Virus record (IMG/VR): IMGVR_UViG_3300020154_000003
Location: 302,039-366,038 of that record
Length of the DNA stretch: 64,000 nucleotides
Strand: one strand, 5' to 3'
Shown: piece by piece, positions 1-64,000 of the stretch
Layout of the letters: each line of letters opens with the position of its first letter
How positions within the stretch are numbered: the stretch's first letter is position 1
Notes under the pieces: model-generated
Database searches by the model: none
Seen by the model: the letters and a program-made list of their open reading frames with translations, nothing else
What the model was told of the DNA's origin: nothing
Position numbers and translations under genes: made by a program

Positions 1-79
1 TTTGTTCGTTACCTTCATTCCGAACATCATCGTAAATTCGTTTGATTATTGTGGTTAATTCATCCCACTCGTGTTTCAT
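1..79 (-). CDS. 5' fragment of a hypothetical protein running off the left edge
   Basis: ATG at 79 after an A/T-rich leader reads MKHEWDELTTIIKRIYDDVRNEGNEQ with no stop to the edge (my translation). Confidence 0.5.
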   Translation of the reverse strand, partial: MKHEWDELTTIIKRIYDDVRNEGNEQ

Positions 80-94
80 ATATTTTAAAAAGCA

Positions 95-120
95 AATGCT
101 TTGACGTTAATCAAAGCATT
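95..120 (-). terminator. Putative intrinsic terminator hairpin
   Basis: Perfect 10-bp stem AATGCTTTGA/TCAAAGCATT with 6-nt loop; T-run follows on the minus strand. Confidence 0.55.
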
Positions 121-158
121 AAAAGTACGTAAAATTCAAACAATAAACAAACTAAAAT

Positions 159-659
159 TTAGCCCCAATGTTTGTACTGTACATAATCATGTAGATACGG
201 AAATGTTTGTAAAAACATATCCAAAACTCCATTACGGAATTGCGGATTTGAGAAGGCTACCTGTTTAAAAGGTGTATTATACTTATTTCTACCAGTATAA
301 ACGTTCTCAAAGTGCTTGTACAATTCGATAACCTTTTCCTTTTCTGATTCACCAGAATCGAACCTAGGCATATTCACCCCTCCATTGCTTCTAAGTGCGT
401 TATTTTCTTGGGTCAAAAGAAGAATTTTATTCTCCATTTCTTCAACCTGCTGATTCAATGCATTTAGTTGTTGTTCTAACCATCTCGAAGCCTTGTCTTC
501 ATCTGCAACAGGAGAAATCATCTCTTCAGTTGCCACTTCTTGTTGATTTTCATCCGGTTCTTCCAAACCAGTACCTTTAAGAAGGTCATTAACCTTCTTT
601 TTCGCTTCCTTTATTTTTTCTTCGTCAACGGTGCTCACCGCAGATTTTTTTTTAGCCAT
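159..659 (-). CDS. Hypothetical protein with coiled-coil segment
   Basis: 166-aa ORF in a co-oriented run; heptad stretch LEQQLNALNQQVEEMENKILLL. Confidence 0.7.
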   Translation of the reverse strand: MAKKKSAVSTVDEEKIKEAKKKVNDLLKGTGLEEPDENQQEVATEEMISPVADEDKASRWLEQQLNALNQQVEEMENKILLLTQENNALRSNGGVNMPRFDSGESEKEKVIELYKHFENVYTGRNKYNTPFKQVAFSNPQFRNGVLDMFLQTFPYLHDYVQYKHWG

Positions 660-671
660 TGTAATTATAAT

Positions 672-2186
672 TTAAATAATATTATGTGAGAACTCAGCAA
701 CCAATCCGTTATCTTTCGCATATAGGAATGCTATTGCTGATTTCATACTCATATATCCTTTTCTGTTATGCCAATCATCAGTTCCACTCAGCGATGGCAA
801 TATTCTTACCGTAAAACCTTGAAATTCTTGTACATCCAAATATTTGGTTGTTTTTCGAGAGTGGAAGTGACCCAAATGCATTTGTCTACATTTTGTTTTA
901 GCCCACAGATCAGGTTTTTCAGTTGCCATGATCAATCCCAATTCTTGATGCTTCTCTTCATTACCGTGAGTAAATCCGATCAGGTTAATACCGTAAACAT
1001 GGTACTTTCTTTGTGTTGCATCATTATTGATTGTGACATTCGTAGACTTATGATAATAAGCTTGCAATACACATCCCAAATAGTACACTGTTTGATAATC
1101 ATGGTTACCACTAACCATCATTACTTTTACAGGCGCAATTGCAGATAATTTATTGATGTTTTCAATCAACAAATCCTTTGCTTTCTGAAACATTTGTTGC
1201 CATCTTGAGTCAACTCTTTGATCAGTACCTGCAGTAGTCTTATTCAACATGTTATCGATGTTGAATAAATCATTACCTACTGGAAGTAGTATTTCTTCGA
1301 TTTCATCTTTATAATGTGCAACGTGTGAAAGGAGTTTTTCAACAGATTCGTTGTATCGCTGAATAGCAATTTTTGTGTCGTAGTTTTCACCGCTTTCATC
1401 TTCCCAAGCCAATTTACCAATATGAAGATCAGGGAGTGAAAGTTCCAACATATACTTCTTTCCTTGTGCAGAATGAGGTTTAGTCAGATATGAAAGGTCG
1501 GGAGCATTATCACGAATGTTAACCAAGAAATTTTCCCACACTCGTTGTTCTTCTTGGGTGCGAATTCTTGATAAGAATAATTTAACTTGGAAGTTCTGGA
1601 AAGTTGCGGGGTCAGTAGTTGTTTGAACTGGTTTACCGTTTTCATCGTACTCAGTCTTTTTCAACTTCATGGTAACATCCCATTTGTTGGCAATTTCTTT
1701 GTCGATTTTCCAAACATTAAGATCAATATCTGCTGCCTTAACTAATTGTTCAGCAGTCTTGATAATCTCATTACCTCTATAATCAACTTCTATCGTATTA
1801 TCGGTTTTTGTTTGATGTGTTTGTTCTTTTTCGATGATTGTTTCGCCACCAAGTAAACCGTCATCACCACTCTCTTCAAGAATCTCTTTCTTGAGATCAT
1901 CAAATTGATTTGATATAAATGAGTTGTATTTTTTTATGAATTTGTCGTATATTTCTTTTTCTTCAGGAGTTGTTGGAGTTGATCCTCTTAAAGTTCTAAG
2001 AAATCTTTCTGGTCTTTTATAGAATATACAAGCTTGGGTTAGTGTGGTGTCATTTAATGCTGCGTGATCTATGATTTTGATGCCTGCAAGTAATCTAATT
2101 ATAAGCGTTTCTAACATTCGTTTCTTTGTTGAATAAGATAATTTTCTCTCGTTCGTAAATAAAAATAGTATTTTATTACCAAACAA
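672..2186 (-). CDS. Calcineurin-like metallophosphoesterase with N-terminal extension
   Basis: Motifs PDLHIG, GNDLF, SGNHD, FTHG, HLGHFH; track start is TTG, true start may be ATG at 2117. Confidence 0.85.
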   Translation of the reverse strand: MFGNKILFLFTNERKLSYSTKKRMLETLIIRLLAGIKIIDHAALNDTTLTQACIFYKRPERFLRTLRGSTPTTPEEKEIYDKFIKKYNSFISNQFDDLKKEILEESGDDGLLGGETIIEKEQTHQTKTDNTIEVDYRGNEIIKTAEQLVKAADIDLNVWKIDKEIANKWDVTMKLKKTEYDENGKPVQTTTDPATFQNFQVKLFLSRIRTQEEQRVWENFLVNIRDNAPDLSYLTKPHSAQGKKYMLELSLPDLHIGKLAWEDESGENYDTKIAIQRYNESVEKLLSHVAHYKDEIEEILLPVGNDLFNIDNMLNKTTAGTDQRVDSRWQQMFQKAKDLLIENINKLSAIAPVKVMMVSGNHDYQTVYYLGCVLQAYYHKSTNVTINNDATQRKYHVYGINLIGFTHGNEEKHQELGLIMATEKPDLWAKTKCRQMHLGHFHSRKTTKYLDVQEFQGFTVRILPSLSGTDDWHNRKGYMSMKSAIAFLYAKDNGLVAEFSHNII

Positions 2187-2189
2187 GCA

Positions 2190-2498
2190 TTATTTGAAAT
2201 ATGTATTATTTTCTTTTAAAAACTTAAATGTTTCCTCATACTTTTTACAAAGTTCAAGAAATCCAATTTCCTCTTCCAATGAAAAAGAAAACCATTCGCC
2301 AGTTTTTTTGAACGGGCTATAATAATTCTTTAAAGTTGTTTCGAGAAGATGTGGGTTTTCGCTTTCAAAGACATGTATGATACTAATGTTCTCTGCATTG
2401 CCAGTCTGATGCTGCTTACGCCTCTTGTGAGGATTTTTGCTCACTCCTATCTTATAGCATCCACTTTCATCGGATTGCATTAAATACACATATTTCAA
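2190..2498 (-). CDS. GIY-YIG nuclease, T5orf172-like single domain
   Basis: YVYLM...YKIGVSKNPHKRRKQHQTGN...LETTL...GEWF. Confidence 0.85.
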   Translation of the reverse strand: MKYVYLMQSDESGCYKIGVSKNPHKRRKQHQTGNAENISIIHVFESENPHLLETTLKNYYSPFKKTGEWFSFSLEEEIGFLELCKKYEETFKFLKENNTYFK

Positions 2499-2533
2499 AT
2501 TTTAGGTATGTTACAAAAGCAATAATAGTTAAA

Positions 2534-3148
2534 CTATTTAACAATTCCAAGCACCTTTAATCCTGAAAATCCTACCACATACGCATCAGACATATCATAG
2601 CTGGTCTCTTTCACCGCGCCACTCTTCTTATACATCCACTTAATTTGAGGCTCCATTTTCGAGACTTTATGCCATAGGTAAACCTTCTTATCCACGTCCT
2701 TCGGGAAGCTTAACGTTTCCTTAACTTTGCCCTTAACTTTCTTAACTTTAACTAATTCAGGACAGAATAACTTTCTTGAATTATACACAGAAATCAGGTA
2801 AGGTGGTACTCCAAAAATTTCTTTAAGAATATAACAAGCAATCCCATTGAAAGCCAGTAATTTAGCTGTAGTTTCAATATTAACGGGAGTGTTCATCAAA
2901 GGTGCCTCCACAAAAATATTCTTTATGGTGCAGTTATATTCCTTTTCTACTCGCTCTCTAAATAAGTGTACATATTGTTTAAATATGTCAGCCTTATCCA
3001 AATACCTAACTTCTTCAGGTACATTTTTATTCGTTTCCAACTTTAAATGCCTCAATTCCACGAGTTTACCCCGCTCATCCCATAATGCCATACCGACATT
3101 AGTTGTTGAGATGTCCAACGACCATGAATATTCTAACTCAGTACCCAT
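2534..3148 (-). CDS. RuvC-like Holliday junction resolvase
   Basis: SLDISTTNVG (D), FVEAP (E), DMSDAYVVG (D-x2-D) RNase H-fold acidic set. Confidence 0.75.
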   Translation of the reverse strand: MGTELEYSWSLDISTTNVGMALWDERGKLVELRHLKLETNKNVPEEVRYLDKADIFKQYVHLFRERVEKEYNCTIKNIFVEAPLMNTPVNIETTAKLLAFNGIACYILKEIFGVPPYLISVYNSRKLFCPELVKVKKVKGKVKETLSFPKDVDKKVYLWHKVSKMEPQIKWMYKKSGAVKETSYDMSDAYVVGFSGLKVLGIVK

Positions 3149-3154
3149 CCTTAA

Positions 3155-3358
3155 TTAATTACCGTTTAGCTTATCAATTTGCTTCTGCAACTCTTTAGGG
3201 TCGCTTAGGTAAAGCTTAATTAAGTCTTCGATCACGCCACCAATTTTTCTTTTGCTGCCCATACAATACTTTTTCATTCTCGCATGGAGTGCGCCATCAA
3301 TAATTACTGACTTAGATTTTTGATCGTCTTTCAGTGTGTTTTTTACTAATTCTTCCAT
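3155..3358 (-). CDS. Small ribbon-helix-helix DNA-binding protein
   Basis: KSVIIDGALHARMKKYC...IGGVIEDLIKLYL strand-helix-helix pattern. Confidence 0.6.
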   Translation of the reverse strand: MEELVKNTLKDDQKSKSVIIDGALHARMKKYCMGSKRKIGGVIEDLIKLYLSDPKELQKQIDKLNGN

Positions 3359-3441
3359 TTTTCATATTTATTACAATCAGATGATTTTATAATAAATACT
3401 AAAAATTTAGAAAAAAGAATAAAAATTTATAAGATTTTCTC

Positions 3442-4224
3442 TTAAAAATCCAAACTAAATTGGACTGTTCTAAATATTGTTGAATCCTTCGCAATAGGGT
3501 TGTTTAACTTACCCACAGCAACAAGATTATTATTATCGTCAAACACACCCACTTCACTGATTTGTACGGGGCTTGTGCTATCCCAAGTTGGGTTTGTTGT
3601 TGAATTATATTGATTCAAAGGCAATACAATTGAAATATCTGTTGTGTAAGCAATCGCTTGAATTTCACTCCTAACATTACCAAAGAAGAAAGCTTCTTCT
3701 CCAAATGCTAATTTATTTGTATCGCCACTCAGGGCACTTGGATAATTTAAATAATCTAACGTATAGGTCTCAGCATCATTGATCTCTTGAACGCCAATAG
3801 TTACTATGGTAGCAGAATTAAATGCAGCCTTAGGTATAGTTGTGCCTGAAAAAGATTCATAACCATCTAATTGATTGGTCAAATCAAGAATTTTCCATCC
3901 ATCCACATCAGGAGTGACCGTTGATCCAGTACCATCTACAATTTGAGCAACGCCAAAGAATTTAGTAGCTGACCAACCTTCACCCGTTTGTCCTGAAGCA
4001 ATGTCTAAGGTATTTTTCATAAATGGGAAGAGAGACCCATCAGGAACAATAATGCTCAACGTCTTATTCACCAAAGAATTCGTTTCCAATTTCTCAATGT
4101 AATTACAATGAATACTAGGCGAATAACCATAAGATTTTCCTAATTCATATGCATTGGCAGTACCGCCAGTAACTGAGTTATCTCCTAGTAAGTATGTAAA
4201 AAATATTGTTTTACCTAAACTCAT
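3442..4224 (-). CDS. Tail/baseplate structural protein
   Basis: C-terminal ISEVGVFDDNNNLVAVGKL motif typical of tail-collar/baseplate proteins; structural-gene context. Confidence 0.6.
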   Translation of the reverse strand: MSLGKTIFFTYLLGDNSVTGGTANAYELGKSYGYSPSIHCNYIEKLETNSLVNKTLSIIVPDGSLFPFMKNTLDIASGQTGEGWSATKFFGVAQIVDGTGSTVTPDVDGWKILDLTNQLDGYESFSGTTIPKAAFNSATIVTIGVQEINDAETYTLDYLNYPSALSGDTNKLAFGEEAFFFGNVRSEIQAIAYTTDISIVLPLNQYNSTTNPTWDSTSPVQISEVGVFDDNNNLVAVGKLNNPIAKDSTIFRTVQFSLDF

Positions 4225-4226
4225 AA

Positions 4227-5813
4227 TTATGAATTATTTACAAATGTAACTGAACCATCAGTCAAGGTTATTTCTACCGTATCAGTTAACGTATTGTTAG
4301 GTGCTGGTACAAAATTATCAGTAACAACAATTGTGTATGTTCCAGTACCCAAATTACTGAAGACATTTGATGCTTGACTAACGCCACCATTAATCGAATA
4401 AACTGGTTCAACAGCATTGCTAACGAATACAGTGATTTTACCATCGCTGACGCTAGATGATGTTGGATTGTTAATAACAAATGACATGTTAAACATATTG
4501 TTAACTGGCTCACAAGCAGATAAGTTGAAGCCAATCGTGGCTCTAGGTAGTGTCCAGTTTCTATTCGATTTATATGTCATGGCGAATAACAATTCCTGAT
4601 CTTCGATAACAAAAATCTTAAGATCATTGAAAACTTTCCCAACTACGTTTCCAAATCTGTCAACCAGATCATGATACGTTGCAGTCAATCCGCTCAACAC
4701 TTTTGGTGTGCTGTCACAACTCAACTTCAAACCAATAGTCCCACCAGTTTCATAATGCCACATGATTGTTGGTAGTTCCAGCACCGGAGTATCTTCAAAA
4801 AGTCCTTCACCATAATGATTTGATGGAGATGCATTGGTGAAATGGATAATACCAATTTTTTTTATCTCCGGGGTTAAACGTTCTATGTAACGAACAAACC
4901 CACCAAAGCTTTTAGTATAATATTGTGAATAATTTCTATCTGTCGATGCAACACCTGCAACTTCCTCAGTAAAAACAATCGCCATATTCCAAACTGGAAC
5001 ATCTCTAACTGGACATATACAGTTCTCCAAAAATGCAATCACACTTTCTTCAATGAAATCAGTTACATATGGTGCGCTATAATATGTTTGAATTGAATCA
5101 CCGCTAATTTCTCTATTGTTATTGTTTGGATACAAAAATGCTCCTGCAGCTATCGATCCTCCTTCACCATTGAAGTTAGGAAGTGGTTTATCAACAGTCA
5201 CAACTAAATTATCTGTGCTCAAAGCACCTGAAATCTTGTTTTCTATTTTATACCAAATATAAGGTACAGCCTCACTCACTGTCGGACTGACAGTTCCACC
5301 GCTTATCAATGGATTTGACCATTTTACAAGTAAATAATCACCAATTACAGGTTCTGTAATATTTGCCAAATAAGTTGGTGATTTTCTGATGGTTAACGTG
5401 GTTCCACCTGCTACTGTTGCAATGTTTATCTGCATGTCAGCCTGTTTCATTGTGAATGAATCGGTCAACAGCGTTGCGGATGTGCCAGTTATTGAGAAGA
5501 ATCCACGTTCAGTAGCACTATTTGTTAAAATATTAGTGTTCGAAACAACGGTAGGTAGTGCAGTATATATTGTTTCCTCATCATCGCTATTCTGTAGAAT
5601 ATGCGAAATAAAAGTCGGATTATTGTCCTTTGGCCTGAGAATATTGGCCATAAACGCATCAAAACTGATGTCATTATTAAACCCATAGTCAATCTCACTA
5701 TCACCAACAGCCCACTTAGTCATGGTCAATTTACCTTGTGAAAGTAATTGTCTACCAACATTCGTTAATTTAATGTTAATTACCGTAGGGTTATTTTTTA
5801 GTATGAAAGACAT
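4227..5813 (-). CDS. Tail/baseplate structural protein with C-terminal Ig-like domain
   Basis: N-terminal KLTNVGRQLL...VGDSEIDY; C-terminal YSINGG...GTYTIVVTD beta-sandwich pattern. Confidence 0.55.
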   Translation of the reverse strand: MSFILKNNPTVINIKLTNVGRQLLSQGKLTMTKWAVGDSEIDYGFNNDISFDAFMANILRPKDNNPTFISHILQNSDDEETIYTALPTVVSNTNILTNSATERGFFSITGTSATLLTDSFTMKQADMQINIATVAGGTTLTIRKSPTYLANITEPVIGDYLLVKWSNPLISGGTVSPTVSEAVPYIWYKIENKISGALSTDNLVVTVDKPLPNFNGEGGSIAAGAFLYPNNNNREISGDSIQTYYSAPYVTDFIEESVIAFLENCICPVRDVPVWNMAIVFTEEVAGVASTDRNYSQYYTKSFGGFVRYIERLTPEIKKIGIIHFTNASPSNHYGEGLFEDTPVLELPTIMWHYETGGTIGLKLSCDSTPKVLSGLTATYHDLVDRFGNVVGKVFNDLKIFVIEDQELLFAMTYKSNRNWTLPRATIGFNLSACEPVNNMFNMSFVINNPTSSSVSDGKITVFVSNAVEPVYSINGGVSQASNVFSNLGTGTYTIVVTDNFVPAPNNTLTDTVEITLTDGSVTFVNNS

Positions 5814-5832
5814 ATATTTTTTAAATAAATAC

Positions 5833-6774
5833 TTACTCCTTTAATTTTAACGCTGCGGCTGTTTCACATATTTCATTGACATAGAAGCTTGAGCAGTACA
5901 TGTTACTTACATACGACAAATCTTCATCGAATGGCGATTTTGCAATGAAATCACCTTTATAAAACATATGTGATCTATCATTTTCGGTAACACCTGCATT
6001 ATGATAGATATTATTACTTTCTAGTTCAGATACTGGCGAAGTTGCCCAACAAAACGACAATTCATCAATTATTTCCGTATCCAGACCCATCAACCAAATA
6101 TTCCACAACAATGCCCACATATCAGCAGTCCACGATTGTATTGGTGATTGAACTGCGTTCTTCTCAGAGGTTACCAACATTGTTTTATATAAAATGTTAC
6201 AATCTCGTTCCACTTTATTCCAGAAATCGTATGATAAATTAAAATTTGAAGTAAATAAGTACTGAGCACCACCGGACATTTCTTGGTTGTTGATTACATG
6301 TGTTGGATTGATTCCCACTACTCGACACATTTTTTCTAATAACCCTAAACCCTTTTCTCTAATATATGCTGCACCGATATACGACCTAGTATCGGACACG
6401 TATATTTTTCTTTTGTCAATATAATCTTTCAAGTTTGGTATTTTTGTAAATATTACATCGCAGTCCATATATAAAACTGCTTTATTTTGTAATATGTCTG
6501 CGTATTCTCCAGTATATAATTGTTTAATTATATGAGGTCTAAGACTAGGTAAATATAATCTTTGAGACAAGTCCCTCGTATCTGGGAGAAAAATTACTCT
6601 AGCATCAGTAGTTTCTTTAAACTCAATTGCTTTTTCATTTATCCCAATTTTAGGATTATAACCAAATAGTATAATAGTTTTATCTTCAATTCCAAATTTT
6701 TTGAAATTGTGCATTTGAACTTGTAGTTGCCAAACGTAGTAATCTGTATCTGGTTGAGCAGTTAAAAACTTCAT
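5833..6774 (-). CDS. GT-A glycosyltransferase resembling protein O-glycosyltransferases (HPAT GT95 / SERGT GT96)
   Basis: DxD motif YMDCDVIF; N-terminal YYVWQxxxxMHNFKK and C-terminal WTADMWA recall plant HPAT/SERGT motifs. Confidence 0.65.
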   Translation of the reverse strand: MKFLTAQPDTDYYVWQLQVQMHNFKKFGIEDKTIILFGYNPKIGINEKAIEFKETTDARVIFLPDTRDLSQRLYLPSLRPHIIKQLYTGEYADILQNKAVLYMDCDVIFTKIPNLKDYIDKRKIYVSDTRSYIGAAYIREKGLGLLEKMCRVVGINPTHVINNQEMSGGAQYLFTSNFNLSYDFWNKVERDCNILYKTMLVTSEKNAVQSPIQSWTADMWALLWNIWLMGLDTEIIDELSFCWATSPVSELESNNIYHNAGVTENDRSHMFYKGDFIAKSPFDEDLSYVSNMYCSSFYVNEICETAAALKLKE

Positions 6775-6788
6775 ATTCTATTGATTAA

Positions 6789-8201
6789 TTATACTGTAAG
6801 AGGCAGCTTAGAAGAAGACACACCAATACTTCCAGATAAAGTATCAAGTGATGCGTGATCCGAAATATTCCATGTAATTCCTCCATTATTAGAGTATAAA
6901 TACGATTTATTTAGAACTGTAGCACCAACAAATATTAACATACCTATGTGAGAGTCATCAGGGCTTTCAATTTGTGAGAATGAACTTCCAGCGGTGCCTG
7001 CTCCCAATATATCTTCAATAGGTTGTGTTATTGTCCAAGTTGCCCCATTATCAGTAGACCTACAAATATTTAATTTTGATGAACTTCCAATAGGTTTAGC
7101 TTGCAATACTAAAGTACCATCAGAAAGTACTACCAATCCAGTATAGTTCATACCTGCTGGCGATGTAGCTAACGTAGTCCATGTCAATCCACCATCGGTA
7201 GTATTAATTAAAACATCTGAAGTAGAACTACCGCCATTTGTTCTAATCATCCAACCAAATCCACTAGTATTTATTGAAAGTGAAGAGAAAGTCGATGATG
7301 GACTACCTAGACCAGTTGTCAAACTACCAGTAATATTTGTCCAAGTTACACCACCATTAACAGTTTTAATTAAACAAGACGTGAAAGGGCCGGGGTAATG
7401 ATACAAACCATATCCTATAGAAGCATTTGCGAAATGCCATTCTTGAACAGCCATAAGAAGACCCGGAAAAGTTACTACACTCCAACTATCCCCACCATTA
7501 GTTGATCGGTAGATATTATTACTCACCGTAGGGCCAGCCATCAATAAATTTTCTGTTACTGCGTATACGCTAATAATATTACTAACACCTGCAGGTTTAT
7601 TAGTCCAAGTAGTACCACCATCAGTAGTTTTCATAAACCCATCATACGTACTATTAATAACGTAACCAGTTAAATTACGGAATGATCCCCGATATGCTGA
7701 TGTAGTCATACCCGGAATTGTAATTTCGCTCCAATTAGCACCTCCATCAGCAGTTTTTAACATTTTTCCTCCAATTGTAGGCGAACCAAATCCTAACCAG
7801 TAATAAACTGGTGGTGGTAAGGTTGTTGTGGTCGTAGTGGTTGTCGTTGTTGTGGTCGTAGTTGTAGTTGTGGTGGTTGTTGGTGGTAAAATAATTGGAC
7901 ATGCAGTATAATCAATACCAACCGATTGAGTTTTTAATGTAGCTATTTGACCACTAGTGATGTCTGTAACCAATTCTAAAAATTCATCTCTTCTTGCATA
8001 GTATTCAGCATCAGTCATTAAACTAACATCACTTTCATTTATTGCTGGATATATATTAGTACTACCAGTAAACGCATTTTTCATATCAAATGAAAAATAT
8101 GTTGCGCCAGTAGTCGTTACTCCATACCAATCAGTGACACCAGTGATAACACTTTTTATCAGTACCGACCTTCTATATTCACCGTTTTGTATTATACTCA
8201 T
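6789..8201 (-). CDS. Virion protein with poly-Thr linker and 7-repeat Asp-box beta-propeller
   Basis: PP-T20-LPPP followed by seven (S/T)x(D/N)GGxxW-type repeats. Confidence 0.75.
   Translation of the reverse strand: MSIIQNGEYRRSVLIKSVITGVTDWYGVTTTGATYFSFDMKNAFTGSTNIYPAINESDVSLMTDAEYYARRDEFLELVTDITSGQIATLKTQSVGIDYTACPIILPPTTTTTTTTTTTTTTTTTTTTLPPPVYYWLGFGSPTIGGKMLKTADGGANWSEITIPGMTTSAYRGSFRNLTGYVINSTYDGFMKTTDGGTTWTNKPAGVSNIISVYAVTENLLMAGPTVSNNIYRSTNGGDSWSVVTFPGLLMAVQEWHFANASIGYGLYHYPGPFTSCLIKTVNGGVTWTNITGSLTTGLGSPSSTFSSLSINTSGFGWMIRTNGGSSTSDVLINTTDGGLTWTTLATSPAGMNYTGLVVLSDGTLVLQAKPIGSSSKLNICRSTDNGATWTITQPIEDILGAGTAGSSFSQIESPDDSHIGMLIFVGATVLNKSYLYSNNGGITWNISDHASLDTLSGSIGVSSSKLPLTV
7821..7880 (-). 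repeat. 20 consecutive Thr codons
   Basis: Plus strand is 20 NGT triplets = mixed ACC/ACA/ACG/ACT codons. Confidence 0.95.
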
Positions 8202-8202
8202 A

Positions 8203-11200
8203 TTATGATGTTATTGGGGTTCTCTCCCCTGAAAAGTTAATAAATAATTGTCCTGTTGGTTGATCGATAAATGTCCATGTCGTACCACCATCAGTAGTTC
8301 TAAAATATCCGTTATTGGACGTGCTCGGATCAATAATTAAATGACCAGATGCAACACCAATATTTTCATCAATGAAATAAAGTGCTGAATATGCACGACC
8401 AAGAGTATTAACTGCAGTCCACGTAGTACCACCATCTGTTGATCTAAGTATTTTTGCATCGTTTCCAGTATAACTCATTATCACGAAAACAATATTATCA
8501 TCAATAGCCCATACTTGATTAACACCAAATCCATCAGCAGGTAGATTAGCACTAATATCAGTCCACGTATCGCCACCATCAATTGATTTGTATAATACGT
8601 TATCTGTACTCGTGCTATGTGTAAAGTATGCAACATTATTAGATGGTGCGAACGAAAGAGCCTTAGGTTGGCCAACAGGAGTCGCCAATATTTTAGTCCA
8701 TGTTGTACCACCATTTGTGGTTTTATAAACGCCTTGATAACCACTATTAAACCCGTGATACCCTATTGCGTAACCAATATTTAAATCTTTAAAGTGTATA
8801 CCATTTACAGCCTGACTAACTGCCCCAATAACTAACTCAGATCGAGACCAAGTTACACCGCCATCTGTTGATTTTAAAAATCCGTTAGCCCCAACAGCAC
8901 ATAACACATTACTATTTAATGCTAACACAGCCTTAATACCACCACCATTATATCCTGCAGAATTTAATGCAGGTCTTCTACTAGTCCATGTAGCACCTCC
9001 ATCATTTGTTGTAATTATGTGAGGGAATGTTGCGTTTGAAGTAGATATGGTTGCACCCATAATACCAACTTGCCCAACAAAACTAACATGACTATATCCA
9101 ACACTATCAATTGTGGTTTGTGTGTTGACTGAAGTGAAGTTAAGTCCACTATCAATTGATCTATATGCTGATTCGTTAGTTGTGTACCCAAAATAATCTG
9201 CTGCCCAAAATGATGGTATAGAACCAGCAGGTATTGTTATGGCTTCATTAACTGAGAACGGTAAAGGAGCGTCAATTATAGCACCGCTATCTGATGCTGT
9301 TATGGTGTTAATGTTAAGTGTTAGTGAAGTAGATGCGTCATCACTACTATTAGGACTGTGTGCGCTCATAGTTATCTGAATTGTCAGAGAATCGCTGCTT
9401 AACATAGTGAAGGATGATGAATTGTTTTCAGTACCATCAGTCACTTCGTTCGAATATATCACACTGCCATTCTTTATAATTTCCACTAAATTGCTTGCAT
9501 CACTATCACCTTCTACCGTTGCAATTTGCCCCAAATCAAACCCTAACGTAAATATTGTTCCGTTAGATAAACTTGGGGTTATAGCAATTTCATATTCTAA
9601 GAATATGTCTGCATTACGATTTCCAGTAGTTGCACCGGAAGAGTATACTCTTTCAATTTCAGTCATAAAGAATTCATATTCATTAATAACATATTCTTGT
9701 TGAACACAAATAATATCATCCCACGCAAATGAAAATGTAGTATCCTGTACTCTTCTAACAAATTCACTACCGTCATTACCTAAATGGTTTAATGACTGGT
9801 CAAAACTAACTCCCCTTCTATATGGAAATTTTTGCTTAGTAAATGCTGTGTTTCTAACCAGTACACCACCTTTCTTTAGAATTATTGTGGCACTTAATAA
9901 TTGATCTATGAATCTATGGAAAAAGCTATTGAACTTATTGATAAATGGATAAACGTTAGTAAACGTATATCCATTACTACGTACTGTTGGATGATTGCTT
10001 CGCTTTAAATATTCTTCATACAACTTCTGAACTGTTGGATATAACCCACCTTCATGATCTGTCAGAGTTTTTCTATTTTTAACGTTAATTAATCGTCTAT
10101 TAATAAGTTCAAGGTATTCCAAGAAACTAATCTCGGACAAGTTAGGAAACTCAAAGTCGCCAAAATTAATACCAGTATCAGTACTACCATCAGCAGTAAT
10201 GTAGAAGACATTTATTAAATATCCTATGTTCAAAGCACTAGTATTGAATAAAATTTGTTTCCTATTGGATGAATTCAAAGTAAAATCTTTACCATTTTGA
10301 AGGGTAAGACCATTAATCACAACTTTAATAGCATCCACGTTAGGTGGCTCATAGTCCATAACATAGATGTATTTGTTGATACCACTATTGTAGAAAAATT
10401 TAGAGGTTGAAAAACTATCAATTCTATGACTTTCAGATTTTTTAAGTATCGGATCATTACCAGACGATTTGATGTAACTGATAACCACAACAGGATTTGC
10501 AATCAGGTAATTTTTCAAATCATTATTAACCACAATAATTTCACCAGAATTGATCACATAATCACCAGTATATAGCGAGTTACCTTTGGTTAATGTCATT
10601 CCATTTACCACTAATTGTACCTCACCCAATGGGTCTTCCAATAATGGGATAGACAATCCATCAGGATTGGCAGTAATTTTTGTAACCACGTAATCTACTT
10701 GATTATAAGTACCACCAGTAGATTTGTCGTTGAGATATGTTAATGTAATAACGTCTTTATGTCCATTCGTATAACTTTGTGCAGTCCCTCCTATCAAGAT
10801 AGCCTCTTTACTATCTAAAGGATTTATGTAATAATCAGCACTAGGATCAGTTGATCCTGAACCCTTGGTTAAAGTAAGACCATTAAAACTAACCTGTATA
10901 TCACCTTGAGGAACTTCTGGAATAGTAAATGAAGATGCAGAGGCACCATAAGTGAATGGTATATTAATGTAAAGATAAGGTTTAGTTACACCGCTAGTTG
11001 TAATTGGAAAATTGTGTTCAAGGTTGTAATTCCAAACATCAAATTCAATACCTCTTGAAATATCAAGAGTTATGTCAACTTCTTTAGTATTCAACACTAA
11101 ATTACTATCATTTTGATAATAGTTTGGTGTCGTGTAATGTCTTCTTTCAGTAGTACCTGATTGTACCCACGACTTTTTGTTGTCAACTTTTCTATTCAAT

Positions 11201-12819
11201 CTAAAACCAACATCTCTGAATACATCCATGTATTGTTGTCCAGAATCGGTACTACCGCTTACTTGGAAATAAAATGTTTTCGTTTCCTTAGGTGCTATTG
11301 GGTAACCTTCAGAATTGTATGGTAATGAAGCTGAAGGTAAATCAGCAAGACTAACAGTTACTGTGTTAGGATTAATTTTCTCATCTACAGTATAGATGTA
11401 TTCAGTTATATTAATAAATGGCTCAGGTATACCGACCATTAATAACATTGTTTTTATTGCATCCCTAGTACCTTTGGCTTTGAAAAGATAGTTGGTATTT
11501 AACAAAATTCTTCTCCACAACTCAACGTCTACCTCAGGCGGTAACAAATCATTTACACTTCTTTGCTCAGTTGAAAAGAAGCTATTCAATAAATCATCAT
11601 CATTCACCAAAGTGACTGCATCCCAACCCATCGTTTTAGCTAAGTTCTTAACCAATAGATCAGGAATGTTCTTTTTCTTATTATAGGATAATTTATTGAT
11701 TGTAACTAAAGCATCAATGAATAATTTCACATTGTCGAAACTACGACCATAAATTCTCAATAATTTAGACATTTTTTGAGATTCAGTATTGTCGCCTTCG
11801 ATCAATGACTCTGGAACCAACATTCTAATCAATAGATCAGACTTAAATTGATCATACAGAGTTCCAATTGCACCTAATTCACTCAAGAACACATCGTAGT
11901 TATAACCATCGATGTCTACGTTATATCCATCTGATGCGCTCCATATTATTTCTTGATCGCTATATGTAACGCCACCGTCTTCAAGTTGAATTGGTGATTG
12001 AAATTCGGTACGGTATCCTTTTGCAATTTTTTCATTCAATAAATATGATTCTAATCTTGAAAGATTCGATTTAAATTTATTGAAGTGAAGTGGTTTGGGT
12101 TTCAAATGATATTTGAATTTTCCTGCAGTAGTTCCACCAGAGGATAACTCAGGGAAAGGATCGCCTTTAACGACCACACTTATATACTGCTTACTCGTAG
12201 AAAAGCCAGTAAAACCTAAAATTTCTAAAGTATTTTCATCAGGTGTATCTTCCCTCCAAATTAAATATTCGTTATATGAAATATTTAAATTACGTAACGC
12301 TTGATCTTGGGGTAATTGATTATTTGTACTGTTAATTACTAATCCAAACTTATTGACTAACGTATTGAATGGAATGATAAATGACGAAACATCTAATGAA
12401 GGATCATACACATAATCAACCACACTATTAGAATTTGTGAATGTTGAAATTTGTGAAGTAACACGAATACTGGCAGGAAATTCAAGAATGATATTTTCAA
12501 CTGAAACTCTTAATATTTCTCTAAGTGAGCCAAATCTAGCATACGAAGTTAAGTCAGTTTTGTCAAAATTTAGGGCAACTTCTTGGGTACTATTATATAT
12601 TACTTCTGATTCATCGTCAGTAATATTTAATGACTCTAACGTGATGGGCTTAACGAAGGAACTTAAGGTGTTCGAGTAATTTCTTACATTTCTTACACCA
12701 AAATTCGTATCTACTGTGAATCTTCCGAAAGTGAATACTGTTTCAGATGTTATATTTCTGAAACTTGCACCAACCAAATCAGAACCAAGACGCTTATTTC
12801 TAACTTTTACCTTTGCCAA
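8203..12819 (-). CDS. Large baseplate wedge-like protein with C-terminal Asp-box propeller
   Basis: 1538 aa, TTG start; KGTRDAI motif of baseplate proteins; three V.(F/V/I)NG(L/M)TL repeats; seven C-terminal Asp-box repeats. Confidence 0.65.
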   Translation of the reverse strand: MAKVKVRNKRLGSDLVGASFRNITSETVFTFGRFTVDTNFGVRNVRNYSNTLSSFVKPITLESLNITDDESEVIYNSTQEVALNFDKTDLTSYARFGSLREILRVSVENIILEFPASIRVTSQISTFTNSNSVVDYVYDPSLDVSSFIIPFNTLVNKFGLVINSTNNQLPQDQALRNLNISYNEYLIWREDTPDENTLEILGFTGFSTSKQYISVVVKGDPFPELSSGGTTAGKFKYHLKPKPLHFNKFKSNLSRLESYLLNEKIAKGYRTEFQSPIQLEDGGVTYSDQEIIWSASDGYNVDIDGYNYDVFLSELGAIGTLYDQFKSDLLIRMLVPESLIEGDNTESQKMSKLLRIYGRSFDNVKLFIDALVTINKLSYNKKKNIPDLLVKNLAKTMGWDAVTLVNDDDLLNSFFSTEQRSVNDLLPPEVDVELWRRILLNTNYLFKAKGTRDAIKTMLLMVGIPEPFINITEYIYTVDEKINPNTVTVSLADLPSASLPYNSEGYPIAPKETKTFYFQVSGSTDSGQQYMDVFRDVGFRLNRKVDNKKSWVQSGTTERRHYTTPNYYQNDSNLVLNTKEVDITLDISRGIEFDVWNYNLEHNFPITTSGVTKPYLYINIPFTYGASASSFTIPEVPQGDIQVSFNGLTLTKGSGSTDPSADYYINPLDSKEAILIGGTAQSYTNGHKDVITLTYLNDKSTGGTYNQVDYVVTKITANPDGLSIPLLEDPLGEVQLVVNGMTLTKGNSLYTGDYVINSGEIIVVNNDLKNYLIANPVVVISYIKSSGNDPILKKSESHRIDSFSTSKFFYNSGINKYIYVMDYEPPNVDAIKVVINGLTLQNGKDFTLNSSNRKQILFNTSALNIGYLINVFYITADGSTDTGINFGDFEFPNLSEISFLEYLELINRRLINVKNRKTLTDHEGGLYPTVQKLYEEYLKRSNHPTVRSNGYTFTNVYPFINKFNSFFHRFIDQLLSATIILKKGGVLVRNTAFTKQKFPYRRGVSFDQSLNHLGNDGSEFVRRVQDTTFSFAWDDIICVQQEYVINEYEFFMTEIERVYSSGATTGNRNADIFLEYEIAITPSLSNGTIFTLGFDLGQIATVEGDSDASNLVEIIKNGSVIYSNEVTDGTENNSSSFTMLSSDSLTIQITMSAHSPNSSDDASTSLTLNINTITASDSGAIIDAPLPFSVNEAITIPAGSIPSFWAADYFGYTTNESAYRSIDSGLNFTSVNTQTTIDSVGYSHVSFVGQVGIMGATISTSNATFPHIITTNDGGATWTSRRPALNSAGYNGGGIKAVLALNSNVLCAVGANGFLKSTDGGVTWSRSELVIGAVSQAVNGIHFKDLNIGYAIGYHGFNSGYQGVYKTTNGGTTWTKILATPVGQPKALSFAPSNNVAYFTHSTSTDNVLYKSIDGGDTWTDISANLPADGFGVNQVWAIDDNIVFVIMSYTGNDAKILRSTDGGTTWTAVNTLGRAYSALYFIDENIGVASGHLIIDPSTSNNGYFRTTDGGTTWTFIDQPTGQLFINFSGERTPITS

Positions 12820-12861
12820 TGTTTTAAGATTTAATTATAAATACCCGCTAATTTAAAACAA

Positions 12862-13770
12862 TTAGCTGCCACTTAAATCTTCTAGTACATTATCAAAAGT
12901 TTGTGAATTGTCAATATTGGTTCGTTTTTGCTTCACTTCAAACAGTGAATCGTTGGTCACATCGTCCTTAATTTCAAATAGATCAAATTGCTTAACGATT
13001 TCTCTATCCTTATTAAATTGAGTTAGTATACCATTATCCACGTCCATTATCTGCTCACCAGCGACCACATCCATGATTGAATCGATAGTATTTTCAACTA
13101 ATTCAACCTCAATTACTTCAGGCTTAAAGTTGGTGTTTGAGATCAATATGGTCTGATTGGGCTTTCCAATGAATGGATTCACGTTAGGTTTAACATTTGA
13201 GGCACTACTTGGTGTAACCTGTAAAAACAAGAGATTACCAGCGTCATCGAATCTGTATCTTACTGCCGTTTGACTAGTATTGCCAATATTTTCTGTAACA
13301 GGGATGGCCTTATTTGACGTTGTGACGTATCTTACTGTATTTCTTATCTTAGTGCCATCGCTTTCGATATATTCAATTTTATAGCCCTGTAATGCGTTAT
13401 TTGAAACTAGATTTGACGGTAGATCACTAGAATTCAATACAATGCCTTTTATCGCTGGTAATGATGAAAGTACACCACAATCCTGAATATCAATGCGTAT
13501 TACTTTGGGTCTAATATATACCGTGTATATCCCAACCTGATTAAAAATGGTTGATGGCAATTTCAAATTGTAAAGCCCTTCCAAAAGATTTTCCTCACCA
13601 CTTTCCTGCTCATCTGTCGGAATTTTAACTTCTGAAATAACGTCAGACGCATTCAACCTTAAAAACGTAGTTGCTGCAGTGTCCCTATTAGGGGCAAATG
13701 AGTAGTATACATCTAAATCATCAATATCTACATCAGCAGGTCTAACCGTACCATAAATTCCCGTTGCCAT
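12862..13770 (-). CDS. Putative baseplate structural protein
   Basis: 302-aa beta-rich ORF between baseplate genes. Confidence 0.5.
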   Translation of the reverse strand: MATGIYGTVRPADVDIDDLDVYYSFAPNRDTAATTFLRLNASDVISEVKIPTDEQESGEENLLEGLYNLKLPSTIFNQVGIYTVYIRPKVIRIDIQDCGVLSSLPAIKGIVLNSSDLPSNLVSNNALQGYKIEYIESDGTKIRNTVRYVTTSNKAIPVTENIGNTSQTAVRYRFDDAGNLLFLQVTPSSASNVKPNVNPFIGKPNQTILISNTNFKPEVIEVELVENTIDSIMDVVAGEQIMDVDNGILTQFNKDREIVKQFDLFEIKDDVTNDSLFEVKQKRTNIDNSQTFDNVLEDLSGS

Positions 13771-13772
13771 TT

Positions 13773-14375
13773 TTACGTATTTTCATATATTGTAAAATAA
13801 TTACCACCCGCATATAAACTTACTTGATTAAGGTTGCCTATAGCCCTCAACCTTACTGAATTTTCAAATACAGGTAATTCTTGTCTAATAATAAATACGT
13901 CACTATCAATAAGTGGATTCTCAGCCATGTTCTGTTTGGCTTCAATCTTTAATATCGGTCTATTCTCAAAATTTACTGTAGACAATCCAGTACTTGTGAA
14001 GGTAAAGGTGGTCGCAGTCGTACTAGTCGTTTCAATATTGGTGTATGTTATGCCTCCGATGTAATAAATCAACGTTTTAGTTGAACCAGTAGTCGTTGAA
14101 GCACCTACATTCAATCCGTCCGTTGATGGGCTGGTTGAAGTTCTGTATCGAATCGAGTAGTCTGGATTGGAATTGTATTTTCTTAACTCAGGCAACCTAT
14201 TTGAGGAAGTTCCTGTGACTGTATATGAGCCGCTATAACCCGACAGGGAAGTAGAACCGCTATAGTATTCGCCTTCATAGGTGTCAAAAAAACCGTAGTC
14301 CAGACTATTGGATGTCAGGAGAACGTTCATATGGTATGAACTTCCAGAAACAAAGGGGAACGACTTTTTTATCAT
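13773..14375 (-). CDS. Ser/Thr-rich putative structural protein
   Basis: 200-aa ORF in the baseplate operon. Confidence 0.5.
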   Translation of the reverse strand: MIKKSFPFVSGSSYHMNVLLTSNSLDYGFFDTYEGEYYSGSTSLSGYSGSYTVTGTSSNRLPELRKYNSNPDYSIRYRTSTSPSTDGLNVGASTTTGSTKTLIYYIGGITYTNIETTSTTATTFTFTSTGLSTVNFENRPILKIEAKQNMAENPLIDSDVFIIRQELPVFENSVRLRAIGNLNQVSLYAGGNYFTIYENT

Positions 14376-14378
14376 GGA

Positions 14379-16235
14379 TTATACGAATAAATCAGTTTTT
14401 TTACGCAAAGTCAACTTAATATCCCTCTCAGGAAATTTGATTTCAAACATAGAATCTTCTACCGAATAAACTGTGTTATTAACCAACCTAATCTCTCTTG
14501 TAGTTGAATCAGCATACTCTTGTTCTATTTGATTTAGCGAATAACCATTTCCGACCTTATTATAGGCTGTTACACTTATGATGTTCAATACACCGTTAAT
14601 GTCATTAATTTGGTTTTGAAGATCACCTAAGAAAATATCCTCATTCATTTTCTTATCACTAACCGAGAAGTATGAGGCAACCGTTCTAATCACATTATTC
14701 GCTAACTCAGACTGATTAATAGAATCTGATATGTAAAGTTCTAAATCAAAAGCAAGGTTAAATATTTTTCCATCTCTAATTTCAACATAGTCATTGACCA
14801 TTCTATAACCACTCAAATATTCAGCAATATTTTCCTTCAATAGACTATTACTAGTATTATTCAATTTTCCATCACTACCTAATCCAAGAATCGATATTAC
14901 TACCTTATTATTTTCCTTGAATGCATTTGCTCTGAATGGTGAACCATAACGTCCGGGCATTTTAAACACCTGTAAAAGGTAATCATTAATGGTTACGTCT
15001 CTGTTCTGAGCACTGAAATTGTATCTTATAAGATTTCTGATCTGATTGATCGATAATCCATCGTTACCACCAATGGCAGGTATAGGGTTGGTTACACTTA
15101 AACTTCTTCTAACTTGGATATTAAAGTCTTGTCTAGGGCCATTTACTACTAAATTAACATTACCCAATGCATTTAACACACTAGCACCAACATTAGAATT
15201 AGCACCACCACCAGTACGATATTTTACAAATAGTGTGTAGTCTTTTTTTAGTTTTTCACCCAAAGATGTGTTCGATAAATAATTATCTAAAAACATCTGA
15301 TTGGTTATTCCAGCCTTCGCAAATCCATCTAAAAACAAATCACGTTCTCCGTTTCCACCACCAAAAATCAATTTACAAAATCCATTAGAAGTAAATTCTT
15401 TAATGAATTTGCGTTTAACATCAATCCACTTTGCAGCTTTCATGTAACTATTACCACTCGTAGCTGAATTTGACCCACTATTAGGATCATCAACAAAGAC
15501 ACGCTGTTGCGCCAAGTAATCAACTTCAAAATATCTATTATCAACATCAAGGAATTCTTCATCAGGAGGATTGCCAGAATAATTAGTACCAGCCAAAGCA
15601 ATCACACTAACAATTTCTATTACATCACTATCAGGCAAAAACAACTCATAAAACGGAACTGTTTCAGCATCTCGAATAACCTTCTTATAAATGTTTGTCG
15701 CACCATTAACAACAACCTCACGCTTTGTGATTGAATACCCTTGAATGATACCATTTCCATCAAATAGTGGTAATTCAGTCTTATTAGGATCACCTAAGTT
15801 ACTGTAGGGAGAAGCCCAATCAATATTGTCAGATGTTTCGAAAATCTTACCACCGCCCACTACTTGAGCACCTGCAGCCAGTACTGGCAAGTATGCTTCA
15901 TTAGGTCTATCACCTTTCGCAGGTACTTGGACTGTGAAGTCAACAACAGTAACTGACGATCTTTTACCCGGAATGTTAAAACCTAAGTTTTTTGCAATAT
16001 TTAGTATGGATTCGCTCTGTTGAGCATTATCCAATTGAGTTTCTTGAAACGCTCTGTCAGTGTTGACAGACAAATTATTGGCAACACCAGCATTGAGATC
16101 GATTAATAATGAACCAACGTTAGAGTCTGTGAAATCCTGAAACGTATCTGGATACATTTCCCTGATCATGCCAATCAACTCATCATGAATCTCACTAAAT
16201 GTTCTCTTATTATATGATACTTTATTATCTGCCAT
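14379..16235 (-). CDS. Baseplate wedge protein, T4 gp6 / baseplate J-like
   Basis: N-terminal YNKRTFSEI...FQDF..SNVGSLLIDL; GGA.SNV and QNRDVTINDY motifs. Confidence 0.85.
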   Translation of the reverse strand: MADNKVSYNKRTFSEIHDELIGMIREMYPDTFQDFTDSNVGSLLIDLNAGVANNLSVNTDRAFQETQLDNAQQSESILNIAKNLGFNIPGKRSSVTVVDFTVQVPAKGDRPNEAYLPVLAAGAQVVGGGKIFETSDNIDWASPYSNLGDPNKTELPLFDGNGIIQGYSITKREVVVNGATNIYKKVIRDAETVPFYELFLPDSDVIEIVSVIALAGTNYSGNPPDEEFLDVDNRYFEVDYLAQQRVFVDDPNSGSNSATSGNSYMKAAKWIDVKRKFIKEFTSNGFCKLIFGGGNGERDLFLDGFAKAGITNQMFLDNYLSNTSLGEKLKKDYTLFVKYRTGGGANSNVGASVLNALGNVNLVVNGPRQDFNIQVRRSLSVTNPIPAIGGNDGLSINQIRNLIRYNFSAQNRDVTINDYLLQVFKMPGRYGSPFRANAFKENNKVVISILGLGSDGKLNNTSNSLLKENIAEYLSGYRMVNDYVEIRDGKIFNLAFDLELYISDSINQSELANNVIRTVASYFSVSDKKMNEDIFLGDLQNQINDINGVLNIISVTAYNKVGNGYSLNQIEQEYADSTTREIRLVNNTVYSVEDSMFEIKFPERDIKLTLRKKTDLFV

Positions 16236-16246
16236 GTTTAATGTGT

Positions 16247-16645
16247 TTAAAATGTTAAGTCAATACTGCCTGAGGATGAAAATGCATCATCGGTATATGT
16301 AAAAAATATTCTTACGCTAATTTCAGTTTCATTCAAATCCTCATATCCAGAATCAGTATTTGTGAAGAAAGAAACACCATTTATAGTAATGGATGGCATA
16401 TATCGTCTAACGGCCTCCTTTAAATCTTGAACTATTTCATCTTCCGTAATGTCATCCTTTGGTTGGAAAAGGTGTTTTTCAAGGTTGGTGCCATAATCAG
16501 GCATGTAATACCTCTGTCTTCGCTTAGTTTTGAATAAAAGTGTCAAATCAGATACTAAAGCATCCTTAGTCACCGAATTCATCTTGAAAAGATTGTTTTT
16601 CTCAGTATCGTCTTCTAAAGGGAATTTAATATTGATTGATTTCAT
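16247..16645 (-). CDS. Baseplate wedge subunit, T4 gp25-like
   Basis: IKFP...SDLTLLFKTKRRQRYYMPDYGTNL..LF; start moved to ATG at 16645 because the intergenic motif lies at 16660. Confidence 0.85.
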   Translation of the reverse strand: MKSINIKFPLEDDTEKNNLFKMNSVTKDALVSDLTLLFKTKRRQRYYMPDYGTNLEKHLFQPKDDITEDEIVQDLKEAVRRYMPSITINGVSFFTNTDSGYEDLNETEISVRIFFTYTDDAFSSSGSIDLTF

Positions 16646-16673
16646 GTATTTACTTTTCAATAAATACATTTGA

Positions 16674-16705
16674 AATAAAAAAATCCGTCATTTCTAACGG
16701 ATTTT
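16674..16705 (-). terminator. Intrinsic terminator
   Basis: Stem AAATCCGT/ACGGATTT with T-run on the minus strand. Confidence 0.7.
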
Positions 16706-16735
16706 CAAACTAAACAAAAAAACGAGAAACTATAA

Positions 16736-17077
16736 TTATTCTTCAAATTCAAAGCTTTCTTCCACATGGTGTGCTGGTGTGTATTTTCCTTCGATCACAT
16801 CAAGCAAGGCCAATTTACCGTCTCTTACTCCATATATTTCCTTGATTGCCTTTCCAAATGGCGACTCTGGCAAGATACCATTGGTTGTTGTGTATTGGAC
16901 AGTAGCCTCACGCAAATAAATGACCTCAATAACTTCATCCTTAACTACAACGTTCTTCAATATTTTTTCGCCATACCCATCCCATACAAAGGTTGAAGTG
17001 GTGACAAAATTCACCCCGTTTGTATGATCACTCGAATTGGTTAGGATGTGATCTGTTTTATTATCTGCTGTTTCCAT
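16736..17077 (-). CDS. Hypothetical protein
   Basis: 113-aa ORF abutting the upstream stop codon. Confidence 0.6.
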   Translation of the reverse strand: METADNKTDHILTNSSDHTNGVNFVTTSTFVWDGYGEKILKNVVVKDEVIEVIYLREATVQYTTTNGILPESPFGKAIKEIYGVRDGKLALLDVIEGKYTPAHHVEESFEFEE

Positions 17078-17967
17078 TATTTTAATTCCTCAATTATTTC
17101 TCCTTTAAATTTTATTACATCATAGCGATACTTGTTTTCACCATCTTCTACATAATCCATGTAGGTTCCTCTTTTATAAAATTCAGTTATACGATAGGCG
17201 TGTTTATCACCATAATCGTCTTGAAACCAAATTTGTTCTATGTCGATCAATTCCTTGAATACTGCGCTTTCATTATCGAAATTCTTTAATTTGTACTTGG
17301 CGGGTATGAATAGTTCAATAATGAAATGTTTGGATGTTACTGACTTAACATGAACAAACTCAGATAATTGCTCTACTTTATTTTTAACCTCCCTCGATCT
17401 TACTACCATTAAAGGGAATTTCTGTTTTTGAGCCATTTCAGACAACTCAGGAACTTGAAACGACTCTTCCTTTTCTTTAAGTATGTTTAATGCATCAACA
17501 AAAGATAATTCGGCCTTGTTAGTGAACATGATAAGGATAGGATAATCATCATCCTTCAACTTCCTTTCCTGAATTTCAAGATCACGTATCTCTTTTAATG
17601 TTTTACCGTAATACTTATGTTTTGGATCAAGAAACCCGTGATGATCCCATCGCATACCCCACTTATCTTTCGCTCCAATGTTCACACCATGTCTATCCGC
17701 TACTTTAGCAGCCTTATCAGGATTTGTAGATCGAACAAACTCATCAGCCTTTTTTAATATCTCGTAAAACTGTTGAGTATATCTTTCGTCCTGTTGACCC
17801 TGATCCATTTTATTAAGGACAGGGTTTCTATGACGCTTTTTATGCTCAATAACATTACCTCTAAATAAATCTGCAGCATTAGCCCTTAGATCATCGTCAA
17901 TGTTCTTTAGTGCTAAGGAAATTCTTATTAGTATTGTTAATAAAAACGTTTTTAACCACTTAATCAT
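17077..17967 (-). CDS. Hypothetical protein, possible N-terminal hydrophobic anchor
   Basis: 296-aa ORF; MIKWLKTFLLTILIRISLAL N-terminus. Confidence 0.65.
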   Translation of the reverse strand: MIKWLKTFLLTILIRISLALKNIDDDLRANAADLFRGNVIEHKKRHRNPVLNKMDQGQQDERYTQQFYEILKKADEFVRSTNPDKAAKVADRHGVNIGAKDKWGMRWDHHGFLDPKHKYYGKTLKEIRDLEIQERKLKDDDYPILIMFTNKAELSFVDALNILKEKEESFQVPELSEMAQKQKFPLMVVRSREVKNKVEQLSEFVHVKSVTSKHFIIELFIPAKYKLKNFDNESAVFKELIDIEQIWFQDDYGDKHAYRITEFYKRGTYMDYVEDGENKYRYDVIKFKGEIIEELK

Positions 17968-18467
17968 AATTTAGAATTCTCCAACTTCAAAAAAGCAATC
18001 AAATCTTTATTCTTTAAAATTTTTAATTCAAACACCTTAATCTCGTCTTCAAGAAGTTTAATGTTTGCATTATTCATTTCAATTTTCTCATCCTTTTCTC
18101 TTGAAGCTTTATACGTTTCTAAAGTTTTTTCATTATGGCGTTTCACTTCATCACTTGTTAAGGGAACGGTAGTATCTTCAAGAAATTCTTTAACTTCGCC
18201 TAAATGAGTTATCCTATCTTGCATTGGATTAGAGATACCCTCAACATCTCCCATCCCTTTCAGAAATTCACTAACTTCGTTGATGTAGTTCATCTCTTCA
18301 CCCTGTTCATATTTTCTTACCCTCACTTCATCTATCCTTTTAGTTTCTCTTTCTATGGTTTTCTCTGTCGCCTTCTCAAGAATTTCATAATGAATTTTCT
18401 TAACAGCATCGTCAGCTTTACCAGTCTCAAGAGATTCTTTTAATTTTTTTAAGAAATCACCTTCCAT
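17964..18467 (-). CDS. Hypothetical coiled-coil protein
   Basis: 167-aa charged helical ORF with 4-nt overlap coupling. Confidence 0.6.
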   Translation of the reverse strand: MEGDFLKKLKESLETGKADDAVKKIHYEILEKATEKTIERETKRIDEVRVRKYEQGEEMNYINEVSEFLKGMGDVEGISNPMQDRITHLGEVKEFLEDTTVPLTSDEVKRHNEKTLETYKASREKDEKIEMNNANIKLLEDEIKVFELKILKNKDLIAFLKLENSKL

Positions 18468-18478
18468 CGATTCTAAAT

Positions 18479-19882
18479 TTATGATGGTACTGTAACGTTT
18501 ACAATTGACTTATAAAATTGCGCACGAGTTTCAGTAACATTTTTAAGGTTATATTTAACTTTAAAATCTTCATATAATTGATTCCCCAAGTCTTCTCTCA
18601 AATTAGGTTCAGTTGCTAGAAGCTTGATAGCTTTAGCCCAATCTCTATCGATTTTTCTATTGTATAAACTATTTTTAGTATATGGAATCAATATACAGTT
18701 CTTCATATGTACACCATCCACGTTATATGGGGGTATATCACTACAAATAATTGGAATTTTGCGTGTCCAGACTTCAACCTGCTTCAAATTTGATTTCATT
18801 CTGTTAAACATATTGTCAGCCAAAGGAGCGAGAGCAACATCCGTTTCATTCAATACTTGAGCGTAAGTATTTGCTTTCTGTGTCCATCTTCGAACATAAT
18901 TTACATTAGACTCATCATAATAATTATCTCTTTCAAATTTTTCCAACCATTTTATATAGTCTTCATTTCTAATCAACTTATGTTCGTCAGTAAAAATTTT
19001 TTCATAGTCCAAATAAACAGATTCTACTGAATGGATAGCCCTACGACTAACATCAAATACTTTTCCTCTGAAACGATCTTTAATGTCTGAGGGAAGTCCT
19101 TTAATCAAATCAACGTTACCATCGCATTTTTTTATTGACTTATACATTTCTTTGGTTAGAAGTCTTCTTTTTTGAAGTACATCAGCAAACTCAGGGTTAA
19201 ACTTAATGTCTGTAGTTACACCTTCGGTGTCCCATCCAGCGACAATGTATTTAACCTTATTCTTTAGTTTAACATCATTGTCAACAAGCTTAGTAACCCC
19301 AATCAATTGTTGAACGTCATTCTTGTGAGAAGAACCAGCCATGTATGTGTATCTAACATACTTTTCATCAGTGATTCTATTATCTTGAAATTGCTTCATC
19401 CATTCAGGATTAACTGAGTTAGGTAGAACAATCACATTATCCTTACGAGTAATTTTTCTAATTTCAGTGGCAAACAATTCAGTCGTAGTGGTAACATAAT
19501 CTGCCAACTTAAGATTGTCAATTATGTCGAGATGCATCTTATTTTTAAATGCAGTAGGATACATTGGGTGAGTCTTGTCGAGCAACCAATAGTCATCAAT
19601 ATCCATGATGAGAATTGTACCGTTCGCTCTAAGTTCCTGAACAAGCTTAATCATACCATTGACTGAAGGTACAATCGTTCTGTGGAAGTGAATTATTTGA
19701 AATGTCTTAAGGTAAGCTAATGCACCTTCAAAATCATTCAAATTAATGTCAGAGTTTATTTCAATTTGAAAGTCAGATGAGTGATCTCTTTCAAGCTGCA
19801 TCGCAGGGGTCAATGTTCTGTAATAATTTACACCCGCAACATCTTTGTTATAGAATAGAATTTTAATTTTCTCGCTCTCCAT
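18479..19882 (-). CDS. GT-B (GT4-like) glycosyltransferase
   Basis: GVNYYR, MDIDDYW, DYVTTTT, DVALAPL..N.FN.MKSNLK.VE...IPIICSDIPPY. Confidence 0.8.
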   Translation of the reverse strand: MESEKIKILFYNKDVAGVNYYRTLTPAMQLERDHSSDFQIEINSDINLNDFEGALAYLKTFQIIHFHRTIVPSVNGMIKLVQELRANGTILIMDIDDYWLLDKTHPMYPTAFKNKMHLDIIDNLKLADYVTTTTELFATEIRKITRKDNVIVLPNSVNPEWMKQFQDNRITDEKYVRYTYMAGSSHKNDVQQLIGVTKLVDNDVKLKNKVKYIVAGWDTEGVTTDIKFNPEFADVLQKRRLLTKEMYKSIKKCDGNVDLIKGLPSDIKDRFRGKVFDVSRRAIHSVESVYLDYEKIFTDEHKLIRNEDYIKWLEKFERDNYYDESNVNYVRRWTQKANTYAQVLNETDVALAPLADNMFNRMKSNLKQVEVWTRKIPIICSDIPPYNVDGVHMKNCILIPYTKNSLYNRKIDRDWAKAIKLLATEPNLREDLGNQLYEDFKVKYNLKNVTETRAQFYKSIVNVTVPS

Positions 19883-19974
19883 ATTTATAATAATTTATAG
19901 TTTATTATAAATACTGGAGTTTTTCGGAAAATTTATTGTTTTTTAGTAAAAACTGTAAAAAACTGTAATTTTTT

Positions 19975-20328
19975 TTATTTTTCTTTTCTGTACTTATTTT
20001 TCTTATCTGAATAAGACTGATAAGACGATTCTTCGACCTTTTTTGTTTCTTTTTTAGGAGTTGCTGGCTTTACTAATGCAGATTTAGCCTTATCATGCGC
20101 AGCACAGATTTTGATAAAGGTATTTTTGTCGATTTCAATAACACTCACAGTACCTTCGGCTCTAAGTTTATGAAGACTGATAGGTAAAAAATTGCATTCT
20201 AATGCACATTCGCCATTAGGTTCAAGAGTTACTTTTGAAGTTTTAATCTCAAATGATTGAGCGGTATTAAGTTTAGCGTGTCTTTTAGGTAAAAGATTAG
20301 TTATGTTCTTTATTTTGTAGTATCCCAT
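19975..20328 (-). CDS. Hypothetical protein
   Basis: 117-aa ORF with Lys-rich tail. Confidence 0.6.
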   Translation of the reverse strand: MGYYKIKNITNLLPKRHAKLNTAQSFEIKTSKVTLEPNGECALECNFLPISLHKLRAEGTVSVIEIDKNTFIKICAAHDKAKSALVKPATPKKETKKVEESSYQSYSDKKNKYRKEK

Positions 20329-20333
20329 AGTAT

Positions 20334-21140
20334 TTATTTGTCATCAATTGATTGAAGTAATTTTTCTCCGTAAAGTATTCCATCAATACCTTTTGTTCTT
20401 GCTTTCTCAGCCACCAAGGTGTTAATTAAGTCAGTTTCACTCATTCCAAAATCTTTAGTTTTGGCTTTAAAATCTAAAGTAGGAAACCAAAGTTCAGCCA
20501 AAGCCTTCATCGGATTTTCGTTATTGCCAATGCTCTTATCAATGGTATCAGTTTTCAATACTGACTTAAATTCAATTTCGTATGGTTTGTATCCGGGTAA
20601 CGGCTTTATCACAAAGAAATTACCTGATATATTCTTTTTCAAAGGAGCCTTACGGTATGCTTTAAGAACTTCTTTCTTAGTTTTTACTGGCTTATCGGGT
20701 ATATACATTGATTCATCTTCTTCAGATAAAACTCTCAACATATCACTCTGATCGTGCTTTAATTTAAATTCCTTAAAAGCATTTTGGATGGTATTCAATA
20801 TTTCCATTGCTGTTTTCTTATCACACTTCAATCTAATTGAAGGGACTGCAGCATCAGGTCTTACCAATAGATATGCTGCCAATCTGGAATGACCATCCAG
20901 TACATCATTATCTTTAGCCACCCATATAGGTGATAACTCTTCGCCCTTATTCAGTTTATCAACAAAGTAACTTACTGAATCATTATCAATAAAAGGTTGG
21001 GTTGGATTTAAGTCATTGACATTAATTCCAGCCACTTCATACGGGTGCTGAGTGTTATTCAACTCGCTAGTAACAAATTTAAAGGGAGCACTTACTTGAG
21101 GACTATCCTTAGGTTTGTATATATTGGTTTGAATTTCCAT
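20334..21140 (-). CDS. ParB/Srx-like N-terminal domain protein
   Basis: LSPIWV...VLDGHSRLAAY matches the ParB/Srx DGHxR motif. Confidence 0.65.
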   Translation of the reverse strand: MEIQTNIYKPKDSPQVSAPFKFVTSELNNTQHPYEVAGINVNDLNPTQPFIDNDSVSYFVDKLNKGEELSPIWVAKDNDVLDGHSRLAAYLLVRPDAAVPSIRLKCDKKTAMEILNTIQNAFKEFKLKHDQSDMLRVLSEEDESMYIPDKPVKTKKEVLKAYRKAPLKKNISGNFFVIKPLPGYKPYEIEFKSVLKTDTIDKSIGNNENPMKALAELWFPTLDFKAKTKDFGMSETDLINTLVAEKARTKGIDGILYGEKLLQSIDDK

Positions 21141-21175
21141 CGTACCAATAAATACTGGATATTTTATAAATTTAG

Positions 21176-24100
21176 TTATTGAGGCTCCTGAGGAACTATT
21201 TGTCTCAATAAAATTTCCTTATTGTTTCTTTGCTTACCAGAATAAATATCGAAAAGAAGTTTCTTCAGAATTTCACCGATCTGCTGACCACTATAACCCA
21301 AGGCCAATAAATCATTTCCATTAACTTGCAGTTCTCGCAACGAGAACGGCATACCCATAGACCTCATCTCCTTGATACTGTCTTTTATCTTATCAGGAAT
21401 TATTTGGGAGTTGATCGCATCGGGATAAATCTTATACATGTTGAAGACGGTGATTTTGTTTTTAACTGCACTATCCGAATCGTCTTTAAATGCAAGTTCC
21501 AATGCTCTCATCTCATTGTATGTTGTAAGGTCACCTTTCAAGCTGTTCTTATAAAACTCAGCAGGGTTAGGTATGCCGTACTTTGTCAATTGGTAAATAA
21601 ATTCACCCATAGTTTTAACGTTGTTGAATTCAGCAACGTTGATCTCAGTGTCAACACTAAATATCTGTTCATACAAACCAGTTTCTTTCAATAATTGAGC
21701 ACCAACTGTTGGCTTACCTTTCTTCACAATCTTATCGAATTCAATCAATATTCTCTCAGGAGAAATTTCTCTTATTTTAAAGGCATTTTGTTGGATTGCC
21801 TTTAATGTTTGAGGTTCTATTTTGAAATCAAATCTGGATGCAAATTGAACAGCACGTAGCATTCTCAAAGGGTCTTCCGAAAAGGCTTTCGGATTAACCA
21901 TTCTGATGAGTTTATCTTTTATGTCCTGACTTCCACCGTATGGGTCAATCATTTGTCCATGAGAATCCTTAGCGATTGCATTTATGGTGAAATCCCTTCG
22001 TTCTAAGTCTTTTTCAATGGGTAACGTGTGATCTGACGTAACTTCAAATCCCTGATACCCACCCTGACCCGTGGCCCTTTCGGTTCTTGGTACTGCAATA
22101 TCCAACTCCCCTGTTTGAGGGGTCGTAAATTTGATGATTCCAAACGATTTACCGACATTATCCACGCGACCGTACTTGGCTAAGATTTTCTCAATATCTT
22201 CCAATGGAACGCCTGTAATGAGCAAATCCAAGTCTTTAGATGGTTTGTTCAACATCCCATCACGAACAGCACCACCCACGGAGTAGATTTTACCGCCTGC
22301 GAGTTCAATATCGTTTTTGAAGGGTAGCATGTCTAAATTTGCAATATTTTCGTTGATTTTGCCCTTTTTTGGCTTTAAAACGGTTTTTTTCTTGTCTTTC
22401 GTTGAAAAAACTAGCTTTTCAGACTGCAATTTAATGTTTTTCTTGAACTTCTTACCATATTTCTTACCAGTACCCTTTTTAACATAAGAAATAGTCATGT
22501 GAGGATGATAATCCTTAAATCTATTGGTGTAAGGGAGTTCTTTTAACGCCTTATTTAAGTTTTTCAAGGTTTGAGTAGGGACAACATCAAATTTAACTAC
22601 GTCAAAGTCAGGAGTTTCGAAGTGAGACACCTCTTTTAACTCTATTTCGATGGGTTTTGAGATGTCGATGATGCTTTCCACAATAGCCCTTACCTGATTC
22701 GCGTCAACTCCATCATGGAAGCCATAAAGAATGGTTATATGCGGGTCTTTTTCAATACCAAAGGTTGGTTTGTCATAAATATCGTCTTTTTCGATCATGG
22801 ACGTAATTTCATCCCAATTCGAAACCTTTATTTCTAACATCAACACACCGAATTCTACCTTCTCCTTTCTTTCGGCTTCGGCAAGCATTTCCTTAATTAA
22901 GGGTTCTGCCATGTCCTGTACCTCACCGTCTTGATCCATAAACTCGTCCCAATATCCGCTCATGTCTTGTATTTCAACCATCTCAGGCTGAAATTTAACA
23001 TCAGGTATTTTCTTCCACGTATATCCACCACCAGTTTCATAGTTATATGGCGAAATATCAACATGCATCAATATTCTGTTAGCTGTATCATAAACATATA
23101 TCGAAGTGTGACATTCGTATTCACTGTATCTTGTAAAACACCCATAATCACTATTACTAGTGACTACATCACACATTTTATCTGCAATATCATCGCATAT
23201 ACCACCAGAACCATACATTTCATCATATCCTTCATGATCTTGTTCCCATTCATTATATACTTCCTGAGCAACTGTAGCAAATTGTGTCTTCAAGGATTCC
23301 AATTTAGACTTCAATGCTAAAACAGGAGAATTTTCATTCAGAGATTCATACATCTCATCTGTATCGTCAACTATTTTAATTGATGATGGTTCGAATACAA
23401 TATAGTTGGTTGCATCAGGATTGGTTTTATCACTCATCATATTCCCCACGTATCCAGCTTTACTTAGAAACATTGATGCTGCTTTATTACTACCTAGCAC
23501 GGCAGCTAACCATTCATATACTTGTTTATTTGTGATGTCATAACGATATGATTCATCGTAAAAGTCACTTTGAAACTGTTCAATATCAATATCACTCAAA
23601 CCTAAATTTCTGCCGCGACCAAGTATGTATGAAGCTAAATGATCATCGATGGTTTCATCAAAATTCAAATACCTTCCGTCTCTCAATTGAACGTTCAATA
23701 TCTTATCACCATAGATGGATGCCACTTGAGGGTCATTAGTGAAGTAAAAACCCCATCCTCCCAATTCTCTACCGTCTGATGAACCTATTTTTTTTAATGA
23801 GAAAGCATTAAATTTACTTTTACTGGAAGTACCGTGGTAAGCATCGATTTCACTTACTCTACTTAATTCTTCCTTAATTGTTTGTGTTACTATCGCATTG
23901 ATGTCGCCTTGGTTGCAGGGAGTACTGGTGCCATCACCATTACCGTTTATTTGACACTTCTTCTTGATACCAACAGCTTTCGCATCAGGCATGTACGTCA
24001 TTACTCTTTCAAGAATAGCATTTTCAAGCTTGAGCAATTCAACCTGATCCATCTCTTTATGTGCTGAATATCCAAGATCATAATATGCAAGTACACCCTT

Positions 24101-25393
24101 TCTAAAACCAAAATTCTCTTCAGTAAAATCCGCGCTTCTCACACCATGATCCATGAGTTCTTTAATAACCGCAAGCATTAGTCCAACATTGCGTTTCAAT
24201 TGAGGATTTTGAATCGTTGCCGATTTCTTAACTATTTCATTAAATGCAGGTCTGTCAGATTTTTTTATCATATCTGCAATTTGACTCCATCCAGCAGGTG
24301 ATAAATCCATAAAACCCATGAAGTCAGCGATTATGTCAATTACTCTTTCAGGATCAACGTCAAGTTTTTCACGAAGAATTATATAAATTTTGTCGTTCGG
24401 TTCGTTTAATCTATATGACCCATAAAAACGTCCAATATGTTTTGTGTTCTTACCAACCAATCTTGATGCTTCAATTGCTTCACCTCTATCTGAGGTAATC
24501 TTCAAGATTTTATTACCTCCAATATCAAACGCATAACCTTGAGTTCCCTTACCTAAATTAGCAACAATGCTATGACCTAATTTATTTGCTACTTTAGTGG
24601 CGAAATCATTGATATTAGAATTCTGCCTCATGAGATGTCTTTCTATATCTTCTACCGCCTCATCAACAACTACATTCTCCAATGCCAGTACATCCGCATT
24701 AGGTTTGTCCTTATCACCAGTCATCCCATAATCAAAAAATCCTATCTGACCATTCTTCTTATATCCTAAATTATTGGCACTCAAATCCAAACTTTTCATG
24801 TTATTGGATTTAAGTTCTTTCACAATATTTAAAAGTGAATTGTAGAAATGTTTTTCATTGGGATAATCATTAAGTAAATGCTCAATGTCTGCAGCAAAAT
24901 GTTCATACATTTGAGGTTTACTGGTAGCCATGTCGATAAAGGCTACAGCAAAAAATTTATGGCCAAATCTACTTTGCAATAAATCATCTAAATTTTCAAA
25001 AAGTGTATCAAATTTGGTGGGATCAACCGTTAGTTTTTCACAGATAATGAGGAATACTTTTTTGTTAACACCCCTTTTGTCGATTTCGTAAACTTGATAT
25101 ACATCTGCTAGAAGTTTGTTCCGTTTGCCTTTGATTTTTAAAGCTTCAATAGCTTCAGAGGGATCAATAGTCAATTTATAAACCTTGTCACCAGAAATGT
25201 ATGCGATACCATTGTATCCTTCGCCAGCATAAGTTGGGAGTTTTAAGATTCCTAATTTACCTACCACATCCTTTAATATTTCATCAGCTACTTTTCTATC
25301 CAAAATAGTTTCATTGATAATATTGGAAGCAATGAAGTCTTCAGCAATTACTCGTATAAATTCTCTTCTAATAATTTCTGGCTGTTTACTCAT
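21176..25393 (-). CDS. Polyvalent protein: kinase-like x2, ADP-ribosyltransferase-like, unknown domain, 2H phosphoesterase (Acb1/gp57B-like), CCA-adding nucleotidyltransferase
   Basis: Kinase 1 GEGYNG/VYK/DLSANN/FDYG; kinase 2 GKGTQG/LKI/DFTEEN/YDLG; AYHGT..GFYFT; HITI and HMTI; VGGAVRD..DLD, RRDFTINA, DPLRMLRA. Confidence 0.85.
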   Translation of the reverse strand: MSKQPEIIRREFIRVIAEDFIASNIINETILDRKVADEILKDVVGKLGILKLPTYAGEGYNGIAYISGDKVYKLTIDPSEAIEALKIKGKRNKLLADVYQVYEIDKRGVNKKVFLIICEKLTVDPTKFDTLFENLDDLLQSRFGHKFFAVAFIDMATSKPQMYEHFAADIEHLLNDYPNEKHFYNSLLNIVKELKSNNMKSLDLSANNLGYKKNGQIGFFDYGMTGDKDKPNADVLALENVVVDEAVEDIERHLMRQNSNINDFATKVANKLGHSIVANLGKGTQGYAFDIGGNKILKITSDRGEAIEASRLVGKNTKHIGRFYGSYRLNEPNDKIYIILREKLDVDPERVIDIIADFMGFMDLSPAGWSQIADMIKKSDRPAFNEIVKKSATIQNPQLKRNVGLMLAVIKELMDHGVRSADFTEENFGFRKGVLAYYDLGYSAHKEMDQVELLKLENAILERVMTYMPDAKAVGIKKKCQINGNGDGTSTPCNQGDINAIVTQTIKEELSRVSEIDAYHGTSSKSKFNAFSLKKIGSSDGRELGGWGFYFTNDPQVASIYGDKILNVQLRDGRYLNFDETIDDHLASYILGRGRNLGLSDIDIEQFQSDFYDESYRYDITNKQVYEWLAAVLGSNKAASMFLSKAGYVGNMMSDKTNPDATNYIVFEPSSIKIVDDTDEMYESLNENSPVLALKSKLESLKTQFATVAQEVYNEWEQDHEGYDEMYGSGGICDDIADKMCDVVTSNSDYGCFTRYSEYECHTSIYVYDTANRILMHVDISPYNYETGGGYTWKKIPDVKFQPEMVEIQDMSGYWDEFMDQDGEVQDMAEPLIKEMLAEAERKEKVEFGVLMLEIKVSNWDEITSMIEKDDIYDKPTFGIEKDPHITILYGFHDGVDANQVRAIVESIIDISKPIEIELKEVSHFETPDFDVVKFDVVPTQTLKNLNKALKELPYTNRFKDYHPHMTISYVKKGTGKKYGKKFKKNIKLQSEKLVFSTKDKKKTVLKPKKGKINENIANLDMLPFKNDIELAGGKIYSVGGAVRDGMLNKPSKDLDLLITGVPLEDIEKILAKYGRVDNVGKSFGIIKFTTPQTGELDIAVPRTERATGQGGYQGFEVTSDHTLPIEKDLERRDFTINAIAKDSHGQMIDPYGGSQDIKDKLIRMVNPKAFSEDPLRMLRAVQFASRFDFKIEPQTLKAIQQNAFKIREISPERILIEFDKIVKKGKPTVGAQLLKETGLYEQIFSVDTEINVAEFNNVKTMGEFIYQLTKYGIPNPAEFYKNSLKGDLTTYNEMRALELAFKDDSDSAVKNKITVFNMYKIYPDAINSQIIPDKIKDSIKEMRSMGMPFSLRELQVNGNDLLALGYSGQQIGEILKKLLFDIYSGKQRNNKEILLRQIVPQEPQ

Positions 25394-25400
25394 AAATGTA

Positions 25401-25426
25401 GAAAACCCACGATTTTGTGGGCTTTC
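25401..25426 (-). terminator. Hairpin plus T-run just upstream of the polyprotein ATG
   Basis: CCCAC/GTGGG stem with AAA/TTT extension. Confidence 0.5.
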
Positions 25427-25452
25427 ATATAATAAATACTTTAAAAAGTCGA

Positions 25453-26184
25453 TTATTTCAGGTTTTGTTTCCTCTTTTGAATGTCAAGAATCGTTTCAAC
25501 CACAACTTTCTTAAATTTACCTGAGTCGATAAATTCGTTAATAACATTTTCGATTTTCTCTCTAGTATACATCTCAGTGATAACGTTTCTGAAGGTTTCT
25601 TCAACCAATTTATCAAAGGTGTTACCACCCAAAACATCAATCATAGTCTTACGAATCTGCTCATTCAATAAAGCGGGGTTAACTGCACCATAATGCTGCA
25701 CTTCATTCAAAGGCTGTTGTGGAGCACCAGCACCAACATACTGGCTTGTAGAATACTCGGCTAATTGTTGTGACAATCCAGCATTCGGATTGCTTGTAGG
25801 CTTTTTAGTGATTAATTCCTTGGCTCTAGCCATTTGTTCCTCAAAAAAAGTATCTCTCTTATCAACCATTTGACTTTGTTGTACTGGTTGAGTATACTCA
25901 TTTACTGCTTGTCTACTTGCAGACTGTGTTGGAGGATTATAGTGTGATTTAGCAACAGCTACTGGCACTCCGTGATTGGCTTCAGTACTTTCTGATACTG
26001 CTCTGATTGCCTGAACCGCAGGAGTAGGAACACCACTGTTTACTGAATTAAGTAATTCAACTATGAATCTCTTGCTATCACTTTTACGAATCCCACTACC
26101 AGTACCAAGAGTTTCTTCCTTGATTATTGATTGATTTCTTCTTTCTTCAATCTCTTTCTTAATATTATCTAAATTAAAATTCAT
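25453..26184 (-). CDS. Hypothetical protein, possible internal head protein
   Basis: 243 aa, Q/P-rich linker, several IxE/LNE motifs. Confidence 0.6.
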   Translation of the reverse strand: MNFNLDNIKKEIEERRNQSIIKEETLGTGSGIRKSDSKRFIVELLNSVNSGVPTPAVQAIRAVSESTEANHGVPVAVAKSHYNPPTQSASRQAVNEYTQPVQQSQMVDKRDTFFEEQMARAKELITKKPTSNPNAGLSQQLAEYSTSQYVGAGAPQQPLNEVQHYGAVNPALLNEQIRKTMIDVLGGNTFDKLVEETFRNVITEMYTREKIENVINEFIDSGKFKKVVVETILDIQKRKQNLK

Positions 26185-26848
26185 TTTGATTATCTTGTTT
26201 TTTTATGGTATTATCAAACTCACGTTTCTTTTGATCAAACCAGCTTTTTGAAGCATTATCATTGTCCACACCCTTGTTTCTATTGAAGAATGAAGATTTT
26301 TTAAATCTATCCAACTGTGTCTGAAACCAATTTTTATCGTTAGTCATCCCTTGATAAGTGTCAGGCTGGTTTATTGATTTATCACCTGAAACTTGCTGTG
26401 GTTCTTCACTGCTTGGCTCTGCAGCCAATATTATTTGGGTCATTTGACTATCCTTCGGATTATAATTTGGCCTGTTTGTGCGCATATAATTCGCATCAGT
26501 CTCAAATTTTTTCAATGTTTTAGCCATTGAAGTAATCCCATCCAATCTGAATAATCTCCAGCCCGGAATCTCATCATTTGGCCTCTTTGGTGCGTTCCCT
26601 GTATCGGTAGCACCTGCTTGCTGCCATGCTCTTAAAACTAAATTCCCTGCTTTAGATACACCTAAAACATACGGTTCAATTGTACGATAACCTCTATTCA
26701 CGGTTTCATCGCCTGCATAGTAAATAAAGACAACATCTTTATTGTTGATTGCATTGGCGACAGTATTCCTATCGACCCATTCATTCAAACTTCTAAGTTT
26801 GTCGATTTGGGCCTTAAGATCGTCCTTTCCGAGAATAGGTTTATCCAT
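26174..26848 (-). CDS. Stand-alone WYL domain protein
   Basis: FIYY...YRTIEPYVLG...LRAWQ...WRLFRLDGI. Confidence 0.75.
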   Translation of the reverse strand: MDKPILGKDDLKAQIDKLRSLNEWVDRNTVANAINNKDVVFIYYAGDETVNRGYRTIEPYVLGVSKAGNLVLRAWQQAGATDTGNAPKRPNDEIPGWRLFRLDGITSMAKTLKKFETDANYMRTNRPNYNPKDSQMTQIILAAEPSSEEPQQVSGDKSINQPDTYQGMTNDKNWFQTQLDRFKKSSFFNRNKGVDNDNASKSWFDQKKREFDNTIKKQDNQNEF

Positions 26849-27108
26849 TATACTTTCGATCCGTCATAAGGATTATTCGAAGAATAAATGTTCTTTGCTT
26901 GTTGAGCATTTCTAGTAACGATGTCTGTACGACTACCAATACTACCATTTTTTTCTCCTTTACCTAACTCATCACCATCCGACAATGAATCAGGGTGTGT
27001 TCCTTCATAGGCATTATTTCTACCGTACTTGTTTTTAGCAAGTTCCTTTTGTCTAAATTGAACGCTGTACTCATCAAGAGGTACGTTCTTTCCATCGATA
27101 ATTGGCAT
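26848..27108 (-). CDS. Small protein with internal two-fold repeat
   Basis: RQKELAKNKYGRNNAY vs RNAQQAKNIYSSNNPY. Confidence 0.65.
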   Translation of the reverse strand: MPIIDGKNVPLDEYSVQFRQKELAKNKYGRNNAYEGTHPDSLSDGDELGKGEKNGSIGSRTDIVTRNAQQAKNIYSSNNPYDGSKV

Positions 27109-27155
27109 TTTGTTTCTGTTAACTAAATTATTAAGTTATTTATCAATAAATACTC

Positions 27156-27989
27156 TTATTGATTTAATGTATCATCATTATCTACTGACCATACAATTAA
27201 TTTTTGCTTTGCAAGAGCGATAAAATCATCCAAATGAGGTGTTTTATCTAAATCTCTTATCTGATCGGTTGAAAACCATGCGTATTCAGTATGCTCTTCG
27301 TTAATAACTACGGCAGGTTGACCCTCAACGGAGGTAACAAACACATATTCTACGCTATCTTCAGAAGTTCTAATCACAAAATCACCAATGAAATCAGTTA
27401 TTTGAAGACCAGCTTCTTCCCAAATTTCTCTTTTAGTCCCTTCCTCAGGAGTTTCGCCTGCTTCAATTTTACCACCAACTAACGCCCATTTATTAGGTTC
27501 CCAATGATCGTCTGGATTACGCTTTACAAGCAATACCTTTTCATCACCATCTCCACGACTAAAAATCACTGCCAAACCATTCTTTTGCAATCCTTCAAAC
27601 TCTTCAGTAATCCCCAAGTTAACAGCACCGCCTTGTGCATGTAGTGTTCTATTATCTAATTGAGGCATGAACATAACGTTAGTATTTTTTTTACTTGCCA
27701 CAAGGTTCCTTTCTGCACCTAATGTTCTTTCCACAAAATCCTTCATGTCCTTTCCACCTGCCAACTCATACTCATCTTTCTGAACGGCAGGATTAGCATA
27801 ATCGAAAAAGTTTTTCAATCTTTTAAGCATGGCATAAGTACAAATACCATTATTTACAATCCATTTTCCTCTTTTCGTACCGTTTGTAACTCCATTAACA
27901 GTTGCAAGCTTTGCACGAATCTTTTCAACGATATGTTGTGGTATTCTATATGGTCTTTCTTTGCTCTTATTATAGAGTTCTCTATTCAT
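27156..27989 (-). CDS. Nudix hydrolase with uncharacterised N-terminal domain
   Basis: Full Nudix box GGKIEAGETPEEGTKREIWEEAGL. Confidence 0.85.
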   Translation of the reverse strand: MNRELYNKSKERPYRIPQHIVEKIRAKLATVNGVTNGTKRGKWIVNNGICTYAMLKRLKNFFDYANPAVQKDEYELAGGKDMKDFVERTLGAERNLVASKKNTNVMFMPQLDNRTLHAQGGAVNLGITEEFEGLQKNGLAVIFSRGDGDEKVLLVKRNPDDHWEPNKWALVGGKIEAGETPEEGTKREIWEEAGLQITDFIGDFVIRTSEDSVEYVFVTSVEGQPAVVINEEHTEYAWFSTDQIRDLDKTPHLDDFIALAKQKLIVWSVDNDDTLNQ

Positions 27990-28531
27990 TACTTCAACTG
28001 TTTTATTAAATCACCTTTATCTCTGTCGGATAAATCCGCGAACAGTGATTTGATTTTCACCACTTTATCGCTCATTAAATCATTATCGTTTTTCTTATTT
28101 TTCAATGAAGAATCTTTTCTTTTAGTAATCACATCTTCAATGATGCTTGCCATTTCAGATTCTGTTAATGTTTGATCTTCCTTACTTTTAGGTTTAAAGA
28201 GATCAGTAATTTTACTTGAAAAGAGCAAATACTTATCCTTAACTTCCTCGCTCAAACCATCCCATCCTTTATCTCCAAGTCCATCGTCACCGTCAAAATA
28301 ATTGTAGGCTACCCTAGCTATTCGTAAATTGATAGGCTCATTACCTTCAGATTCGTTATAGTACCCGAAAATTCCCAAAAAATCGTTGGCATAATGCTGA
28401 GAATGTATCCTCGCATTATGATCCGTGGTTCCGTCTGCCGTTACCTGATTAGGTTGATTCTGTGGTTTATCGTCATTTCCAATCAAATTGCCATCAGAGT
28501 CCAAAATTTCTGAGATTTCACGCTTTTTCAT
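27989..28531 (-). CDS. Hypothetical protein
   Basis: 180-aa ORF coupled to the Nudix gene, upstream motif at 28544. Confidence 0.65.
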   Translation of the reverse strand: MKKREISEILDSDGNLIGNDDKPQNQPNQVTADGTTDHNARIHSQHYANDFLGIFGYYNESEGNEPINLRIARVAYNYFDGDDGLGDKGWDGLSEEVKDKYLLFSSKITDLFKPKSKEDQTLTESEMASIIEDVITKRKDSSLKNKKNDNDLMSDKVVKIKSLFADLSDRDKGDLIKQLK

Positions 28532-28555
28532 AGTTTTTTACTTATAAATACTAGA

Positions 28556-31500
28556 TTAATCATCATCTTCTTCACTATCCTCATCATTATCATCCTCTTC
28601 GTCATAAGCTTCTGCAGCTAACAAGTCATAATATTCATCATCGCTGGTCATTTTCTTCTTTTTGTTCAGTTTTTTCAGCGCAGCAAGTTCGATTGCATAA
28701 TATTCCTCAAAAATCTCAACACCTCTAGGGATGGTTGATAATTTTACCTCATCAGGGATGTTGAATTGGTTTTTGAATTTTTTCACGAATTGGGTTTTCA
28801 ATCCAAAGGTAGCCTTAGACATACCTGCATTTAAAAAGTCGTATTCTTTCATATCCTTATCAGCGAATAAATCTTTACGGGCACAGCTTAAATAAAGCCC
28901 ATTAAAATGATAGAGATCATAAACTCTAAAGTTCTTTATCAGTACGAAATCACCCTTTTCAAGAGTATCATTAACTGATTTAACTACTTTATTCTGATTG
29001 CTTTCCTTCAGCTTATCATTTAAAGTTTTGATCTTTTCTTGGTATTCATCCAACTCTTCCAAAGCATTCTCTGCAGGTAGTTTAAACCCTTTCCAAATCA
29101 ATTCTGGATTATAACCAGTACGGTTCCAGAACTCTAATTCCTTTTCTTCGAGAACTAACGATTCTTCATAGTCATCAGCATCAAAATTTTTCAATTTCAA
29201 TTCATCGCCTCCAAAATATTCTCTTTTCGCAGGGTCTTTAATAAGTATCTGCTTTCTTATTTCAGGGGCGAATCCTTCAAGCAACGCACTAACCCTTTTA
29301 TTGAATGATGCAACATATTTTCCAACGTTATAATCGCCAGTCATCTCAGGGTTTTCTTCCAAATCCTTCGGAGATATTAATTGAGATGCAATTATGTCCT
29401 CTCCCTTTTCATTCTTAATCATGGCACTATCACCATGTCCGGGTTTCGTACCGATATTTACATAATATACATAACTATCTTGTTCAGGTTCTGGTGGCAA
29501 CATATGTGCAGCCTTTTGATATTTTTCTTCTAACGTAGAATCATCCTGACCATAAATTTTTTCATACTCTGCAATGACTTGTTGGTTTCGTTGCTGAATA
29601 AGTAACTCCATGTGCGCCTGCTTGGCCTTCTTTTTACCTGTCTTATCATTCCCTCTATTTACATAGGTGGAGATACTATTTTTCAATTTCTTCTTAGTAG
29701 CAATTTTCTTTAAAGGAATTTGTTTGTAATAAATTTTCTTCAAATACTCATTGTAGTATTCCACAAATTCATCACCCTTACCCATCAAGATCAACTTCAA
29801 ACCTTTGTCAATGAAATCTTCAATATATTCAGACATAGTTTTGGATTTGATTGTATTACCAGTCAACTTGATTTTTGGTGGGACAACCTTTCCAGTTTTT
29901 TCATCAATGCTTTCTTCAGTTAAGTTGGCATAATTGATACGAGACAAGTTTAGTGAACTCTGCCACATACCATCCAAGTCAACTCCGATATAAGGTGAAT
30001 CCATTAGATCGTTGAATTTCTCAACAACCGCTTCAACACCCGTATATTTTTTACCACCACTTTCATATACCCATGCATCTTCAATGGATATTGGCTCTTC
30101 TCTACATACATTTCCCTCAATATCCAATAGAGTAAATTTAGGGTACGAAAAGTTAATACCGTCAGTTACCGCCAGCAACGGTACGAAAGTGTACTTCTTA
30201 AAATAAGTTATCGCTTGACGTAATTGAATACGTCCAGTACATGTAATCCTAGCTGCACAAATGTTATCAGACCAGTTAAAAGCAACACCTGAACCCAAAG
30301 CACCAAACAATGAGTTGTTCAAGATTTTAATAGGTAGCTGCTTAACCTTAAACTTATTTCTCTGATCTTTCGGTAGCGGAGATTTATCACCAGCTAAAAA
30401 CTTAAACTCATTACGAGTCGTAGTCAGGTATAAAAGAATTTTCTTAATAACGCCAGTGATGTCGAAAGTAGGGAAGATACCATAATGCAACTGATTTGAA
30501 GGGTACATACCCTTGAAGTCAATTTTCGTAATATTCTCACTAAACCCTTTTTTAAAACACCTTGCAAGGCCACCAGAGAACTTTTCTTGCTTATCGGGGC
30601 AAGGTATCGCCAATCCATTTTCATAACTCCATGTGGTCATAATCAAGTTCCACACAGCAGCATTACCCATTGTACAAACCCTTTGATATGAGGTTGGTAC
30701 AATTTTAGCCAACAAGAATGAACTTTGATTGTACAGAGAATCTACCTTATCGGTTTCCCACAAGTCATCCAACAAATAACGTCTTACAATGTCAGCACCC
30801 TTAATGAATTTATATTTACCGTACTGTACAGTTTTAGACTTGAGCCACGTAATTGCCTCAGGACTCATTTGAGACAAAATTGAATTTCTTAAATTCTTGC
30901 GAGTCTCTTCATCGGCTTGAGATAACTGTAAATCGTATAAGTGAACAGCTTGATCCTGATATTGTAATGGTACACGTTCATACTCATTATTTTCAGGATT
31001 AATAATATAGACCTTATTCTCACGCCATGTTTCATGAATGAATTCACCATCCACGTACATACGATTAGGTTTTGCAATTTTCTCGAATTTGCAAATATAT
31101 TTTAACTTATTACTTTTTATCTCGCTATTTACTGCTGCAGTCTTTTTAACTGCATGAAGAATATCGAGAATTGAGTAGCCCCACATTTTTGTGGCTTTGT
31201 ATCGCTCAGTAGTGCCTCCGAATTTCACACTACTCTTTTTAGTTTCGTCCTTCTTAATTCTACGACTAAACCTTCTCACTCCATCTTTGTCAACATATTC
31301 AGTGTTGTCTAATGTTGTGCGAATCAACGACAAATTAATACCTAATATCCCTGCTCTCCCAAGAATAAAATCAAAGTCAAAGTCTTCCGAGTTAAATCCT
31401 GCAATTACTGCTGGTTTGATGTGGTTAACTAAGTTAAAGAACTTGATGATTAGACCCTTCTCTTCTTCATCATCATTTTCTTTTTTTACTTCAAGAATTT

Positions 31501-32365
31501 CTTCAAATCCTCGATTATCCCTTACACCTATTTGAAATATTCTACCATTTTGCCATTTCAAACTAGTTGTCTCAATATCGAAAACTAATTTATGTAAGTC
31601 TTCATAATCTTCAAACCCTTTATACAAACGGCAACCTGTCGATATGAAAAATTGTTCATCTGGCTTAATGGAATAGAAGAGGTGTTTATATTTATATTCA
31701 TTCTTTATCAATTTCAGTAAGAAATCACAAAGATCATTCGCCCATTTCAGAACGCTTTTCTTAAAAACATTTCCAGCAAACTCGTAATAAGCTTTACTGA
31801 TAAAGTTCAAAGCTTCTATTTTATTATCGACCTTACTACCACCTTTATCATCGTCTTTTTTCGTGTCTTTGTTATTTTGTTTTAACAACTTAACAACGTC
31901 ACTATGAAATTCCTCATTATAAAAGGAGGGGAGTGGTAATGGAAATTTAATGTCTTTGAATCTTGTCAATTCGTATTTTTCCCACATATCAATACCGCCT
32001 TGCTTCAAAAATTCAAGAATGGCATTGTATGATTTAGTACTTGATACTTTGATAGTAAATCCATCTTCGAGCCTTGGATGCTTACCAGTAGCAAGATTCT
32101 CCATTTTGATCTCGAACTTTTGTTCGGCATCTCTGCGTTTATTTATGTCGCCACCAAACAGTTCAATACCGTTTTTTTCAAGGTTCTTAAGATAAACGAA
32201 TGGAGTATATTGTATTCTTTTAAGTGCAGGTTCCTTTTCAGGATGATGAATTATACAATCTGCATAATTCGTGTGATAGTATGTTTCAACATTAACTAAA
32301 TACTTTAAATCGTTGTGCCCTTCTAAAAATGAACTAATTTCTTTTATTATCGCTTCTTTCTGCAT
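28556..32365 (-). CDS. Family B DNA polymerase with 3'-5' exonuclease
   Basis: ExoI FDIET, ExoII FNSEDFDF, ExoIII YLLDD; motif A DFKGMYPS, motif B KILNNSLFG, motif C AVTDG. Confidence 0.92.
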   Translation of the reverse strand: MQKEAIIKEISSFLEGHNDLKYLVNVETYYHTNYADCIIHHPEKEPALKRIQYTPFVYLKNLEKNGIELFGGDINKRRDAEQKFEIKMENLATGKHPRLEDGFTIKVSSTKSYNAILEFLKQGGIDMWEKYELTRFKDIKFPLPLPSFYNEEFHSDVVKLLKQNNKDTKKDDDKGGSKVDNKIEALNFISKAYYEFAGNVFKKSVLKWANDLCDFLLKLIKNEYKYKHLFYSIKPDEQFFISTGCRLYKGFEDYEDLHKLVFDIETTSLKWQNGRIFQIGVRDNRGFEEILEVKKENDDEEEKGLIIKFFNLVNHIKPAVIAGFNSEDFDFDFILGRAGILGINLSLIRTTLDNTEYVDKDGVRRFSRRIKKDETKKSSVKFGGTTERYKATKMWGYSILDILHAVKKTAAVNSEIKSNKLKYICKFEKIAKPNRMYVDGEFIHETWRENKVYIINPENNEYERVPLQYQDQAVHLYDLQLSQADEETRKNLRNSILSQMSPEAITWLKSKTVQYGKYKFIKGADIVRRYLLDDLWETDKVDSLYNQSSFLLAKIVPTSYQRVCTMGNAAVWNLIMTTWSYENGLAIPCPDKQEKFSGGLARCFKKGFSENITKIDFKGMYPSNQLHYGIFPTFDITGVIKKILLYLTTTRNEFKFLAGDKSPLPKDQRNKFKVKQLPIKILNNSLFGALGSGVAFNWSDNICAARITCTGRIQLRQAITYFKKYTFVPLLAVTDGINFSYPKFTLLDIEGNVCREEPISIEDAWVYESGGKKYTGVEAVVEKFNDLMDSPYIGVDLDGMWQSSLNLSRINYANLTEESIDEKTGKVVPPKIKLTGNTIKSKTMSEYIEDFIDKGLKLILMGKGDEFVEYYNEYLKKIYYKQIPLKKIATKKKLKNSISTYVNRGNDKTGKKKAKQAHMELLIQQRNQQVIAEYEKIYGQDDSTLEEKYQKAAHMLPPEPEQDSYVYYVNIGTKPGHGDSAMIKNEKGEDIIASQLISPKDLEENPEMTGDYNVGKYVASFNKRVSALLEGFAPEIRKQILIKDPAKREYFGGDELKLKNFDADDYEESLVLEEKELEFWNRTGYNPELIWKGFKLPAENALEELDEYQEKIKTLNDKLKESNQNKVVKSVNDTLEKGDFVLIKNFRVYDLYHFNGLYLSCARKDLFADKDMKEYDFLNAGMSKATFGLKTQFVKKFKNQFNIPDEVKLSTIPRGVEIFEEYYAIELAALKKLNKKKKMTSDDEYYDLLAAEAYDEEDDNDEDSEEDDD

Positions 32366-32706
32366 TTTGTAATCTTAAGCGTCTTCTTTGACGGATTGTA
32401 AATATAGTTTTTATCTTGAAAAATACACACATGTTTCTTTAAATATTTTTCAGGATTGGGAGGGAATACGTTGATTATCCACAGTGCTGACATCAAATTA
32501 CCACCAAATATTTCAACCAGAGAATAATCTGAAGAAATTAAGAATTCCATCGATAATTTTTCAACTATTTCTGGCCTTATTTCCTTTTGTGTGATTAAAA
32601 ATCGACCACATTCATTAACTATTTCTCGTAAACGTTCTTCGGTAAAATCTTGTATGAGAAAACTTTCTAGTATTTCTTGTATAGAACTGTAAGGATATTC
32701 ACTCAT
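32347..32706 (-). CDS. Hypothetical protein
   Basis: 119-aa ORF overlapping the helicase stop and polymerase start. Confidence 0.55.
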   Translation of the reverse strand: MSEYPYSSIQEILESFLIQDFTEERLREIVNECGRFLITQKEIRPEIVEKLSMEFLISSDYSLVEIFGGNLMSALWIINVFPPNPEKYLKKHVCIFQDKNYIYNPSKKTLKITKCRKKR

Positions 32707-34520
32707 TTTTTATATTTCTTCCTTAAGAAAGCAAGGACTTCTGACAAGACAGTTTCATCTACATTGGATTTGTAATCCTCATTGTCCATTACTTTAGTTA
32801 TTTCCTTTCTCTTCTTTTCAATCATATTGAATACATGCTCATCAATACTATCCTTTATAATTATTGGATAAATGAATACCGTGTCTTTTTGCCCGATCCT
32901 ATGTAAACGATCAGATACTTGATCATATTCACCCACACTAAATGGTAACGAGGTCATAAATAACTTGCTTGCTGCTGTTAGAGTAAGTCCATACTTTGTT
33001 GTAGCCACACTAGCAATAAAAACTTTGGCTTTTCCGTTAGGGTCTTGGAAATCGTTCTTTACCCTATTTCTTTCAATTTCATCTTGATCGCCAGTATGAA
33101 GTACCGCAACGTCCTTCCCTATTTTTTCATAAAGTTTAAGAAGGGGAGGTTTGAACATATCAACGATTACTGCTTTCTCACCCTCATCCAATAATCTATG
33201 TGTTAAATCGGTAACTGCATCAATCTTCAATAAAGAAGTGTATTGTCTTAGTCTCAGCATGATTGTGAGTACGTTAACTGCACTCATCTCATCGGACGAG
33301 AAGATTTCATTAGCAACTCCTTCTTCAATCTTATTGTATGTTTCGAGTTGGTCGGGGTTCATCTCAATGACAATTCTATTATAGATTTTGTCAGGTAAGT
33401 TTTTAAGAACATCAACCTTTCTCTTGCGATATGTATATGGTGTAATTTTGTGGAATAACTCTTCCAATTTGGCCATCCCTTCTTCGAACCTCCAACCACC
33501 GCGAACATTTTTGTCCTGAACCATTCCGCAATAGCTTTCATAAAAGACTTTCTTGGTAGGAAAATCGAGAGGTGCAATCTGATTCAAGATTGTGTAAAGT
33601 TCTATCGCTTTATTTGGTGCAGGAGTACCTGAAAGAAATACTTTACATGGAATTTCTTTAAAAATTCGTTTAAAATTCTTGTAAGTGTTCGAATCAGTAT
33701 TCTTCAAAAGATGTGACTCATCACAAATGATACATTCAACAAATCCTAAGTCAAGATCAAGAAATTTTTTCATTGTCTTTTTCTTATCACCACCATTAAA
33801 GTAGTCATAATTAACAATGACATATTTAGCTTCCTTGATTGAATATTTATTGTGTTTAAAATTTATAATGTGCGCCTTGGAGCCTCGACTAAACTTATCA
33901 ACCTCATCGTAATAATTGAATTTTAAACTGTTAGGAGTAATTACAAATACCTTTTTAAAGCCCATCATCTCAGCGAAGGCAATGGAGCACAAGGTCTTCC
34001 CTAATCCCATTTCTAATGAAAGAAGACCAGATTTGACCTTTTTAAGAAACATTGCAGCAACAACCTGATGCGGATATAATTTAGTACCTTCCTTTAAGTA
34101 CCTTAATACTTCAGGTTCATACTGCTGGTAGTTTTTTTCGAGTTCATCTTTAAAGGCAATCGCTTCGGTATTTTTTAGCCGCAACGCCTCTAACTTGTTA
34201 ACCTTTTCAACCTCAATTTCATCAAGTTTTTTTATTTGGGCGAGGAATTCTTGTCTACCTTCTACACCAAATTCGAATTTGATTTTTTCTGATCTCTTGT
34301 ATGATTTAATAATTTCATACAATCCTTTTGTATGGACATGCCAGCAATGATCTTCTACACTGAAGGTTCTCAATTCTGCTGGCAACGCTTTTATACGGTC
34401 GTTGAGTTGGTTATTTGACAAAAACCTAACCAGATACCATGCTTGTTTTTTAATTCTTTCGCAGGTAACAACAAATACAGGTTTGGTTAATATAACACCT
34501 CCACGCCCAAAATTACTCAT
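32703..34520 (-). CDS. SNF2-family (SF2) helicase/ATPase
   Basis: LYPHQ, EMGLGKT, CDESH, LSGTP, GLTLT, DRLHRIGQ. Confidence 0.92.
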   Translation of the reverse strand: MSNFGRGGVILTKPVFVVTCERIKKQAWYLVRFLSNNQLNDRIKALPAELRTFSVEDHCWHVHTKGLYEIIKSYKRSEKIKFEFGVEGRQEFLAQIKKLDEIEVEKVNKLEALRLKNTEAIAFKDELEKNYQQYEPEVLRYLKEGTKLYPHQVVAAMFLKKVKSGLLSLEMGLGKTLCSIAFAEMMGFKKVFVITPNSLKFNYYDEVDKFSRGSKAHIINFKHNKYSIKEAKYVIVNYDYFNGGDKKKTMKKFLDLDLGFVECIICDESHLLKNTDSNTYKNFKRIFKEIPCKVFLSGTPAPNKAIELYTILNQIAPLDFPTKKVFYESYCGMVQDKNVRGGWRFEEGMAKLEELFHKITPYTYRKRKVDVLKNLPDKIYNRIVIEMNPDQLETYNKIEEGVANEIFSSDEMSAVNVLTIMLRLRQYTSLLKIDAVTDLTHRLLDEGEKAVIVDMFKPPLLKLYEKIGKDVAVLHTGDQDEIERNRVKNDFQDPNGKAKVFIASVATTKYGLTLTAASKLFMTSLPFSVGEYDQVSDRLHRIGQKDTVFIYPIIIKDSIDEHVFNMIEKKRKEITKVMDNEDYKSNVDETVLSEVLAFLRKKYKK

Positions 34521-34595
34521 TTCGTAAATATATTTAATTATTTGAATTTGTTACAATATTCTCACAATATTTGTGAAATATGTGACAGAAATGAA

Positions 34596-34988
34596 TTATA
34601 TCACCGTAGTTTTGGTGATGCTGTCTTGGATGATGATATTTATTTTATGATCTACAGGAAAACTGATTTTTCCGCAATATTTACCTAAAAAATCAACCTT
34701 GAATTCGCCTTCAAAGTGCCCTGCTTTCGAAGTTTCACTTAACGAAAATTTGTAAACTAAAGTAAATTTATCCTCATCGGGATAGTTGATCCTATCATCG
34801 TTAATTAAGAGTTTGGCCTCTTTGTTCGCTATTTTATACACATCATCAGCGACATTATACATAGAAAATGTAACAGCACAGTCCTCCAACATATCTTCGG
34901 TGATGTCGTATTTTTCCATTAACCTTTCAGTTAAGGGAAATTTCAACATTGGTAAAGTGCTATTCTTTTTTATGAAAAAAGTCATCAA
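34596..34988 (-). CDS. BppU-N-like beta-sandwich structural protein
   Basis: FFIKKNSTLP..L..VTFSM...Y.F...T.KAG.FEGEF pattern. Confidence 0.45.
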   Translation of the reverse strand: MMTFFIKKNSTLPMLKFPLTERLMEKYDITEDMLEDCAVTFSMYNVADDVYKIANKEAKLLINDDRINYPDEDKFTLVYKFSLSETSKAGHFEGEFKVDFLGKYCGKISFPVDHKINIIIQDSITKTTVI

Positions 34989-34989
34989 A

Positions 34990-35361
34990 TTATAGTTGTT
35001 CAGGTTCCTCTTTACCGCCTTTGTCTATTTTTTCTTGGCGAAATTTATCCATTGCTACCCGACCAGTAAGTGCAAAAAGTATGATAGCATCTAAACTCCA
35101 AAACACTGCTTCAGTCGCATGTAAGTCCAAAAACACGTCAGCTAAGACGATTACAGGGTATAAAATCATGCAAATAGTTATGATAATTTCAGGCAATTCG
35201 AGTACTCCATCCTTACCTTTAATGCCCTCCCATAAATCCTTCTTCTTTTTAATACTTATATACAATAAGTATAATAATACAGAACCCATGATTACAAAAC
35301 CGATGAGTTTCTCAATTGAGATCGTTGAAAATTGATTGAGGATGTGTTCGAATAAGAGCAT
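34990..35361 (-). CDS. Small membrane protein, holin-like candidate
   Basis: Three hydrophobic segments and a charged C-tail (KFRQEKIDKGGKEEPEQL). Confidence 0.45.
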   Translation of the reverse strand: MLLFEHILNQFSTISIEKLIGFVIMGSVLLYLLYISIKKKKDLWEGIKGKDGVLELPEIIITICMILYPVIVLADVFLDLHATEAVFWSLDAIILFALTGRVAMDKFRQEKIDKGGKEEPEQL

Positions 35362-35393
35362 TGGGTCGTTGTTTATTAATAAATACGTATATC

Positions 35394-35660
35394 TTATAGT
35401 TTAGCTGCTCTTACTCGCTTAAATTCAATAATTTCAGTGAACCTTTTTTTATCACCACAGTAGCCCATACCTGTAAAAAAGTCTGGATTAGCATCATGTA
35501 TAACTAAACCGTCCTCTATCAATTGAGTAAATTCTGCTGCTTTTTCGAGTATTAATTCTTTATTTTCAAGAGTTACAGGAGTTACTTGTAGTAATTCAGC
35601 AATCTCCCTTGTTTTAGTTCTACGATATTCTAAATCGGCAATCATTTCTTCTTTTGTCAT
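35394..35660 (-). CDS. Hypothetical protein, possible fibre accessory
   Basis: 88-aa ORF downstream of the fibre/LRR genes. Confidence 0.55.
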   Translation of the reverse strand: MTKEEMIADLEYRRTKTREIAELLQVTPVTLENKELILEKAAEFTQLIEDGLVIHDANPDFFTGMGYCGDKKRFTEIIEFKRVRAAKL

Positions 35661-35688
35661 TGTATTATAAAAATTTTACGTTGTGTTA

Positions 35689-36171
35689 TTATTCAATACC
35701 CAAGTATGTGTTTATTTTTCCCACAAAATAATCTTGATGCCCTTGCGTCCAAAAAGAACCAAAATCAGTAGTACTGATCAAAAGAATTTGATTTTTAGCT
35801 TGGATAACATTACCCATTTGAAGGGCAAATAGTACATATTGAAAAGCATCAATCATTTGTTTATATATTTCAGCAGGAACGCTGGTTTCTTGCTCCTGAG
35901 CGTTAAATTCGTCCAGTAATCCTTGGCAGAATGCCTTATCTTTTAACGTTTTTTTCATATCTTCTAGTAATGGAATGTCAATATTATTTTGTTCAATAAA
36001 GTCCAATATCGGTTGAGGGGATAGCCCAAATGATAATGCTTGAGGGAGTATAGCTTCTGCTCCACCCTGTAGTATCCCCATAGTTTTTTCATTAAAAGCA
36101 GTTAATCCATCTGCAGATAATAAGATGGTTGTCACTTCTTTTGTTTCTATTTCATAAACTATTCGTATCAT
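35689..36171 (-). CDS. Hypothetical protein, possible fibre assembly chaperone
   Basis: 160 aa directly downstream of the LRR genes, with its own upstream motif. Confidence 0.5.
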   Translation of the reverse strand: MIRIVYEIETKEVTTILLSADGLTAFNEKTMGILQGGAEAILPQALSFGLSPQPILDFIEQNNIDIPLLEDMKKTLKDKAFCQGLLDEFNAQEQETSVPAEIYKQMIDAFQYVLFALQMGNVIQAKNQILLISTTDFGSFWTQGHQDYFVGKINTYLGIE

Positions 36172-36207
36172 ATCACTTATTTTTTATAAATACTTATTTA
36201 TCAACTT

Positions 36208-38418
36208 TTAATTCATCGTGATTATCCATTCATAATTGTTAACTAACACATATACCTCTTCCTTGGCACTTGCAGGAGTTCCGTCATTCGACCCTAAAAC
36301 AAATCCAGTAGGTGCTTGGAAAGTACCTGAAGGTGCTGAATTAGTACCACCAATATTCAGAGTTTTACTCCCTACAGGCCATTTCGCCCTGTTGGTGTAA
36401 ATATTATTTAATGTATTATCCACATTAGTTCCTGACATTCCATTGTTCTGTAGAAGGATATTATTCGGAAGAAAATTATTACTACCTATTTGAAAGGTAA
36501 TATTTAACGAACAATTGTCTCCAAAGAACCCTTTGTTTGTTGCACCGTAATTTATATATTCATGGTTTGTGATTGCTGTTAATGATGGACAACTATCAAA
36601 CTGAACGTTATTATTGAATTTACACGTAGCTTCGCTTGTAGGGAACGTTATCCTTTCCAAATTAAGTGAAGTATTTATCGCAAATGAAGAAATTCCTGCA
36701 GTGGAAGTGATACCCGATAAATTTAAGTGAGTAAGACCACAGTTTGATGCAGTAAAAAAAGCAACATTTTTCATAACAGATAAATCAATATCCAAGGACG
36801 AGCAATCATAGATATTTAAGGTGGAAATGTTTGTGGCATGTCCATTAAAATTTTCAATAGTTGTTAAACCTGTATTCCCTCTAACTACTAATTGACGAAG
36901 ATATAACCAAGGTTGTGCCTCTAAACCAGTTAGGTCTGGTAAATATAATGATCCCGATATTTTACAGTGGTTTAAATACAATTGTTGGAGATTTATTAAA
37001 TCACTGAAATCAGGATTTGCACCTAAACCATTAGCAGATACTTGTCCAGACGTGCCTGCGTCACCTAAGTGTAAATATAATAGGTTAGTATACCCATTTA
37101 TTTTACTTATTAAATCAGAATTCGTTACAATATCCAGTTTGTTATCATACGCAAATAGAGTTGTCAAAGATGATAAACCAGAAGGAAGAGTTAAATCTTC
37201 ACATTCCACTCCCTGAAGATGAAGTGTCGTTAATGCACCACCATTTAACCCACTTAAGTCAATATTAGCAAATCTATTAAGTTCACTTGCTGAAATACCT
37301 AATCGCAAATCCTTAAGTAGCGTTTGGGAATTGGTAAGAGTAAAATCACCAGTTATTCGATTACCATAGAGATATAATCCAATTAAAGAGGGTGATATAT
37401 CACCATTAGTAAAACTTTTTGTCCAAAGTCTATTGGATTGGTGTATTCCAAAAAATTCTAAATTACTTGAAGCCAACGCATCATTAAAAATACTATCTGG
37501 TGTTGATGCTACTGCAGCGTTGCATAACCACATGAAGAAAATGCGCCAATTATTGGCGGGCACTGTAGGGTAAGTTACACCAGTAAGATTAACCAATCCT
37601 AATGCTAACTCTTTTAGATTTGTCATATGAGCAATATCCAAATTACCACTCAAGGCATCATAAGTATTTAGGAAATTGGGACTTGGTGACCAATGACCAA
37701 ATTGAATGACTTCACAATTAACTGCATCTGAAAGGAAATTATTAATATTGTTTAATGGCGTAACACTCCCTATTTTAAATTTCTTAGTAGATGCGGGGGC
37801 TTTACCATTCAATGTACTTAAATTTAATAATTCAGTTAGTTCAATAGTTTCTATCTTACTTAAAGAATCAGCATTGAAATTTAGAGTATCAATCCACATC
37901 TCATTTAATGTTACATTCTTTAAATTTTCAAATCCCTTTAAATTTAATGTCAATGTGCCAGTGCCATTATTGTTAGTTGATGTTCTCCCTTGATTATTAG
38001 TTCTAGGTACAATTGATATTACTTCCACAATTCTAGGATCAGTAATAACAAATTTATATTTACGAGTTGCAGGTGTTAACACACTTGAACTAGTATATCG
38101 CCATCCTCGAAGTGTTGCATTTTTAGGTAGATATGTTTCATCAAATAATCTGTTTCCTATCTGATTTGCTTCGTTCCAACCACCAACCAATAATGGAACT
38201 GATTCGACCCCATATGTATCTAAAGTATTTGTCTGCGTATTGTCAGGTTTAGTACCACTAACATTTTCAATATCAAATAACATGAAACCACCACGAGATT
38301 GACTAGGCACAGGTACTATTTCACTACCTAAATAAAAATCAAAAAAACGATTAGTACTTGGTAGACCGTTACTTTCAACCTCAATTTGACCCTGATGTTT
38401 ACCTATAAATCCGAACAT
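36208..38418 (-). CDS. Leucine-rich-repeat protein A
   Basis: LxxLxxLxLxxN/C repeats (LINLQQLYLNHCKISG etc.); paralogue of the next gene. Confidence 0.8.
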   Translation of the reverse strand: MFGFIGKHQGQIEVESNGLPSTNRFFDFYLGSEIVPVPSQSRGGFMLFDIENVSGTKPDNTQTNTLDTYGVESVPLLVGGWNEANQIGNRLFDETYLPKNATLRGWRYTSSSVLTPATRKYKFVITDPRIVEVISIVPRTNNQGRTSTNNNGTGTLTLNLKGFENLKNVTLNEMWIDTLNFNADSLSKIETIELTELLNLSTLNGKAPASTKKFKIGSVTPLNNINNFLSDAVNCEVIQFGHWSPSPNFLNTYDALSGNLDIAHMTNLKELALGLVNLTGVTYPTVPANNWRIFFMWLCNAAVASTPDSIFNDALASSNLEFFGIHQSNRLWTKSFTNGDISPSLIGLYLYGNRITGDFTLTNSQTLLKDLRLGISASELNRFANIDLSGLNGGALTTLHLQGVECEDLTLPSGLSSLTTLFAYDNKLDIVTNSDLISKINGYTNLLYLHLGDAGTSGQVSANGLGANPDFSDLINLQQLYLNHCKISGSLYLPDLTGLEAQPWLYLRQLVVRGNTGLTTIENFNGHATNISTLNIYDCSSLDIDLSVMKNVAFFTASNCGLTHLNLSGITSTAGISSFAINTSLNLERITFPTSEATCKFNNNVQFDSCPSLTAITNHEYINYGATNKGFFGDNCSLNITFQIGSNNFLPNNILLQNNGMSGTNVDNTLNNIYTNRAKWPVGSKTLNIGGTNSAPSGTFQAPTGFVLGSNDGTPASAKEEVYVLVNNYEWIITMN

Positions 38419-38419
38419 A

Positions 38420-40648
38420 TTAATTCATCGTTATTGTCCACGCATAATTATTTACTAATACGTAAACTTGTTCTTTAGCACTCGCAGGAGTACCATCATT
38501 TGATCCCAATATAAATCCGGTAGGGGCTTGGTAAATTCCGGTTGGAGTGGCATTTGTTCCTCCAATATTCATACTTCTAGCTACACTCACATTAAAAAAA
38601 CTCCATTTAGACCTATTTGTGTATAAATTATTTATTGTAGCATCAACATTAGTAAGATTTATTCCATTATCTTGGATAAGAATATTTGTTGGTATAAAAT
38701 TATTTGTTCCAAACGGGAATGTCATATCTAAATTACAACCATTGAAATGGAATAAGGCTGGTACGGCTGGACTGTTGTAATTAACGTTTTCTAAATTTAT
38801 TATTGTTGTTAATCCAGTACAACCAATACCACTAAACGCATGACTATTAGTGAATCTACTACGTGCTTCAGTTGTCGGCATAACCAATTCAGTTATTGGA
38901 GTATTATCAATAATAATAGCAGTAAATTGTGAAGTACTTGTTTTACCACTTAAATTCAACGAGGATAATTGAGTATCAATTGCACGTATATCTGTCAATG
39001 AGGTAAAAGTACTTGGTATTGATGCATCCAATTGAATACATCCATTACATCTGAACGATAATAACCCTGTGTGGGCTGTAAAATTGACTAAATTAGTTAA
39101 GCCAGTATTAAATCCAACGCCAATATGTTGTAATTTGTTTACGTTAGGCAGTATCCAATTACCACCTATCTTACAACTACCTATCATCAGAGTAGTCATA
39201 TTTATCAATCCACTCAAATCGCCATCATCACCTAATCCATCAGAAGTTTGAGAAAAATATGAATTACTTGCAGTATTTACATTATTTGAAAATGATAATT
39301 CGGTTAAAGATGAGTAACCGTTAATTTTAGTTAATAAATCAGGAGTTGTGGTTATAGATAATTCATTATCATATAAAACCAAGTCTTGAATAAATGGTAG
39401 TGTATTGGGTAATGTTATGTTACTACATAACACACCCGGAATATGTAATGATCTTAATTCTCCACCATCCAGACCACTTATGTCAATATTGTCAAATCTA
39501 TTAGTTTCACTTTGATTTAAACCAACTCTAAAATCACGTAAGGTAGAACGTGATTCAGTAATACTTATATCACCAGTCCAATTATTACCATAACAATAAA
39601 ATGCTAATAAATTTGATGAAATTTCATTATGTGTTATATTTTTACTATACGTTTTATTATTACTAATAAAAACCATACACCTCAAATTCGGGCTATTAGT
39701 AATAATTTCTTCAAAAACATTCATATTGAATGAAGATGAAGCACTAGCAGAGAGATTTTGAATATGTACCCAACTCCAATCTGTTTTACCACTCGGCAAG
39801 ACCAAAGAAGTCATATTAGTATTCGTTGATATAAGGAACTCTTTCAAATTAGTCATATGACTAACATCTAAAACACCCCTCAATGTAGTTGTACCTACTG
39901 CAGGACTAGATATTAAGCCAGAATACAATCCAAACACTAATGCACGAGCATTTGTGGCTTCTGACAAGAGAGTAGTTACCCCTGTTAAATTACATTGTGC
40001 TAGAACAATACTTTCAACAGTTGAAGGGATTTGTCCAGTTACACCAGTCAGACCTAACGTCTCTCTAAGTTGAAAATGTATTAATTTTGGATTATTAAAC
40101 TTAAAATTTACTCTTGTGATAAATGATTCGTGTATATCAACAGCCTCTAAATTGGGAAATTGCCTCATATCCAAATCAATTTCACCAACCAAATTGTTTA
40201 TTGTAGCTTGAGGTGTTGAATTTAGTAAGTGAGCAAATTGTACCAAAACAGTTTCATGATATGGAAGTATTGTTTTAATTTTTCTGGTTGGTGGAGAAAA
40301 TGCCGCACTTGAACTATGACGGAAATATCGAATCTCAGTATTTGTGTAAACAAATGTGTATTCCATTGAATAGTTTATACCCCCTATTTGAGCACCGCCA
40401 GCAAAAATTTGAACCCTAGCTGGTAATAGTGTTTTTGGATTGCCATCATAAGCGGTTAATACAGTAGATAATAATGCTTGTAAATTCGGATTCGTTCCAC
40501 TAACATCATCAAAATCAAATATATAACGAGCATTAATTCCCCCGTATTTACTTCCATGTCGAGATGCAATATCTCGATTAGAACCATTGACAATGCCGTT
40601 GGCTTCCTGTATAATAAAACATGTTGGTGTTCCTTTAAATCCAAACAT
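38420..40648 (-). CDS. Leucine-rich-repeat protein B
   Basis: LRRs; C-terminus QAPTGFILGSNDGTPASAKEQVYVLVNNY.W.ITMN nearly identical to LRR A. Confidence 0.8.
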   Translation of the reverse strand: MFGFKGTPTCFIIQEANGIVNGSNRDIASRHGSKYGGINARYIFDFDDVSGTNPNLQALLSTVLTAYDGNPKTLLPARVQIFAGGAQIGGINYSMEYTFVYTNTEIRYFRHSSSAAFSPPTRKIKTILPYHETVLVQFAHLLNSTPQATINNLVGEIDLDMRQFPNLEAVDIHESFITRVNFKFNNPKLIHFQLRETLGLTGVTGQIPSTVESIVLAQCNLTGVTTLLSEATNARALVFGLYSGLISSPAVGTTTLRGVLDVSHMTNLKEFLISTNTNMTSLVLPSGKTDWSWVHIQNLSASASSSFNMNVFEEIITNSPNLRCMVFISNNKTYSKNITHNEISSNLLAFYCYGNNWTGDISITESRSTLRDFRVGLNQSETNRFDNIDISGLDGGELRSLHIPGVLCSNITLPNTLPFIQDLVLYDNELSITTTPDLLTKINGYSSLTELSFSNNVNTASNSYFSQTSDGLGDDGDLSGLINMTTLMIGSCKIGGNWILPNVNKLQHIGVGFNTGLTNLVNFTAHTGLLSFRCNGCIQLDASIPSTFTSLTDIRAIDTQLSSLNLSGKTSTSQFTAIIIDNTPITELVMPTTEARSRFTNSHAFSGIGCTGLTTIINLENVNYNSPAVPALFHFNGCNLDMTFPFGTNNFIPTNILIQDNGINLTNVDATINNLYTNRSKWSFFNVSVARSMNIGGTNATPTGIYQAPTGFILGSNDGTPASAKEQVYVLVNNYAWTITMN

Positions 40649-40656
40649 TTCATAAA

Positions 40657-43600
40657 TTAATTAGACTGCATATCAGGAGTGGTCACAACATCTAACCTAC
40701 CACCATTCATGCATATTGCAGTTATTATATCTTCTGAATGCGCTGGAGAACTACCATTTGTTGTTGGATTAGTAAGTACAGGAGTAGTTCCGAATGGGAA
40801 TCTATAACGACCACTAGCCCAAGTAAATGATTTGTTTGATGTATCCATTATAATCTTAAACATATACTGTTTACCAATTGTTTCACCAGTATAATTGAAC
40901 GATGTTACGTTACCAGTAACATTAAGTAAGAATATATCGGCAGTTGTAAGGTCTACTACAACATTTCCAGCAACACTACCGCTAAATACAACTAGAGTTG
41001 GTGTTATTTGACTGGTTATACCTGTCACATAATTCACATCAACCAACGAATGTTTGGTGAAACCAGTTGCATAATTACCTTTATATTCAATACCTGCTTT
41101 TATCGCTCTACCATCAGTAAATGTAGTACCTGTTTTAGTGATAATGAATCTAGCAAGTTCATCATCATCATTGTTTCTAAAAGTAACATCAAATCCGTAT
41201 GGTGAGAACAACACATCATTAGCAGTGCCATCATCTTCAATGATTTGTTGAAGTACTTGAGGTTGCTCATCTGGTTTATCGTATTGATTTGCATTACTTA
41301 CGTCTAAATGTGCATACCTACCGAAGTTATTCCCGTTGGCAGTCGCTTCAATACCTGAACTACGAACTTTAAATTCATTATATTTATCTGTCAAATCATC
41401 AAAGCTGATGGTCGTTCCATTAAAGTGTTTTACTTCAAAAGAAGTTGAACCCATCGTAAAACCATCATCATATTCAGTTGTTACCGAAAGAGCAGCATTA
41501 AAAGCACTGTTACCGAACGTAACTGTACTGCTATGACTCAAACTAGTTGAGTCTAACGAAGTATCACCACTCAATGAACCACCCAATATTATCACACCAT
41601 TATTGTCTGTCAAACCATTACCAACAAGAATGCTAGTACTACCACCAGTTAACGTGGAAGTTATGCCAGTTACATAAGCAACATCAGGTATTGATCTGGC
41701 AGTATATAATTCATGTAGATTTTCATTATACTCAATGACAGCATTTCGCATCACTAATTTACCAGCATCAAGTAATCCATTTTCGTCTAATCGGTAAAGT
41801 CCTGTATTTAATGTTTTGGGATCGTGGTATGTATATCCGTTTAATAATATCTTATTTTCAGGCAGTAATGAGACAAACCCACCAGTTAGACTTATACTAC
41901 CACCACCGTATCCTAATTTGAAATCATGGTTAATAGTACCATCGATATTCAAGTTTATTAAATTACCTCCTTGTCCATTTTCATCTGATAGATTATTACC
42001 ATTATATCTATTAAATGCTCCCGATGCTAAAATAGTACCGTTTGGCAACCAACATACTTTACTTACCTCAGTAGATGGTATATGAAATGTATATGTAAAA
42101 CCAGTACCCGGATCAAAACTACCCACATTAGTTCCACCACTAGTTATAAGCTTTAATCTAGGATTATTGAATCTGGCAATAATAACTTCACCAGTCTCTT
42201 GATTAACATCAAACCACATACCTCTTTCACCGTCAGAAAGAACATTAAAACCAGCAACTCTCGAACCGTCTGAATTTAATTTTGTAAAACCCGGAGAAAA
42301 CACACCATCATAATAATTATACGCACCGCAGGCATATATTGATCCACCAGACAATTGAAATACTCTCTCAACCCAACTATTGGCTGTTCCACCTGCGCCA
42401 CCCCATCTAAATCCACTACCATAAGTAAATCCTGTATCAACACCCCCATTCTCATTTAGACGAACAATACTCCATGCACTAGTCCCATCAAATTCTGTGA
42501 AAGTACCACCTACAAGAATCTTATCATCATCCTGTACGAAGATTGAATAAACAGAACCGTTAAAACCAGTACCGCCTGAGAAAGTAGCGTCATAACTACC
42601 ATCTGAATTCAATCTAGCTATTCTATTTACCGTATTTCCATCAATTTGAGTAAAATCTCCACCAATAATTATCTTACCATCTTGTTGCACATCGACAGCC
42701 CTTATTGTGTTATTAATGGAGGCAGGGTTAAAATCACCACTATTAGTACCATTTTCAATTAAGACTGTTATATATTTTTTAGTTAAATCGGTATTCCATG
42801 ATGTGAAATTACCTACAACAATCACTTTATATGCTCCATCACTCGGAAATTGTGGATCAATAACTTTAGTTTGAGAAACATAGCCAGAATTTCCACCTAG
42901 ACCAATATTAAATCCACTTTCAACATCGAAAAATAACCCCATTCCGTAATTTTGTAGCTGAAGTCTACTACTAGCGATATTAATTTCAGTATGTCCTTCA
43001 AGGGTTCCTCCGAGTCCAAAGTTTCCTGTACCACCTGTGTTCACTGTTCTAACCAATCCATTACTAGCGGTTTCACCTTGAGATATTACCCAAGCCTTAT
43101 CAACTAATGATCTATCAACATAATTTTCTGAATAATCAGCATCATAGATTGCAGCACTTCCACCGATAATGATTTGATCAATCACTGGAATAGTCCCAAT
43201 ATTTACTTCTCCATTACTTTTGAATCTAAAAACACCGGGATTGTTTAAATTAACATCTGTTGCGTATGTACCAGCATAAATAAAACCATCTGAATTTTCT
43301 ATAATAGTATACGAGTAAATCTGTGAATCCAGAGAGTCTCCAAAATTTAACTCATGTATACCATCAGCAGATAATTTACACAAATACTTAGTAGCCGTAC
43401 CGTTATAATTTTGAAAACTACCTGCAACAAGTATTTTATCACCTTCGGTGAGTTTCATTGCATTTATATCATTATCAAAACCAGTACCACTAGAGAAAGT
43501 AGTGTCATATGTGCCATCCTCATTAAGTCTATGAATACGACCTGTATGTCCTTCAAAAGTTGAGAACTCACCTCCTATGATCAATTTTCCTGATGACTGT

Positions 43601-44409
43601 TGTAAAATACCTCTAAAATAGCCTCCAGATGATCCTGTAACTATGTTTGCACTAAAAGTTGTATCTACGCTACCATCACTATTCAATCTAGCGATACCTA
43701 ATGCAGGTGTCGAATTAACTGCTTCAAAATAACCTCCAACAACAATTTTACCATCTTCTTGTATGCAAATAGCCGACACTTCACTATCAAAACCACTTCC
43801 AAGGTTGGTCATAAATGAGGTATCTTGAGTACCATCTGAATTCAGCTTAACAAAATGGCTACTAGAATTACCGTTAAAATCATCAAACCATCCACCAACA
43901 AATATTTCTCCGCTTTCAGACTTAGCTATACAGTTAGCATAATTACCCACACCACATGCAGTGCCAATAGCAGTGTTAAAATCAGTATCTAAAGTACCAT
44001 CAGCATTTAATCTAGTGAACCCATTTGTTGTTGTTCCATTAAATTCACTAAAGTAACCACCTATTAGTATTTTATCATCGTTTTGCATTGCAACACACAA
44101 ACCGTCACTGTCAAATCCAGTTCCCGTATTTGTTGTAAATGTGGCATCAAGTTCACCAGTCGCACTTACTTTTTGTATTCCGTAACCAGTCTCAACGCCA
44201 TTCCATGATGAATCTTCACTAGCCATTATTACACTACCATCCGCTTGAAGACCAAAACCATACGCAGTACTAAAATTAAGACCAGTACCGGGGACAAAGA
44301 ATGTCTCGCCTCTAAATGTAATTGTTGATGCTGATTTACCTATTGTTAGGTCATTTTCATGACCGTGATAAAATTTACTGTTATCTAGTAATTGTTTTGT
44401 TATTAACAT
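40657..44409 (-). CDS. Tail fibre/appendage protein with two delta-60-type beta-propellers
   Basis: Repeats of QxDGKI(L/V)(V/I)GGxF...RLNxDGxxDxxF; FTKHSLVDVNYVTGITS connector. Confidence 0.75.
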   Translation of the reverse strand: MLITKQLLDNSKFYHGHENDLTIGKSASTITFRGETFFVPGTGLNFSTAYGFGLQADGSVIMASEDSSWNGVETGYGIQKVSATGELDATFTTNTGTGFDSDGLCVAMQNDDKILIGGYFSEFNGTTTNGFTRLNADGTLDTDFNTAIGTACGVGNYANCIAKSESGEIFVGGWFDDFNGNSSSHFVKLNSDGTQDTSFMTNLGSGFDSEVSAICIQEDGKIVVGGYFEAVNSTPALGIARLNSDGSVDTTFSANIVTGSSGGYFRGILQQSSGKLIIGGEFSTFEGHTGRIHRLNEDGTYDTTFSSGTGFDNDINAMKLTEGDKILVAGSFQNYNGTATKYLCKLSADGIHELNFGDSLDSQIYSYTIIENSDGFIYAGTYATDVNLNNPGVFRFKSNGEVNIGTIPVIDQIIIGGSAAIYDADYSENYVDRSLVDKAWVISQGETASNGLVRTVNTGGTGNFGLGGTLEGHTEINIASSRLQLQNYGMGLFFDVESGFNIGLGGNSGYVSQTKVIDPQFPSDGAYKVIVVGNFTSWNTDLTKKYITVLIENGTNSGDFNPASINNTIRAVDVQQDGKIIIGGDFTQIDGNTVNRIARLNSDGSYDATFSGGTGFNGSVYSIFVQDDDKILVGGTFTEFDGTSAWSIVRLNENGGVDTGFTYGSGFRWGGAGGTANSWVERVFQLSGGSIYACGAYNYYDGVFSPGFTKLNSDGSRVAGFNVLSDGERGMWFDVNQETGEVIIARFNNPRLKLITSGGTNVGSFDPGTGFTYTFHIPSTEVSKVCWLPNGTILASGAFNRYNGNNLSDENGQGGNLINLNIDGTINHDFKLGYGGGSISLTGGFVSLLPENKILLNGYTYHDPKTLNTGLYRLDENGLLDAGKLVMRNAVIEYNENLHELYTARSIPDVAYVTGITSTLTGGSTSILVGNGLTDNNGVIILGGSLSGDTSLDSTSLSHSSTVTFGNSAFNAALSVTTEYDDGFTMGSTSFEVKHFNGTTISFDDLTDKYNEFKVRSSGIEATANGNNFGRYAHLDVSNANQYDKPDEQPQVLQQIIEDDGTANDVLFSPYGFDVTFRNNDDDELARFIITKTGTTFTDGRAIKAGIEYKGNYATGFTKHSLVDVNYVTGITSQITPTLVVFSGSVAGNVVVDLTTADIFLLNVTGNVTSFNYTGETIGKQYMFKIIMDTSNKSFTWASGRYRFPFGTTPVLTNPTTNGSSPAHSEDIITAICMNGGRLDVVTTPDMQSN

Positions 44410-47400
44410 TTTTTTATTTTATATAAATACTTAAATTATTATCCTAATATGGTGCCGCCCATCCAATTTATACCGTTATACACTAACATAATTGACGTAT
44501 AATTTGCGTTAATTATCGCTGTTGAACTTCCATTAATTAAATACCCATTACCATCAACAGTTATATTATTATCTAACGCACCACCTATTGCATCGCAAAT
44601 ATAAATCTGCTGTTTAAAAGTAGGCGATGGCGGTAAGTAAATAACTCCTGCGGTATCCCCAAAATAGTGAATGAAATGAGATGACGTTGACGCTGTAAAG
44701 GATGAGCCAGTTACAATCTCCAAACCAACTACATTTACTGCAATCCCTGATGTTATGCCAGTTACGTAGTTAACATCCACCAATGAATGTTTCGTAAAAC
44801 CTGACGATAGATCAGTAACATAACGGAACTTCTGTGTCGATAATAATTCAGGATGTACAACAAAATATTCTTCAAAATCAGAATAATTGCGCTTAAATAT
44901 TGGATTTTCCTGTACTCCACTATTGATATACATTAGAGTATCAAATACAAAAACCATATTATTAGGGTTGTTATCTGAACCTGTATGTTGATCAATATAA
45001 TTACCATTCAAATCTACCCTAACCATTTGAGATTTAGATGACATGAATATATGATAGTCTTCATTTACGAATACATTACTATATGTACCAATACTTGGTA
45101 CTTGAGCAACGTTCGTATTGAATTCTTCATCGAATACTCCTGTCGCATCAACAACCATAAGGCCAGTATTCACCGATGAACTTCCATATGTTGAAAATGA
45201 ACCTGATAGTAAAAATCTATCAGTACTATCCAATTTTATAATTGAAGAAACTTGTCCATCAAATATTTCAGGAATAAATGTTTCACTTATTGTCCCATCT
45301 GTATTTAAAGCAACTATATAAGGAGTGCTTAACGTATTTCCACTATACTCAGTAAAAGCCCCAACAACTATAAGAGTATCATCATTTAATACCGCAAAAT
45401 CATATGGAGTGTCATTAAATCCAGCACCAGTATCAAAAGTATTATCTAAAGTACCATCTGTGTTTACTCTTCTTATATAAGTCACACCACTTACGGATTC
45501 AGTTATTCTTATGTAAAGTTTACCATCACTCAAACCTAACACTTTACCCACATTATGGATAGATTCACCACTTAAATAAAACGTAAAACCAGTATCAACA
45601 GTACCATCATGTAATAATTTAACAAGACAAGTACATTGGAAGCTATTAAAACTGTTAAATACACCATACACATAAATGTTTTCATCGTCATCAACAAAAA
45701 TACCTGAAATATTATTCGATGGGCCTGAACCAATATTGCTTGAGAAATTTTCATTTATAACTCCATCACCACTTAATAATGCTATACCACTTGAATTAAT
45801 ATCGTTAACGTCAGTAAATGCACCTGAGATCAAAAGATCACCTGTTGAGGGTATTCTTGCCATCCTATTGATACTTGCATTGACAGAAATATAATTGAAC
45901 TGGTTTAGTTTTTCATATGATGTTGAAATAGTCTTTGACGTTTCAGAATAATCACGGAAATTTAAATGGAAACCATCATTAACTTTATCTAAAGTTAACG
46001 TAACTACATCACCAGAAATGGCTGTTTGACCTGTCAATTCACCACCCAAAACCACCGTGTCAAGAGCACGTTTAACGCCATTATCTGCCAGATTAAGTAA
46101 GTTGCTCGTTAAACCAGTTACATAGTTAACATCGGCAATACTATGTTTTGTAAATCCTGACGAATAATCAGAATTATAGTTCATTTTATCATTTAGAGTA
46201 ATATTTTCTAAAGGAAAATCTGCTTCAAGACCAGTATCTGAAAGTAATGCCAAGTTAATACACGAATTTCCTTGATATGTCGTAAATGCCCCTCCAACTA
46301 GATATTGAACTGGTGAAGAATCCACTTTTTCAATTACTTTTGGCCCTCCACTAAAACCAAACGCAGCATTGAAGCCAGTACCAATATTAAATGTATTATC
46401 ACGAGTACCATTACTATTCAAACGAACAATTCTATTTGTTGTTGTTCCTGATAAAATAGTAAATCTACCAACTGCAATAATTTTAGTACTATCTACTAAC
46501 ACATCATGTACTGTATGAATAACACTGCTACTAAAACCAGCATCCATATCAAAGGTATTGTCAACACTACCATCAGTATTTAAGCGAATTAATTTATTAT
46601 AACCAGTAACCCCGCTATATGAAGAAAAACTACCACCCACCAAAATTTTATCATCTGGTTGAATTTCAATCACAAATACTGTGCTATTAAAACCAGCACC
46701 AGCATCAAATGTATTATCAACACTACCATCAGTATTTAAGCGAATTATTCTATTGAATCCAGTAACACCACTGTATGAAGTAAAATTACCACCAACCAAA
46801 ATTTTATCATCAGATTGAATCTTAATTGTATTCACTGTACCATTAAAACCAACACCGACATCAAATGTGTCATCAATACTCCCATCATTATTTAATCTAA
46901 CAATACGATTAGATGTGACTCCATCATAACTAGTAAAATCACCACCAACCAGAACTTTACTGCCGACAACTAATTCATCTACTTCAATAATATTCACATC
47001 ACCATTAAAACCATCACCAACAATGAAGGTATTATCGAATGCAAGACTAGAATCGTTTAATCTTAGTATTCTATTTTGCGTTGAGGCATTAAATGTTGTT
47101 GAGAATCCACCACCAACATAAAGACCATCAGTAGTCCTCGCCAATGTTTTTATATTTGATATATTTACCGATCTTTCAAGATTATATTGTGTATCATACT
47201 TTAAAAGTGTTATGTCGTTTCCAACATAGATGGCCGCACCGTATGATAATATTGCTAATACTTCACCGCTACTATAAAATTTACTATTTAATTGAATTCC
47301 CTTACTATATGAGTTCCAAAGATTGAATTGGGATGACTTCTGTGTAAAAATACCATCACTAGCTATAGTTGTCGATTCGGTTAACTCCCCACCAATTTTA

Positions 47401-50400
47401 ATAACTCCATCACTGCTTTTTGTAATACCATTCTCACCTTGAATATAATTATCTACATACGATTTTGGTGTTAAATAAGAATCTCGTAATCTAGTTGCAT
47501 CATAAGTTCCATCATATGCTATAAAACTATTTTTAGCAATAATATTTGCCTCACCAGTTAGCAATTCACCTTCGGTGGAAATTTTAATAAATCTATTTAT
47601 ATCATTTCCGTTATAGCTAGTGAAATCTCCACCAGCATAAACACTACTTCCACTACTTTGGACGACCCACACATAACTATTAATTCCACCTTTAATGTTG
47701 AATAACTCATCAATAGTACCATCAGAATTTAATAAAACAATATCACTAAATGGAATTGAGTTATACGTATCAAAATCACCACCAAGCAGAATTTTACCGT
47801 CATCCCTAATCTTTACTGAGTTAACTGTTGATGTTCCCCCTTCTATTCCACTACCAATTTCAAAAGTATTGTCAACACTACCATCACTATTTAATCGAAT
47901 TACACTATTTGCAGAAACACCATTAAATCCAGTAAAAAGACCTGCTAACACTATTTTACCATCACTCTGTAGTCCCATTTTGAGAGCATATTCACTACCA
48001 ACAGCGAAGCCAGTTCCTACGTTGAATGTTTCATCAATGCCACCGTTAGAATTTAATCTTATTAACGAATTAGCGGTGACACCACTATATGTTGAATATA
48101 AACCAGCCACAACTATTTTACCGTCATCTTGTATCAAGATGTCAGAAACAAACGCATCAAACCCTGATCCAGTAACAAAGCTATCATCTAAACCACCATT
48201 ACTATTTAATCGAACAATCCTACCCACAGTAATTCCACTATAAGCAGTGAAATCACCACTCACAACTATTTTACCGTCATCTTGAATGGCCAAACCATTA
48301 TATATCGCCCCATCGAAACCACTACCCACTTCGAACGAATCATCAATAGTACCATTTGAATTTAATCTCACTATTCTATTAACTGATTGAGAATTGAAAG
48401 TAGTAAACTCCCCAACCAGCACTATTTTATTATCTGATTGTATCGCTATTCGTTGAACATATCCACTAGCACCAGCACCAATATTATTGTTAAAATCTTC
48501 ATCCAAAGAACCATCACTATTTAATTTAGCTAACCCACCAACAACAACTCCATCATATGCTTCGAAATCACCCCCAATTAATAATGATCCATCAACAAAA
48601 TATTGTATGTCCCATACAGTTCCAGTAAATCCGCTTCCAATCCTAAAATCATAATTAGTAATATCAATACCAACATTTTTAAATGTAGTTGTATCACCAC
48701 TAAGTTTAGAAATATATGTTTGACCAGTTAAAATTAACTGATCGTTTGAACCTTGATAAAACTTATCTTTACTTAATTTTTGTTTTGTAGTAAACATTTT
48801 TTATAATATTTTTATATTTTAATTTTATGCGAACGATACAACTGTCCAATTCACTGTGTTATAAATTAAAGTTACTGCGCCGTAATTTGTGTTAATTAAT
48901 GCAGTGATCGATCCATTTATTGTTTTTCCATTACCATTTATTGTGATGTTTGCCGTTAACGCATTGCCTTTTATGTCCGCAATAATTATTTTTTGATATG
49001 GTGTTGGCGCTAAAGGTAAATACAGAGTAACTGCACTTTCTCCTGAGATTCCAATGAAATCTGTAGTGGTCGTTGCAGTGTATGAACCACCAGTTATATT
49101 AATACCATTAATTGTGGTTGACCCACCAGTAATTCCACTTACTGCAGATGAAATAGCACTATCAACATATTTTTTATTAGGTATCCATAAATCACCATGT
49201 CTTGAAACACCTGATACTGTGTAATCTGCGTAATAACGCATACCTGATTCGTGGGCATCCTTAATAACAGTTAAAGTATCTGTCATTTCTATACTGCTAA
49301 CGAATTTACTCTCACTATTTATGTATCTTAGAGATGCAAGTGCGTTATTTGCTTGTAAACCATTTACTATATCAGTACCATTAGTTGACCCAACAATAAC
49401 TTGATGTTGATTAAATTGTGCAATTGAATAATTAGGACTAGATGCTGTTTTTAATACTAATGCATTTGCTCCTGAATCTATTGTTGTAAGACCACTTAAT
49501 GTTGTTGTTCCACTAGTTTTCCAAAAACTACCACCAACTAATGTTGATGTAATGCCAGTTACATAATTAACGTCAACTATAGAATGTTTACTGAAATTTG
49601 ATGAATAATCACCTCCATAAGTTAAACCTGATGAATTAAAGGTTACTGTTTTTGGTGACCCATCATAATCTTGGGTAAATACGATATTTCCTACCGAACC
49701 CATATATATTGTGTTGCTAGAAGCAATTGGTCTATAACCAGTTGTCGTACCTACGCCACTAGGGTTACCAATAACCATAACGTTATCGACCAGTAATGTC
49801 GATAAATGAAGACCAGTACTTGGGCCAATAAAAGTATTACCATTACCTGTAATCGTTGCTGTCATGAAACCACCATAAGGGCCAATACCCATGTTGTGAT
49901 GTCCACGAATTCTTGGAAGAGACCAAGAGCCGTATCCCGTATTCTTTTGACCTATTACAACCCCTTGTCCAGCCTCACAACCAACATAAGTGCCCTTTTC
50001 TGATGGCCCACTACCTTCCATTGCGTGAACACCAACAGCTACGTTGAATTGGTTGCTTCCTGTTCCGATAGCACCCGGAGAACCACCTTGTGAACCCCAC
50101 AATGCTCTTTCTCCAATACCAATATTTCCACGTCCAAGAGATGCTTCCTGACCAGCACCACCAATCAAGACTTCGTAATCTTCAAGCATGGTTGCATTCA
50201 TACCTGCACCATAACCAAGTAAAACAGTTCCATATCCATCTCTAAAAACAGCGTCTTTACCTGTATAACCACCTACTGCGGTTATATATCCATATGAGCC
50301 AGTGGCACCTGAAAGAAAATCTGCACCACTTAATGCATATGTACCTATTGCAACAGTGCTTTCCCATGTTGTTGCATCACCAGTAATTCCTGCAGAAGCT

Positions 50401-52240
50401 TCAAAACCCATTACAACACTATAACTGAACGGTTGAGAGGTTTTACCTGCTCGAACACCCATCATAATGTTTGATGTACCTTGATTCGACCCCATACTTG
50501 TCCATCCAGTTGCAATATCAAATCCGATACCTATATTTCTATCACCTCTAAATGTTGAGAACCACGGAGAAGTACTAAATGAACCAGATGTTACTAACGA
50601 TGTTAAAATATTTTGACCAATCGTAATATTACCTCCTGCAGGTGAATTCGGATTTCCTGCATTTGTTCCAAGTTTAATATCGGTAAATCCATGTGTTAAC
50701 GATCTTGCAGAATTATGTCTGAATGCTAAGTGTGCTACATCTTGAATACCCCCAACAGTTGCTCGTAATACAGGAGTGTTTCCAGTTTCAAAAGTAGTTC
50801 CGTAATCAAATATTAGTGAATGATTGTTTGAATCAATTATTGTAGCACCAGTTAATGTGCCTCCTAAAACGATGTTCTTACCAACGGTTGTCAATCCGTT
50901 AGATGAACCTGTGATTGATCCACCCCCTAAGTTTGATGTGAGACCAGTAACATAGTTTACATCAACTAATGAATATTTTGTAAAACCAGATGAAAAATCA
51001 GAGGGATATTTGATACTAGCCTTATCGATTTCAATGACTTTCTTTTCTAAGCCATTAGCATGTACAGTAACATCGTATCTACCATCTTCAGAAGATTCAG
51101 TTGCGTCATTCCAAATATATGCGATACCAGCCTCTGCATTAGGTACGTTTAATAATGAGTTGGTTAAATCAAAATTTAATTTAACACCAAAGCCTGTTTG
51201 AGGCCCACCAGAACCTGCAAATAATTCACGACTAACATATAATGAGGTCGTAACACCGCTTCTTACATTACTGGTATTACGTGCATATAATCCATTATAA
51301 TGGACATTTAATTCAGCTTTATTGCTCGTATTATCACCATTGAGTTTACTTTCTAATAAAACGCCTGAACCACCAAACGCTTTGAATTCTATGTCACCAT
51401 TTTCATAAGTGTCAACATGGAAACCACCGCCCAATAAATCATTGATGTAAATACCATAATCGGTATTCATTTCAAGATAACCTATCGGGCCACTACTACT
51501 ACCTAAATATAATTCTCTATAGTCAGTATCGTTGTCGCCAGTACCTTCAATTACGGTTGATTCAATATCCAATACACCACCTAATCTTACATTTATTCCG
51601 TTTTTCGTTAAACCATTATCTGCAGTGAATCCACCAGTTATACCAGTCACAAAATTCACATCAACCAAACTATGTTTTGTAAAACCTGACGAATAATCAG
51701 CAGCATATTTGATACCTGTTTCTCCAGTTCTAGTATCTGTTATAGTAAAACCGCTTAAAGAGAGATTTATCCCTATTGTTTCGCTTGTTGATAAATTTTT
51801 AGCACTTAAACTTATTTTGCGAGTATCTGTTATTGCAAAAGATTGATCATTACCTTCAATAAGTGTTTCTTGTGTTAATGGATTTCCTCCAAGAACTATT
51901 GTGTTATCAATTTTTAACAATCCACTACCCGCAAACGTCACACCAGATGCAGCAGCTATTTGGGAAGTTATACCAGTAACGAAATTAACGTCAACCAAAG
52001 AGTGTTGTGTAAATCCAGTTGAATAATCACCACCATACTCAAGACCTTTCTTAATTGCTCTGGTATCAACAAATATAGTATCACCAGTCAAAGTCCCACC
52101 AAGACCGATTACGTTATCTATCTTAGTTAATCCACCACCGGCCTGTGTGAAACCAGAACCAGCAGTCAAACCAGTTACGTAATTAACATCCACTAACGAA
52201 TGTTTTGTAAATCCGCTTGAAATGTTTGTAACGTATTCAA
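41011..52240 (-). repeat. Connector repeat Y-x-x-(D/N)-(Y/F/I/L)-S-x-x-F-T-K-H-S-L-V-D-V-N-Y-V-T-G-(I/L)-T (approximate consensus) shared by three fibre genes
   Basis: Eight close copies near 41020, 44760, 46120, 49560, 50950, 51650, 51975, 52180, plus four degenerate copies. Confidence 0.9.
44439..48797 (-). CDS. Tail fibre/appendage protein with three delta-60-type propeller regions
   Basis: Many 52-54-aa QxDxKI...RLNSxGxxDxxF repeats; connector modules; C-terminal fibre-tip domain. Confidence 0.75.
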   Translation of the reverse strand: MFTTKQKLSKDKFYQGSNDQLILTGQTYISKLSGDTTTFKNVGIDITNYDFRIGSGFTGTVWDIQYFVDGSLLIGGDFEAYDGVVVGGLAKLNSDGSLDEDFNNNIGAGASGYVQRIAIQSDNKIVLVGEFTTFNSQSVNRIVRLNSNGTIDDSFEVGSGFDGAIYNGLAIQDDGKIVVSGDFTAYSGITVGRIVRLNSNGGLDDSFVTGSGFDAFVSDILIQDDGKIVVAGLYSTYSGVTANSLIRLNSNGGIDETFNVGTGFAVGSEYALKMGLQSDGKIVLAGLFTGFNGVSANSVIRLNSDGSVDNTFEIGSGIEGGTSTVNSVKIRDDGKILLGGDFDTYNSIPFSDIVLLNSDGTIDELFNIKGGINSYVWVVQSSGSSVYAGGDFTSYNGNDINRFIKISTEGELLTGEANIIAKNSFIAYDGTYDATRLRDSYLTPKSYVDNYIQGENGITKSSDGVIKIGGELTESTTIASDGIFTQKSSQFNLWNSYSKGIQLNSKFYSSGEVLAILSYGAAIYVGNDITLLKYDTQYNLERSVNISNIKTLARTTDGLYVGGGFSTTFNASTQNRILRLNDSSLAFDNTFIVGDGFNGDVNIIEVDELVVGSKVLVGGDFTSYDGVTSNRIVRLNNDGSIDDTFDVGVGFNGTVNTIKIQSDDKILVGGNFTSYSGVTGFNRIIRLNTDGSVDNTFDAGAGFNSTVFVIEIQPDDKILVGGSFSSYSGVTGYNKLIRLNTDGSVDNTFDMDAGFSSSVIHTVHDVLVDSTKIIAVGRFTILSGTTTNRIVRLNSNGTRDNTFNIGTGFNAAFGFSGGPKVIEKVDSSPVQYLVGGAFTTYQGNSCINLALLSDTGLEADFPLENITLNDKMNYNSDYSSGFTKHSIADVNYVTGLTSNLLNLADNGVKRALDTVVLGGELTGQTAISGDVVTLTLDKVNDGFHLNFRDYSETSKTISTSYEKLNQFNYISVNASINRMARIPSTGDLLISGAFTDVNDINSSGIALLSGDGVINENFSSNIGSGPSNNISGIFVDDDENIYVYGVFNSFNSFQCTCLVKLLHDGTVDTGFTFYLSGESIHNVGKVLGLSDGKLYIRITESVSGVTYIRRVNTDGTLDNTFDTGAGFNDTPYDFAVLNDDTLIVVGAFTEYSGNTLSTPYIVALNTDGTISETFIPEIFDGQVSSIIKLDSTDRFLLSGSFSTYGSSSVNTGLMVVDATGVFDEEFNTNVAQVPSIGTYSNVFVNEDYHIFMSSKSQMVRVDLNGNYIDQHTGSDNNPNNMVFVFDTLMYINSGVQENPIFKRNYSDFEEYFVVHPELLSTQKFRYVTDLSSGFTKHSLVDVNYVTGITSGIAVNVVGLEIVTGSSFTASTSSHFIHYFGDTAGVIYLPPSPTFKQQIYICDAIGGALDNNITVDGNGYLINGSSTAIINANYTSIMLVYNGINWMGGTILG

Positions 52241-52943
52241 TAGCATGACTAAACTTAACTGTAGCACCTGAAATAGTAGTTCCTGATTCAACATTAGTTA
52301 CACCACTACTTTTCCAGTAGTTGTTACTTCCTCCCAATGCATCATTTACAAATTGGCCAACATACAAAAACGCTTCAACAAACCCCGGTCTTGCAGCACT
52401 TACATTATATCCTGCTGGAGGGTCTTGCACAAATAAAATACCATTGTAGGTATCTAAATACCAATTTATAGAGTCAAATTTTGTTATTTGAGTACTACCA
52501 TTTGTTTGATATACTTTGGGATCATATTCGGTACTACCATCTGACTTCAACGTACCGTACAATGAAGGTACAACCTGCAGTTTACCTAACGTTTGATGTA
52601 AATATGTCCCTGCGCTAAAGCTAGGGAAAAGGTAACCGTTGGCATTGTAGTCTGCAGGAAGCTTTAATCTATAACCTTGTGAACGACCTACTAATATCTC
52701 AGTGTCGGGTATAATGTCAACTTCAAATTTTATGCGTTCAACAACACCATCATTTTGATATTCTGATACCAAGCCATTAGTTTCTGGTAAGCCATCTATT
52801 TCATTACCAAAAACTGTCGTATATGAGATTTGAATATTTGAAGAAATACCTTCCTCTGACACAGCAAAATTTTGTTGTGTATGAGCCTTACCACTTAACT
52901 TTTTAAATGAAATCGCGTCAGTATTTTGTGTATTTAATGCCAT
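48825..52943 (-). CDS. Tail fibre protein with YadA-like beta-roll
   Basis: Five connector repeats; NxxIGxxA-type repeats; C-terminal domain shared with the preceding gene. Confidence 0.7.
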   Translation of the reverse strand: MALNTQNTDAISFKKLSGKAHTQQNFAVSEEGISSNIQISYTTVFGNEIDGLPETNGLVSEYQNDGVVERIKFEVDIIPDTEILVGRSQGYRLKLPADYNANGYLFPSFSAGTYLHQTLGKLQVVPSLYGTLKSDGSTEYDPKVYQTNGSTQITKFDSINWYLDTYNGILFVQDPPAGYNVSAARPGFVEAFLYVGQFVNDALGGSNNYWKSSGVTNVESGTTISGATVKFSHAIEYVTNISSGFTKHSLVDVNYVTGLTAGSGFTQAGGGLTKIDNVIGLGGTLTGDTIFVDTRAIKKGLEYGGDYSTGFTQHSLVDVNFVTGITSQIAAASGVTFAGSGLLKIDNTIVLGGNPLTQETLIEGNDQSFAITDTRKISLSAKNLSTSETIGINLSLSGFTITDTRTGETGIKYAADYSSGFTKHSLVDVNFVTGITGGFTADNGLTKNGINVRLGGVLDIESTVIEGTGDNDTDYRELYLGSSSGPIGYLEMNTDYGIYINDLLGGGFHVDTYENGDIEFKAFGGSGVLLESKLNGDNTSNKAELNVHYNGLYARNTSNVRSGVTTSLYVSRELFAGSGGPQTGFGVKLNFDLTNSLLNVPNAEAGIAYIWNDATESSEDGRYDVTVHANGLEKKVIEIDKASIKYPSDFSSGFTKYSLVDVNYVTGLTSNLGGGSITGSSNGLTTVGKNIVLGGTLTGATIIDSNNHSLIFDYGTTFETGNTPVLRATVGGIQDVAHLAFRHNSARSLTHGFTDIKLGTNAGNPNSPAGGNITIGQNILTSLVTSGSFSTSPWFSTFRGDRNIGIGFDIATGWTSMGSNQGTSNIMMGVRAGKTSQPFSYSVVMGFEASAGITGDATTWESTVAIGTYALSGADFLSGATGSYGYITAVGGYTGKDAVFRDGYGTVLLGYGAGMNATMLEDYEVLIGGAGQEASLGRGNIGIGERALWGSQGGSPGAIGTGSNQFNVAVGVHAMEGSGPSEKGTYVGCEAGQGVVIGQKNTGYGSWSLPRIRGHHNMGIGPYGGFMTATITGNGNTFIGPSTGLHLSTLLVDNVMVIGNPSGVGTTTGYRPIASSNTIYMGSVGNIVFTQDYDGSPKTVTFNSSGLTYGGDYSSNFSKHSIVDVNYVTGITSTLVGGSFWKTSGTTTLSGLTTIDSGANALVLKTASSPNYSIAQFNQHQVIVGSTNGTDIVNGLQANNALASLRYINSESKFVSSIEMTDTLTVIKDAHESGMRYYADYTVSGVSRHGDLWIPNKKYVDSAISSAVSGITGGSTTINGINITGGSYTATTTTDFIGISGESAVTLYLPLAPTPYQKIIIADIKGNALTANITINGNGKTINGSITALINTNYGAVTLIYNTVNWTVVSFA

Positions 52944-52970
52944 TTATTTTTTTGTATATCTATCTTAATA

Positions 52971-55900
52971 TTATATGTTACTTACTGTTACAGTTTGTAT
53001 TCTGTTTGTCCAACCACTAGAAGCAATTATTCTCACAATTACAATATCACCCAACGCAACTCTAGGTACGGTCGATAAAGTACAACTTACTGTGGTCGTT
53101 GAACCAACATGAGATATTGATGTGTTTGCAATACCTTCAGTATTTCCTACTGATGCAAATGGGTTCGCCCAACCATGTTTTGCACCTCCCGATCTCATAA
53201 TTAAGAATTCAAATTTTATATTATTACCACTCACCGTACCGCCAGTACCGCCATTGGTTAAGAAATTCGATGAGGTTCCATTATGTACTATAGCGAATGT
53301 CAACGTTGACTGTGTTGCACCTGCTGTAGATTTAAATAGTCTATAATGACTTCTATTACCTGACGCAGATGTGTAATTATCATTTCCTACTGGAGCATTT
53401 GTAACTGCAGCAAAATTACCTGTTGTTATACCGTATTGTGTTGTTAAATATGCTGCATTTGGATACATCAATTCGTCATTGAACACTAACAAACCTGTAT
53501 TATGGAATGCACTAGCACCAACTAAACTTGATGTTGAATCCCAATTATAAGTACCACCATCCACATTCGCATAAGTCAACGAAGTATAATCTCTAGTCTG
53601 TAATCTATAAGTTTCACCAATAAAAGGTTCACTTTTTTCTGTTGCACTATCGCTTACATTATAGAATAAGAAACCAGTTAATGTTGAAAGACCACCACTA
53701 ACTTGTTTTGACGTGAATGGATGTGCAACTGATATTGCTGATGCTATTCTACCTGTAGAGCCTACGTTACCCAAAAGTTTGGTTGTTGAGATAGGTAAAG
53801 TTGCAAGTACACTCAAACTTGTCAAATGAGAATTAGTACTTGTAAGTAACGGAGGTAAGGTTTTAAGAGTTGAAGATGTTCTTCCTGTCGTACCAGTGCC
53901 TATAACGTTCATTGACGTAATATCACCAAGGTTTTCCCTATTAGGGAAATCAATTGCCGATGATGATGTACTATACACATTTCTATAAGCGTTTGAAATT
54001 GTACCTTGGTACTGTACAGTACCTGACGTATGGAATTTAACACCAGAAACCCATTTAGTACCACTCAACGTTAAATTGGTCAAACCAGTTGAACTTAATG
54101 CGATGTTATTTGCATTATTATCGTAAACAAATTCCAAATAATTAGTCAAAGTACTGAAAGTTGCACCAGTATGCATAATGCGAATGTAATTGAAACCACC
54201 AGTCATTCCTGAAACAGGAATTGTGTATGTACCTGTTCTATATTTGAATGTCGTTACAGGACTTCCATTATCTGACTTAACATTTTTAACAGAAGTTACT
54301 GAGAAATAAGAATTACTTGTTGCTGCAGTTGTTCCTGATAAAGTTAATTGAGCAATTATACTTCCGTTGCGATACATGACCAACTTACCTTGATCACCAT
54401 TACTAAATGCATTATCTAAATATGGAATACCAGATGAATCGCCAGTAACTGCGCTATTTAATGTACCTGAAACAGGGCCATTTATAATACCAAGTCTGGT
54501 TCCTGATGCACTGTATGTTCCGTTCAAATCCACTGCAGCATTACCTGCATTTGTTCCAACGTTTACATAACCACTCATCGTTTTACTTACACCCCAAGTC
54601 AATTTTCCACTAACAAAAGAATTAATTGTGTTGATACTTGTTAATGAAGATGGTTGTGCAGGCAACAAAAGCAAGAATAACTCATTAAATCTATCAATTG
54701 CAGTACCAGTAGGAGTTGTTGGAGTAAAATCAGTAAATACACCGTCAGTATAATCACCATCTTCGGCAGGGCCGATAACGCTTGCAGGAAGATCGATGAC
54801 ATTGAATGTATCACCAGTGCCTCTAACAACAAACTGACCAGTTGTCCCCCCCGTTGTTTGGAATTTAACTCTTGTTGCATCAATTGATGACTCCTTAACT
54901 TGTAATGAATTTCCATTCACATCGATGTAAACATCATCATAATCAACACTAACTGTCGTATTTCCAGTACCACTATTTGTTACATCAATTCCATCTCCAG
55001 CCGTTATTTGATTAACAAGTGCTGGTATATCCGTTATATCATTATAGGAAATGTGGACTGTACTTGTAGTAGCAGACCATTCCAAGAAACCTGTCGTGTC
55101 AATAAATTCTACAGACCCTGTAAGACCTGAAGTTGTACCTGTCGATCCTGATGTTTGTATTACAAACACTTTCAAACCTTCAAAAGATTCGATCTGTCCA
55201 GCACCCGGAGTGGCACCACTAGCCACAAATCTTGAGTCTCTTTCAGCAATATTTGCTACAACAAAAATTTCTTTAAGGTTTCCGGGGATGTATGAAATAT
55301 CAATTTTAGAATCAACACCCAATGGGACAATACCACCCGGAGCACCGATTTCAGATGAATCTATTTTACTGTCTAACTCTGTTTGTAGGTTTGTAATACC
55401 TGAGATTGGTAAAAATGTTGGAGTACCTTTCTGATTAACTACAATACCATCAAATGCATTGATAGATTGGTATATCGGTTTTACTAACTGCCCTGCTGCT
55501 GTAGGTTTTGTTTTTGTTAATTTACCGGGAGATGTTGGTGAAAGATAATATGTTGTGCTGGCTGTGATAGGACTTCCTAAATCATCAGTTGCGGTATTCA
55601 TCCCTTCAATATAACCAGCGAAGGTCAACATAAAGGTGTTCGCATCAAATATTTCACGTACCAAACCTACTGGAAAACCGTGTATAGATTCAAGTGCGAC
55701 TGCTTTGTGATAGCTACCACCACTATACATAACAACATCACCCAACGAAAAGCCATGACCAGTTTGTTCGGTCTGTCTTTCAATTCTTAAACCACTTGCA
55801 GTACCACCAGTAATAGATTCACTAGAAACTGTAAAACTTCTCATCATCAAAACAAGACCCTTTGTTGACTCTTGTGTCATTAATATTGGTCTTGAAGATT

Positions 55901-56525
55901 GACCCGGAGAAAACGGTTCTACTGGTGTAATTGCTCCCGGAATGGTTGGGGATACAAAGTATGTTGTGTTCGCACTCATACCAGTAAGGGATGTTAAATC
56001 CATGAAACCAGCATAGGTCAATGTAAAAGTATCTGCATCGATGACGCTACTTACAAGACCAAGGAACTCATATGTATTTGCTTCATCAGCAATACCTTTT
56101 ACGTAACTCGTACCGTTAAATGACACAACATTACCAACTGAGAAACCGTGACTAGGTTGTGAGTATTTTTTCTTGATCGCATCACCACCACCTGAAGAAA
56201 ATTCAATCCAATTGGAGTTGTTCGCAAGTGCTGATACTTTTTGTGAACTGGTTAATCCAGTCCATGAAGGATACGGTAAAAATAATTGATATATAGTATC
56301 TGTTTCTGCAACATATACCAACATACCTAAACGTCTTCTACCTGATCCTAAACCAGATGCATCAAGATTACCTAATGTATCAGTTGGGATGTTATTTCTC
56401 TCATTTAGAGAGGCAAATTCTTGCCAACCTCCAACTCCAAGATATGAATAATGTGTTCCGTATGTGTCACCCGATGAACCGCCTACTACTGGCGAAGCTA
56501 CTACTGTACCTAAAGGATATGCCAT
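52971..56525 (-). CDS. Large virion structural/fibre protein with tandem duplicated domain
   Basis: GGWQ...R..IP...RRRLGMLVYV N-terminus; two HGFS(V/L)G.VV...Y.K domains; G/T/S-rich. Confidence 0.65.
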   Translation of the reverse strand: MAYPLGTVVASPVVGGSSGDTYGTHYSYLGVGGWQEFASLNERNNIPTDTLGNLDASGLGSGRRRLGMLVYVAETDTIYQLFLPYPSWTGLTSSQKVSALANNSNWIEFSSGGGDAIKKKYSQPSHGFSVGNVVSFNGTSYVKGIADEANTYEFLGLVSSVIDADTFTLTYAGFMDLTSLTGMSANTTYFVSPTIPGAITPVEPFSPGQSSRPILMTQESTKGLVLMMRSFTVSSESITGGTASGLRIERQTEQTGHGFSLGDVVMYSGGSYHKAVALESIHGFPVGLVREIFDANTFMLTFAGYIEGMNTATDDLGSPITASTTYYLSPTSPGKLTKTKPTAAGQLVKPIYQSINAFDGIVVNQKGTPTFLPISGITNLQTELDSKIDSSEIGAPGGIVPLGVDSKIDISYIPGNLKEIFVVANIAERDSRFVASGATPGAGQIESFEGLKVFVIQTSGSTGTTSGLTGSVEFIDTTGFLEWSATTSTVHISYNDITDIPALVNQITAGDGIDVTNSGTGNTTVSVDYDDVYIDVNGNSLQVKESSIDATRVKFQTTGGTTGQFVVRGTGDTFNVIDLPASVIGPAEDGDYTDGVFTDFTPTTPTGTAIDRFNELFLLLLPAQPSSLTSINTINSFVSGKLTWGVSKTMSGYVNVGTNAGNAAVDLNGTYSASGTRLGIINGPVSGTLNSAVTGDSSGIPYLDNAFSNGDQGKLVMYRNGSIIAQLTLSGTTAATSNSYFSVTSVKNVKSDNGSPVTTFKYRTGTYTIPVSGMTGGFNYIRIMHTGATFSTLTNYLEFVYDNNANNIALSSTGLTNLTLSGTKWVSGVKFHTSGTVQYQGTISNAYRNVYSTSSSAIDFPNRENLGDITSMNVIGTGTTGRTSSTLKTLPPLLTSTNSHLTSLSVLATLPISTTKLLGNVGSTGRIASAISVAHPFTSKQVSGGLSTLTGFLFYNVSDSATEKSEPFIGETYRLQTRDYTSLTYANVDGGTYNWDSTSSLVGASAFHNTGLLVFNDELMYPNAAYLTTQYGITTGNFAAVTNAPVGNDNYTSASGNRSHYRLFKSTAGATQSTLTFAIVHNGTSSNFLTNGGTGGTVSGNNIKFEFLIMRSGGAKHGWANPFASVGNTEGIANTSISHVGSTTTVSCTLSTVPRVALGDIVIVRIIASSGWTNRIQTVTVSNI

Positions 56526-56529
56526 TTTA

Positions 56530-57456
56530 TTATGCTACGCTAAAATTAAAGTTACCTGTCAATAAATTGTTTGTTCTCCAAACGACAAACGACTCAGAAT
56601 ATCCATTAGGATTTGTGAACGTAAATGTTTGAGATGAAAAGTCTGTGTTTGATAAACCATTAATTACAAATGATGGTGTACCGAAAGATGCTGGTATTAC
56701 GTAATAGAAGAATTGACTTGCAAGGGATACCGAGAATGTGCTTTTTACTCTTGAAGTTGCAAATTCGGCCTGACCTGACGTTTCATTTAAATTTACATTG
56801 TTACTAATGTCAGTATCAGATTGTCCTATTAAATTCTGGTTATCACCATAATAATATCGCTTATGTCTGAATGTGATGGTCGTTGAAGCACTATCAGAAG
56901 CACCGTTAGTATCAGTTACCAATAAAGTGAATGTTTGATTGGTGTTCGGAGTGGTTAACGTTTTACCGCTAGTTCCTGATTGTGTGTTCCCATCAACAAC
57001 GGGAACACTAACACCATCTAAGGTTATTGTTTGTATAGGAAGGGTATTTCTTGTGGCTGTGAACGATAAATTAACTATCGCGTTATTACCGAACATTCTA
57101 GTACCACCACCAGAGATAGAAGCCGCAGGGGCCACTGAAGGAAAGAAATATCCTTCAAGAAATTCTGTCACCGTTGCACCACCCACATTTACGGCAGGAA
57201 TGCCTGATCTTGTCGTGGCTCTAGCACTATCAAAGTCAGTCTCACCACCTCCTGTAGGGGGCTGTAATTGAATTTTACCACCAATATATGTAAGCACATG
57301 ACCTGAAGCAGATGCACCAGATACTGTCGCATCAATTTCAATGTTTTTGGATTTTAATATCCCTAGAATATTGGTTGTTCCAGACAACGTGAGCGTGTCG
57401 CCTGAAAGCTGTTTAACCTGAATATCGTTTAACGGTAATTTTGTAAAAAAGCCCAT
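56530..57456 (-). CDS. Virion structural protein
   Basis: N-terminus FFTKLPL..Q..D.L.LSG similar to the fibre N-termini; Ig-like YTL.VTD..GAS and YYG motifs. Confidence 0.6.
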   Translation of the reverse strand: MGFFTKLPLNDIQVKQLSGDTLTLSGTTNILGILKSKNIEIDATVSGASASGHVLTYIGGKIQLQPPTGGGETDFDSARATTRSGIPAVNVGGATVTEFLEGYFFPSVAPAASISGGGTRMFGNNAIVNLSFTATRNTLPIQTITLDGVSVPVVDGNTQSGTSGKTLTTPNTNQTFTLLVTDTNGASDSASTTITFRHKRYYYGDNQNLIGQSDTDISNNVNLNETSGQAEFATSRVKSTFSVSLASQFFYYVIPASFGTPSFVINGLSNTDFSSQTFTFTNPNGYSESFVVWRTNNLLTGNFNFSVA

Positions 57457-57561
57457 TTATATAGTATTTATTTTTGTAACTTACCGACCGTTCAATGAGT
57501 TACAAGAATTCATTGATTTCGCTCGTCTTTCGTTACAGATAAATACTATCTAAACCGATAG

Positions 57562-57598
57562 AAAATAAAAAAACCTTATCAATTTCTCGATAAGGTTT
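57562..57598 (-). terminator. Intrinsic terminator after the TerD-domain gene
   Basis: Perfect 10-bp stem AAACCTTATC/GATAAGGTTT plus long T-run on the minus strand. Confidence 0.8.
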
Positions 57599-57632
57599 CA
57601 TTGGGATTTACCCCTAAGTTGTTTCGCGTTCT

Positions 57633-59771
57633 TTACATCAACTGTGCAGCTTTGTCGTAGCTGGTTATAAAGTCTTCATACTTGAATTGAGTAGTGCTAC
57701 CATCAGGTGAAGATACCGCCACGCCTCTACTTCTAGCATGTAAACATGCAAGATCGTACACGGATAATTTGTCTTTGGTGATCAACGATCTCAGAATTTG
57801 TGAAGTCTGACCTCTACTGTTCTCCAGAGTAGCAAGACTTCCTGATTCCAGTTCCAAATCAGCCCAAATGTATTCTTTCATCAACAAATCGATGATACAG
57901 ATAACCACTGTCGAACTCTCATTAGCCAATGTCATGGCATTACTGATCGTTTTAGGAACGAAAAGAGGGTTCGATTCAGGATATTCTCTTTCCATCAGAC
58001 CAAACACGCAATCCTTCATGGTATGCATAGGTCTGCTTTGGAAATTATGTACTTGAACCACAGCATATCTCGCACCAGCATCATTACATGCGTTCACGTC
58101 AATATCAACGTATTCAGCACAAGCACCTTGTCTATGTCTTACGTCACCTGAGTGGCAAGAATTCAACGCAGCACTTTGCAAACGAGTAAATGATATATGA
58201 TCAACATTTTTCAAATCATTTGCATGAAATGAAACACTCAAATCCAAATCTTCGTAACCCTGTTCATCAAACCAATGGATGTAAGGTCTGATAACTTTTG
58301 CAGACTCAGCAAAAGGAATTCTTGTTCCTCTCACGTAAGTTTTAACAGAAGTATTGATACTTCTCATTGCCGATGGCAATGGAATGTTTTTCAACCTTTC
58401 ATCAATCCAGACACTACCCAACGGTTCAAGGTTACCAAACTGATCGGAGATACAGTTCAAAATAACTCTCTGAATTAAGGAAATTAACTCAGCATTTATC
58501 GGAGGTAGTGGCTCCAACTGCTTTTTGATTGATCTCTTACCTTTGATCATCACGCTTCTCGGAACATTTACTGTTGCTCTGTTTAAGAAATGGTTATATA
58601 GTTCCCACAAAACCTTTCTACTCACTTTAGGAGCGATTTTTTGAAATGTTTCCAGTACTGGAACAGCATCAAAGTTTCTCAACATCCAGTCAAGCCTTCT
58701 AGCATATTCTCCGGGTCTTTGGGATAGAACAGCCATACCTTTCAATTGACTTTCCTTAAAAGCAGCCTCAACTAAACCATTGAAGGTCTTAATTTCCTTT
58801 GCAGCGTTTCTCAACACATCGAAGGCAGATGCAGTTCTAGGAAACTGTTTTGCATATTCGGATGGGTGAAGAATTTCACCGAGTCTCAACCATCTTCCGA
58901 TTTTGAGTTTCATTTCACCCAAGTCGAGATTGGTTTTTTCAAGTAACCCAAGAAGATACTTTCTTTCACTTCTTGAAAATTTCTTGAACTTAAAACGTTC
59001 TCTTGCAGCTTCTTGAAACGCTTTGATATTGTTAAAAAACCATTTTTTTCTACCGTCTTTAACCTCACCGATAGTGACTTTTGGAACAGCAGGCAATGAA
59101 ATATCACCACCTGAAAGGTGTGTAGCGATTCTCAACACATCGGTTGCTGTTTTAACAGGTACGTTTAAACCATGACCAGCAAGCAAGCACAATGTTTCCT
59201 TGAAAGGAACCGTTGATGGCATAACCAAAGAATCACGCTGATTCAATATAAACCATTCAACTACAGCTTTATCGTTTTCAGTGATTGACTGATTGATAGA
59301 TACAAGTCTTGTGAAGATATTCGCAAACCCTTCTTCAGTACCAAGCTGGATAAGTGAAAACTCAGTGTTTTCAAACTTAATACCTCTGTCAAGTAATTCT
59401 TGATCAGGTTCCCATTTACCTTCAGACCAGTAATGTTTAACAGCCATTCTGAACAAGCCTATAAGACTTGTTTCCATGACTTGCTTAGGAAAATTCTTAA
59501 AAAGAGGGGAATAGTTGCCAACACCTAATTTCTTTTGAAGATGGGCAACAGCTTCGATATACCAATCGATGGAAACTACTTCCAAAGCTTCGGGGGATAG
59601 GATGTACCCCAATTGCATTAACTCAGCTTGGATTGTGTCAGCCACCGCAGACGAAACTGAACCGTCAGAAGTCGGAATCATCATCCCTCTTTGGAGGGCA
59701 ATGATATTTTTGGTTAAAGAACTTTCATTAGTTCTAACTTTAACGGCAGCGTTCGCAGTAGATGTACTCAT
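57633..59771 (-). CDS. Large alpha-helical protein with C-terminal TerD-like domain
   Basis: C-terminal DLDLSV...HSGDV...AEYVDID...RYAVVQVHNF TerD pattern; helical N-terminal region of about 480 aa. Confidence 0.7.
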   Translation of the reverse strand: MSTSTANAAVKVRTNESSLTKNIIALQRGMMIPTSDGSVSSAVADTIQAELMQLGYILSPEALEVVSIDWYIEAVAHLQKKLGVGNYSPLFKNFPKQVMETSLIGLFRMAVKHYWSEGKWEPDQELLDRGIKFENTEFSLIQLGTEEGFANIFTRLVSINQSITENDKAVVEWFILNQRDSLVMPSTVPFKETLCLLAGHGLNVPVKTATDVLRIATHLSGGDISLPAVPKVTIGEVKDGRKKWFFNNIKAFQEAARERFKFKKFSRSERKYLLGLLEKTNLDLGEMKLKIGRWLRLGEILHPSEYAKQFPRTASAFDVLRNAAKEIKTFNGLVEAAFKESQLKGMAVLSQRPGEYARRLDWMLRNFDAVPVLETFQKIAPKVSRKVLWELYNHFLNRATVNVPRSVMIKGKRSIKKQLEPLPPINAELISLIQRVILNCISDQFGNLEPLGSVWIDERLKNIPLPSAMRSINTSVKTYVRGTRIPFAESAKVIRPYIHWFDEQGYEDLDLSVSFHANDLKNVDHISFTRLQSAALNSCHSGDVRHRQGACAEYVDIDVNACNDAGARYAVVQVHNFQSRPMHTMKDCVFGLMEREYPESNPLFVPKTISNAMTLANESSTVVICIIDLLMKEYIWADLELESGSLATLENSRGQTSQILRSLITKDKLSVYDLACLHARSRGVAVSSPDGSTTQFKYEDFITSYDKAAQLM

Positions 59772-59798
59772 AACAGGTATAAGGTTAAAATAAAAAAA

Positions 59799-59870
59799 CT
59801 CTGGTAATTAATTACAGTAATTGGTCAAACATGAATTGATTTTTAGAAGTAACCATATTTGTAGCCAGAG
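59799..59870 (-). ncRNA. Structured 72-nt RNA unit 3 (closed by CTCTGG/CCAGAG)
   Basis: Terminal inverted repeat; GGCTA-N6-TGGTTACTTCTAAA...AATTACTG-N10-CC; followed by T7. Confidence 0.65.
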
Positions 59871-59880
59871 TAAATTGTAA

Positions 59881-59953
59881 ATATAAGGAAATTTGAATCA
59901 GTAGTTGTTTATCCATTTGTAGTTTAGAAGTAACCAACCCGATAGCCTTATAT
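59881..59953 (-). ncRNA. Structured 73-nt RNA unit 2 (closed by ATATAAGG/CCTTATAT)
   Basis: Terminal inverted repeat; same motif spacing as unit 3; carries TTCAAAT, a T-loop-like heptamer. Confidence 0.65.
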
Positions 59954-59968
59954 TGTACCTTTGAAAAG

Positions 59969-60040
59969 TAGGGATTAAGGGATTTGCACCCATATCTGTG
60001 TTCGCAATGAACACCGTTCTAAAAGTTAAACTAAGCCCCT
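59969..60040 (-). ncRNA. Degenerate 72-nt tRNA-like RNA unit 1
   Basis: Cloverleaf AGGGGCT-TA-GTTT/GAAC-G-GTGTT CATTGCG AACAC-AGAT-ATGGG TGCAAAT CCCTT-AATCCCT-A; lacks D-loop GG, TTC, U33 and CCA. Confidence 0.7.
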
Positions 60041-60058
60041 ATTTTTCTTATGAGGTTG

Positions 60059-60089
60059 CAAATATAGTTAAAAGTAACTTATTGTCAAC
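60059..60089 (-). promoter_or_regulatory. Bacteroidetes-type housekeeping (early) promoter
   Basis: GTTG-N19-TATATTTG matches TTTG-N19-21-TAnnTTTG with one mismatch; also reads TTGACA-N16-TATATT. Confidence 0.7.
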
Positions 60090-60197
60090 CTCTTTTTGAT
60101 ATTTTTTTGTGGTTTTACCCTTATTTTTCGAAGGGTAAAGATAAATACGAATTTTAATGGAAAAAGTTATAGAATTTTATAACTTTTTCCTATTTTT

Positions 60198-61274
60198 TTA
60201 GAATTTGAACTCGCTAAAATCGTCATTGGACGAATCTTTATTGAGAGAACCCACAATATAACTTGAAATTTGCGTTTCTTGGGGTGCCACTTGCACATTC
60301 TTGTTCTCAATCCAGTCGTTAATCCACGTTATCGGATTGCTGGTTTTTTCGAAGATCGGATTCAGGCCGATGGTCTTCATTCTCTGATTAGTAAGAAACA
60401 TCATGTATTTCTTAAGAATTTCAGAGTTTAAACCCAACATACTTCCGTTGCTGAACAGGTAATCAGCCCATTGCATCTCTTCTTTTGCCGCATCTTCAAA
60501 CATTTTAACCACCAACGGCTCACATTCTTTCACAACTTCCGTAAATCCTTCAGTCGGCTCTTCTTTCAGTTTTTTCAACAAGAATTGTGTAAAGCCAAGG
60601 TGAAGATTTTCGTCACGACAGATCAACTTAATGATTTTCGCGTTACCTTCCATTTTCTTGTTTTCAGCAAAGCAGAAAGAACAGGCAAAACTTACGTAAA
60701 ATCTTATGCCTTCAAGAATGTTGATTGAATTCAACGTCAGGTACAATTTCTTTTTCTTCTCATGATCGTCTTCGTCCGAAAGGGCATTGATCATGTTGTC
60801 ATAATATTCAGTAACTGATGAGGTTCTTTTCAGTACTTCGTTATCGTTCAACACGTTATCAAATATTTCAGAAGGACTAGGATAGACATTCTTAATAATA
60901 TAAGTGTACGAGTACGAATGTAATTGTTCAAAGAACTCCCATGCTTTGGCAAACGCCTCTACTTCCGGGGACGAACAATTTTCAAGCAAGTTAGAGATAC
61001 CTCTGGACTGCACTGAGTCCAGAAGTATTTGGTAACTTAAGTTTTTCGTGAAAATGAACTTCTCGTTCTTTGATAATGTCTCAAAATCCGCTCTGTCCTT
61101 ACCAGCAATATCCACTTCCTCAGGTCGCCAGAAGAATCCTAGCTGCTTTTTGTAAAGTTCGAACAAATTCGAGTATCTGAATCTGTCATACCGTTGGATA
61201 TTCAAACCTTCGCCAAAAAACATTGGCTCTTTCGTAAAATCTACAGAGTTGTTGAGATTTATTATTTTTTTCAT
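60198..61274 (-). CDS. nrdB: Class Ia ribonucleotide reductase beta subunit
   Basis: FFWRPEEVD, LLDSVQSR, EQLHSYSY, LEGIRFYVSFAC, RDENLH, VAPQE; probable start MKKII at 61274. Confidence 0.95.
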   Translation of the reverse strand: MKKIINLNNSVDFTKEPMFFGEGLNIQRYDRFRYSNLFELYKKQLGFFWRPEEVDIAGKDRADFETLSKNEKFIFTKNLSYQILLDSVQSRGISNLLENCSSPEVEAFAKAWEFFEQLHSYSYTYIIKNVYPSPSEIFDNVLNDNEVLKRTSSVTEYYDNMINALSDEDDHEKKKKLYLTLNSINILEGIRFYVSFACSFCFAENKKMEGNAKIIKLICRDENLHLGFTQFLLKKLKEEPTEGFTEVVKECEPLVVKMFEDAAKEEMQWADYLFSNGSMLGLNSEILKKYMMFLTNQRMKTIGLNPIFEKTSNPITWINDWIENKNVQVAPQETQISSYIVGSLNKDSSNDDFSEFKF

Positions 61275-61288
61275 TTTATAAACTGTTT

Positions 61289-63586
61289 TTAAATTGAACA
61301 AGCACCACTTTCACATGAAGCGTCAGCAAAATTGGATGAGAAATCATCGGTAGACGCATCGTTAATGTTCGCATAATATAGAGTTTTAAGTCCCATTTTA
61401 TATGAATACATTATATCTTTTATAACCACGGACAAAGGTAATTCATTATTTGGATAATTACTATAGTCGTAGTAATGATTTGCACTAATTGATTGATCCA
61501 TCCACTTCTGCATTACAGCACAGATGTTAGTAATTCCACGGTTATCCCCCATTCCGAAAGCAAATTGGTATTTATTCTTCAATTTGCTAATGTCAGGCAC
61601 AACCTGTCTCAAAACCCCCTGTTTTGACACTTTAGCGACAATAAGTGAACGTACTGGCTCGATACCGTTCGTTGAATTGGTGGTTAAAGAACTGCTTTCA
61701 CAAGGCATTTGAGCACTTAGGGTTGAATTTCTCAATCCGTGCTGAAGAATGCTTGCTCTAAGCCCTTCCCAATCCAAAGAATACGATCTTTTCACTAAAT
61801 TATCGACTTCTCTATTATAAGTATCAATCGGAAGTATGCCTTTTGAGTATTTTGTTCTATCAAACCACTCACAAGCACCCTTTTCTTTCGCAAGTTCGTT
61901 GCTGGCCTTCAAAAGATAGTACTGGAAGTGCTCCATAAGTTCATCAATCAATGGCAATGCTGCCTTATCGGTATAAGATACGTCATTTTTCGCTAGGAAA
62001 TAGGCCAAATTTGTCAAACCAACGCCAATTGATCTTCTTTTCAACATTTTTGTTGCTGCCTTCACCGGATAATCTTGATTATCGATTACAAAATCCAGAC
62101 TTCTCACAATATTATCACAGATACCTTCCAATTCACTTAAATTTTTAAGTTCACCAACATTAATTGCAGACAATACACACAATGCTATCTCACCAGCATC
62201 ATCAATTGAGTTTTCAATGTGAGTAATCGGTGTTGTTGGTAAGGTAATTTCAACACAGAGATTTGACATCTTTATAGAATCTAAGAAAGAACTATGAATA
62301 TTTGCATGATCCATGTTCATAACATACATTCTACCAGTTTCAATTCTTTCCTGAGCGAAATTATTCATCACATCTTTTGCGGGAATTTTTTTCACAGATA
62401 TTTTTTTCTTCCCTTCATATTCTTCGTACAACTTTTCGAAGGCATCATTATCGCCTGATACGAATGCTTCATACAGATCAGGTACTTCACCCGGAGAAAA
62501 GAGTGTAATATCTTTTCCTTCAACGAATCTCTTATAGAATAAACGGTTGAATTGAATTCCATAATCCATTTTACGCACTCTGTTGTCATCAGTACCTTTG
62601 TTATTCTTCAATACTAGAATATCCAATATTTCCTTATGCCAGAACGGAAAAAATGTTGTTGATGCTCCACCTCTAATACCATTCTGAGTACATGATTTTG
62701 TGGTGGATTCAAATTTCTTTAAGAAAGGAATTACACCAGTATGAATTACTTCACCATTTCTAATCTTATCTCCAATCGCACGAATACGTCCGAAGTTCAA
62801 ACCAATACCAGCACGTTTCGATGTGTAATACATCACTGCTAAATCGCTGTGGCCAATACTATCCAACGAATCTCCAACATCAACTAGCGTACAGCTTGAA
62901 TACTGTCTGTTAGGGGTTCTAACTCCTGACATGATAGGTGTGGGCAACGAAATTTTAAAGTTGCTTATATCGTTGTAGAATGATCTAATTTTTTGAAGTC
63001 TACTCTCAGTCTCTTCAGCATACAAGGTCATCGCGATCAACATAAACATGAACTGTGGAGTCTCATACACTTTACCAGTCTTTCTATCTTTCAATAGATA
63101 CTTATCAATCAACTGTTGCAGACCAGCGTAAACGAATGTGAAATCTCTTTGATGTCTTAGATAAGAATTTAATTTTTCAAATTCTTCTTCAGTGTATTTT
63201 TCTAAAACTATTTTATCATATACTCCCACCTTCACATTTTTTTTCACAACCTCATAAAGAGATGGTAAGTTATCGCCAGCAGAATTAAAAACTTGTTTTC
63301 TCAATAAATAATTTTGAAGGTTCGCTGCAACGAATTGATAGTTGGGGGTTTCTTCCTTAATCAATGATGCTGCTGACTGAATCAATATTTTATGTATTTC
63401 CTCAGTTTTAATCCCGTTGAACAACTGCAGATTAGCATTCATCGCAATATCTGATGCAGAGACATTATTTATCCCCTCTGTTGCCCATATTAGGACTTTA
63501 TTAATTTTTTCATAATCAAGCTGAACTTTAGTGCCATCGCGCTTAATAATTTGTATGTTATCTGTTTCTACGTTATTTGAACCCAT
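61289..63586 (-). CDS. nrdA: Class Ia ribonucleotide reductase alpha subunit with ATP cone
   Basis: IIKRDG ATP cone, PTPIMSG, YSSC, SNLCVEI, LCVLSA, MPCESS, GLKTLYY, C-terminal CESGAC. Confidence 0.97.
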   Translation of the reverse strand: MGSNNVETDNIQIIKRDGTKVQLDYEKINKVLIWATEGINNVSASDIAMNANLQLFNGIKTEEIHKILIQSAASLIKEETPNYQFVAANLQNYLLRKQVFNSAGDNLPSLYEVVKKNVKVGVYDKIVLEKYTEEEFEKLNSYLRHQRDFTFVYAGLQQLIDKYLLKDRKTGKVYETPQFMFMLIAMTLYAEETESRLQKIRSFYNDISNFKISLPTPIMSGVRTPNRQYSSCTLVDVGDSLDSIGHSDLAVMYYTSKRAGIGLNFGRIRAIGDKIRNGEVIHTGVIPFLKKFESTTKSCTQNGIRGGASTTFFPFWHKEILDILVLKNNKGTDDNRVRKMDYGIQFNRLFYKRFVEGKDITLFSPGEVPDLYEAFVSGDNDAFEKLYEEYEGKKKISVKKIPAKDVMNNFAQERIETGRMYVMNMDHANIHSSFLDSIKMSNLCVEITLPTTPITHIENSIDDAGEIALCVLSAINVGELKNLSELEGICDNIVRSLDFVIDNQDYPVKAATKMLKRRSIGVGLTNLAYFLAKNDVSYTDKAALPLIDELMEHFQYYLLKASNELAKEKGACEWFDRTKYSKGILPIDTYNREVDNLVKRSYSLDWEGLRASILQHGLRNSTLSAQMPCESSSLTTNSTNGIEPVRSLIVAKVSKQGVLRQVVPDISKLKNKYQFAFGMGDNRGITNICAVMQKWMDQSISANHYYDYSNYPNNELPLSVVIKDIMYSYKMGLKTLYYANINDASTDDFSSNFADASCESGACSI

Positions 63587-63627
63587 GTCTATGTTAATAT
63601 AAAATGATTAAAGTAAAGCATCCCCAT

Positions 63628-63650
63628 CCCTCACCATGAATGAGGGTTTT
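63628..63650. terminator. Hairpin upstream of nrdA
   Basis: CCCTCA/TGAGGG stem; T-run on the plus strand only. Confidence 0.4.
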
Positions 63651-63747
63651 GAATACATAATAAATTTTGGTTTTACGACTTCCGAAGTGTTTTTATAAAT
63701 ACAACTCAGACTTTTAATTTTCCAGAAGAAAGTGAAATTTTATCTTC

Positions 63748-63999
63748 CTATATATCAGTCGGTTGTAAATTCACTGTTTGCCCAATTATTGGTTGCTCAA
63801 CTACTTCGTCTTTCTTTTTGATGGTCTTTTCTCGCTCAATGTAATCGTCCTTGGCTTTATCAAGTGCTTTATTCAAAAATTCACTTTTCATCTGCCTATC
63901 CAAATCTGAATCTAAAGAACCAGTAGTATTTTTAGTGATTGTTGCGTTAGGCTTCGAATGTTCGATACACCTAATCTCCAATGTATCATTATTAAGAAT
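63748..63999 (-). CDS. 3' fragment of a gene entering from beyond the right edge
   Basis: Frame stays open from the edge (ILNNDTLEIRC...); track start is an internal TTG. Confidence 0.55.
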   Translation of the reverse strand: MLNNDTLEIRCIEHSKPNATITKNTTGSLDSDLDRQMKSEFLNKALDKAKDDYIEREKTIKKKDEVVEQPIIGQTVNLQPTDI

Positions 64000-64000
64000 A

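What the first reader, a model, noticed from the sequence alone, without database searches (positions are those of the whole stretch)
3392..63702. Intergenic GTATTTAT motif is the reverse complement of the T4 late promoter
Seen: 15 intergenic copies found by eye, oriented GTATTTAT(A/T) on the coding strand, 7 to about 110 nt upstream of the nearest start codon or RNA unit. Established: T4 late promoters read TATAAATA on the coding strand. Inference: a phage sigma factor with a different, inverted-looking -10 element; less likely, antisense promoters or a DNA-binding site. Opposite-orientation copies occur at 20330 and 57464.
Basis: partly seen in the sequence, partly recalled or inferred. Interest (0 to 1): 0.6.

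Follow-up and report, generated by a model that had tools for sequence, protein, structure and literature searches.

The report
Conserved jumbo-phage promoter octamer GTATTTAT
GTATTTAT is almost certainly the -10-type core of a phage promoter class, mostly in front of virion genes, that is conserved across a large uncultured clade of 250-370 kb phages and is probably read by an unannotated phage sigma factor whose closest structural match is T4 gp55.

Summary
The window is the last 64 kb of a 366-kb soil jumbo phage, with all genes on the minus strand. It holds 22 GTATTTAT copies against 6.2 expected. Seventeen lie on the coding strand, and 15 of those sit in the 2.7% of the window that is intergenic.

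Genome-wide, 60 of 87 copies are intergenic, against 5.0 +/- 2.2 in shuffles. Fifty-eight of those 60 point at a co-oriented gene, mostly 11-25 nt before the start codon. The extended logo is W(-14), A(-1), GTATTTAT, then A at +5/+6, with no -35 element.

All 12 related jumbo phages tested are enriched for the octamer. It is invariant in front of the tail-sheath gene in 25 phages while the flanks diverge. Identifiable downstream genes include sheath, portal, terminase, prohead proteases, baseplate and an endolysin-like protein, but also NrdA and the helicase/PolB cluster.

The phage encodes three sigma-like proteins and shows three promoter classes. Two classes are ECF-type. By elimination, conservation and fold (best match T4 gp55, Z 10.6), a 257-aa unannotated protein is the likeliest reader. 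No transcription start data exist.

The reverse-complement relation to T4's TATAAATA is real as sequence. It needs no inverted mechanism, because the same-orientation alignment already matches 6 of 8 positions.

The parts
3392..3399 (-). Promoter octamer, 33 nt before the 67-aa gene 3155-3358 (weak Arc-like repressor match); AA at +5/+6
5825..5832 (-). Promoter octamer, 11 nt before the 528-aa gene 4227-5813; AA at +5/+6
12837..12844 (-). Promoter octamer, 17 nt before the 1538-aa BNR-repeat protein gene 8203-12819
16660..16667 (-). Promoter octamer, 14 nt before the likely start (16645) of a baseplate-wedge-like gene; the gp6-like wedge gene 14379-16235 follows in the same direction
19907..19914 (-). 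Promoter octamer, 24 nt before the glycosyltransferase-like gene 18479-19882
21148..21155 (-). Promoter octamer, 7 nt before gene 20334-21140; the transcript would have almost no leader
25432..25439 (-). Promoter octamer, 38 nt before the 1405-aa polyvalent protein gene 21176-25393; the only window site without A at +5
27146..27153 (-). Promoter octamer, 37 nt before the 86-aa gene 26848-27108
28544..28551 (-). Promoter octamer, 12 nt before the 180-aa gene 27989-28531, directly after the PolB stop codon
35379..35386 (-). Promoter octamer, 17 nt before gene 34990-35361; nearest upstream promoter-like site for the helicase (32703-34520) and PolB (28556-32365) cluster
36186..36193 (-). Promoter octamer, 14 nt before gene 35689-36171
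44423..44430 (-). Promoter octamer, 13 nt before the 1250-aa DUF5122 beta-propeller protein gene 40657-44409
57539..57546 (-). Promoter octamer, 82 nt before gene 56530-57456; a 13-pair terminator-like hairpin (57599-57570) with a T tail lies just upstream
60141..60148 (-). Octamer about 100 nt before tRNA-Gln (59968-60040), preceded by a 14-pair hairpin (60190-60159). It overlaps an AAC-N16-CGTAT class-A-like match (60144-60168). The tRNA also has its own host-type promoter-like site at 60059-60088
63695..63702 (-). Promoter octamer, 108 nt before the ribonucleotide reductase large subunit gene 61289-63586
6896..6903 (-). Coding-strand copy inside gene 6789-8201, 121 nt before the start of gene 5833-6774; possible internal promoter or chance; lacks A at +5
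13891..13898 (-). Coding-strand copy inside gene 13773-14375, 120 nt before the start of gene 12862-13770; possible internal promoter or chance
20330..20337 (+). Opposite-strand copy in the 5-nt gap between two minus-strand genes; consistent with chance
57464..57471 (+). Opposite-strand copy that forms an inverted pair with 57539-57546 around 67 bp. It points into the 3' end of gene 57633-59771. Function unknown and possibly chance; the leader fold is not significant

Best explanation
GTATTTAT (occasionally CTATTTAT) is the -10-type core of a phage-specific promoter class of a 366-kb jumbo phage. The host is probably a Bacteroidota bacterium (inferred). The element sits on the non-template strand a few bases upstream of the transcription start. 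The start is predicted at the conserved A 5-6 nt after the octamer. There is no -35 box, only a weak T/A-rich patch about 14 nt upstream. Leaders are very short, typically 10-13 nt. The class drives most identifiable virion and lysis genes, plus some nucleotide-metabolism and replication genes. Host core RNA polymerase is most likely directed to it by a phage-encoded, previously unannotated 257-aa sigma-like protein at G000:31400-32173, outside the window. The two phage ECF-type sigma factors most likely serve two other promoter classes of classical ECF form. Shown here: enrichment, orientation, position, conservation across phages and the kinds of downstream genes. Inferred: that it is a promoter, where transcription starts, and which sigma reads it.
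For: Statistics: 22 copies against 6.2 expected in the window. Sixty of 87 genomic copies lie in the 9.3% intergenic DNA, against 5.0 +/- 2.2 in shuffles of the same segments, and 58 of 60 point at a co-oriented gene.
Geometry: the octamer mostly ends 11-25 nt before the start codon (mode 14-17 in two relatives). If it is a promoter element it can therefore only be a -10-type element.
Specificity: of 24 single-base variants only CTATTTAT is also clearly enriched.
Logo: A at -1 and A at +5 (51/60 here; 223/248, 80/95 and 77/91 in relatives), with no AAC or TTG -35 signal.
Conservation: all 12 related jumbo phage records are enriched, with 60-147 copies against 20-80 of a control word. In 80 related loci, 248 of 306 copies are intergenic. 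In front of the tail-sheath gene of 25 phages, AGTATTTAT, a TTT at -16..-14 and AA at +5/+6 are invariant while the flanks and the distance to the ATG vary.
Downstream genes: tail sheath, portal, large terminase, two prohead proteases, an endolysin-like protein and baseplate wedge.
Terminator-like hairpins directly precede two window sites.
Reader: there are three sigma-like genes and three promoter-like classes. Class A (AAC-N16-CGTATAA) and class B (TAACCTT-N13-15-CCGTTA) have the classical ECF form. Class B precedes the ECF1 gene itself. The third protein is as conserved as core virion and replication proteins (53-56% identity), whereas the ECF sigmas are only 31-33% identical. Class A copy numbers vary from 2 to 38 between relatives. 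The predicted N-terminal domain of the third protein best matches T4 gp55 (7d7d_F, Z 10.6, rmsd 2.4 A, 95 residues), followed almost only by sigma region-2 structures. ESM Atlas neighbours are viral clusters auto-named sigma factor. T4 late promoters have the same architecture: a tight 8-bp -10-type box, an AT-rich downstream segment and no -35 (PMC2988020).
Against: No transcription start data exist. The only RNA-labelled public runs are soil assemblies kept as contigs, probably DNA, and they run across the sites.
The sigma assignment of the 257-aa protein is weak at sequence level. Pfam Sigma70_r2 scores 19.5 bits, below the 24-bit cut-off, and only 8 of 34 homologues match at all. Profile comparisons with gp55 and with ECF1 are not significant, and the pairwise alignment z-score is about 2. 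Z 10.6 for a helical domain is suggestive, not proof.
No experiment or covariation links this protein to this motif; the link rests on elimination and conservation.
The class also precedes NrdA and the helicase/PolB cluster, so 'late' is an approximation.
A spike of five genes with the ATG exactly 4 nt after the octamer hinted at leaderless mRNAs starting at the conserved A. It is not reproduced in two relatives, so the start position is uncertain.
Distant phages with 23-26% identical homologues of the 257-aa protein (Flavobacterium phage immuto, LR756508) are not enriched for the octamer.
Confidence: 0.6

Rival explanations
1. The octamer is a promoter element, but it is read by one of the two phage ECF-type sigma factors, or by host sigma A helped by a phage factor, and not by the 257-aa protein.
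For: The ECF sigmas are the only proteins here that pass Pfam sigma thresholds. The class-A -10 box CGTATAAT shares GTAT with the octamer. At window 60141-60168 the octamer is preceded by C, with an AAC 16 nt upstream. At two tRNA clusters the octamer, or GTATTTAC, lies inside the spacer of a host-type TTG...TAnnTTTG site.
Against: The octamer class shows no AAC -35 signal, and A rather than C precedes the G. Two separate ECF-form classes already account for two ECF sigmas. The ECF sigmas diverge to 31-33% identity and class-A counts vary widely, while the octamer is invariant across the clade. TAnnTTTG is not enriched in intergenic DNA (51 of 434).
Confidence: 0.2
2. The octamer acts at RNA level, as a processing site or a translation-initiation signal for Shine-Dalgarno-less mRNAs, rather than as a promoter.
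For: It often lies at a narrow distance (14-17 nt) from start codons. Genes lack Shine-Dalgarno sequences, with only about 10% showing an SD-like tetramer.
Against: The distance to the start ranges from 4 to over 100 nt. It is 55-75 nt at the tail-sheath gene, where the octamer is nevertheless invariant in 25 phages. The motif also precedes a tRNA region. Terminator-like hairpins directly upstream fit the start of transcription units.
Confidence: 0.05
3. The octamer is read in inverted fashion as TATAAATA(C) on the template strand by a gp55-like factor, in the way AR9 gp226 reads a template-strand promoter.
For: When the octamer is followed by A (27 of 60 copies) its reverse complement equals T4's TATAAATA at 8 of 8 positions. 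A sigma2-like phage factor that reads the template strand exists (PMC9209446), and its structure 7s01_A appears among the fold matches (Z 8.6).
Against: The following base is A or T about equally (27 A, 22 T of 60), so the full T4 octamer is not conserved. The conserved extra base is the G. The same-orientation alignment already gives 6 of 8 matches, including A-12 and A-8. AR9's mechanism belongs to a phage multisubunit polymerase on uracil DNA, and no phage polymerase beta-subunit domain was found here.
Confidence: 0.04
4. The octamer is a DNA site for something other than transcription initiation, such as a repressor or nucleoid protein, or it is a compositional artefact of AT-rich spacers.
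For: It is a short AT-rich word in AT-rich intergenic DNA.
Against: Shuffles of the intergenic segments themselves give 5.0 +/- 2.2 against 60 observed. Orientation bias is strict at 58 of 60. Single-base variants are not enriched. The octamer is invariant across diverged phages.
Confidence: 0.05

Closest known systems
Bacteriophage T4 late promoters (TATAAATA at -13 to -6), read by gp55 with gp33 and the gp45 sliding clamp
   Same: Both have a tightly conserved 8-bp AT-rich -10-type box, no -35 element, an AT-rich segment downstream, some tens of copies per genome and a position in front of virion genes (PMC2988020). Six of 8 positions are identical in the same orientation, including the A-12 and A-8 equivalents (PMC7892883).
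   Different: The central AA is TT here, and an extra conserved 5' G (and A before it) is present. There is a weak T/A patch about 14 nt upstream. The candidate sigma is 257 aa with a second, conserved C-terminal helical domain, whereas gp55 is 185 aa with sigma region 2 only. No significant sequence similarity to gp55 was found. No gp45-type clamp was found by Pfam DNA_PPF. The class also precedes NrdA and a replication cluster.
ECF (group 4) sigma factor promoters, for example B. subtilis sigma W/X/M type (AAC -35 box, CGT -10 box; from my own knowledge)
   Same: The same phage has two such classes and two ECF-type sigma genes. Phage sigma factors redirect host core polymerase in both cases.
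   Different: The GTATTTAT class has no AAC -35 box, and A rather than C precedes the G.
Bacteroidota sigma A promoters (-33 TTTG, -7 TAnnTTTG; from my own knowledge)
   Same: The -10-type element lies close to the start. TAttTAT shares TA..T with TAnnTTTG. The likely host phylum is the same.
   Different: There is no TTTG in either box. TAnnTTTG is not enriched in this phage's intergenic DNA. Host-type sites occur separately in front of tRNA genes.
AR9 non-virion RNA polymerase promoter recognition by gp226
   Same: It is a phage sigma2-like specificity factor with a short AT-rich late promoter (PMC9209446), and it appears among the fold matches.
   Different: AR9 reads the template strand, on uracil DNA, with a phage multisubunit polymerase. 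No such polymerase domain was found here.

Membership tests
T4-type late promoter system (gp55/gp33/gp45) | Tightly conserved 8-bp AT-rich -10-type box with no -35 element | tested here: met
   Logos from 60, 248, 95 and 91 sites. Only one single-base variant is clearly enriched. A weak T/A patch about 14 nt upstream is an addition.
T4-type late promoter system (gp55/gp33/gp45) | Consensus TATAAATA on the non-template strand | tested here: not met
   The consensus is GTATTTAT(A/T), matching 6 of 8 positions in the same orientation. Sense-oriented TATAAATA copies are mostly the reverse complement of the octamer in divergent spacers.
T4-type late promoter system (gp55/gp33/gp45) | Precedes late (virion and lysis) genes | tested here: met
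   Sheath, portal, terminase, two prohead proteases, an endolysin-like protein and baseplate. It also precedes NrdA and the helicase/PolB cluster, so it is not exclusive.
T4-type late promoter system (gp55/gp33/gp45) | Specificity factor of the gp55 family | tested here: inconclusive
   The best fold match of the 257-aa protein's N-domain is gp55 (7d7d_F, Z 10.6, rmsd 2.4 A). Profile and pairwise sequence comparisons are not significant. An extra C-terminal domain is present.
T4-type late promoter system (gp55/gp33/gp45) | Activation through a gp45-type sliding clamp and the co-activator gp33 | tested here: inconclusive
   There is no Pfam DNA_PPF match in the genome. Other clamp families and gp33 were not searched. 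The conserved C-terminal L-Y-F-L stretch loosely resembles gp55's L-D-F-L-Y tail, which is a lead only.
T4-type late promoter system (gp55/gp33/gp45) | Transcription starts a fixed few bases downstream of the box | not testable with these tools
   Only assembled contigs of soil runs were available.
ECF sigma-dependent promoters | AAC-containing -35 box 16-17 nt upstream of a CGT-containing -10 box | tested here: not met
   No AAC signal at the expected position, and A rather than C before the G. Classes A and B of the same genome do meet this feature.
Bacteroidota sigma A promoters | -33 TTTG and -7 TAnnTTTG | tested here: not met
   The octamer lacks TTTG. TAnnTTTG occurs 51 times intergenic out of 434, which is no enrichment.
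Sigma-70 family (for the 257-aa candidate reader) | Region 2 domain recognisable by sequence and by fold | tested here: inconclusive
   Pfam Sigma70_r2 gives E 8.6e-4 and 19.5 bits, below the 24-bit cut-off, and 8 of 34 homologues match. About 25 of the top 27 fold matches are sigma region-2 structures. Foldseek's top rows are sigma factors but with E above 0.1. ESM Atlas neighbours are auto-named sigma factor.

The most novel reading that the evidence does not exclude
The octamer is recognised in the opposite polarity to all sigma-70-type -10 elements. A gp55-like factor bound to a cellular core polymerase would read TATAAATA(C) on the template strand, as AR9 gp226 does for a phage polymerase. 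The exact reverse-complement relation to the T4 late promoter would then be functional rather than coincidental.
Probability: 0.04. Interest if true: 0.85.

Novelty: new variant of a known kind. Interest (0 to 1): 0.45.

Why it matters
The finding gives a usable promoter consensus, and a three-class transcription map, for a large clade of 250-370 kb phages known only from metagenomes. More than 560 homologues of the candidate sigma were found, all unnamed. It also nominates that protein family as a gp55-like sigma factor with a second domain. If confirmed, T4-style transcription from -10-only promoters would extend well beyond the T4 family, probably into Bacteroidota phages. It would also supply a compact, orthogonal sigma/promoter pair for hosts that have few genetic tools. 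The octamer helps annotation as well, by marking true start codons, operon boundaries and very short leaders.

Tried and rejected
- Near-identity DNA search of 25 kb against the phage collection: no match.
- Related loci from the PolB protein alone: none. Relatives were reached only through an alignment of the 257-aa protein.
- PDB sequence search with that profile: only spurious gp41 hits.
- Profile comparison with ECF1 and with T4 gp55: not significant. Pairwise alignment z-score about 2.
- Foldseek on the whole model: sigma factors on top, but none with E at or below 0.001.
- Sequencing runs: the stretch is held only by soil metagenome assemblies. The four runs labelled metatranscriptomic are stored as contigs of 90-95% similar strains and cross the sites, so they give no start or expression information.
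- Leaderless-mRNA idea: five genes have the ATG exactly 4 nt after the octamer. Two relatives do not reproduce this, so it is kept only as a weak hint.
- Rfam scan of the window: nothing.
- Fold of the 82-nt leader at 57450-57534: not significant, z -1.4.
- E. coli-type sigma-70 promoter scan: no excess, 81 against 83.
- Phage multisubunit polymerase (Rpb2_6 domain) and gp45-type clamp (DNA_PPF): no match.
- Literature searches for the octamer and for Flavobacterium or jumbo phage late promoters: no prior description found.
- Distant phages with weak homologues of the candidate sigma (Flavobacterium phage immuto, LR756508): no enrichment of the octamer.
Full report
**Setting.** The window is bases 302,039-366,038 of a 366,038-bp IMG/VR virus record. 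The record is rated complete, has 36% G+C and comes from soil. All real genes in the window are on the minus strand. Recognisable products include:
- an SbcD-like exonuclease, baseplate wedge proteins, a helicase and a family-B DNA polymerase;
- a 1405-aa polyvalent protein and huge beta-propeller proteins;
- ribonucleotide reductase.

Only about 10% of genes have a Shine-Dalgarno-like tetramer, and leaders are A-rich and G-poor. The nearest cultured relatives of one core protein are Flavobacterium phages. The host is therefore probably a member of Bacteroidota; this is an inference.

- GTATTTAT occurs 22 times in the window, against 6.2 +/- 2.0 in shuffles.
- Seventeen copies are on the coding strand.
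- The five plus-strand copies match the per-strand chance level.
- In the whole genome, 60 of 87 copies are intergenic. Dinucleotide shuffles of the same intergenic segments give 5.0 +/- 2.2, so AT-richness is not the cause.
- Fifty-eight of the 60 intergenic copies point at a co-oriented gene.
- Coding-region copies (27) are close to the count of a control word (20), so they look like chance.
- Among all 24 single-base variants only CTATTTAT is also clearly enriched upstream of genes.

**Anatomy.**
- The extended logo is A at -1, GTATTTAT, a weakly A/T position, then A at +5 (51/60) and +6 (45/60). A weak T/A-rich patch lies about 14-16 nt upstream.
- Nothing resembles a -35 box.
- The octamer usually ends 11-25 nt before the start codon, with a mode of 14-17 nt in two relatives. 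If it is a promoter element, it can therefore only be a -10-type element, and the transcripts would have very short leaders.
- I predict the start at the conserved A 5-6 nt downstream. This is an inference.
- Five genes in this genome have their ATG exactly 4 nt after the octamer, which hinted at leaderless mRNAs. Two related genomes do not show this spike, so I give it little weight.
- In the window, terminator-like hairpins lie directly upstream of the sites at 57539 and 60141, as expected where a new transcription unit begins.

**Conservation.**
- A 257-aa protein of this phage has more than 560 unnamed homologues, many on contigs of 246-371 kb.
- All 12 related viral records tested are enriched for the octamer, with 60-147 copies against 20-80 of a control word.
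- In 80 related loci, 248 of 306 distinct copies are intergenic, and the logo is the same (A at +5 in 223/248; position -14 is A or T in 245/248).
- Two complete relatives with 26% G+C, fetched whole, give 95/147 and 91/133 intergenic copies and the same logo.
- In front of the tail-sheath gene of 25 phages, AGTATTTAT, a TTT at -16..-14 and AA at +5/+6 are invariant. The flanks diverge and the distance to the ATG varies from about 55 to 75 nt. The divergently transcribed neighbouring gene has its own copy. This is a clear phylogenetic footprint, and it argues against a ribosome-binding role.
- Two distant phages with only 23-26% identical homologues of the 257-aa protein are not enriched.

**What the class drives.**
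- Genes directly downstream of copies include tail sheath, portal, large terminase, two prohead proteases, an endolysin-like protein, baseplate wedge proteins, a glycosyltransferase and large repeat proteins.
- Copies also precede ribonucleotide reductase. The copy at 35379 is the nearest upstream promoter-like site for the helicase/PolB cluster.
- 'Late' therefore describes most, but not all, of the class.

**Who reads it.**
- The genome has no match to the RNA polymerase beta-subunit domain, so host core polymerase is presumably used.
- It encodes two ECF-type sigma factors with regions 2 and 4, and the 257-aa protein with a sub-threshold region-2 match.
- Upstream regions contain two further enriched motif classes, both of classical ECF form:
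  - class A, AAC-N16-CGTATAA, spread over 80-260 kb;
  - class B, TAACCTT-N13-15-CCGTTA, concentrated at 158-176 kb. A class-B site precedes the ECF1 gene itself, which fits the usual autoregulation of ECF sigmas.
- The octamer class occupies the complementary parts of the genome, 0-120 and 280-366 kb. Three sigma-like proteins and three classes suggest a one-to-one assignment.
- Between genomes the 257-aa protein is 53-56% identical, like sheath, portal, terminase and PolB. The ECF sigmas are only 31-33% identical, and class A copy numbers vary from 2 to 38. The invariant octamer fits the conserved protein.
- An AlphaFold model (pLDDT 78) has two helical domains. In an exhaustive structural comparison the N-terminal domain best matches chain F of 7D7D (Z 10.6, rmsd 2.4 A, 95 residues), which is T4 gp55. 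It is followed almost exclusively by sigma region-2 structures, and several full-length sigma factors align over both domains.
- ESM Atlas neighbours are viral clusters auto-named sigma factor.
- Sequence-level tests against gp55 or ECF1 are not significant. The protein-motif link is therefore a reasoned inference, which I put at about 0.55.

**Relation to T4.**
- T4 late promoters are a tight TATAAATA box at -13 to -6 with an AT-rich downstream segment and no -35. About 50 exist per genome (PMC2988020).
- gp55 inserts A-12, A-9 and A-8 of the non-template strand into pockets (PMC7892883).
- The base after the octamer is A or T about equally, however, and T4's box is nearly palindromic. In the same orientation TATTTAT(A/T) equals TATAAATA at 6 of 8 positions and keeps the A-12 and A-8 equivalents.
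- Sense-oriented TATAAATA copies in this genome are almost all the far strand of octamers in divergent spacers.
- The simplest reading is a same-orientation variant of a T4-like -10-only promoter, with the central AA changed to TT and a 5' G added.
- An inverted, template-strand reading has a precedent in AR9 gp226 (PMC9209446), but nothing here requires it.

**Limits.**
- No start-site or expression data could be obtained.
- Gene calls are my own crude ORF calls.
- The clamp and gp33 side of the T4 mechanism was tested only by one Pfam family.

**Verdict.** This is a real, strongly supported, clade-wide phage promoter element. It works like a T4 late promoter but is not a member of that family by sequence. 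Its probable reader is a new, unannotated gp55-like two-domain sigma family. The finding is of moderate interest and is a new variant of a known kind.

Noticed in passing
G000:80000-260000 and 158000-176000 (outside the window); window 60144-60168 has one class-A-like match: There are two further promoter-like classes of classical ECF form: AAC-N16-CGTATAA (63 matches against 16 control) and TAACCTT-N13-15-CCGTTA (32 against 16, with 22 in one 20-kb bin). The phage also has two ECF-type sigma genes, at G000:175356-175919 (+) and 300487-301059 (-). The first gene has a class-B site upstream.
   Followed up: partly
G000:123540-123613 and 125586-125659 (outside the window): The genome carries 54 tRNA genes. 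Two have anticodon CUA (amber suppressors, which aragorn labels Pyl). Window ORFs read normally with code 11, and recoding was not examined.
   Followed up: no
window 60059-60088 (-): A host-type (Bacteroidota sigma A-like) TTGACA-N-TAtaTTTG site lies 18 nt upstream of tRNA-Gln (59968-60040). Similar sites precede other tRNA genes. At G000:101814 and 90318 the octamer (or GTATTTAC) sits inside the spacer of such a site.
   Followed up: partly
window 59968-60040 (-): ARAGORN calls a tRNA-Gln(UUG) here, but the Rfam gathering-threshold scan of the window reports no family at all, not even tRNA.
   Followed up: no
window 21176-25393 (-): A 1405-aa polyvalent protein combines an ADP-ribosyltransferase domain, a 2H phosphoesterase/Acb1-like domain and a CCA-adding/poly(A) polymerase head with its RNA-binding domain.
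   Followed up: no
window 40657-56525 (-): Four consecutive giant genes encode proteins of 1250, 1452, 1372 and 1184 aa. The first two are full of DUF5122 beta-propeller repeats, and the last two have no Pfam match.
   Followed up: no
window 57464-57546: Two octamers form an inverted pair around 67 bp that contain an 8-bp hairpin. The plus-strand copy points into the 3' end of the upstream gene. The predicted leader fold is not significant (z -1.4).
   Followed up: partly
window 6896-6903 and 13891-13898 (-): The only two coding-strand copies inside genes both lie about 120 nt before the start of the next gene. They could be internal promoters or chance.
   Followed up: no
window 23100-29000: Four soil runs from 2025, in a different study from the source sample, hold contigs 90-95% identical to this stretch, so close strains of the phage recur in soil. 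One stretch of about 1 kb (24300-25070) is uncovered in all four runs.
   Followed up: partly
G000:31400-32173 (+), C-terminus of the 257-aa protein: A conserved [LIVM]-Y-[FY]-[LIVF]-[EQ]-K stretch lies near the acidic C-terminus. It loosely resembles the clamp-binding L-D-F-L-Y tail of T4 gp55, but it is predicted helical and was not tested.
   Followed up: no
window 3155-3358 (-): A 67-aa gene directly behind an octamer has a weak Arc-like repressor match (E 1.5e-4).
   Followed up: no

What the first reader, a model, noticed from the sequence alone, without database searches (positions are those of the whole stretch)
5833..8201. Candidate virion O-glycosylation pair: HPAT/SERGT-like transferase next to a poly-Thr virion protein
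Seen: a GT-A gene (DCD; YYVWQ...MHNFKK; WTADMWA) sits inside the tail/baseplate operon directly after a protein with a PP-T20-LPPP linker. Established: GT95/GT96 enzymes glycosylate Ser/Hyp in Pro-rich peptides of plants and algae, and some actinophages glycosylate their virions. Inference: the phage builds a mucin-like glycosylated stalk that presents a propeller domain, for protease shielding, rigidity or immune/host masking.
Basis: partly seen in the sequence, partly recalled or inferred. Interest (0 to 1): 0.8.

Follow-up and report, generated by a model that had tools for sequence, protein, structure and literature searches.

The report
Phage poly-threonine glycosylation gene pair
A phage sugar-adding enzyme of a large unnamed family sits next to a baseplate protein with a 20-threonine linker; across hundreds of phages this enzyme family travels with threonine-rich stretches in particle proteins, which suggests that many phages put mucin-like sugar coats on their particles.

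Summary
The 313-aa ORF (5833-6774, minus strand) has a confident GT-A glycosyltransferase fold with an invariant DxD motif. The next gene upstream (6789-8201) encodes an N-terminal domain, PP-T20-LPPP, and a YCF48/BNR beta-propeller. It lies in a myovirus baseplate module.

The enzyme belongs to phrog_4417, listed as "unknown function". The family has about 1,000 clusters at 50% identity and no Pfam or NCBIfam model.

- 70% of 81 viral loci carry a Thr run in a same-strand neighbour of the enzyme gene, against 16% for control genes in the same contigs.
- Tract density peaks in the 3 kb upstream of the enzyme gene.
- In 11 of 11 Gram-positive phage groups sampled, the structural gene just upstream ends in or is followed by a Thr-rich tail.
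- Four tail-tube orthologues in phages without the enzyme lack the tail.
- Syntenic relatives keep the linker at 19-23 residues.
- Cellular homologues sit in lanthipeptide/bacteriocin clusters, a few beside GG-leader peptides with Thr runs.

Best explanation: a cytoplasmic enzyme O-glycosylates oligo-Thr tracts of particle proteins. Glycosylation itself is not shown. The link to HPAT is remote and below threshold. This is a new variant of phage particle glycosylation and can be tested in cultured phages.

The parts
5833..6774 (-). 313-aa soluble single-domain GT-A glycosyltransferase of family phrog_4417; proposed oligo-Thr peptide O-glycosyltransferase
   Evidence: phrog_4417 E 1.3e-63. AF2 pLDDT 95.7, pTM 0.92, first beta-strand at residue 2, so no membrane anchor. 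Foldseek matches to UGGT, glycogenin and LgtC at E about 3e-7. No Pfam or NCBIfam hit.
6457..6465 (-). DxD motif (D104-C-D106), the presumed metal and nucleotide-sugar binding site
   Evidence: D104 and D106 are invariant in 35 and in 62 diverse family members. The motif follows beta-strand 100-102 in the model.
5956..6003 (-). Invariant H258...G261...F271...K273 block, in the position of the C-terminal metal/diphosphate-binding motif of GT8-like GT-A enzymes
   Evidence: H258, G261, F271 and K273 are invariant across 62 members, down to 18% identity. The assignment of roles rests on analogy with GT8 and was not tested.
6789..8201 (-). 470-aa baseplate-module protein, the proposed acceptor: N-terminal domain, PP-T20-LPPP linker, 7-bladed-type BNR/YCF48-like beta-propeller
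   Evidence: ORF. Pfam Sortilin-Vps10, BNR and PSII_BNR. AF2 model: aa 95-127 have pLDDT below 50, aa 130-470 are all-beta. Foldseek best match YCF48, E 1e-11.
7821..7880 (-). T20 tract (aa 108-127), the proposed O-glycosylation site cluster
   Evidence: The tract is conserved in position and length (T21, S+T18, T23, T12STSTT5) in syntenic relatives whose enzyme is 57-96% identical, and in homologues at 29-44% identity. Its flanks fit the family-wide pattern P-(T/S)n-[ALIVE]-[APE]-P.
7920..8201 (-). N-terminal domain (aa 1-94) of the 470-aa protein, probably the attachment domain to the baseplate
   Evidence: Conserved among phage homologues but absent from the bacterial propeller homologue P0203 in alignment A2. 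The model is of low to moderate confidence. The attachment role is inferred.
6792..7808 (-). Beta-propeller domain (aa 132-470), probably the distal ligand-binding head
   Evidence: The closest sequence relatives beyond the phage homologues are YCF48-related T9SS surface proteins of Bacteroidota and Ignavibacteria.
8203..12819 (-). 1538-aa baseplate/fibre protein with a paralogous C-terminal BNR propeller (context). Its counterparts in relatives carry Thr tracts around residues 1048-1095 (L208, L210).
   Evidence: Pfam BNR_2 and PSII_BNR at aa 1268-1473. Thr tracts at about aa 1048-1095 in the L208 and L210 counterparts.
14379..16669 (-). gp6-like and gp25-like baseplate wedge genes, which define the module (context)
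   Evidence: phrog_219 E 2e-26, phrog_261/43, and Pfam GPW_gp25 E 7.5e-10.
3442..5813 (-). 528-aa and 260-aa downstream proteins of the same operon, syntenic in all relatives (context; probably fibre components)
   Evidence: Synteny in L205, L208 and L210. The L208 and L210 counterparts of the 528-aa protein carry Thr tracts. No family hits.

Best explanation
The 313-aa protein is a soluble, cytoplasmic, metal-dependent GT-A glycosyltransferase. It uses a nucleotide sugar to O-glycosylate the hydroxyls of the T20 tract, and of Thr/Ser runs in general, typically in the setting P-(T/S)n-x-(A/P)-P. The acceptor is the protein encoded immediately upstream. The modification would happen before or during baseplate assembly. 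It would turn a disordered 20-residue linker into an extended, protease-resistant, mucin-like stalk between the baseplate-attachment domain and the distal beta-propeller.

Shown here: the fold, the invariant catalytic-type residues, the linker architecture, and the strong, position-specific, cross-lineage coupling of this enzyme family to Thr-rich tracts in particle proteins.

Inferred: that the tract is the acceptor, that the linkage is O-glycosidic, the identity of the sugar, and the benefit to the phage.
For: 1. Enzyme. GT-A fold at pLDDT 95.7, with DxD, H258 and K273 invariant over 62 members.
2. Window. The only Thr/Ser run in 64 kb lies in the gene next to the enzyme gene.
3. Viral contigs. 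57/81 enzyme loci have a Thr run of 6 or more in a same-strand neighbour within 1.5 kb, against 7/45 control ORFs in the same contigs (odds ratio 12.9, p 2.7e-9, not corrected for relatedness). Tract density is 0.32-0.62 per kb in the 3 kb upstream and 0-0.07 per kb elsewhere. 35 loci have the tract ORF directly upstream.
4. Reverse sampling. Of 98 poly-Thr ORF loci picked by DNA pattern alone, 7 carry this enzyme. In 6 it directly abuts the poly-Thr ORF; in 1 (L148) it lies about 750 bp downstream.
5. The carrier changes but the coupling stays. The Thr-rich tail is on the tail tube in phiFL1A, phiCTP1, Staphylococcus phage SA2 and Arcanobacterium phage TPWB06. It is on or just after the capsid protein in PLE3, VPE25 and bIL285. 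It is on the protein annotated 'major structural protein' (orf13) in Lactococcus phage 1706. It is on small Ig-like or decoration-type proteins in PLE3 gp08, Iacchus, 521B and LP65. It forms inter-domain linkers in aquatic phages.
6. Contrast. Tail-tube orthologues 50-60% identical to phiFL1A gp50, in four phages without the enzyme, end without the tail and are followed directly by the chaperone gene.
7. Conservation. The linker keeps 19-23 residues in relatives whose enzyme is 57-96% identical, while the flanks diverge.
8. Peptide-substrate context elsewhere. Bacterial homologues lie with LanB, LanC and C39-ABC exporter genes, and a few sit beside GG-leader peptides with Thr runs. The family is also found fused to radical SAM/SPASM domains and to second GT domains.
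9. The only recurring remote family signals are peptide-hydroxyl transferases: HPAT by Pfam and by Atlas, and the GT60 'GlcNAc' domain by Atlas structure search.
Against: There is no biochemical evidence. No glycan, mass shift or donor is known for any family member, and no paper was found on it.

About 30% of viral loci show no adjacent Thr run by the criterion used, although several have shorter or less pure tracts.

Most poly-Thr ORFs in viral contigs (91/98) have no such enzyme in the DNA retrieved. Two have a GT2 enzyme instead. Poly-Thr therefore does not require this family.

The bacterial two-domain homologues rarely have an adjacent Thr run (2/49).

The statistics are not corrected for shared ancestry. 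The independent-pairs test, which was run on the two-domain trait against tract presence, had too few transitions to be informative.

Adjacency is guilt by association.
Confidence: 0.7

Rival explanations
1. The enzyme glycosylates particle proteins, but not at the Thr tract (for example on the propeller or on other baseplate proteins). The tract would then be only an unmodified flexible spacer that happens to occur in the same modular fibre genes.
For: Thr-rich linkers occur in many viral ORFs without this enzyme nearby (91/98). The AF2 model shows only that the tract is disordered.
Against: In Gram-positive phages the carrier folds are unrelated (capsid, tail tube, Ig-like proteins). The one shared feature next to the enzyme gene is the Thr-rich tail, and orthologues without the enzyme lack exactly that tail.
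Confidence: 0.1
2. The enzyme acts on a non-protein acceptor: host envelope glycans (wall polysaccharide, teichoic acid, LPS) or a small molecule. It would be placed in the late operon only for timing.
For: The fold relatives GT8 (LgtC) and WbbM act on LPS or O-antigen. The family is fused to GT2, GT6 and GT25-like domains, which is typical of glycan assembly.
Against: There is no membrane anchor, no flippase and no lipid-carrier genes. The gene is inserted precisely between tail-tube and chaperone genes, or after capsid genes, in unrelated phages, and always beside a Thr tail. This model gives no reason for a link to Thr tracts. The bacterial homologues lie in peptide (RiPP) clusters, not polysaccharide clusters.
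Confidence: 0.1
3. The enzyme glycosylates phage DNA (hypermodified bases) to evade restriction.
For: Phage glycosyltransferases are classically DNA-modifying (summarised in PMC12619734). A weak TALE-repeat-like match at aa 131-175.
Against: The TALE hits are sums of insignificant per-repeat scores (each about 1 bit). The family occurs in small temperate siphophages inside the head-tail operon. No hydroxymethyl-pyrimidine synthesis genes are linked to it. The coupling to Thr tracts would be unexplained.
Confidence: 0.03
4. The protein is a non-catalytic assembly factor or particle component that binds Thr-rich tails, such as a chaperone or a lectin-like adaptor that keeps a GT-A fold.
For: Its position next to chaperone genes in siphophages.
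Against: DxD, His and Lys are strictly invariant across about 1,000 diverged clusters, which is the pattern of an active enzyme. The family is also fused to further GT, methyltransferase and radical SAM enzymes.
Confidence: 0.05

Closest known systems
Mycobacteriophage particle glycosylation (Freeman et al. 2023, Cell Host Microbe; known here only through citing papers PMC12619734 and PMC13313380)
   Same: Phage-encoded glycosyltransferases decorate particle structural proteins, with glycans reported at the C-termini of capsid and tail-tube subunits. That is the position where the Gram-positive phage members of this family have their Thr tails.
   Different: Different hosts (Bacillota and Bacteroidota, not Actinomycetota). 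An enzyme family with no annotation (phrog_4417). A recognisable acceptor signature (oligo-Thr flanked by Pro). In this window the acceptor is an internal linker of a baseplate protein, not a C-terminal tail. The primary paper could not be read, so enzyme families could not be compared.
Plant/algal hydroxyproline O-arabinosyltransferase (HPAT; GT95; Pfam PF23452) and the related Ser O-galactosyltransferase SERGT1 (GT96)
   Same: GT-A enzymes that act on side-chain hydroxyls in Pro-rich, extended peptides. HPAT is the only Pfam GT family that recurs among members. A chlorophyte HPAT cluster is a structural neighbour (TM 0.74 by query).
   Different: All Pfam hits are below threshold and the window protein has none. 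There is no type II membrane anchor. The acceptor would be Thr, not Hyp or Ser. The enzyme would work in the cytoplasm, not the Golgi. GT96 could not be tested.
GT8/GT24 retaining GT-A enzymes (glycogenin, LgtC, xyloside xylosyltransferase, UGGT catalytic domain)
   Same: The best solved-structure matches (E about 3e-7 to 2e-5, TM about 0.5). A DxD motif plus a C-terminal His...Lys arrangement. Several of them act on proteins.
   Different: No Pfam Glyco_transf_8 hit. Identity is 8-13% and TM is only about 0.5, so this is a different family.
Cytoplasmic O-glycosylation of serine-rich repeat adhesins in Gram-positive bacteria (GtfA/GtfB plus GT8-type extenders); recalled from general knowledge
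   Same: Soluble enzymes glycosylate long Ser/Thr-rich disordered repeats of a surface-exposed stalk that presents a binding domain.
   Different: The initiating enzyme there has a GT-B fold (GT4). Those are cellular adhesins exported by an accessory Sec system, not particle proteins.
Glycosylated bacteriocins and RiPP tailoring glycosyltransferases (glycocins, glycosylated lanthipeptides)
   Same: The cellular homologues of this family sit with LanB, LanC and C39-peptidase ABC exporter genes, and with GG-leader precursors. The leader and C39 pattern in Bacteroidetes is described in PMC7268733.
   Different: The known glycocin enzymes (SunS type) are GT2. The bacterial members here are two-domain fusions and uncharacterised. 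The phage members are single-domain and act on large structural proteins.
Mucin-type O-glycosylation of Thr-rich repeats (GT27 in animals; GT60 polypeptide alpha-GlcNAc transferase in Dictyostelium and trypanosomes); recalled from general knowledge
   Same: Dense O-glycosylation of Thr/Pro-rich tracts gives extended, protease-resistant stalks. A viral cluster with the GT60 'GlcNAc' Pfam domain is a structural neighbour (TM 0.75).
   Different: No sequence-level relationship was shown. Those enzymes are eukaryotic and secretory.

Membership tests
GT-A fold nucleotide-sugar glycosyltransferases | Single Rossmann-like alpha/beta/alpha domain similar to solved GT-A enzymes | tested here: met
   AF2 pLDDT 95.7. 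98 PDB matches at E of 0.001 or lower; all 50 listed are GT-A enzymes (UGGT, glycogenin, LgtC, XXYLT1, WbbM, CmsA).
GT-A fold nucleotide-sugar glycosyltransferases | DxD metal/nucleotide-sugar motif after a hydrophobic beta-strand | tested here: met
   D104-C-D106 follows strand 100-102. Both Asp are invariant in 62 members.
GT-A fold nucleotide-sugar glycosyltransferases | Glycosyl transfer activity | not testable with these tools
   Needs an enzyme assay.
phrog_4417 (phage protein family, function unknown) | Full-length match to the family profile | tested here: met
   E 1.3e-63, residues 1-304 against profile positions 1-290 of 293.
HPAT / GT95 (Pfam PF23452) | Profile match above Pfam's gathering score | tested here: not met
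   The window protein has no hit at E up to 10. Only 4/35 and 3/62 family members hit, best E 0.0038.
HPAT / GT95 (Pfam PF23452) | Structural similarity to HPAT catalytic domains | tested here: inconclusive
   The Atlas structure search lists a chlorophyte HPAT+ShK cluster at TM 0.74 by query, and viral clusters in which 10% of members carry HPAT. No solved HPAT structure appeared in the PDB search.
HPAT / GT95 (Pfam PF23452) | Type II membrane (Golgi) anchor and a hydroxyproline acceptor | tested here: not met
   No N-terminal hydrophobic segment: the first beta-strand of the fold starts at residue 2. The candidate acceptor is Thr. The acceptor chemistry itself cannot be tested here.
SERGT1 / GT96 | Sequence or profile similarity to peptidyl-serine alpha-galactosyltransferase | not tested
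   No GT96 sequence or model was available through the tools.
GT8 (Pfam PF01501) | Profile match to Glyco_transf_8 | tested here: not met
   No hit in the window protein, or among the families listed for the 97 member scans. Fold similarity is only TM about 0.5.
Phage particle glycosylation systems (mycobacteriophage type) | Phage-encoded glycosyltransferase gene within or next to the structural genes | tested here: met
   Window: inside the baseplate/fibre operon. Gram-positive phages: between tail-tube and chaperone genes, or after capsid genes.
Phage particle glycosylation systems (mycobacteriophage type) | Glycans demonstrated on particle proteins | not testable with these tools
   Needs glycostaining or mass spectrometry of particles.
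RiPP tailoring glycosyltransferases | Encoded in a cluster with a precursor peptide, leader peptidase/exporter and core-modifying enzymes | tested here: not met
   Not met for the window gene: 0/81 viral loci have a C39-motif ORF. Met for the bacterial two-domain homologues: 26/52 have a C39-motif ORF, and L227 and L265 have LanB, LanC and C39-ABC genes.

The most novel reading that the evidence does not exclude
phrog_4417 would define a previously unrecognised, very widespread 'oligo-threonine O-glycosylation cassette': an enzyme plus a portable Thr-rich acceptor tag. Phages of Bacillota and Bacteroidota and jumbo phages would move this cassette between capsid, tail-tube, decoration and fibre proteins to build mucin-like glycan coats or stalks on their particles. 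Bacteria would use the same cassette to glycosylate ribosomal peptides. If so, particle glycosylation is a common feature of phages rather than a peculiarity of actinophages, and it includes genera used for therapy (Enterococcus VPE25-like phages, Staphylococcus Sextaecvirus) and dairy phages.
Probability: 0.55. Interest if true: 0.85.

Novelty: new variant of a known kind. Interest (0 to 1): 0.8.

Why it matters
Glycosylation of phage particles has been shown experimentally only for some actinobacteriophages, where it affects antibody recognition. This result points to a different and much larger enzyme family: about 1,000 clusters at 50% identity, and more than 520 viral contig loci. The family has a simple acceptor signature that can be read from sequence.

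If correct, it would do four things.
- Give a function to a large 'unknown' phage family.
- Allow glycosylated particle proteins to be predicted from sequence alone.
- Explain the Thr-rich tails and linkers on capsid, tail-tube and fibre proteins.
- Bear on phage stability, immunogenicity and pharmacokinetics in therapy, on phage-mucus and phage-host adhesion, and on mass-spectrometry and cryo-EM interpretation of these proteins.

It also gives a candidate enzyme-tag pair for making defined O-glycosylated proteins in bacteria. It links phage particle modification to bacterial RiPP tailoring. The hypothesis can be tested directly in cultured, well-studied phages.

Tried and rejected
- Sequence searches of the enzyme against PDB gave only TALE-repeat proteins. 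I rejected these: each repeat scores about 1 bit, and the E-value comes from summing 10-20 repeats.
- Pfam, NCBIfam and PHROGs gave no functional name.
- HPAT membership could not be established. Scans of 35 and 62 members gave only a few sub-threshold hits. No HPAT or GT96 sequences were available for a profile-profile comparison.
- Megablast of 25 kb of the window against phage genomes found nothing.
- Nine literature searches found no paper on this family or on poly-Thr glycosylation in these phages. The Freeman 2023 paper is not held.
- The reverse association is weak: only 7/98 poly-Thr loci carry this enzyme. Neighbours of the others were mostly not glycosyltransferases, apart from a GT2 in L130, whose 83%-identical counterpart is in L199. 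Poly-Thr is therefore not diagnostic of this enzyme.
- The phylogenetic independent-pairs test (two-domain state against tract presence) was uninformative, with only about 6 usable transitions.
- The PHROG 'glycosyltransferase' hit for window 18479-19882 got no support from Pfam, NCBIfam or PDB. I did not count it as part of the system.
- DNA glycosylation and host-envelope modification were considered and ranked low (see rivals).
Full report
OBSERVATION. The window is about 35% G+C, and every ORF taken here as a gene lies on the minus strand. At 5833-6774 there is a 313-aa ORF. 15 bp upstream of its start, a 470-aa ORF occupies 6789-8201. The tract is exactly T20 (aa 108-127; window 7821-7880), flanked by PP and LPPP. 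The 20 Thr codons are a mixture of ACA, ACC, ACT and ACG, so the run is kept at the protein level and is not a slippage-prone DNA repeat. It is the only [ST] run of 6 or more in any long minus-strand ORF of the 64 kb. The setting is a myovirus-type baseplate/fibre module. In order it contains a gp25-like gene (16247-16669), a gp6-like gene (14379-16235), two small ORFs, a 1538-aa protein with a C-terminal BNR propeller, the 470-aa protein, the 313-aa protein, and then 528-aa and 260-aa proteins.

THE ENZYME. The 313-aa protein matches phrog_4417 ('unknown function') over its full length (E 1e-63). It has no Pfam or NCBIfam hit. With 35 homologues, AlphaFold2 gives pLDDT 95.7 and pTM 0.92 for a single compact domain that starts with a beta-strand at residue 2, so there is no signal peptide or membrane anchor. 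Foldseek against the PDB returns GT-A glycosyltransferases in all 50 matches listed. The best are the UGGT catalytic domain (GT24), glycogenin, LgtC and xyloside xylosyltransferase (GT8), and WbbM, at E 3e-7 to 2e-5, TM about 0.5 and 8-13% identity. In an alignment of 62 members, down to 18% identity, the invariant residues are Y74, D104, D106 (the DxD), Y132, G169, Q171, F241, H258, G261, F271 and K273. This DxD plus distal His/Lys pattern is what an active metal-dependent GT-A enzyme shows. The roles of the individual residues are assigned by analogy only. A profile search of 1.84 billion representative proteins finds 1,028 clusters at 50% identity (599 at E of 1e-30 or lower). The viral contig collection holds at least 520 loci. 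77 deposited phage genomes carry the gene, always annotated as hypothetical.

THE CARRIER. Pfam finds Sortilin-Vps10, BNR and PSII_BNR in the C-terminal two thirds of the 470-aa protein. The AF2 model has a small N-terminal domain, a disordered segment at aa 95-127 (pLDDT below 50) that contains the T20, and an all-beta domain from about aa 130. The best structural matches of that domain are the 7-bladed YCF48 propeller, GH74 enzymes and sortilin. Beyond the phage homologues, its nearest sequence relatives are YCF48-related T9SS surface proteins of Bacteroidota and Ignavibacteria.

DOES THE ENZYME TRAVEL WITH THR TRACTS? Six lines of evidence bear on it.

(a) In 81 loci (80 viral contigs plus Chryseobacterium phage MA9V-3), 49 contain an ORF with a strict S/T tract (at least 10 of 12 residues). 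In all 49 the tract ORF lies within 3 kb on the same strand. In 35 it is the ORF directly upstream.

(b) Tract density is 0.32-0.62 per kb in the three 1-kb bins upstream of the enzyme gene, 0.10 per kb just downstream, and 0-0.07 per kb elsewhere in the plus or minus 10 kb. Many 'negative' loci have T6-T9 runs in the upstream ORF.

(c) With a T-run of 6 or more as the criterion, 57/81 enzyme genes have such a neighbour within 1.5 kb. Among control ORFs of similar size more than 5 kb away in the same contigs, 7/45 do (odds ratio 12.9, Fisher p 2.7e-9, not corrected for relatedness).

(d) In the reverse direction, 120 viral loci were picked only by the DNA pattern (ACN)14. Of these, 98 encode a poly-Thr ORF and 7 carry this enzyme. 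In 6 it directly abuts the poly-Thr ORF, and in 1 (L148) it lies about 750 bp downstream. This is far above any plausible base rate. It also shows that most poly-Thr proteins do not have this enzyme next door. Two have a GT2 instead.

(e) Eleven Gram-positive phage groups were inspected one by one. In every case the structural gene immediately upstream of the homologue ends in, or is followed by, a Thr-rich tail.
- Tail tube: phiFL1A gp50, phiCTP1 gp18, Staphylococcus phage SA2 and Arcanobacterium phage TPWB06.
- Capsid: PLE3 capsid gp07 (plus the small protein gp08), VPE25 and bIL285 (tail encoded just after the capsid stop codon).
- Lactococcus phage 1706: orf13, annotated 'major structural protein'.
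- Small Ig-like or structural proteins: Iacchus, 521B and LP65.
The carrier fold changes. The coupling of tail and enzyme does not.

(f) As a contrast, tail-tube orthologues 50-60% identical to phiFL1A gp50 were examined in Streptococcus phages GBSVK-C and 315.6 and Lactobacillus phages phiJL-1 and ATCC8014. These phages lack the enzyme. All four proteins stop right after the shared '...PGExTG(D/E)(Y/F)...' segment without a Thr tail, and the chaperone gene follows directly. Tail and enzyme therefore appear to be gained or lost as a unit.

WITHIN THE WINDOW'S OWN LINEAGE. Syntenic contigs whose enzyme is 96, 73, 64 and 57% identical keep the tract at the same position: T21, T23, S+T18 and T12STSTT5. 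The flanks diverge, apart from a Cys 6-8 residues upstream and the adjoining Pro residues. More distant homologues of the 470-aa protein (29-44% identity) keep it too, whereas a bacterial propeller homologue without the phage N-terminal domain has none. Some relatives have extra tracts in the neighbouring large proteins, tandem enzyme paralogues, and a radical SAM/SPASM gene. Across 390 distinct runs near the enzyme genes, Thr outnumbers Ser 5.4 to 1. Pro occupies position -1 in 64% and position +3 in 64%, giving P-(T/S)n-[ALIVE]-[APE]-P. The window's PP-T20-LPP fits this pattern exactly.

CELLULAR HOMOLOGUES. A scan of one genome per prokaryotic species gave 73 loci, mostly from Chitinophaga, Pedobacter, Sphingobacterium, Chryseobacterium and Elizabethkingia. 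52 of them are two-domain proteins of 440 aa or more. Family members of this size in the protein library carry a second GT2, Glyco_transf_7C or GT6 domain. 26 of the 52 have an ORF with the C39 peptidase motif within 6 kb, against 0/81 viral loci. Pfam confirms LanB-N, LanB-C, HlyD and a C39-ABC exporter in a Sphingobacterium locus, and GT11, LanC-like and a C39-ABC exporter in a Chitinophaga locus. A few loci encode small GG-leader peptides with Thr runs in the core: L265 (5.5 kb upstream of the GT), L248 and L281 (directly upstream). Other loci (L284-L286) encode small Thr-run peptides without a recognisable GG leader. Most two-domain loci, however, have no adjacent Thr run (2/49). This context says that the family works on ribosomally made peptides. 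It supports a peptide acceptor for the phage enzymes, but it does not prove that Thr is the acceptor. Other members are fused to radical SAM+SPASM (peptide-modifying) domains or to a methyltransferase.

MECHANISM PROPOSED. The enzyme is made late, together with the baseplate proteins. It is soluble and cytoplasmic. It would bind a nucleotide sugar through the DxD-metal site and transfer sugar to many Thr hydroxyls of the disordered tract, probably recognising the extended Pro-bounded Thr run rather than a folded domain. The expected product is a stiff, extended, protease-resistant glycopeptide stalk that holds the propeller away from the baseplate. In siphophages the equivalent product would be a glycan brush on every capsid or tail-tube subunit. 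Where the enzyme is duplicated or fused to further GT domains, a longer glycan is expected. The fold, the conserved residues, the architecture and the genomic coupling are shown. Acceptor, linkage, donor and benefit are inferred. I put 0.7 on 'glycosylates the Thr tract of the neighbouring particle protein'.

COMPARISON WITH KNOWN SYSTEMS. In function, the closest precedent is mycobacteriophage particle glycosylation at the C-termini of capsid and tail-tube subunits (Freeman 2023, as summarised in PMC12619734). Serine-rich-repeat adhesin glycosylation and mucin-type O-glycosylation are mechanistic analogues (general knowledge). In family terms the enzyme is GT-A and a member of phrog_4417. It is not a demonstrable member of GT95/HPAT, because Pfam hits are sub-threshold and rare and there is no membrane anchor. 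It is not a member of GT8, having no profile hit. The language-model and structure atlas does rank HPAT-bearing and GT60 'GlcNAc'-bearing clusters among its nearest named neighbours.

NOVELTY AND CAVEATS. No paper in the searchable library links this family, HPAT-like enzymes or poly-Thr tails to phage particle glycosylation. I rate it a new variant of a known kind: particle glycosylation, with a new enzyme family, a new acceptor signature and a far wider host range. All evidence is comparative. About 30% of loci lack an obvious tract. The statistics ignore shared ancestry, although the diversity of carrier proteins and the orthologue contrast argue against simple inheritance of one block. The biological purpose of the modification is unknown.

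Noticed in passing
L203 about 5752-5880 (VPE25); L212 4667-4930 (SA2); L214 4720-4926 (TPWB06); L292 3447-3485 (bIL285): In several Gram-positive phages part or all of the Thr-rich tail is not in the annotated frame. In VPE25 it lies in another frame just after the capsid stop codon. In SA2 and TPWB06 a long Thr-rich ORF overlaps the end of the tail-tube gene in another frame. In bIL285 it follows the capsid stop codon in frame. This suggests programmed frameshifting or readthrough, so that only a fraction of subunits would carry the tail.
   Followed up: partly
L050 9974-11986; L059 915-2933; L210 13055-14083: The enzyme is fused to a radical SAM + SPASM domain in two viral contigs. A separate radical SAM/SPASM gene lies in the fibre operon of a syntenic relative of the window phage. 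Many tracts in aquatic phages are bracketed by Cys residues, so a second peptide modification (for example a thioether link) next to the Thr runs is possible.
   Followed up: partly
L265 253-498; L248 5596-5844; L281 5609-5857; L227 and L265 whole loci: Bacteroidota chromosomes encode two-domain homologues of the enzyme inside lanthipeptide-like clusters (LanB, LanC, HlyD, C39-ABC exporter, GT11). Some clusters have GG-leader precursor peptides whose cores contain Thr runs (T13 in L265). These look like uncharacterised glycosylated RiPPs.
   Followed up: partly
window 5833-6774, aa 131-175: The most conserved segment of the enzyme gives additive weak matches to every repeat of TAL effector proteins in PDB sequence searches (profile E 1e-9, but about 1 bit per repeat). 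I judge this an artefact of the repetitive targets.
   Followed up: yes
window 18479-19882 (-): A 467-aa protein upstream of the baseplate genes matches phrog_7162, annotated 'glycosyltransferase' (E 3e-38, C-terminal third). It has no Pfam, NCBIfam or PDB sequence support, so its role is unclear.
   Followed up: partly
window 21176-25393 (-): A 1405-aa protein combines an RNA ligase-like region (aa 881-1002) and a tRNA nucleotidyltransferase region (aa 1034-1264). It is possibly a large tRNA-repair fusion.
   Followed up: no
window 6792-7808 and 8203-9100 (-): Two adjacent baseplate-module proteins carry paralogous BNR/YCF48-like propellers. Their nearest cellular relatives are T9SS-secreted surface proteins of Bacteroidota and Ignavibacteria. 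Together with the best phage hit (Chryseobacterium phage MA9V-3), this points to a Bacteroidota host and perhaps to capture of a host gene.
   Followed up: partly
window 7881-7907 and the same position in L205, L208, L209, L210: A Cys 6-8 residues upstream of the Thr run, followed by Pro, is conserved in all syntenic relatives although the surrounding residues diverge. Cys is also common 4-8 residues before tracts in other viral loci.
   Followed up: no
L130 4240-5067; L199 11609-12436: Two poly-Thr ORFs that lack the phrog_4417 enzyme have a GT2-family glycosyltransferase directly downstream. Pairing of poly-Thr with a glycosyltransferase may therefore extend to other enzyme families.
   Followed up: partly

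What the first reader, a model, noticed from the sequence alone, without database searches (positions are those of the whole stretch)
20334..28531. Cassette of nucleotide/RNA-acting enzymes with late-type motifs and IxE/LNE signals
Seen: ParB-like, polyprotein, WYL, Nudix and four hypotheticals are contiguous; five GTATTTAT motifs (21148, 25432, 27146, 28544, and 19907 at the flank) mark them as co-regulated with structural genes; most carry LNE/IKEE/ITEE/LTESE/LSEE motifs. Inference: an ejected-protein locus acting before phage transcription starts.
Basis: inference. Interest (0 to 1): 0.62.

Follow-up and report, generated by a model that had tools for sequence, protein, structure and literature searches.

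The report
Late-promoter polyvalent enzyme cassette, jumbo phage
A soil jumbo phage carries a conserved block of late-type genes, centred on one giant protein that fuses kinase, ADP-ribosyltransferase, phosphoesterase and tRNA CCA-adding enzymes; this block may be loaded into the virus head and injected with the DNA, but that step is not shown.

Summary
The observation largely holds. Window 19975-28531 (minus strand) holds eight contiguous genes:
- a ParB/Srx-fold protein;
- a 1405-aa polyvalent protein (two truncated Ser/Thr-kinase-like domains, ART-PolyVal, an unknown domain, a 2H phosphoesterase, a CCA-adding enzyme);
- a WYL-like protein;
- a Nudix hydrolase;
- four unknowns.

All five GTATTTAT copies are real. 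Each fills an intergenic gap just upstream of a start codon. This is the only run of five consecutive motif-positive gaps in the 366-kb genome.

The same element (a-GTATTTAT-N4-AA) precedes the tail sheath, portal, terminase, prohead protease and gp25 genes. It is also conserved at orthologous sites in five diverged relatives. It is therefore a real, late-type promoter-like element, though it also precedes RNR and a tRNA.

Raw [LI]xE density is at chance. However, [LIVM]xE motifs sit in the linkers before every domain of the polyvalent family, and the genome encodes a T4 gp21-type prohead protease. This fits processing and packaging but does not prove it: PolB shows a conserved N-terminal motif too.

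Verdict: a new variant of the known "polyvalent protein" theme. Ejection is plausible (about 0.45) and untested.

The parts
28544..28551 (-). Motif A (GTATTTAT), 12 nt upstream of the p180 start; directly follows the PolB stop
   Evidence: conserved upstream of the orthologous ~190-aa gene in L024 and L026
27989..28531 (-). p180, acidic protein of unknown function. A short N-terminal leader ends in I-S-E(8), followed by the conserved I-[LI]-D-S-x-G
   Evidence: no family hit
27156..27989 (-). Nudix hydrolase (Nudix domain at residues 141-258, intact Nudix box) with a conserved N-terminal domain of unknown type. The linker carries [LIVM]xE in all 5 orthologs
27146..27153 (-). Motif A, 37 nt upstream of p86
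   Evidence: conserved in L021, L023, L024 and L025
26848..27108 (-). p86, a small Gly/Asn/Lys-rich protein, conserved in all relatives
26174..26848 (-). WYL-like protein; conserved L-N-E just before the conserved core
25453..26184 (-). p243, unknown function; the only cassette protein with an excess of [LI]xE (9 against 2.6 expected)
25432..25439 (-). Motif A upstream of the polyvalent gene
25401..25426 (-). Terminator-like hairpin with a U-run, lying between motif A and the polyvalent start codon (-15.5 kcal/mol, z = -6.3)
   Evidence: same position with different stem sequences in L021, L023 and L026
21176..25393 (-). 1405-aa polyvalent protein (P0001)
24689..25291 (-). Kinase-like domain 1 (residues ~35-235), a truncated Ser/Thr-kinase-type fold with all catalytic residues
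   Evidence: matches the description in PMC5512222
23984..24601 (-). Kinase-like domain 2 (residues ~265-470)
23363..23839 (-). ART-PolyVal ADP-ribosyltransferase domain (residues 519-677)
   Evidence: 39.5 bits against a cut-off of 31.2; the H / Y / E positions can be read in the sequence
23333..23341 (-). L-N-E (residues 685-687), followed by N, at the ART / domain X junction, in a low-pLDDT linker
22904..23326 (-). Domain X (residues ~690-830), folded, Cys-containing, no known fold match
   Evidence: best Z 5.3
22394..22819 (-). 2H phosphoesterase domain (residues ~859-1000) with two H-x-T motifs
   Evidence: Usb1 Z 13.2; Acb1 Z 11.8
22349..22357 (-). I-N-E (residues 1013-1015), followed by N, at the 2H / CCA junction, in a low-pLDDT linker. 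A [LIVM]xE lies at this position in 18 of 19 homologs
21194..22297 (-). Class II CCA-adding tRNA nucleotidyltransferase (residues ~1033-1400)
21148..21155 (-). Motif A, 7 nt upstream of the ParB-like start (near-leaderless)
20334..21140 (-). ParB/Srx-fold protein (D-G-H-S-R here, D-G-H-H-R in most relatives) with a conserved C-terminal domain. The inter-domain linker carries L-S-E (residues 138-140)
19975..20328 (-). p117, unknown function; 5-nt gap after the ParB-like gene, so probably co-transcribed
19907..19914 (-). Motif A of the next unit (the 467-aa gene and the genes after it, leading to gp25/gp6 baseplate genes)

Best explanation
SHOWN
- The window is the last 64 kb of a complete 366-kb uncultivated soil jumbo phage of the T4 superfamily. 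The phage has a gp23-type capsid protein, a gp21-type prohead protease, and gp25/gp6-like baseplate genes.
- Between its SNF2-helicase/PolB genes and its baseplate genes lies a block of eight genes in a conserved order.
- The block is cut into four short transcription units. Each unit starts at a phage-specific element, a-GTATTTAT-N4-AA.
- The same element precedes the sheath, portal, terminase, protease and gp25 genes.
- The central product fuses two truncated Ser/Thr-kinase-like domains, an ADP-ribosyltransferase, an unknown domain, a 2H phosphoesterase and a CCA-adding enzyme. All keep their catalytic residues.
- Its neighbours are a ParB/Srx-fold protein, a Nudix hydrolase and a WYL-like protein.

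INFERRED
- The element is a -10-like promoter read with one of the phage's own sigma-like factors. The transcription start would lie about 5 nt downstream, giving very short or absent leaders.
- The class is late.
- The polyvalent protein, and probably the ParB-like protein and some small neighbours, are made late and enter the prohead.
- The gp21-type protease cuts them after Glu at [LIVM]-x-E sites in the flexible inter-domain linkers.
- They travel with the DNA into the next cell.
- There the kinase and ART domains modify host proteins. The 2H, CCA-adding, Nudix and WYL-like parts repair tRNA 3' ends or destroy nucleotide alarm signals, before any phage gene is expressed.
For: Genome and core genes.

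Synteny is kept in six relatives (protein identity 30-89%, GC 26-36%).

Motif:
- Enrichment.
- It precedes sheath, portal, TerL, protease, an endolysin-like gene and gp25.
- It is conserved at orthologous gaps while the flanks diverge, often right after a terminator hairpin.
- The extended consensus has A at +5/+6, which equals the A of ATG in six genes with 4-nt spacing.
- The cassette holds the genome's only run of five motif-positive gaps.
- PolB and the helicase lack it.
- Sigma70_r2-like genes are present.

Domains:
- Pfam, PHROGs and PDB matches.
- Kinase hallmark residues are invariant in 23 repeats, and a profile search hits only protein kinases.
- 2H fold.
- ParB fold and invariant D-G-H-x-R.

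Packaging hints:
- The architecture and its position next to baseplate genes match the published polyvalent-protein and T4 Alt pattern (PMC5512222).
- [LIVM]xE lies just upstream of the CCA domain (18/19, background 29%), the 2H domain (17/17, background 24%) and the kinase domains (19/23, background 36%), and also before the ART domains.
- The two [LI]NEN sites lie in low-pLDDT linkers.
- [LI]NEN also occurs in the scaffold-like protein and at the protease C-terminus. The capsid protein has an invariant [IL]-N-E-[SA] at residues 58-61, where T4 gp23 loses a 65-residue propeptide (PMC9026906).
- The ParB linker keeps [LIVM]xE in 46 of 47 homologs.
- A Nudix domain occurs inside a PHROG portal family.
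Against: - There is no proteomic, transcript-timing or 5'-end data. The only runs found are contigs.
- [LI]xE density is at chance in 7 of 8 proteins.
- The junction windows were chosen after looking at the data, and the homologs are not independent.
- PolB, which is unlikely to be packaged, also has a positionally conserved N-terminal [LI]xE.
- Short N-terminal leaders are only weakly enriched in motif-A genes (15-17% against 9%, p about 0.05-0.08).
- No shared capsid-targeting leader is seen among the cassette proteins.
- Motif A also precedes the RNR genes and tRNA-Gln, so the class may not be purely late.
- The ParB-like protein does not match the DdrB-type ParB Pfam family.
- tRNA repair would be useful throughout infection, so it does not need delivery by the virion.
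Confidence: 0.45

Rival explanations
1. A late-expressed but cytoplasmic counter-defence and RNA-repair module. The products are made together with virion proteins but stay in the infected cell. They keep translation running during the heavy late phase: the 2H and CCA-adding domains mend tRNA 3' ends, Nudix and 2H remove nucleotide signals, and the kinase and ART domains silence host factors. They are never packaged.
For: - The enzymes are intact and coherent as a tRNA-end or nucleotide-signal toolkit.
- CCA-adding enzymes are common stand-alone genes of jumbo phages and are read as RNA repair (PMC7824862).
- The kinase + 2H + CCA core is kept across the family, while ART and domain X come and go.
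- [LI]xE counts are at chance, and PolB shows the same N-terminal motif.
- The hairpin after the promoter could simply tune expression.
Against: - It does not explain why five unrelated domain types each keep a [LIVM]xE in the variable linker before them.
- It does not explain the fixed place between PolB and the baseplate genes under the virion-gene promoter type.
- It does not explain why disparate enzymes are fused into one chain, the hallmark of proteins predicted to be transferred (PMC5512222).
Confidence: 0.33
2. GTATTTAT is the general promoter of a phage sigma factor, used from mid-infection onward and not a late-specific signal. The cassette would then be ordinary middle/late host-takeover genes, like T4 ModA/ModB, with no link to virion assembly.
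For: - The motif also lies upstream of the RNR large-subunit gene (108 nt) and of tRNA-Gln.
- The genome has two or three sigma-like genes, and at least one other promoter-like class (motif B) sits upstream of small central genes.
- Timing is inferred only by association.
Against: - Every annotated gene directly behind the motif at short spacing is a virion or lysis gene.
- PolB and the helicase lack it in all relatives.
- The motif is concentrated in the two genome arms that hold the structural genes.
Confidence: 0.15
3. Some or all of the small unknown proteins (p180, p86, p243, p117) are tail or baseplate building or assembly parts. They would merely be neighbours of the enzymes, so the 'cassette' is not one functional unit.
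For: - The block abuts the baseplate genes and shares their promoter type.
- No family assignment exists for these four proteins.
- p117 has faint Ig-like hits.
Against: - They are interleaved and translationally coupled with the Nudix, WYL-like and ParB-like genes through overlapping or abutting ORFs.
- No structural family was detected.
Confidence: 0.05

Closest known systems
Polyvalent proteins of phages and conjugative elements (Iyer, Burroughs, Anand, de Souza, Aravind 2017, PMC5512222)
   Same: - One polypeptide joins enzymes of unrelated chemistry.
- It contains the family-specific ART (Pfam ART-PolyVal, above cut-off).
- The kinase-like domains fit the paper's description: the C-terminal subdomain is lost and the active site is kept.
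- It has a 2H domain.
- It has a ParB/Srx-fold neighbour.
- The gene lies next to virion genes.
- Domain content varies between relatives.
   Different: - It includes a full class II CCA-adding enzyme, which that paper does not mention (0 occurrences). The paper's Pol-beta NTases are minimal forms from Firmicute elements.
- It has no peptidase domain of its own.
- The ParB-like partner does not match the DdrB-type Pfam family.
- The host clade is a T4-superfamily soil jumbo phage.
- Injection is as unproven here as for most members of the class.
T4 Alt and internal proteins IPI-III (capsid-targeting leader, gp21 processing, ejection)
   Same: - An ADP-ribosyltransferase is encoded next to baseplate genes under a late-type promoter.
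- The genome has a gp21-type protease.
- Candidate cleavage sites have the T4 form [LI]-x-E. These include a short leader on p180 and I-R-E(9) on the protease itself, comparable to T4 gp21 L-I-E(9).
   Different: - The ART is of the H-Y-[E/D] class, not Alt's R-S-E class.
- No shared 10-residue targeting leader was found.
- The candidate sites are mostly internal, at domain junctions.
- The promoter element differs from T4's TATAAATA.
Phage P1 Dar system (DarB, DdrB) and phiKZ/SPN3US ejection proteins
   Same: Large multi-enzyme or multi-protein cargo is loaded into the head, partly processed by a protease cutting after Glu, and ejected to protect or establish the incoming genome.
   Different: There is no sequence relationship beyond the ParB/Srx fold. 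The enzymes here act on proteins, RNA ends and nucleotides rather than being DNA methylase/helicase or inner-body proteins.
Bacterial multifunctional CCA enzyme and phage tRNA repair (T4 Pnkp/Rnl1); Acb1-type 2H anti-CBASS nucleases
   Same: - A CCA-adding head domain is joined to a phosphoesterase able to clear 2',3'-cyclic or phosphorylated ends.
- The 2H fold is close to LigT/Usb1 and to Acb1 and viral cGAMP or 2'-5' phosphodiesterases.
   Different: - The phosphoesterase is a 2H domain rather than the HD domain of the E. coli enzyme (own knowledge).
- No RNA ligase is present.
- The Acb1 Pfam match is below cut-off (21.2 against 27 bits), so the substrate (RNA end or cyclic oligonucleotide) is open.

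Membership tests
Polyvalent proteins (PMC5512222) | Two or more domains of disparate biochemical activity in one polypeptide | tested here: met
   Kinase-like x2, ART, 2H and CCA-adding domains in one 1405-aa ORF without stops
Polyvalent proteins (PMC5512222) | Encoded by a phage or conjugative element, in the context of late/packaging genes | tested here: met
   Complete virus record; lies between PolB and the gp25/gp6 baseplate genes in all relatives; shares motif A with virion genes
Polyvalent proteins (PMC5512222) | Carries domains of the class-specific repertoire (ART-PolyVal; truncated kinase; 2H) | tested here: met
   PF18760 at 39.5 bits against a cut-off of 31.2; kinase repeat of about 210 aa lacking the C-lobe, with an intact active site (description); 2H fold
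Polyvalent proteins (PMC5512222) | Transferred into the host cell together with the DNA | not testable with these tools
   Needs virion proteomics or an injection assay
T4-type head-internal cargo (CTS + gp21 processing) | Genome encodes a gp21-type prohead protease | tested here: met
   PF03420 at 78.7 bits, C1:69088-69567
T4-type head-internal cargo (CTS + gp21 processing) | N-terminal targeting leader of about 10 residues shared among cargo proteins and ending in [LI]-x-E | tested here: inconclusive
   p180 orthologs have an 8-10-residue leader ending in [LI]xE. There is no shared leader sequence. PolB shows a similar conserved motif. Enrichment in motif-A genes is weak
T4-type head-internal cargo (CTS + gp21 processing) | Cleavage after Glu by the prohead protease | not testable with these tools
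   Only candidate sites can be given: junction [LIVM]xE motifs in low-pLDDT linkers
ParB/Srx superfamily | ParB/sulfiredoxin fold with the conserved active-site Arg motif | tested here: met
   Foldseek top hits are all ParB-N/Noc/Srx; VIA Z 10.2-7.5; D82, G83 and H84 in 47/47 and R86 in 46/47 homologs
DdrB-like ParB family (phage P1 DdrB type) | Sequence match to the DdrB-type ParB family model | tested here: not met
   No Pfam family at E up to 1 for P0002; only phrog_2859, of unknown function, at 1e-8
WYL domain | Pfam PF13280 at or above the gathering score | tested here: not met
   21.1 bits against 21.8. All 6 orthologs do hit WYL at E up to 0.1. A profile search of PDB sequences found nothing. 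Best called WYL-like
Nudix hydrolases | Nudix fold match and an intact Nudix box | tested here: met
   PF00293 at 80.3 bits; the box G-x5-E-x7-R-E-U-x-E-E-x-G-U can be read in the sequence
Class II CCA-adding enzymes | PolyA_pol head domain plus RNA-binding neck; catalytic carboxylates | tested here: met
   PF01743 at 83.8 bits and PF12627 at 62.5 bits; PDB CCA-adding enzymes at 3e-30. The G-G-x-V-R-D and D-x-D motifs can be read. CCA-adding and poly(A)-adding specificity cannot be told apart by sequence here
2H phosphoesterases / Acb1 | Two H-x-T/S motifs and the 2H fold; for Acb1, a family-level match | tested here: met
   The 2H criteria are met: PF13563 at 44.8 bits, two P-H-x-T motifs, Z 13.2-10. 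Acb1 family membership is not met (21.2 against 27 bits)
T4 late promoters (gp55-dependent TATAAATA) | TATAAATA -10 element with no -35 element, upstream of late genes | tested here: not met
   The element is a-GTATTTAT-N4-AA, a different sequence. It does share the single-element layout and the link to virion genes. Sigma70_r2-like genes are present; gp55 homology was not tested

The most novel reading that the evidence does not exclude
The 1405-aa protein may be a true polyprotein of the capsid. The T4-type prohead protease would cut it at the conserved [LIVM]-x-E (often [LI]-N-E-N) sites before every domain. The phage head would then carry five or six separate ready-made enzymes, including a CCA-adding enzyme, and inject them with the DNA. 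That would be the first virion-delivered tRNA-repair activity. It would also be a general way for T4-like jumbo phages to load swappable enzyme modules without a dedicated targeting leader on each one.
Probability: 0.25. Interest if true: 0.75.

Novelty: new variant of a known kind. Interest (0 to 1): 0.5.

Why it matters
Polyvalent proteins are a computational prediction with very few tested cases. This locus offers a clean test system for four reasons.
- The clade is very abundant and uncultivated.
- The gene order is fixed.
- The promoter element is sharply defined.
- The candidate protease sites are explicit: after E687 and E1015 of the polyvalent protein, and after E140 of the ParB-like protein.

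If the sites are real, prohead proteases double as maturases for injected enzyme cargo, and tRNA 3'-end repair is deployed before any phage gene is read. The element a-GTATTTAT-N4-AA and its short or absent leaders also give a handle on transcription and translation start in this clade.

Tried and rejected
- **Near-identity DNA search of phage records:** no match.
- **Peptide-pattern scan of IMG/VR with the polyvalent protein:** nothing.
- **tblastn of the ParB-like protein against phages:** nothing.
- **PHROG scans of 20 further motif-A and motif-B genes:** almost no named hits, so the functional split between the two motif classes rests on few annotated genes.
- **The four 1184-1452-aa neighbours as possible phage RNA polymerase subunits:** rejected. 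Two are DUF5122 beta-propeller proteins and two have no match.
- **Raw [LI]xE density as a signal:** rejected, at chance.
- **N-terminal [LI]xE run over 8 consecutive genes:** real, but it includes PolB and a neighbour, so it is not a specific cargo mark.
- **WYL profile against PDB sequences:** nothing.
- **ESM Atlas look-alikes of p243:** only unnamed viral clusters.
- **Domain X fold search:** no match above Z 5.3.
- **C-terminal domain of the ParB-like protein:** only weak ART-superfamily-like hits (Z up to 5.8). Kept as a lead, not a finding.
- **Rfam scan of the window:** nothing.
- **Public runs:** only contigs of 90-95% relatives from soil, labelled metatranscriptomic but probably DNA, with no information on starts or ends.
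- **Literature searches:** nothing relevant on the motif or on virion-borne CCA enzymes.

Full report
**Where the window lies**

The window is the last 64 kb of a single 366,038-bp virus record with GC 36%, rated complete by CheckV and assembled from a soil metagenome.
- No close relative exists among deposited phage genomes. PolB is 24% identical at best, and the capsid protein is 30-32% identical over its full length and about 40% over its C-terminal 43%.
- The phage belongs to the T4 superfamily. It has a gp23-type capsid protein, a gp21-type prohead protease (Peptidase_S77), and sheath, portal, large terminase and gp25/gp6-like baseplate genes.
The clade is therefore large and widespread but uncultivated.

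**The genes**

All cassette ORFs are on the minus strand and tightly packed. In the order of transcription they are:
- **p180** (27989-28531).
- **Nudix hydrolase** (27156-27989), with an extra N-terminal domain.
- **p86** (26848-27108).
- **WYL-like protein** (26174-26848).
- **p243** (25453-26184).
- **1405-aa polyvalent protein** (21176-25393).
- **ParB-like protein** (20334-21140).
- **p117** (19975-20328).

PolB (28556-32365) and an SNF2 helicase lie upstream of the block. The baseplate genes lie downstream.

**The big protein**

- Pfam finds ART-PolyVal (residues 519-677), a 2H phosphoesterase (about 859-1000) and a CCA-adding nucleotidyltransferase head with its RNA-binding neck (1036-1245 and on to about 1400). 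PDB sequence matches to CCA-adding enzymes reach 3e-30.
- The first 500 residues are two copies of a domain of about 210 residues. An alignment of 23 copies from the family shows only the protein-kinase hallmark positions as invariant: the G-loop G/A, Lys, Glu, D-x4-N and D-x-G.
- A profile of that alignment hits only eukaryotic-type Ser/Thr and dual-specificity kinases across the catalytic and DFG loops, at E about 1e-3.
- This matches the 'polyvalent kinase' of Iyer et al. 2017: the C-terminal subdomain is lost and the active site is kept.
- An AlphaFold model of residues 670-1045 (pLDDT 78) confirms the 2H fold: Usb1 Z 13.2, LigT, Acb1 Z 11.8, and viral cGAMP and 2'-5' phosphodiesterases.
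- The same model shows a folded domain X (about 690-830) with no known match.
- Catalytic motifs of every recognisable domain can be read intact in the sequence.

**The neighbours**

- **ParB-like protein.** It has no Pfam hit, but its model matches only ParB-N, Noc and sulfiredoxin folds. D-G-H-x-R is invariant in 47 clade-restricted homologs.
  - Its C-terminal domain gives only weak matches, many of them to ART-superfamily toxins (Z up to 5.8). This is a lead only.
- **WYL.** The match is just below Pfam's cut-off but recurs in all six orthologs.
- **Nudix.** The match is unambiguous. One PHROG family of portal proteins contains a matching Nudix segment.

**Relatives and synteny**

- A search with residues 1-1000 of the polyvalent protein found 22 related proteins of 831-2130 aa.
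- Local alignments show a constant core of kinase repeat(s), 2H and CCA-adding domains.
- ART and domain X come and go, repeat numbers differ, and in some proteins the 2H/CCA order is swapped.
- Six genomic contexts were read. All show helicase, PolB, a protein of about 190 aa, Nudix, a protein of about 80 aa, the WYL-like protein, a protein of about 220-260 aa, the polyvalent protein, variable inserts, the ParB-like protein, a 117-aa and a 460-aa protein, and then gp25 and the gp6-like gene.
- The block is therefore a conserved core feature of the clade, not a strain-specific island.

**The motif**

- GTATTTAT occurs 22 times in the window against 6.2 expected and 87 times in the genome. It is the commonest 8-mer in the 80 nt upstream of genes.
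- It lies on the coding strand, typically 11-17 nt before the ATG.
- The extended consensus is a-GTATTTAT-N4-AA. The conserved A five bases downstream coincides with the A of ATG in six genes with 4-nt spacing.
  - I read this as a -10-like element with a transcription start about 5 nt downstream, giving very short or no leaders. This is an inference.
- Only one variant, CTATTTAT, is also enriched.
- Genes directly behind the motif include the tail sheath, portal, large terminase, prohead protease, the scaffold-like gene that heads the capsid operon, an endolysin-like gene and gp25.
- Copies cluster in the two genome arms that hold structural genes. A second element (AACAt.Tta...tttTaCGTATAAT) sits upstream of small genes in the central part.
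- The genome also encodes two or three sigma70-region-2-like proteins.
- In five relatives with GC from 26 to 36%, the exact 8-mer recurs at the orthologous gaps, often right after a terminator hairpin, while the flanks have diverged.
- Within the cassette and the next unit, all five gaps of 20 nt or more carry it. This is the only such run in the genome; the background is 49 of 278 gaps.
- PolB and the helicase lack it.
- Against a strictly late reading, copies also lie 108 nt upstream of the RNR large-subunit gene and upstream of tRNA-Gln.

**The [LI]xE question**

*Raw counts.* Counted simply, [LI]xE is no more frequent in the cassette proteins than composition predicts, except in p243.

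*Positional pattern in the polyvalent family.*
- A [LIVM]xE lies just upstream of the CCA domain in 18 of 19 proteins (background 29%).
- It lies upstream of the 2H domain in 17 of 17 (background 24%) and upstream of the kinase repeats in 19 of 23 (background 36%).
- It also lies 4-8 residues before the ART domains.
- In the window protein, the two [LI]-N-E-N sites (685-688 and 1013-1016) fall in low-confidence linkers between well-folded domains.

*Same motif in known protease substrates.*
- [LI]NEN is about twice as frequent in the proteome as expected (11 against 4.9). It also occurs in the acidic coiled-coil protein next to the protease and at the C-terminus of the protease itself.
- The protease begins with a leader ending in I-R-E(9).
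- The capsid protein has an invariant [IL]-N-E-[SA] at residues 58-61.
- For comparison, T4 gp21 cuts after Glu, with determinants three and one residues before the cut. It removes 7 to 65 N-terminal residues from head proteins, carries L-I-E(9) itself, and trims the C-termini of Alt and of itself (PMC9026906).

*Other cassette proteins.*
- The ParB-like protein keeps [LIVM]xE in its inter-domain linker in 46 of 47 homologs.
- The Nudix linker keeps one in 5 of 5 orthologs, the WYL-like protein has L-[NT]-E before its core in 6 of 6, and p180 has a short leader ending in [LI]xE in 3 of 4.

*Cautions.*
- The windows were chosen after inspection, and the homologs are related to one another.
- PolB also has a conserved N-terminal [LI]xE.
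- Short leaders of this kind are only weakly enriched among motif-A genes.

**A regulatory detail**

A strong hairpin followed by a U-run (-15.5 kcal/mol, z = -6.3) lies between motif A and the polyvalent start codon. It recurs at the same place with different stem sequences in three relatives. There are two possible readings, which I cannot separate.
- It is the terminator of the upstream unit, overlapping the next promoter.
- It is a 5' stabiliser or attenuator that sets a low level of the large protein.

**Interpretation**

- Shown: the anatomy, the conserved synteny, the reality and conservation of the motif, and its association with virion genes.
- Inferred: the motif is a late promoter, and the products are loaded into the prohead, cut at the junction sites and injected.
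- This reading agrees with the published prediction for polyvalent proteins and with the T4 Alt precedent of an ART gene next to baseplate genes.
- No data here show packaging.
- The main rival is a late but cytoplasmic repair and counter-defence module.
- I put the ejection reading at about 0.45 for the polyvalent protein, and much lower for all eight products.

**Novelty**

The class (polyvalent proteins) and the idea of injection are known. Four things are new:
- the particular fusion, a full CCA-adding enzyme with a 2H domain, kinases and an ART;
- its fixed place in a very abundant uncultivated T4-like jumbo clade;
- the defined promoter element;
- the testable proposal that the prohead protease, rather than a built-in peptidase, cuts the protein at its domain junctions.

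Noticed in passing
genome-wide; in the window e.g. 13773-14375 upstream region: A second upstream element, AACAt.Tta-N5-tttTaCGTATAAT (37 copies of CGTATAAT), lies 2-33 nt before mostly small genes in the central 80-300 kb. It is probably another, earlier promoter class with a sigma70-like -10.
   Followed up: partly
genome C1:175356-175919(+), 300487-301059(-), 31400-32173(+): Two clear and one weak Sigma70_r2-like gene. These are candidate phage sigma factors for the motif classes.
   Followed up: partly
window 63587-63702 (-): Motif A lies 108 nt upstream of the RNR large-subunit gene, followed by a leader with a hairpin (ccctca...tgaggg). There is no Rfam match. This could be a regulated leader, or evidence that the motif is not purely late.
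   Followed up: partly
window 59968-60148 (-): tRNA-Gln (UUG) lies downstream of a motif A copy and a hairpin.
   Followed up: no
window 40657-48797 (-): Two giant proteins (1250 and 1452 aa) are built of DUF5122 beta-propeller repeats (7 and 12 matched stretches). They are probably fibres or receptor-binding proteins. The next two giants (1372 and 1184 aa) have no match at all.
   Followed up: partly
window 24622-24711 (polyvalent residues ~228-258): In contigs of 90-95% identical relatives from other soil samples, an 88-nt patch of the same length is diverged beyond alignment. It corresponds to the linker between the two kinase repeats.
   Followed up: no
polyvalent residues ~478-503 (window ~23885-23962) and homologs P0006, P0007, P0011, P0015: A conserved Cys-x-Cys-containing linker peptide (K-K-K-C-Q-x-x-G-N-G-D-G-T-S-T-x-C-N-Q-G-D) follows the kinase repeat in several family members. 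Its role is unknown.
   Followed up: no
loci L023, L025, L026 (relatives): Homing-endonuclease genes (GIY-YIG/NUMOD3, LAGLIDADG) are inserted at different points of the cassette in relatives but not in the window.
   Followed up: no
genome-wide; six genes, e.g. C1:74136, 88763, 132880, 147497, 198582, 288379: In six genes the ATG starts exactly 4 nt after GTATTTAT, so the predicted transcription start is the A of the start codon. These are likely leaderless mRNAs. Upstream regions in general lack Shine-Dalgarno-like sequences.
   Followed up: partly
window 21176-32706: Eight consecutive genes, including PolB, have an [LI]xE within their first 23 residues against a 26% background. This is the strongest such run in the genome and is unexplained.
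   Followed up: partly
genome 160-180 kb: AGTACTGG occurs 123 times in the genome, 48 of them in one 20-kb bin. A palindromic CCTTAATTAAG occurs 39 times. Neither was examined further.
   Followed up: no
window 20330-20337 (+): One GTATTTAT copy lies on the opposite strand, in the 5-nt gap region between the ParB-like gene and p117. It is probably chance.
   Followed up: no
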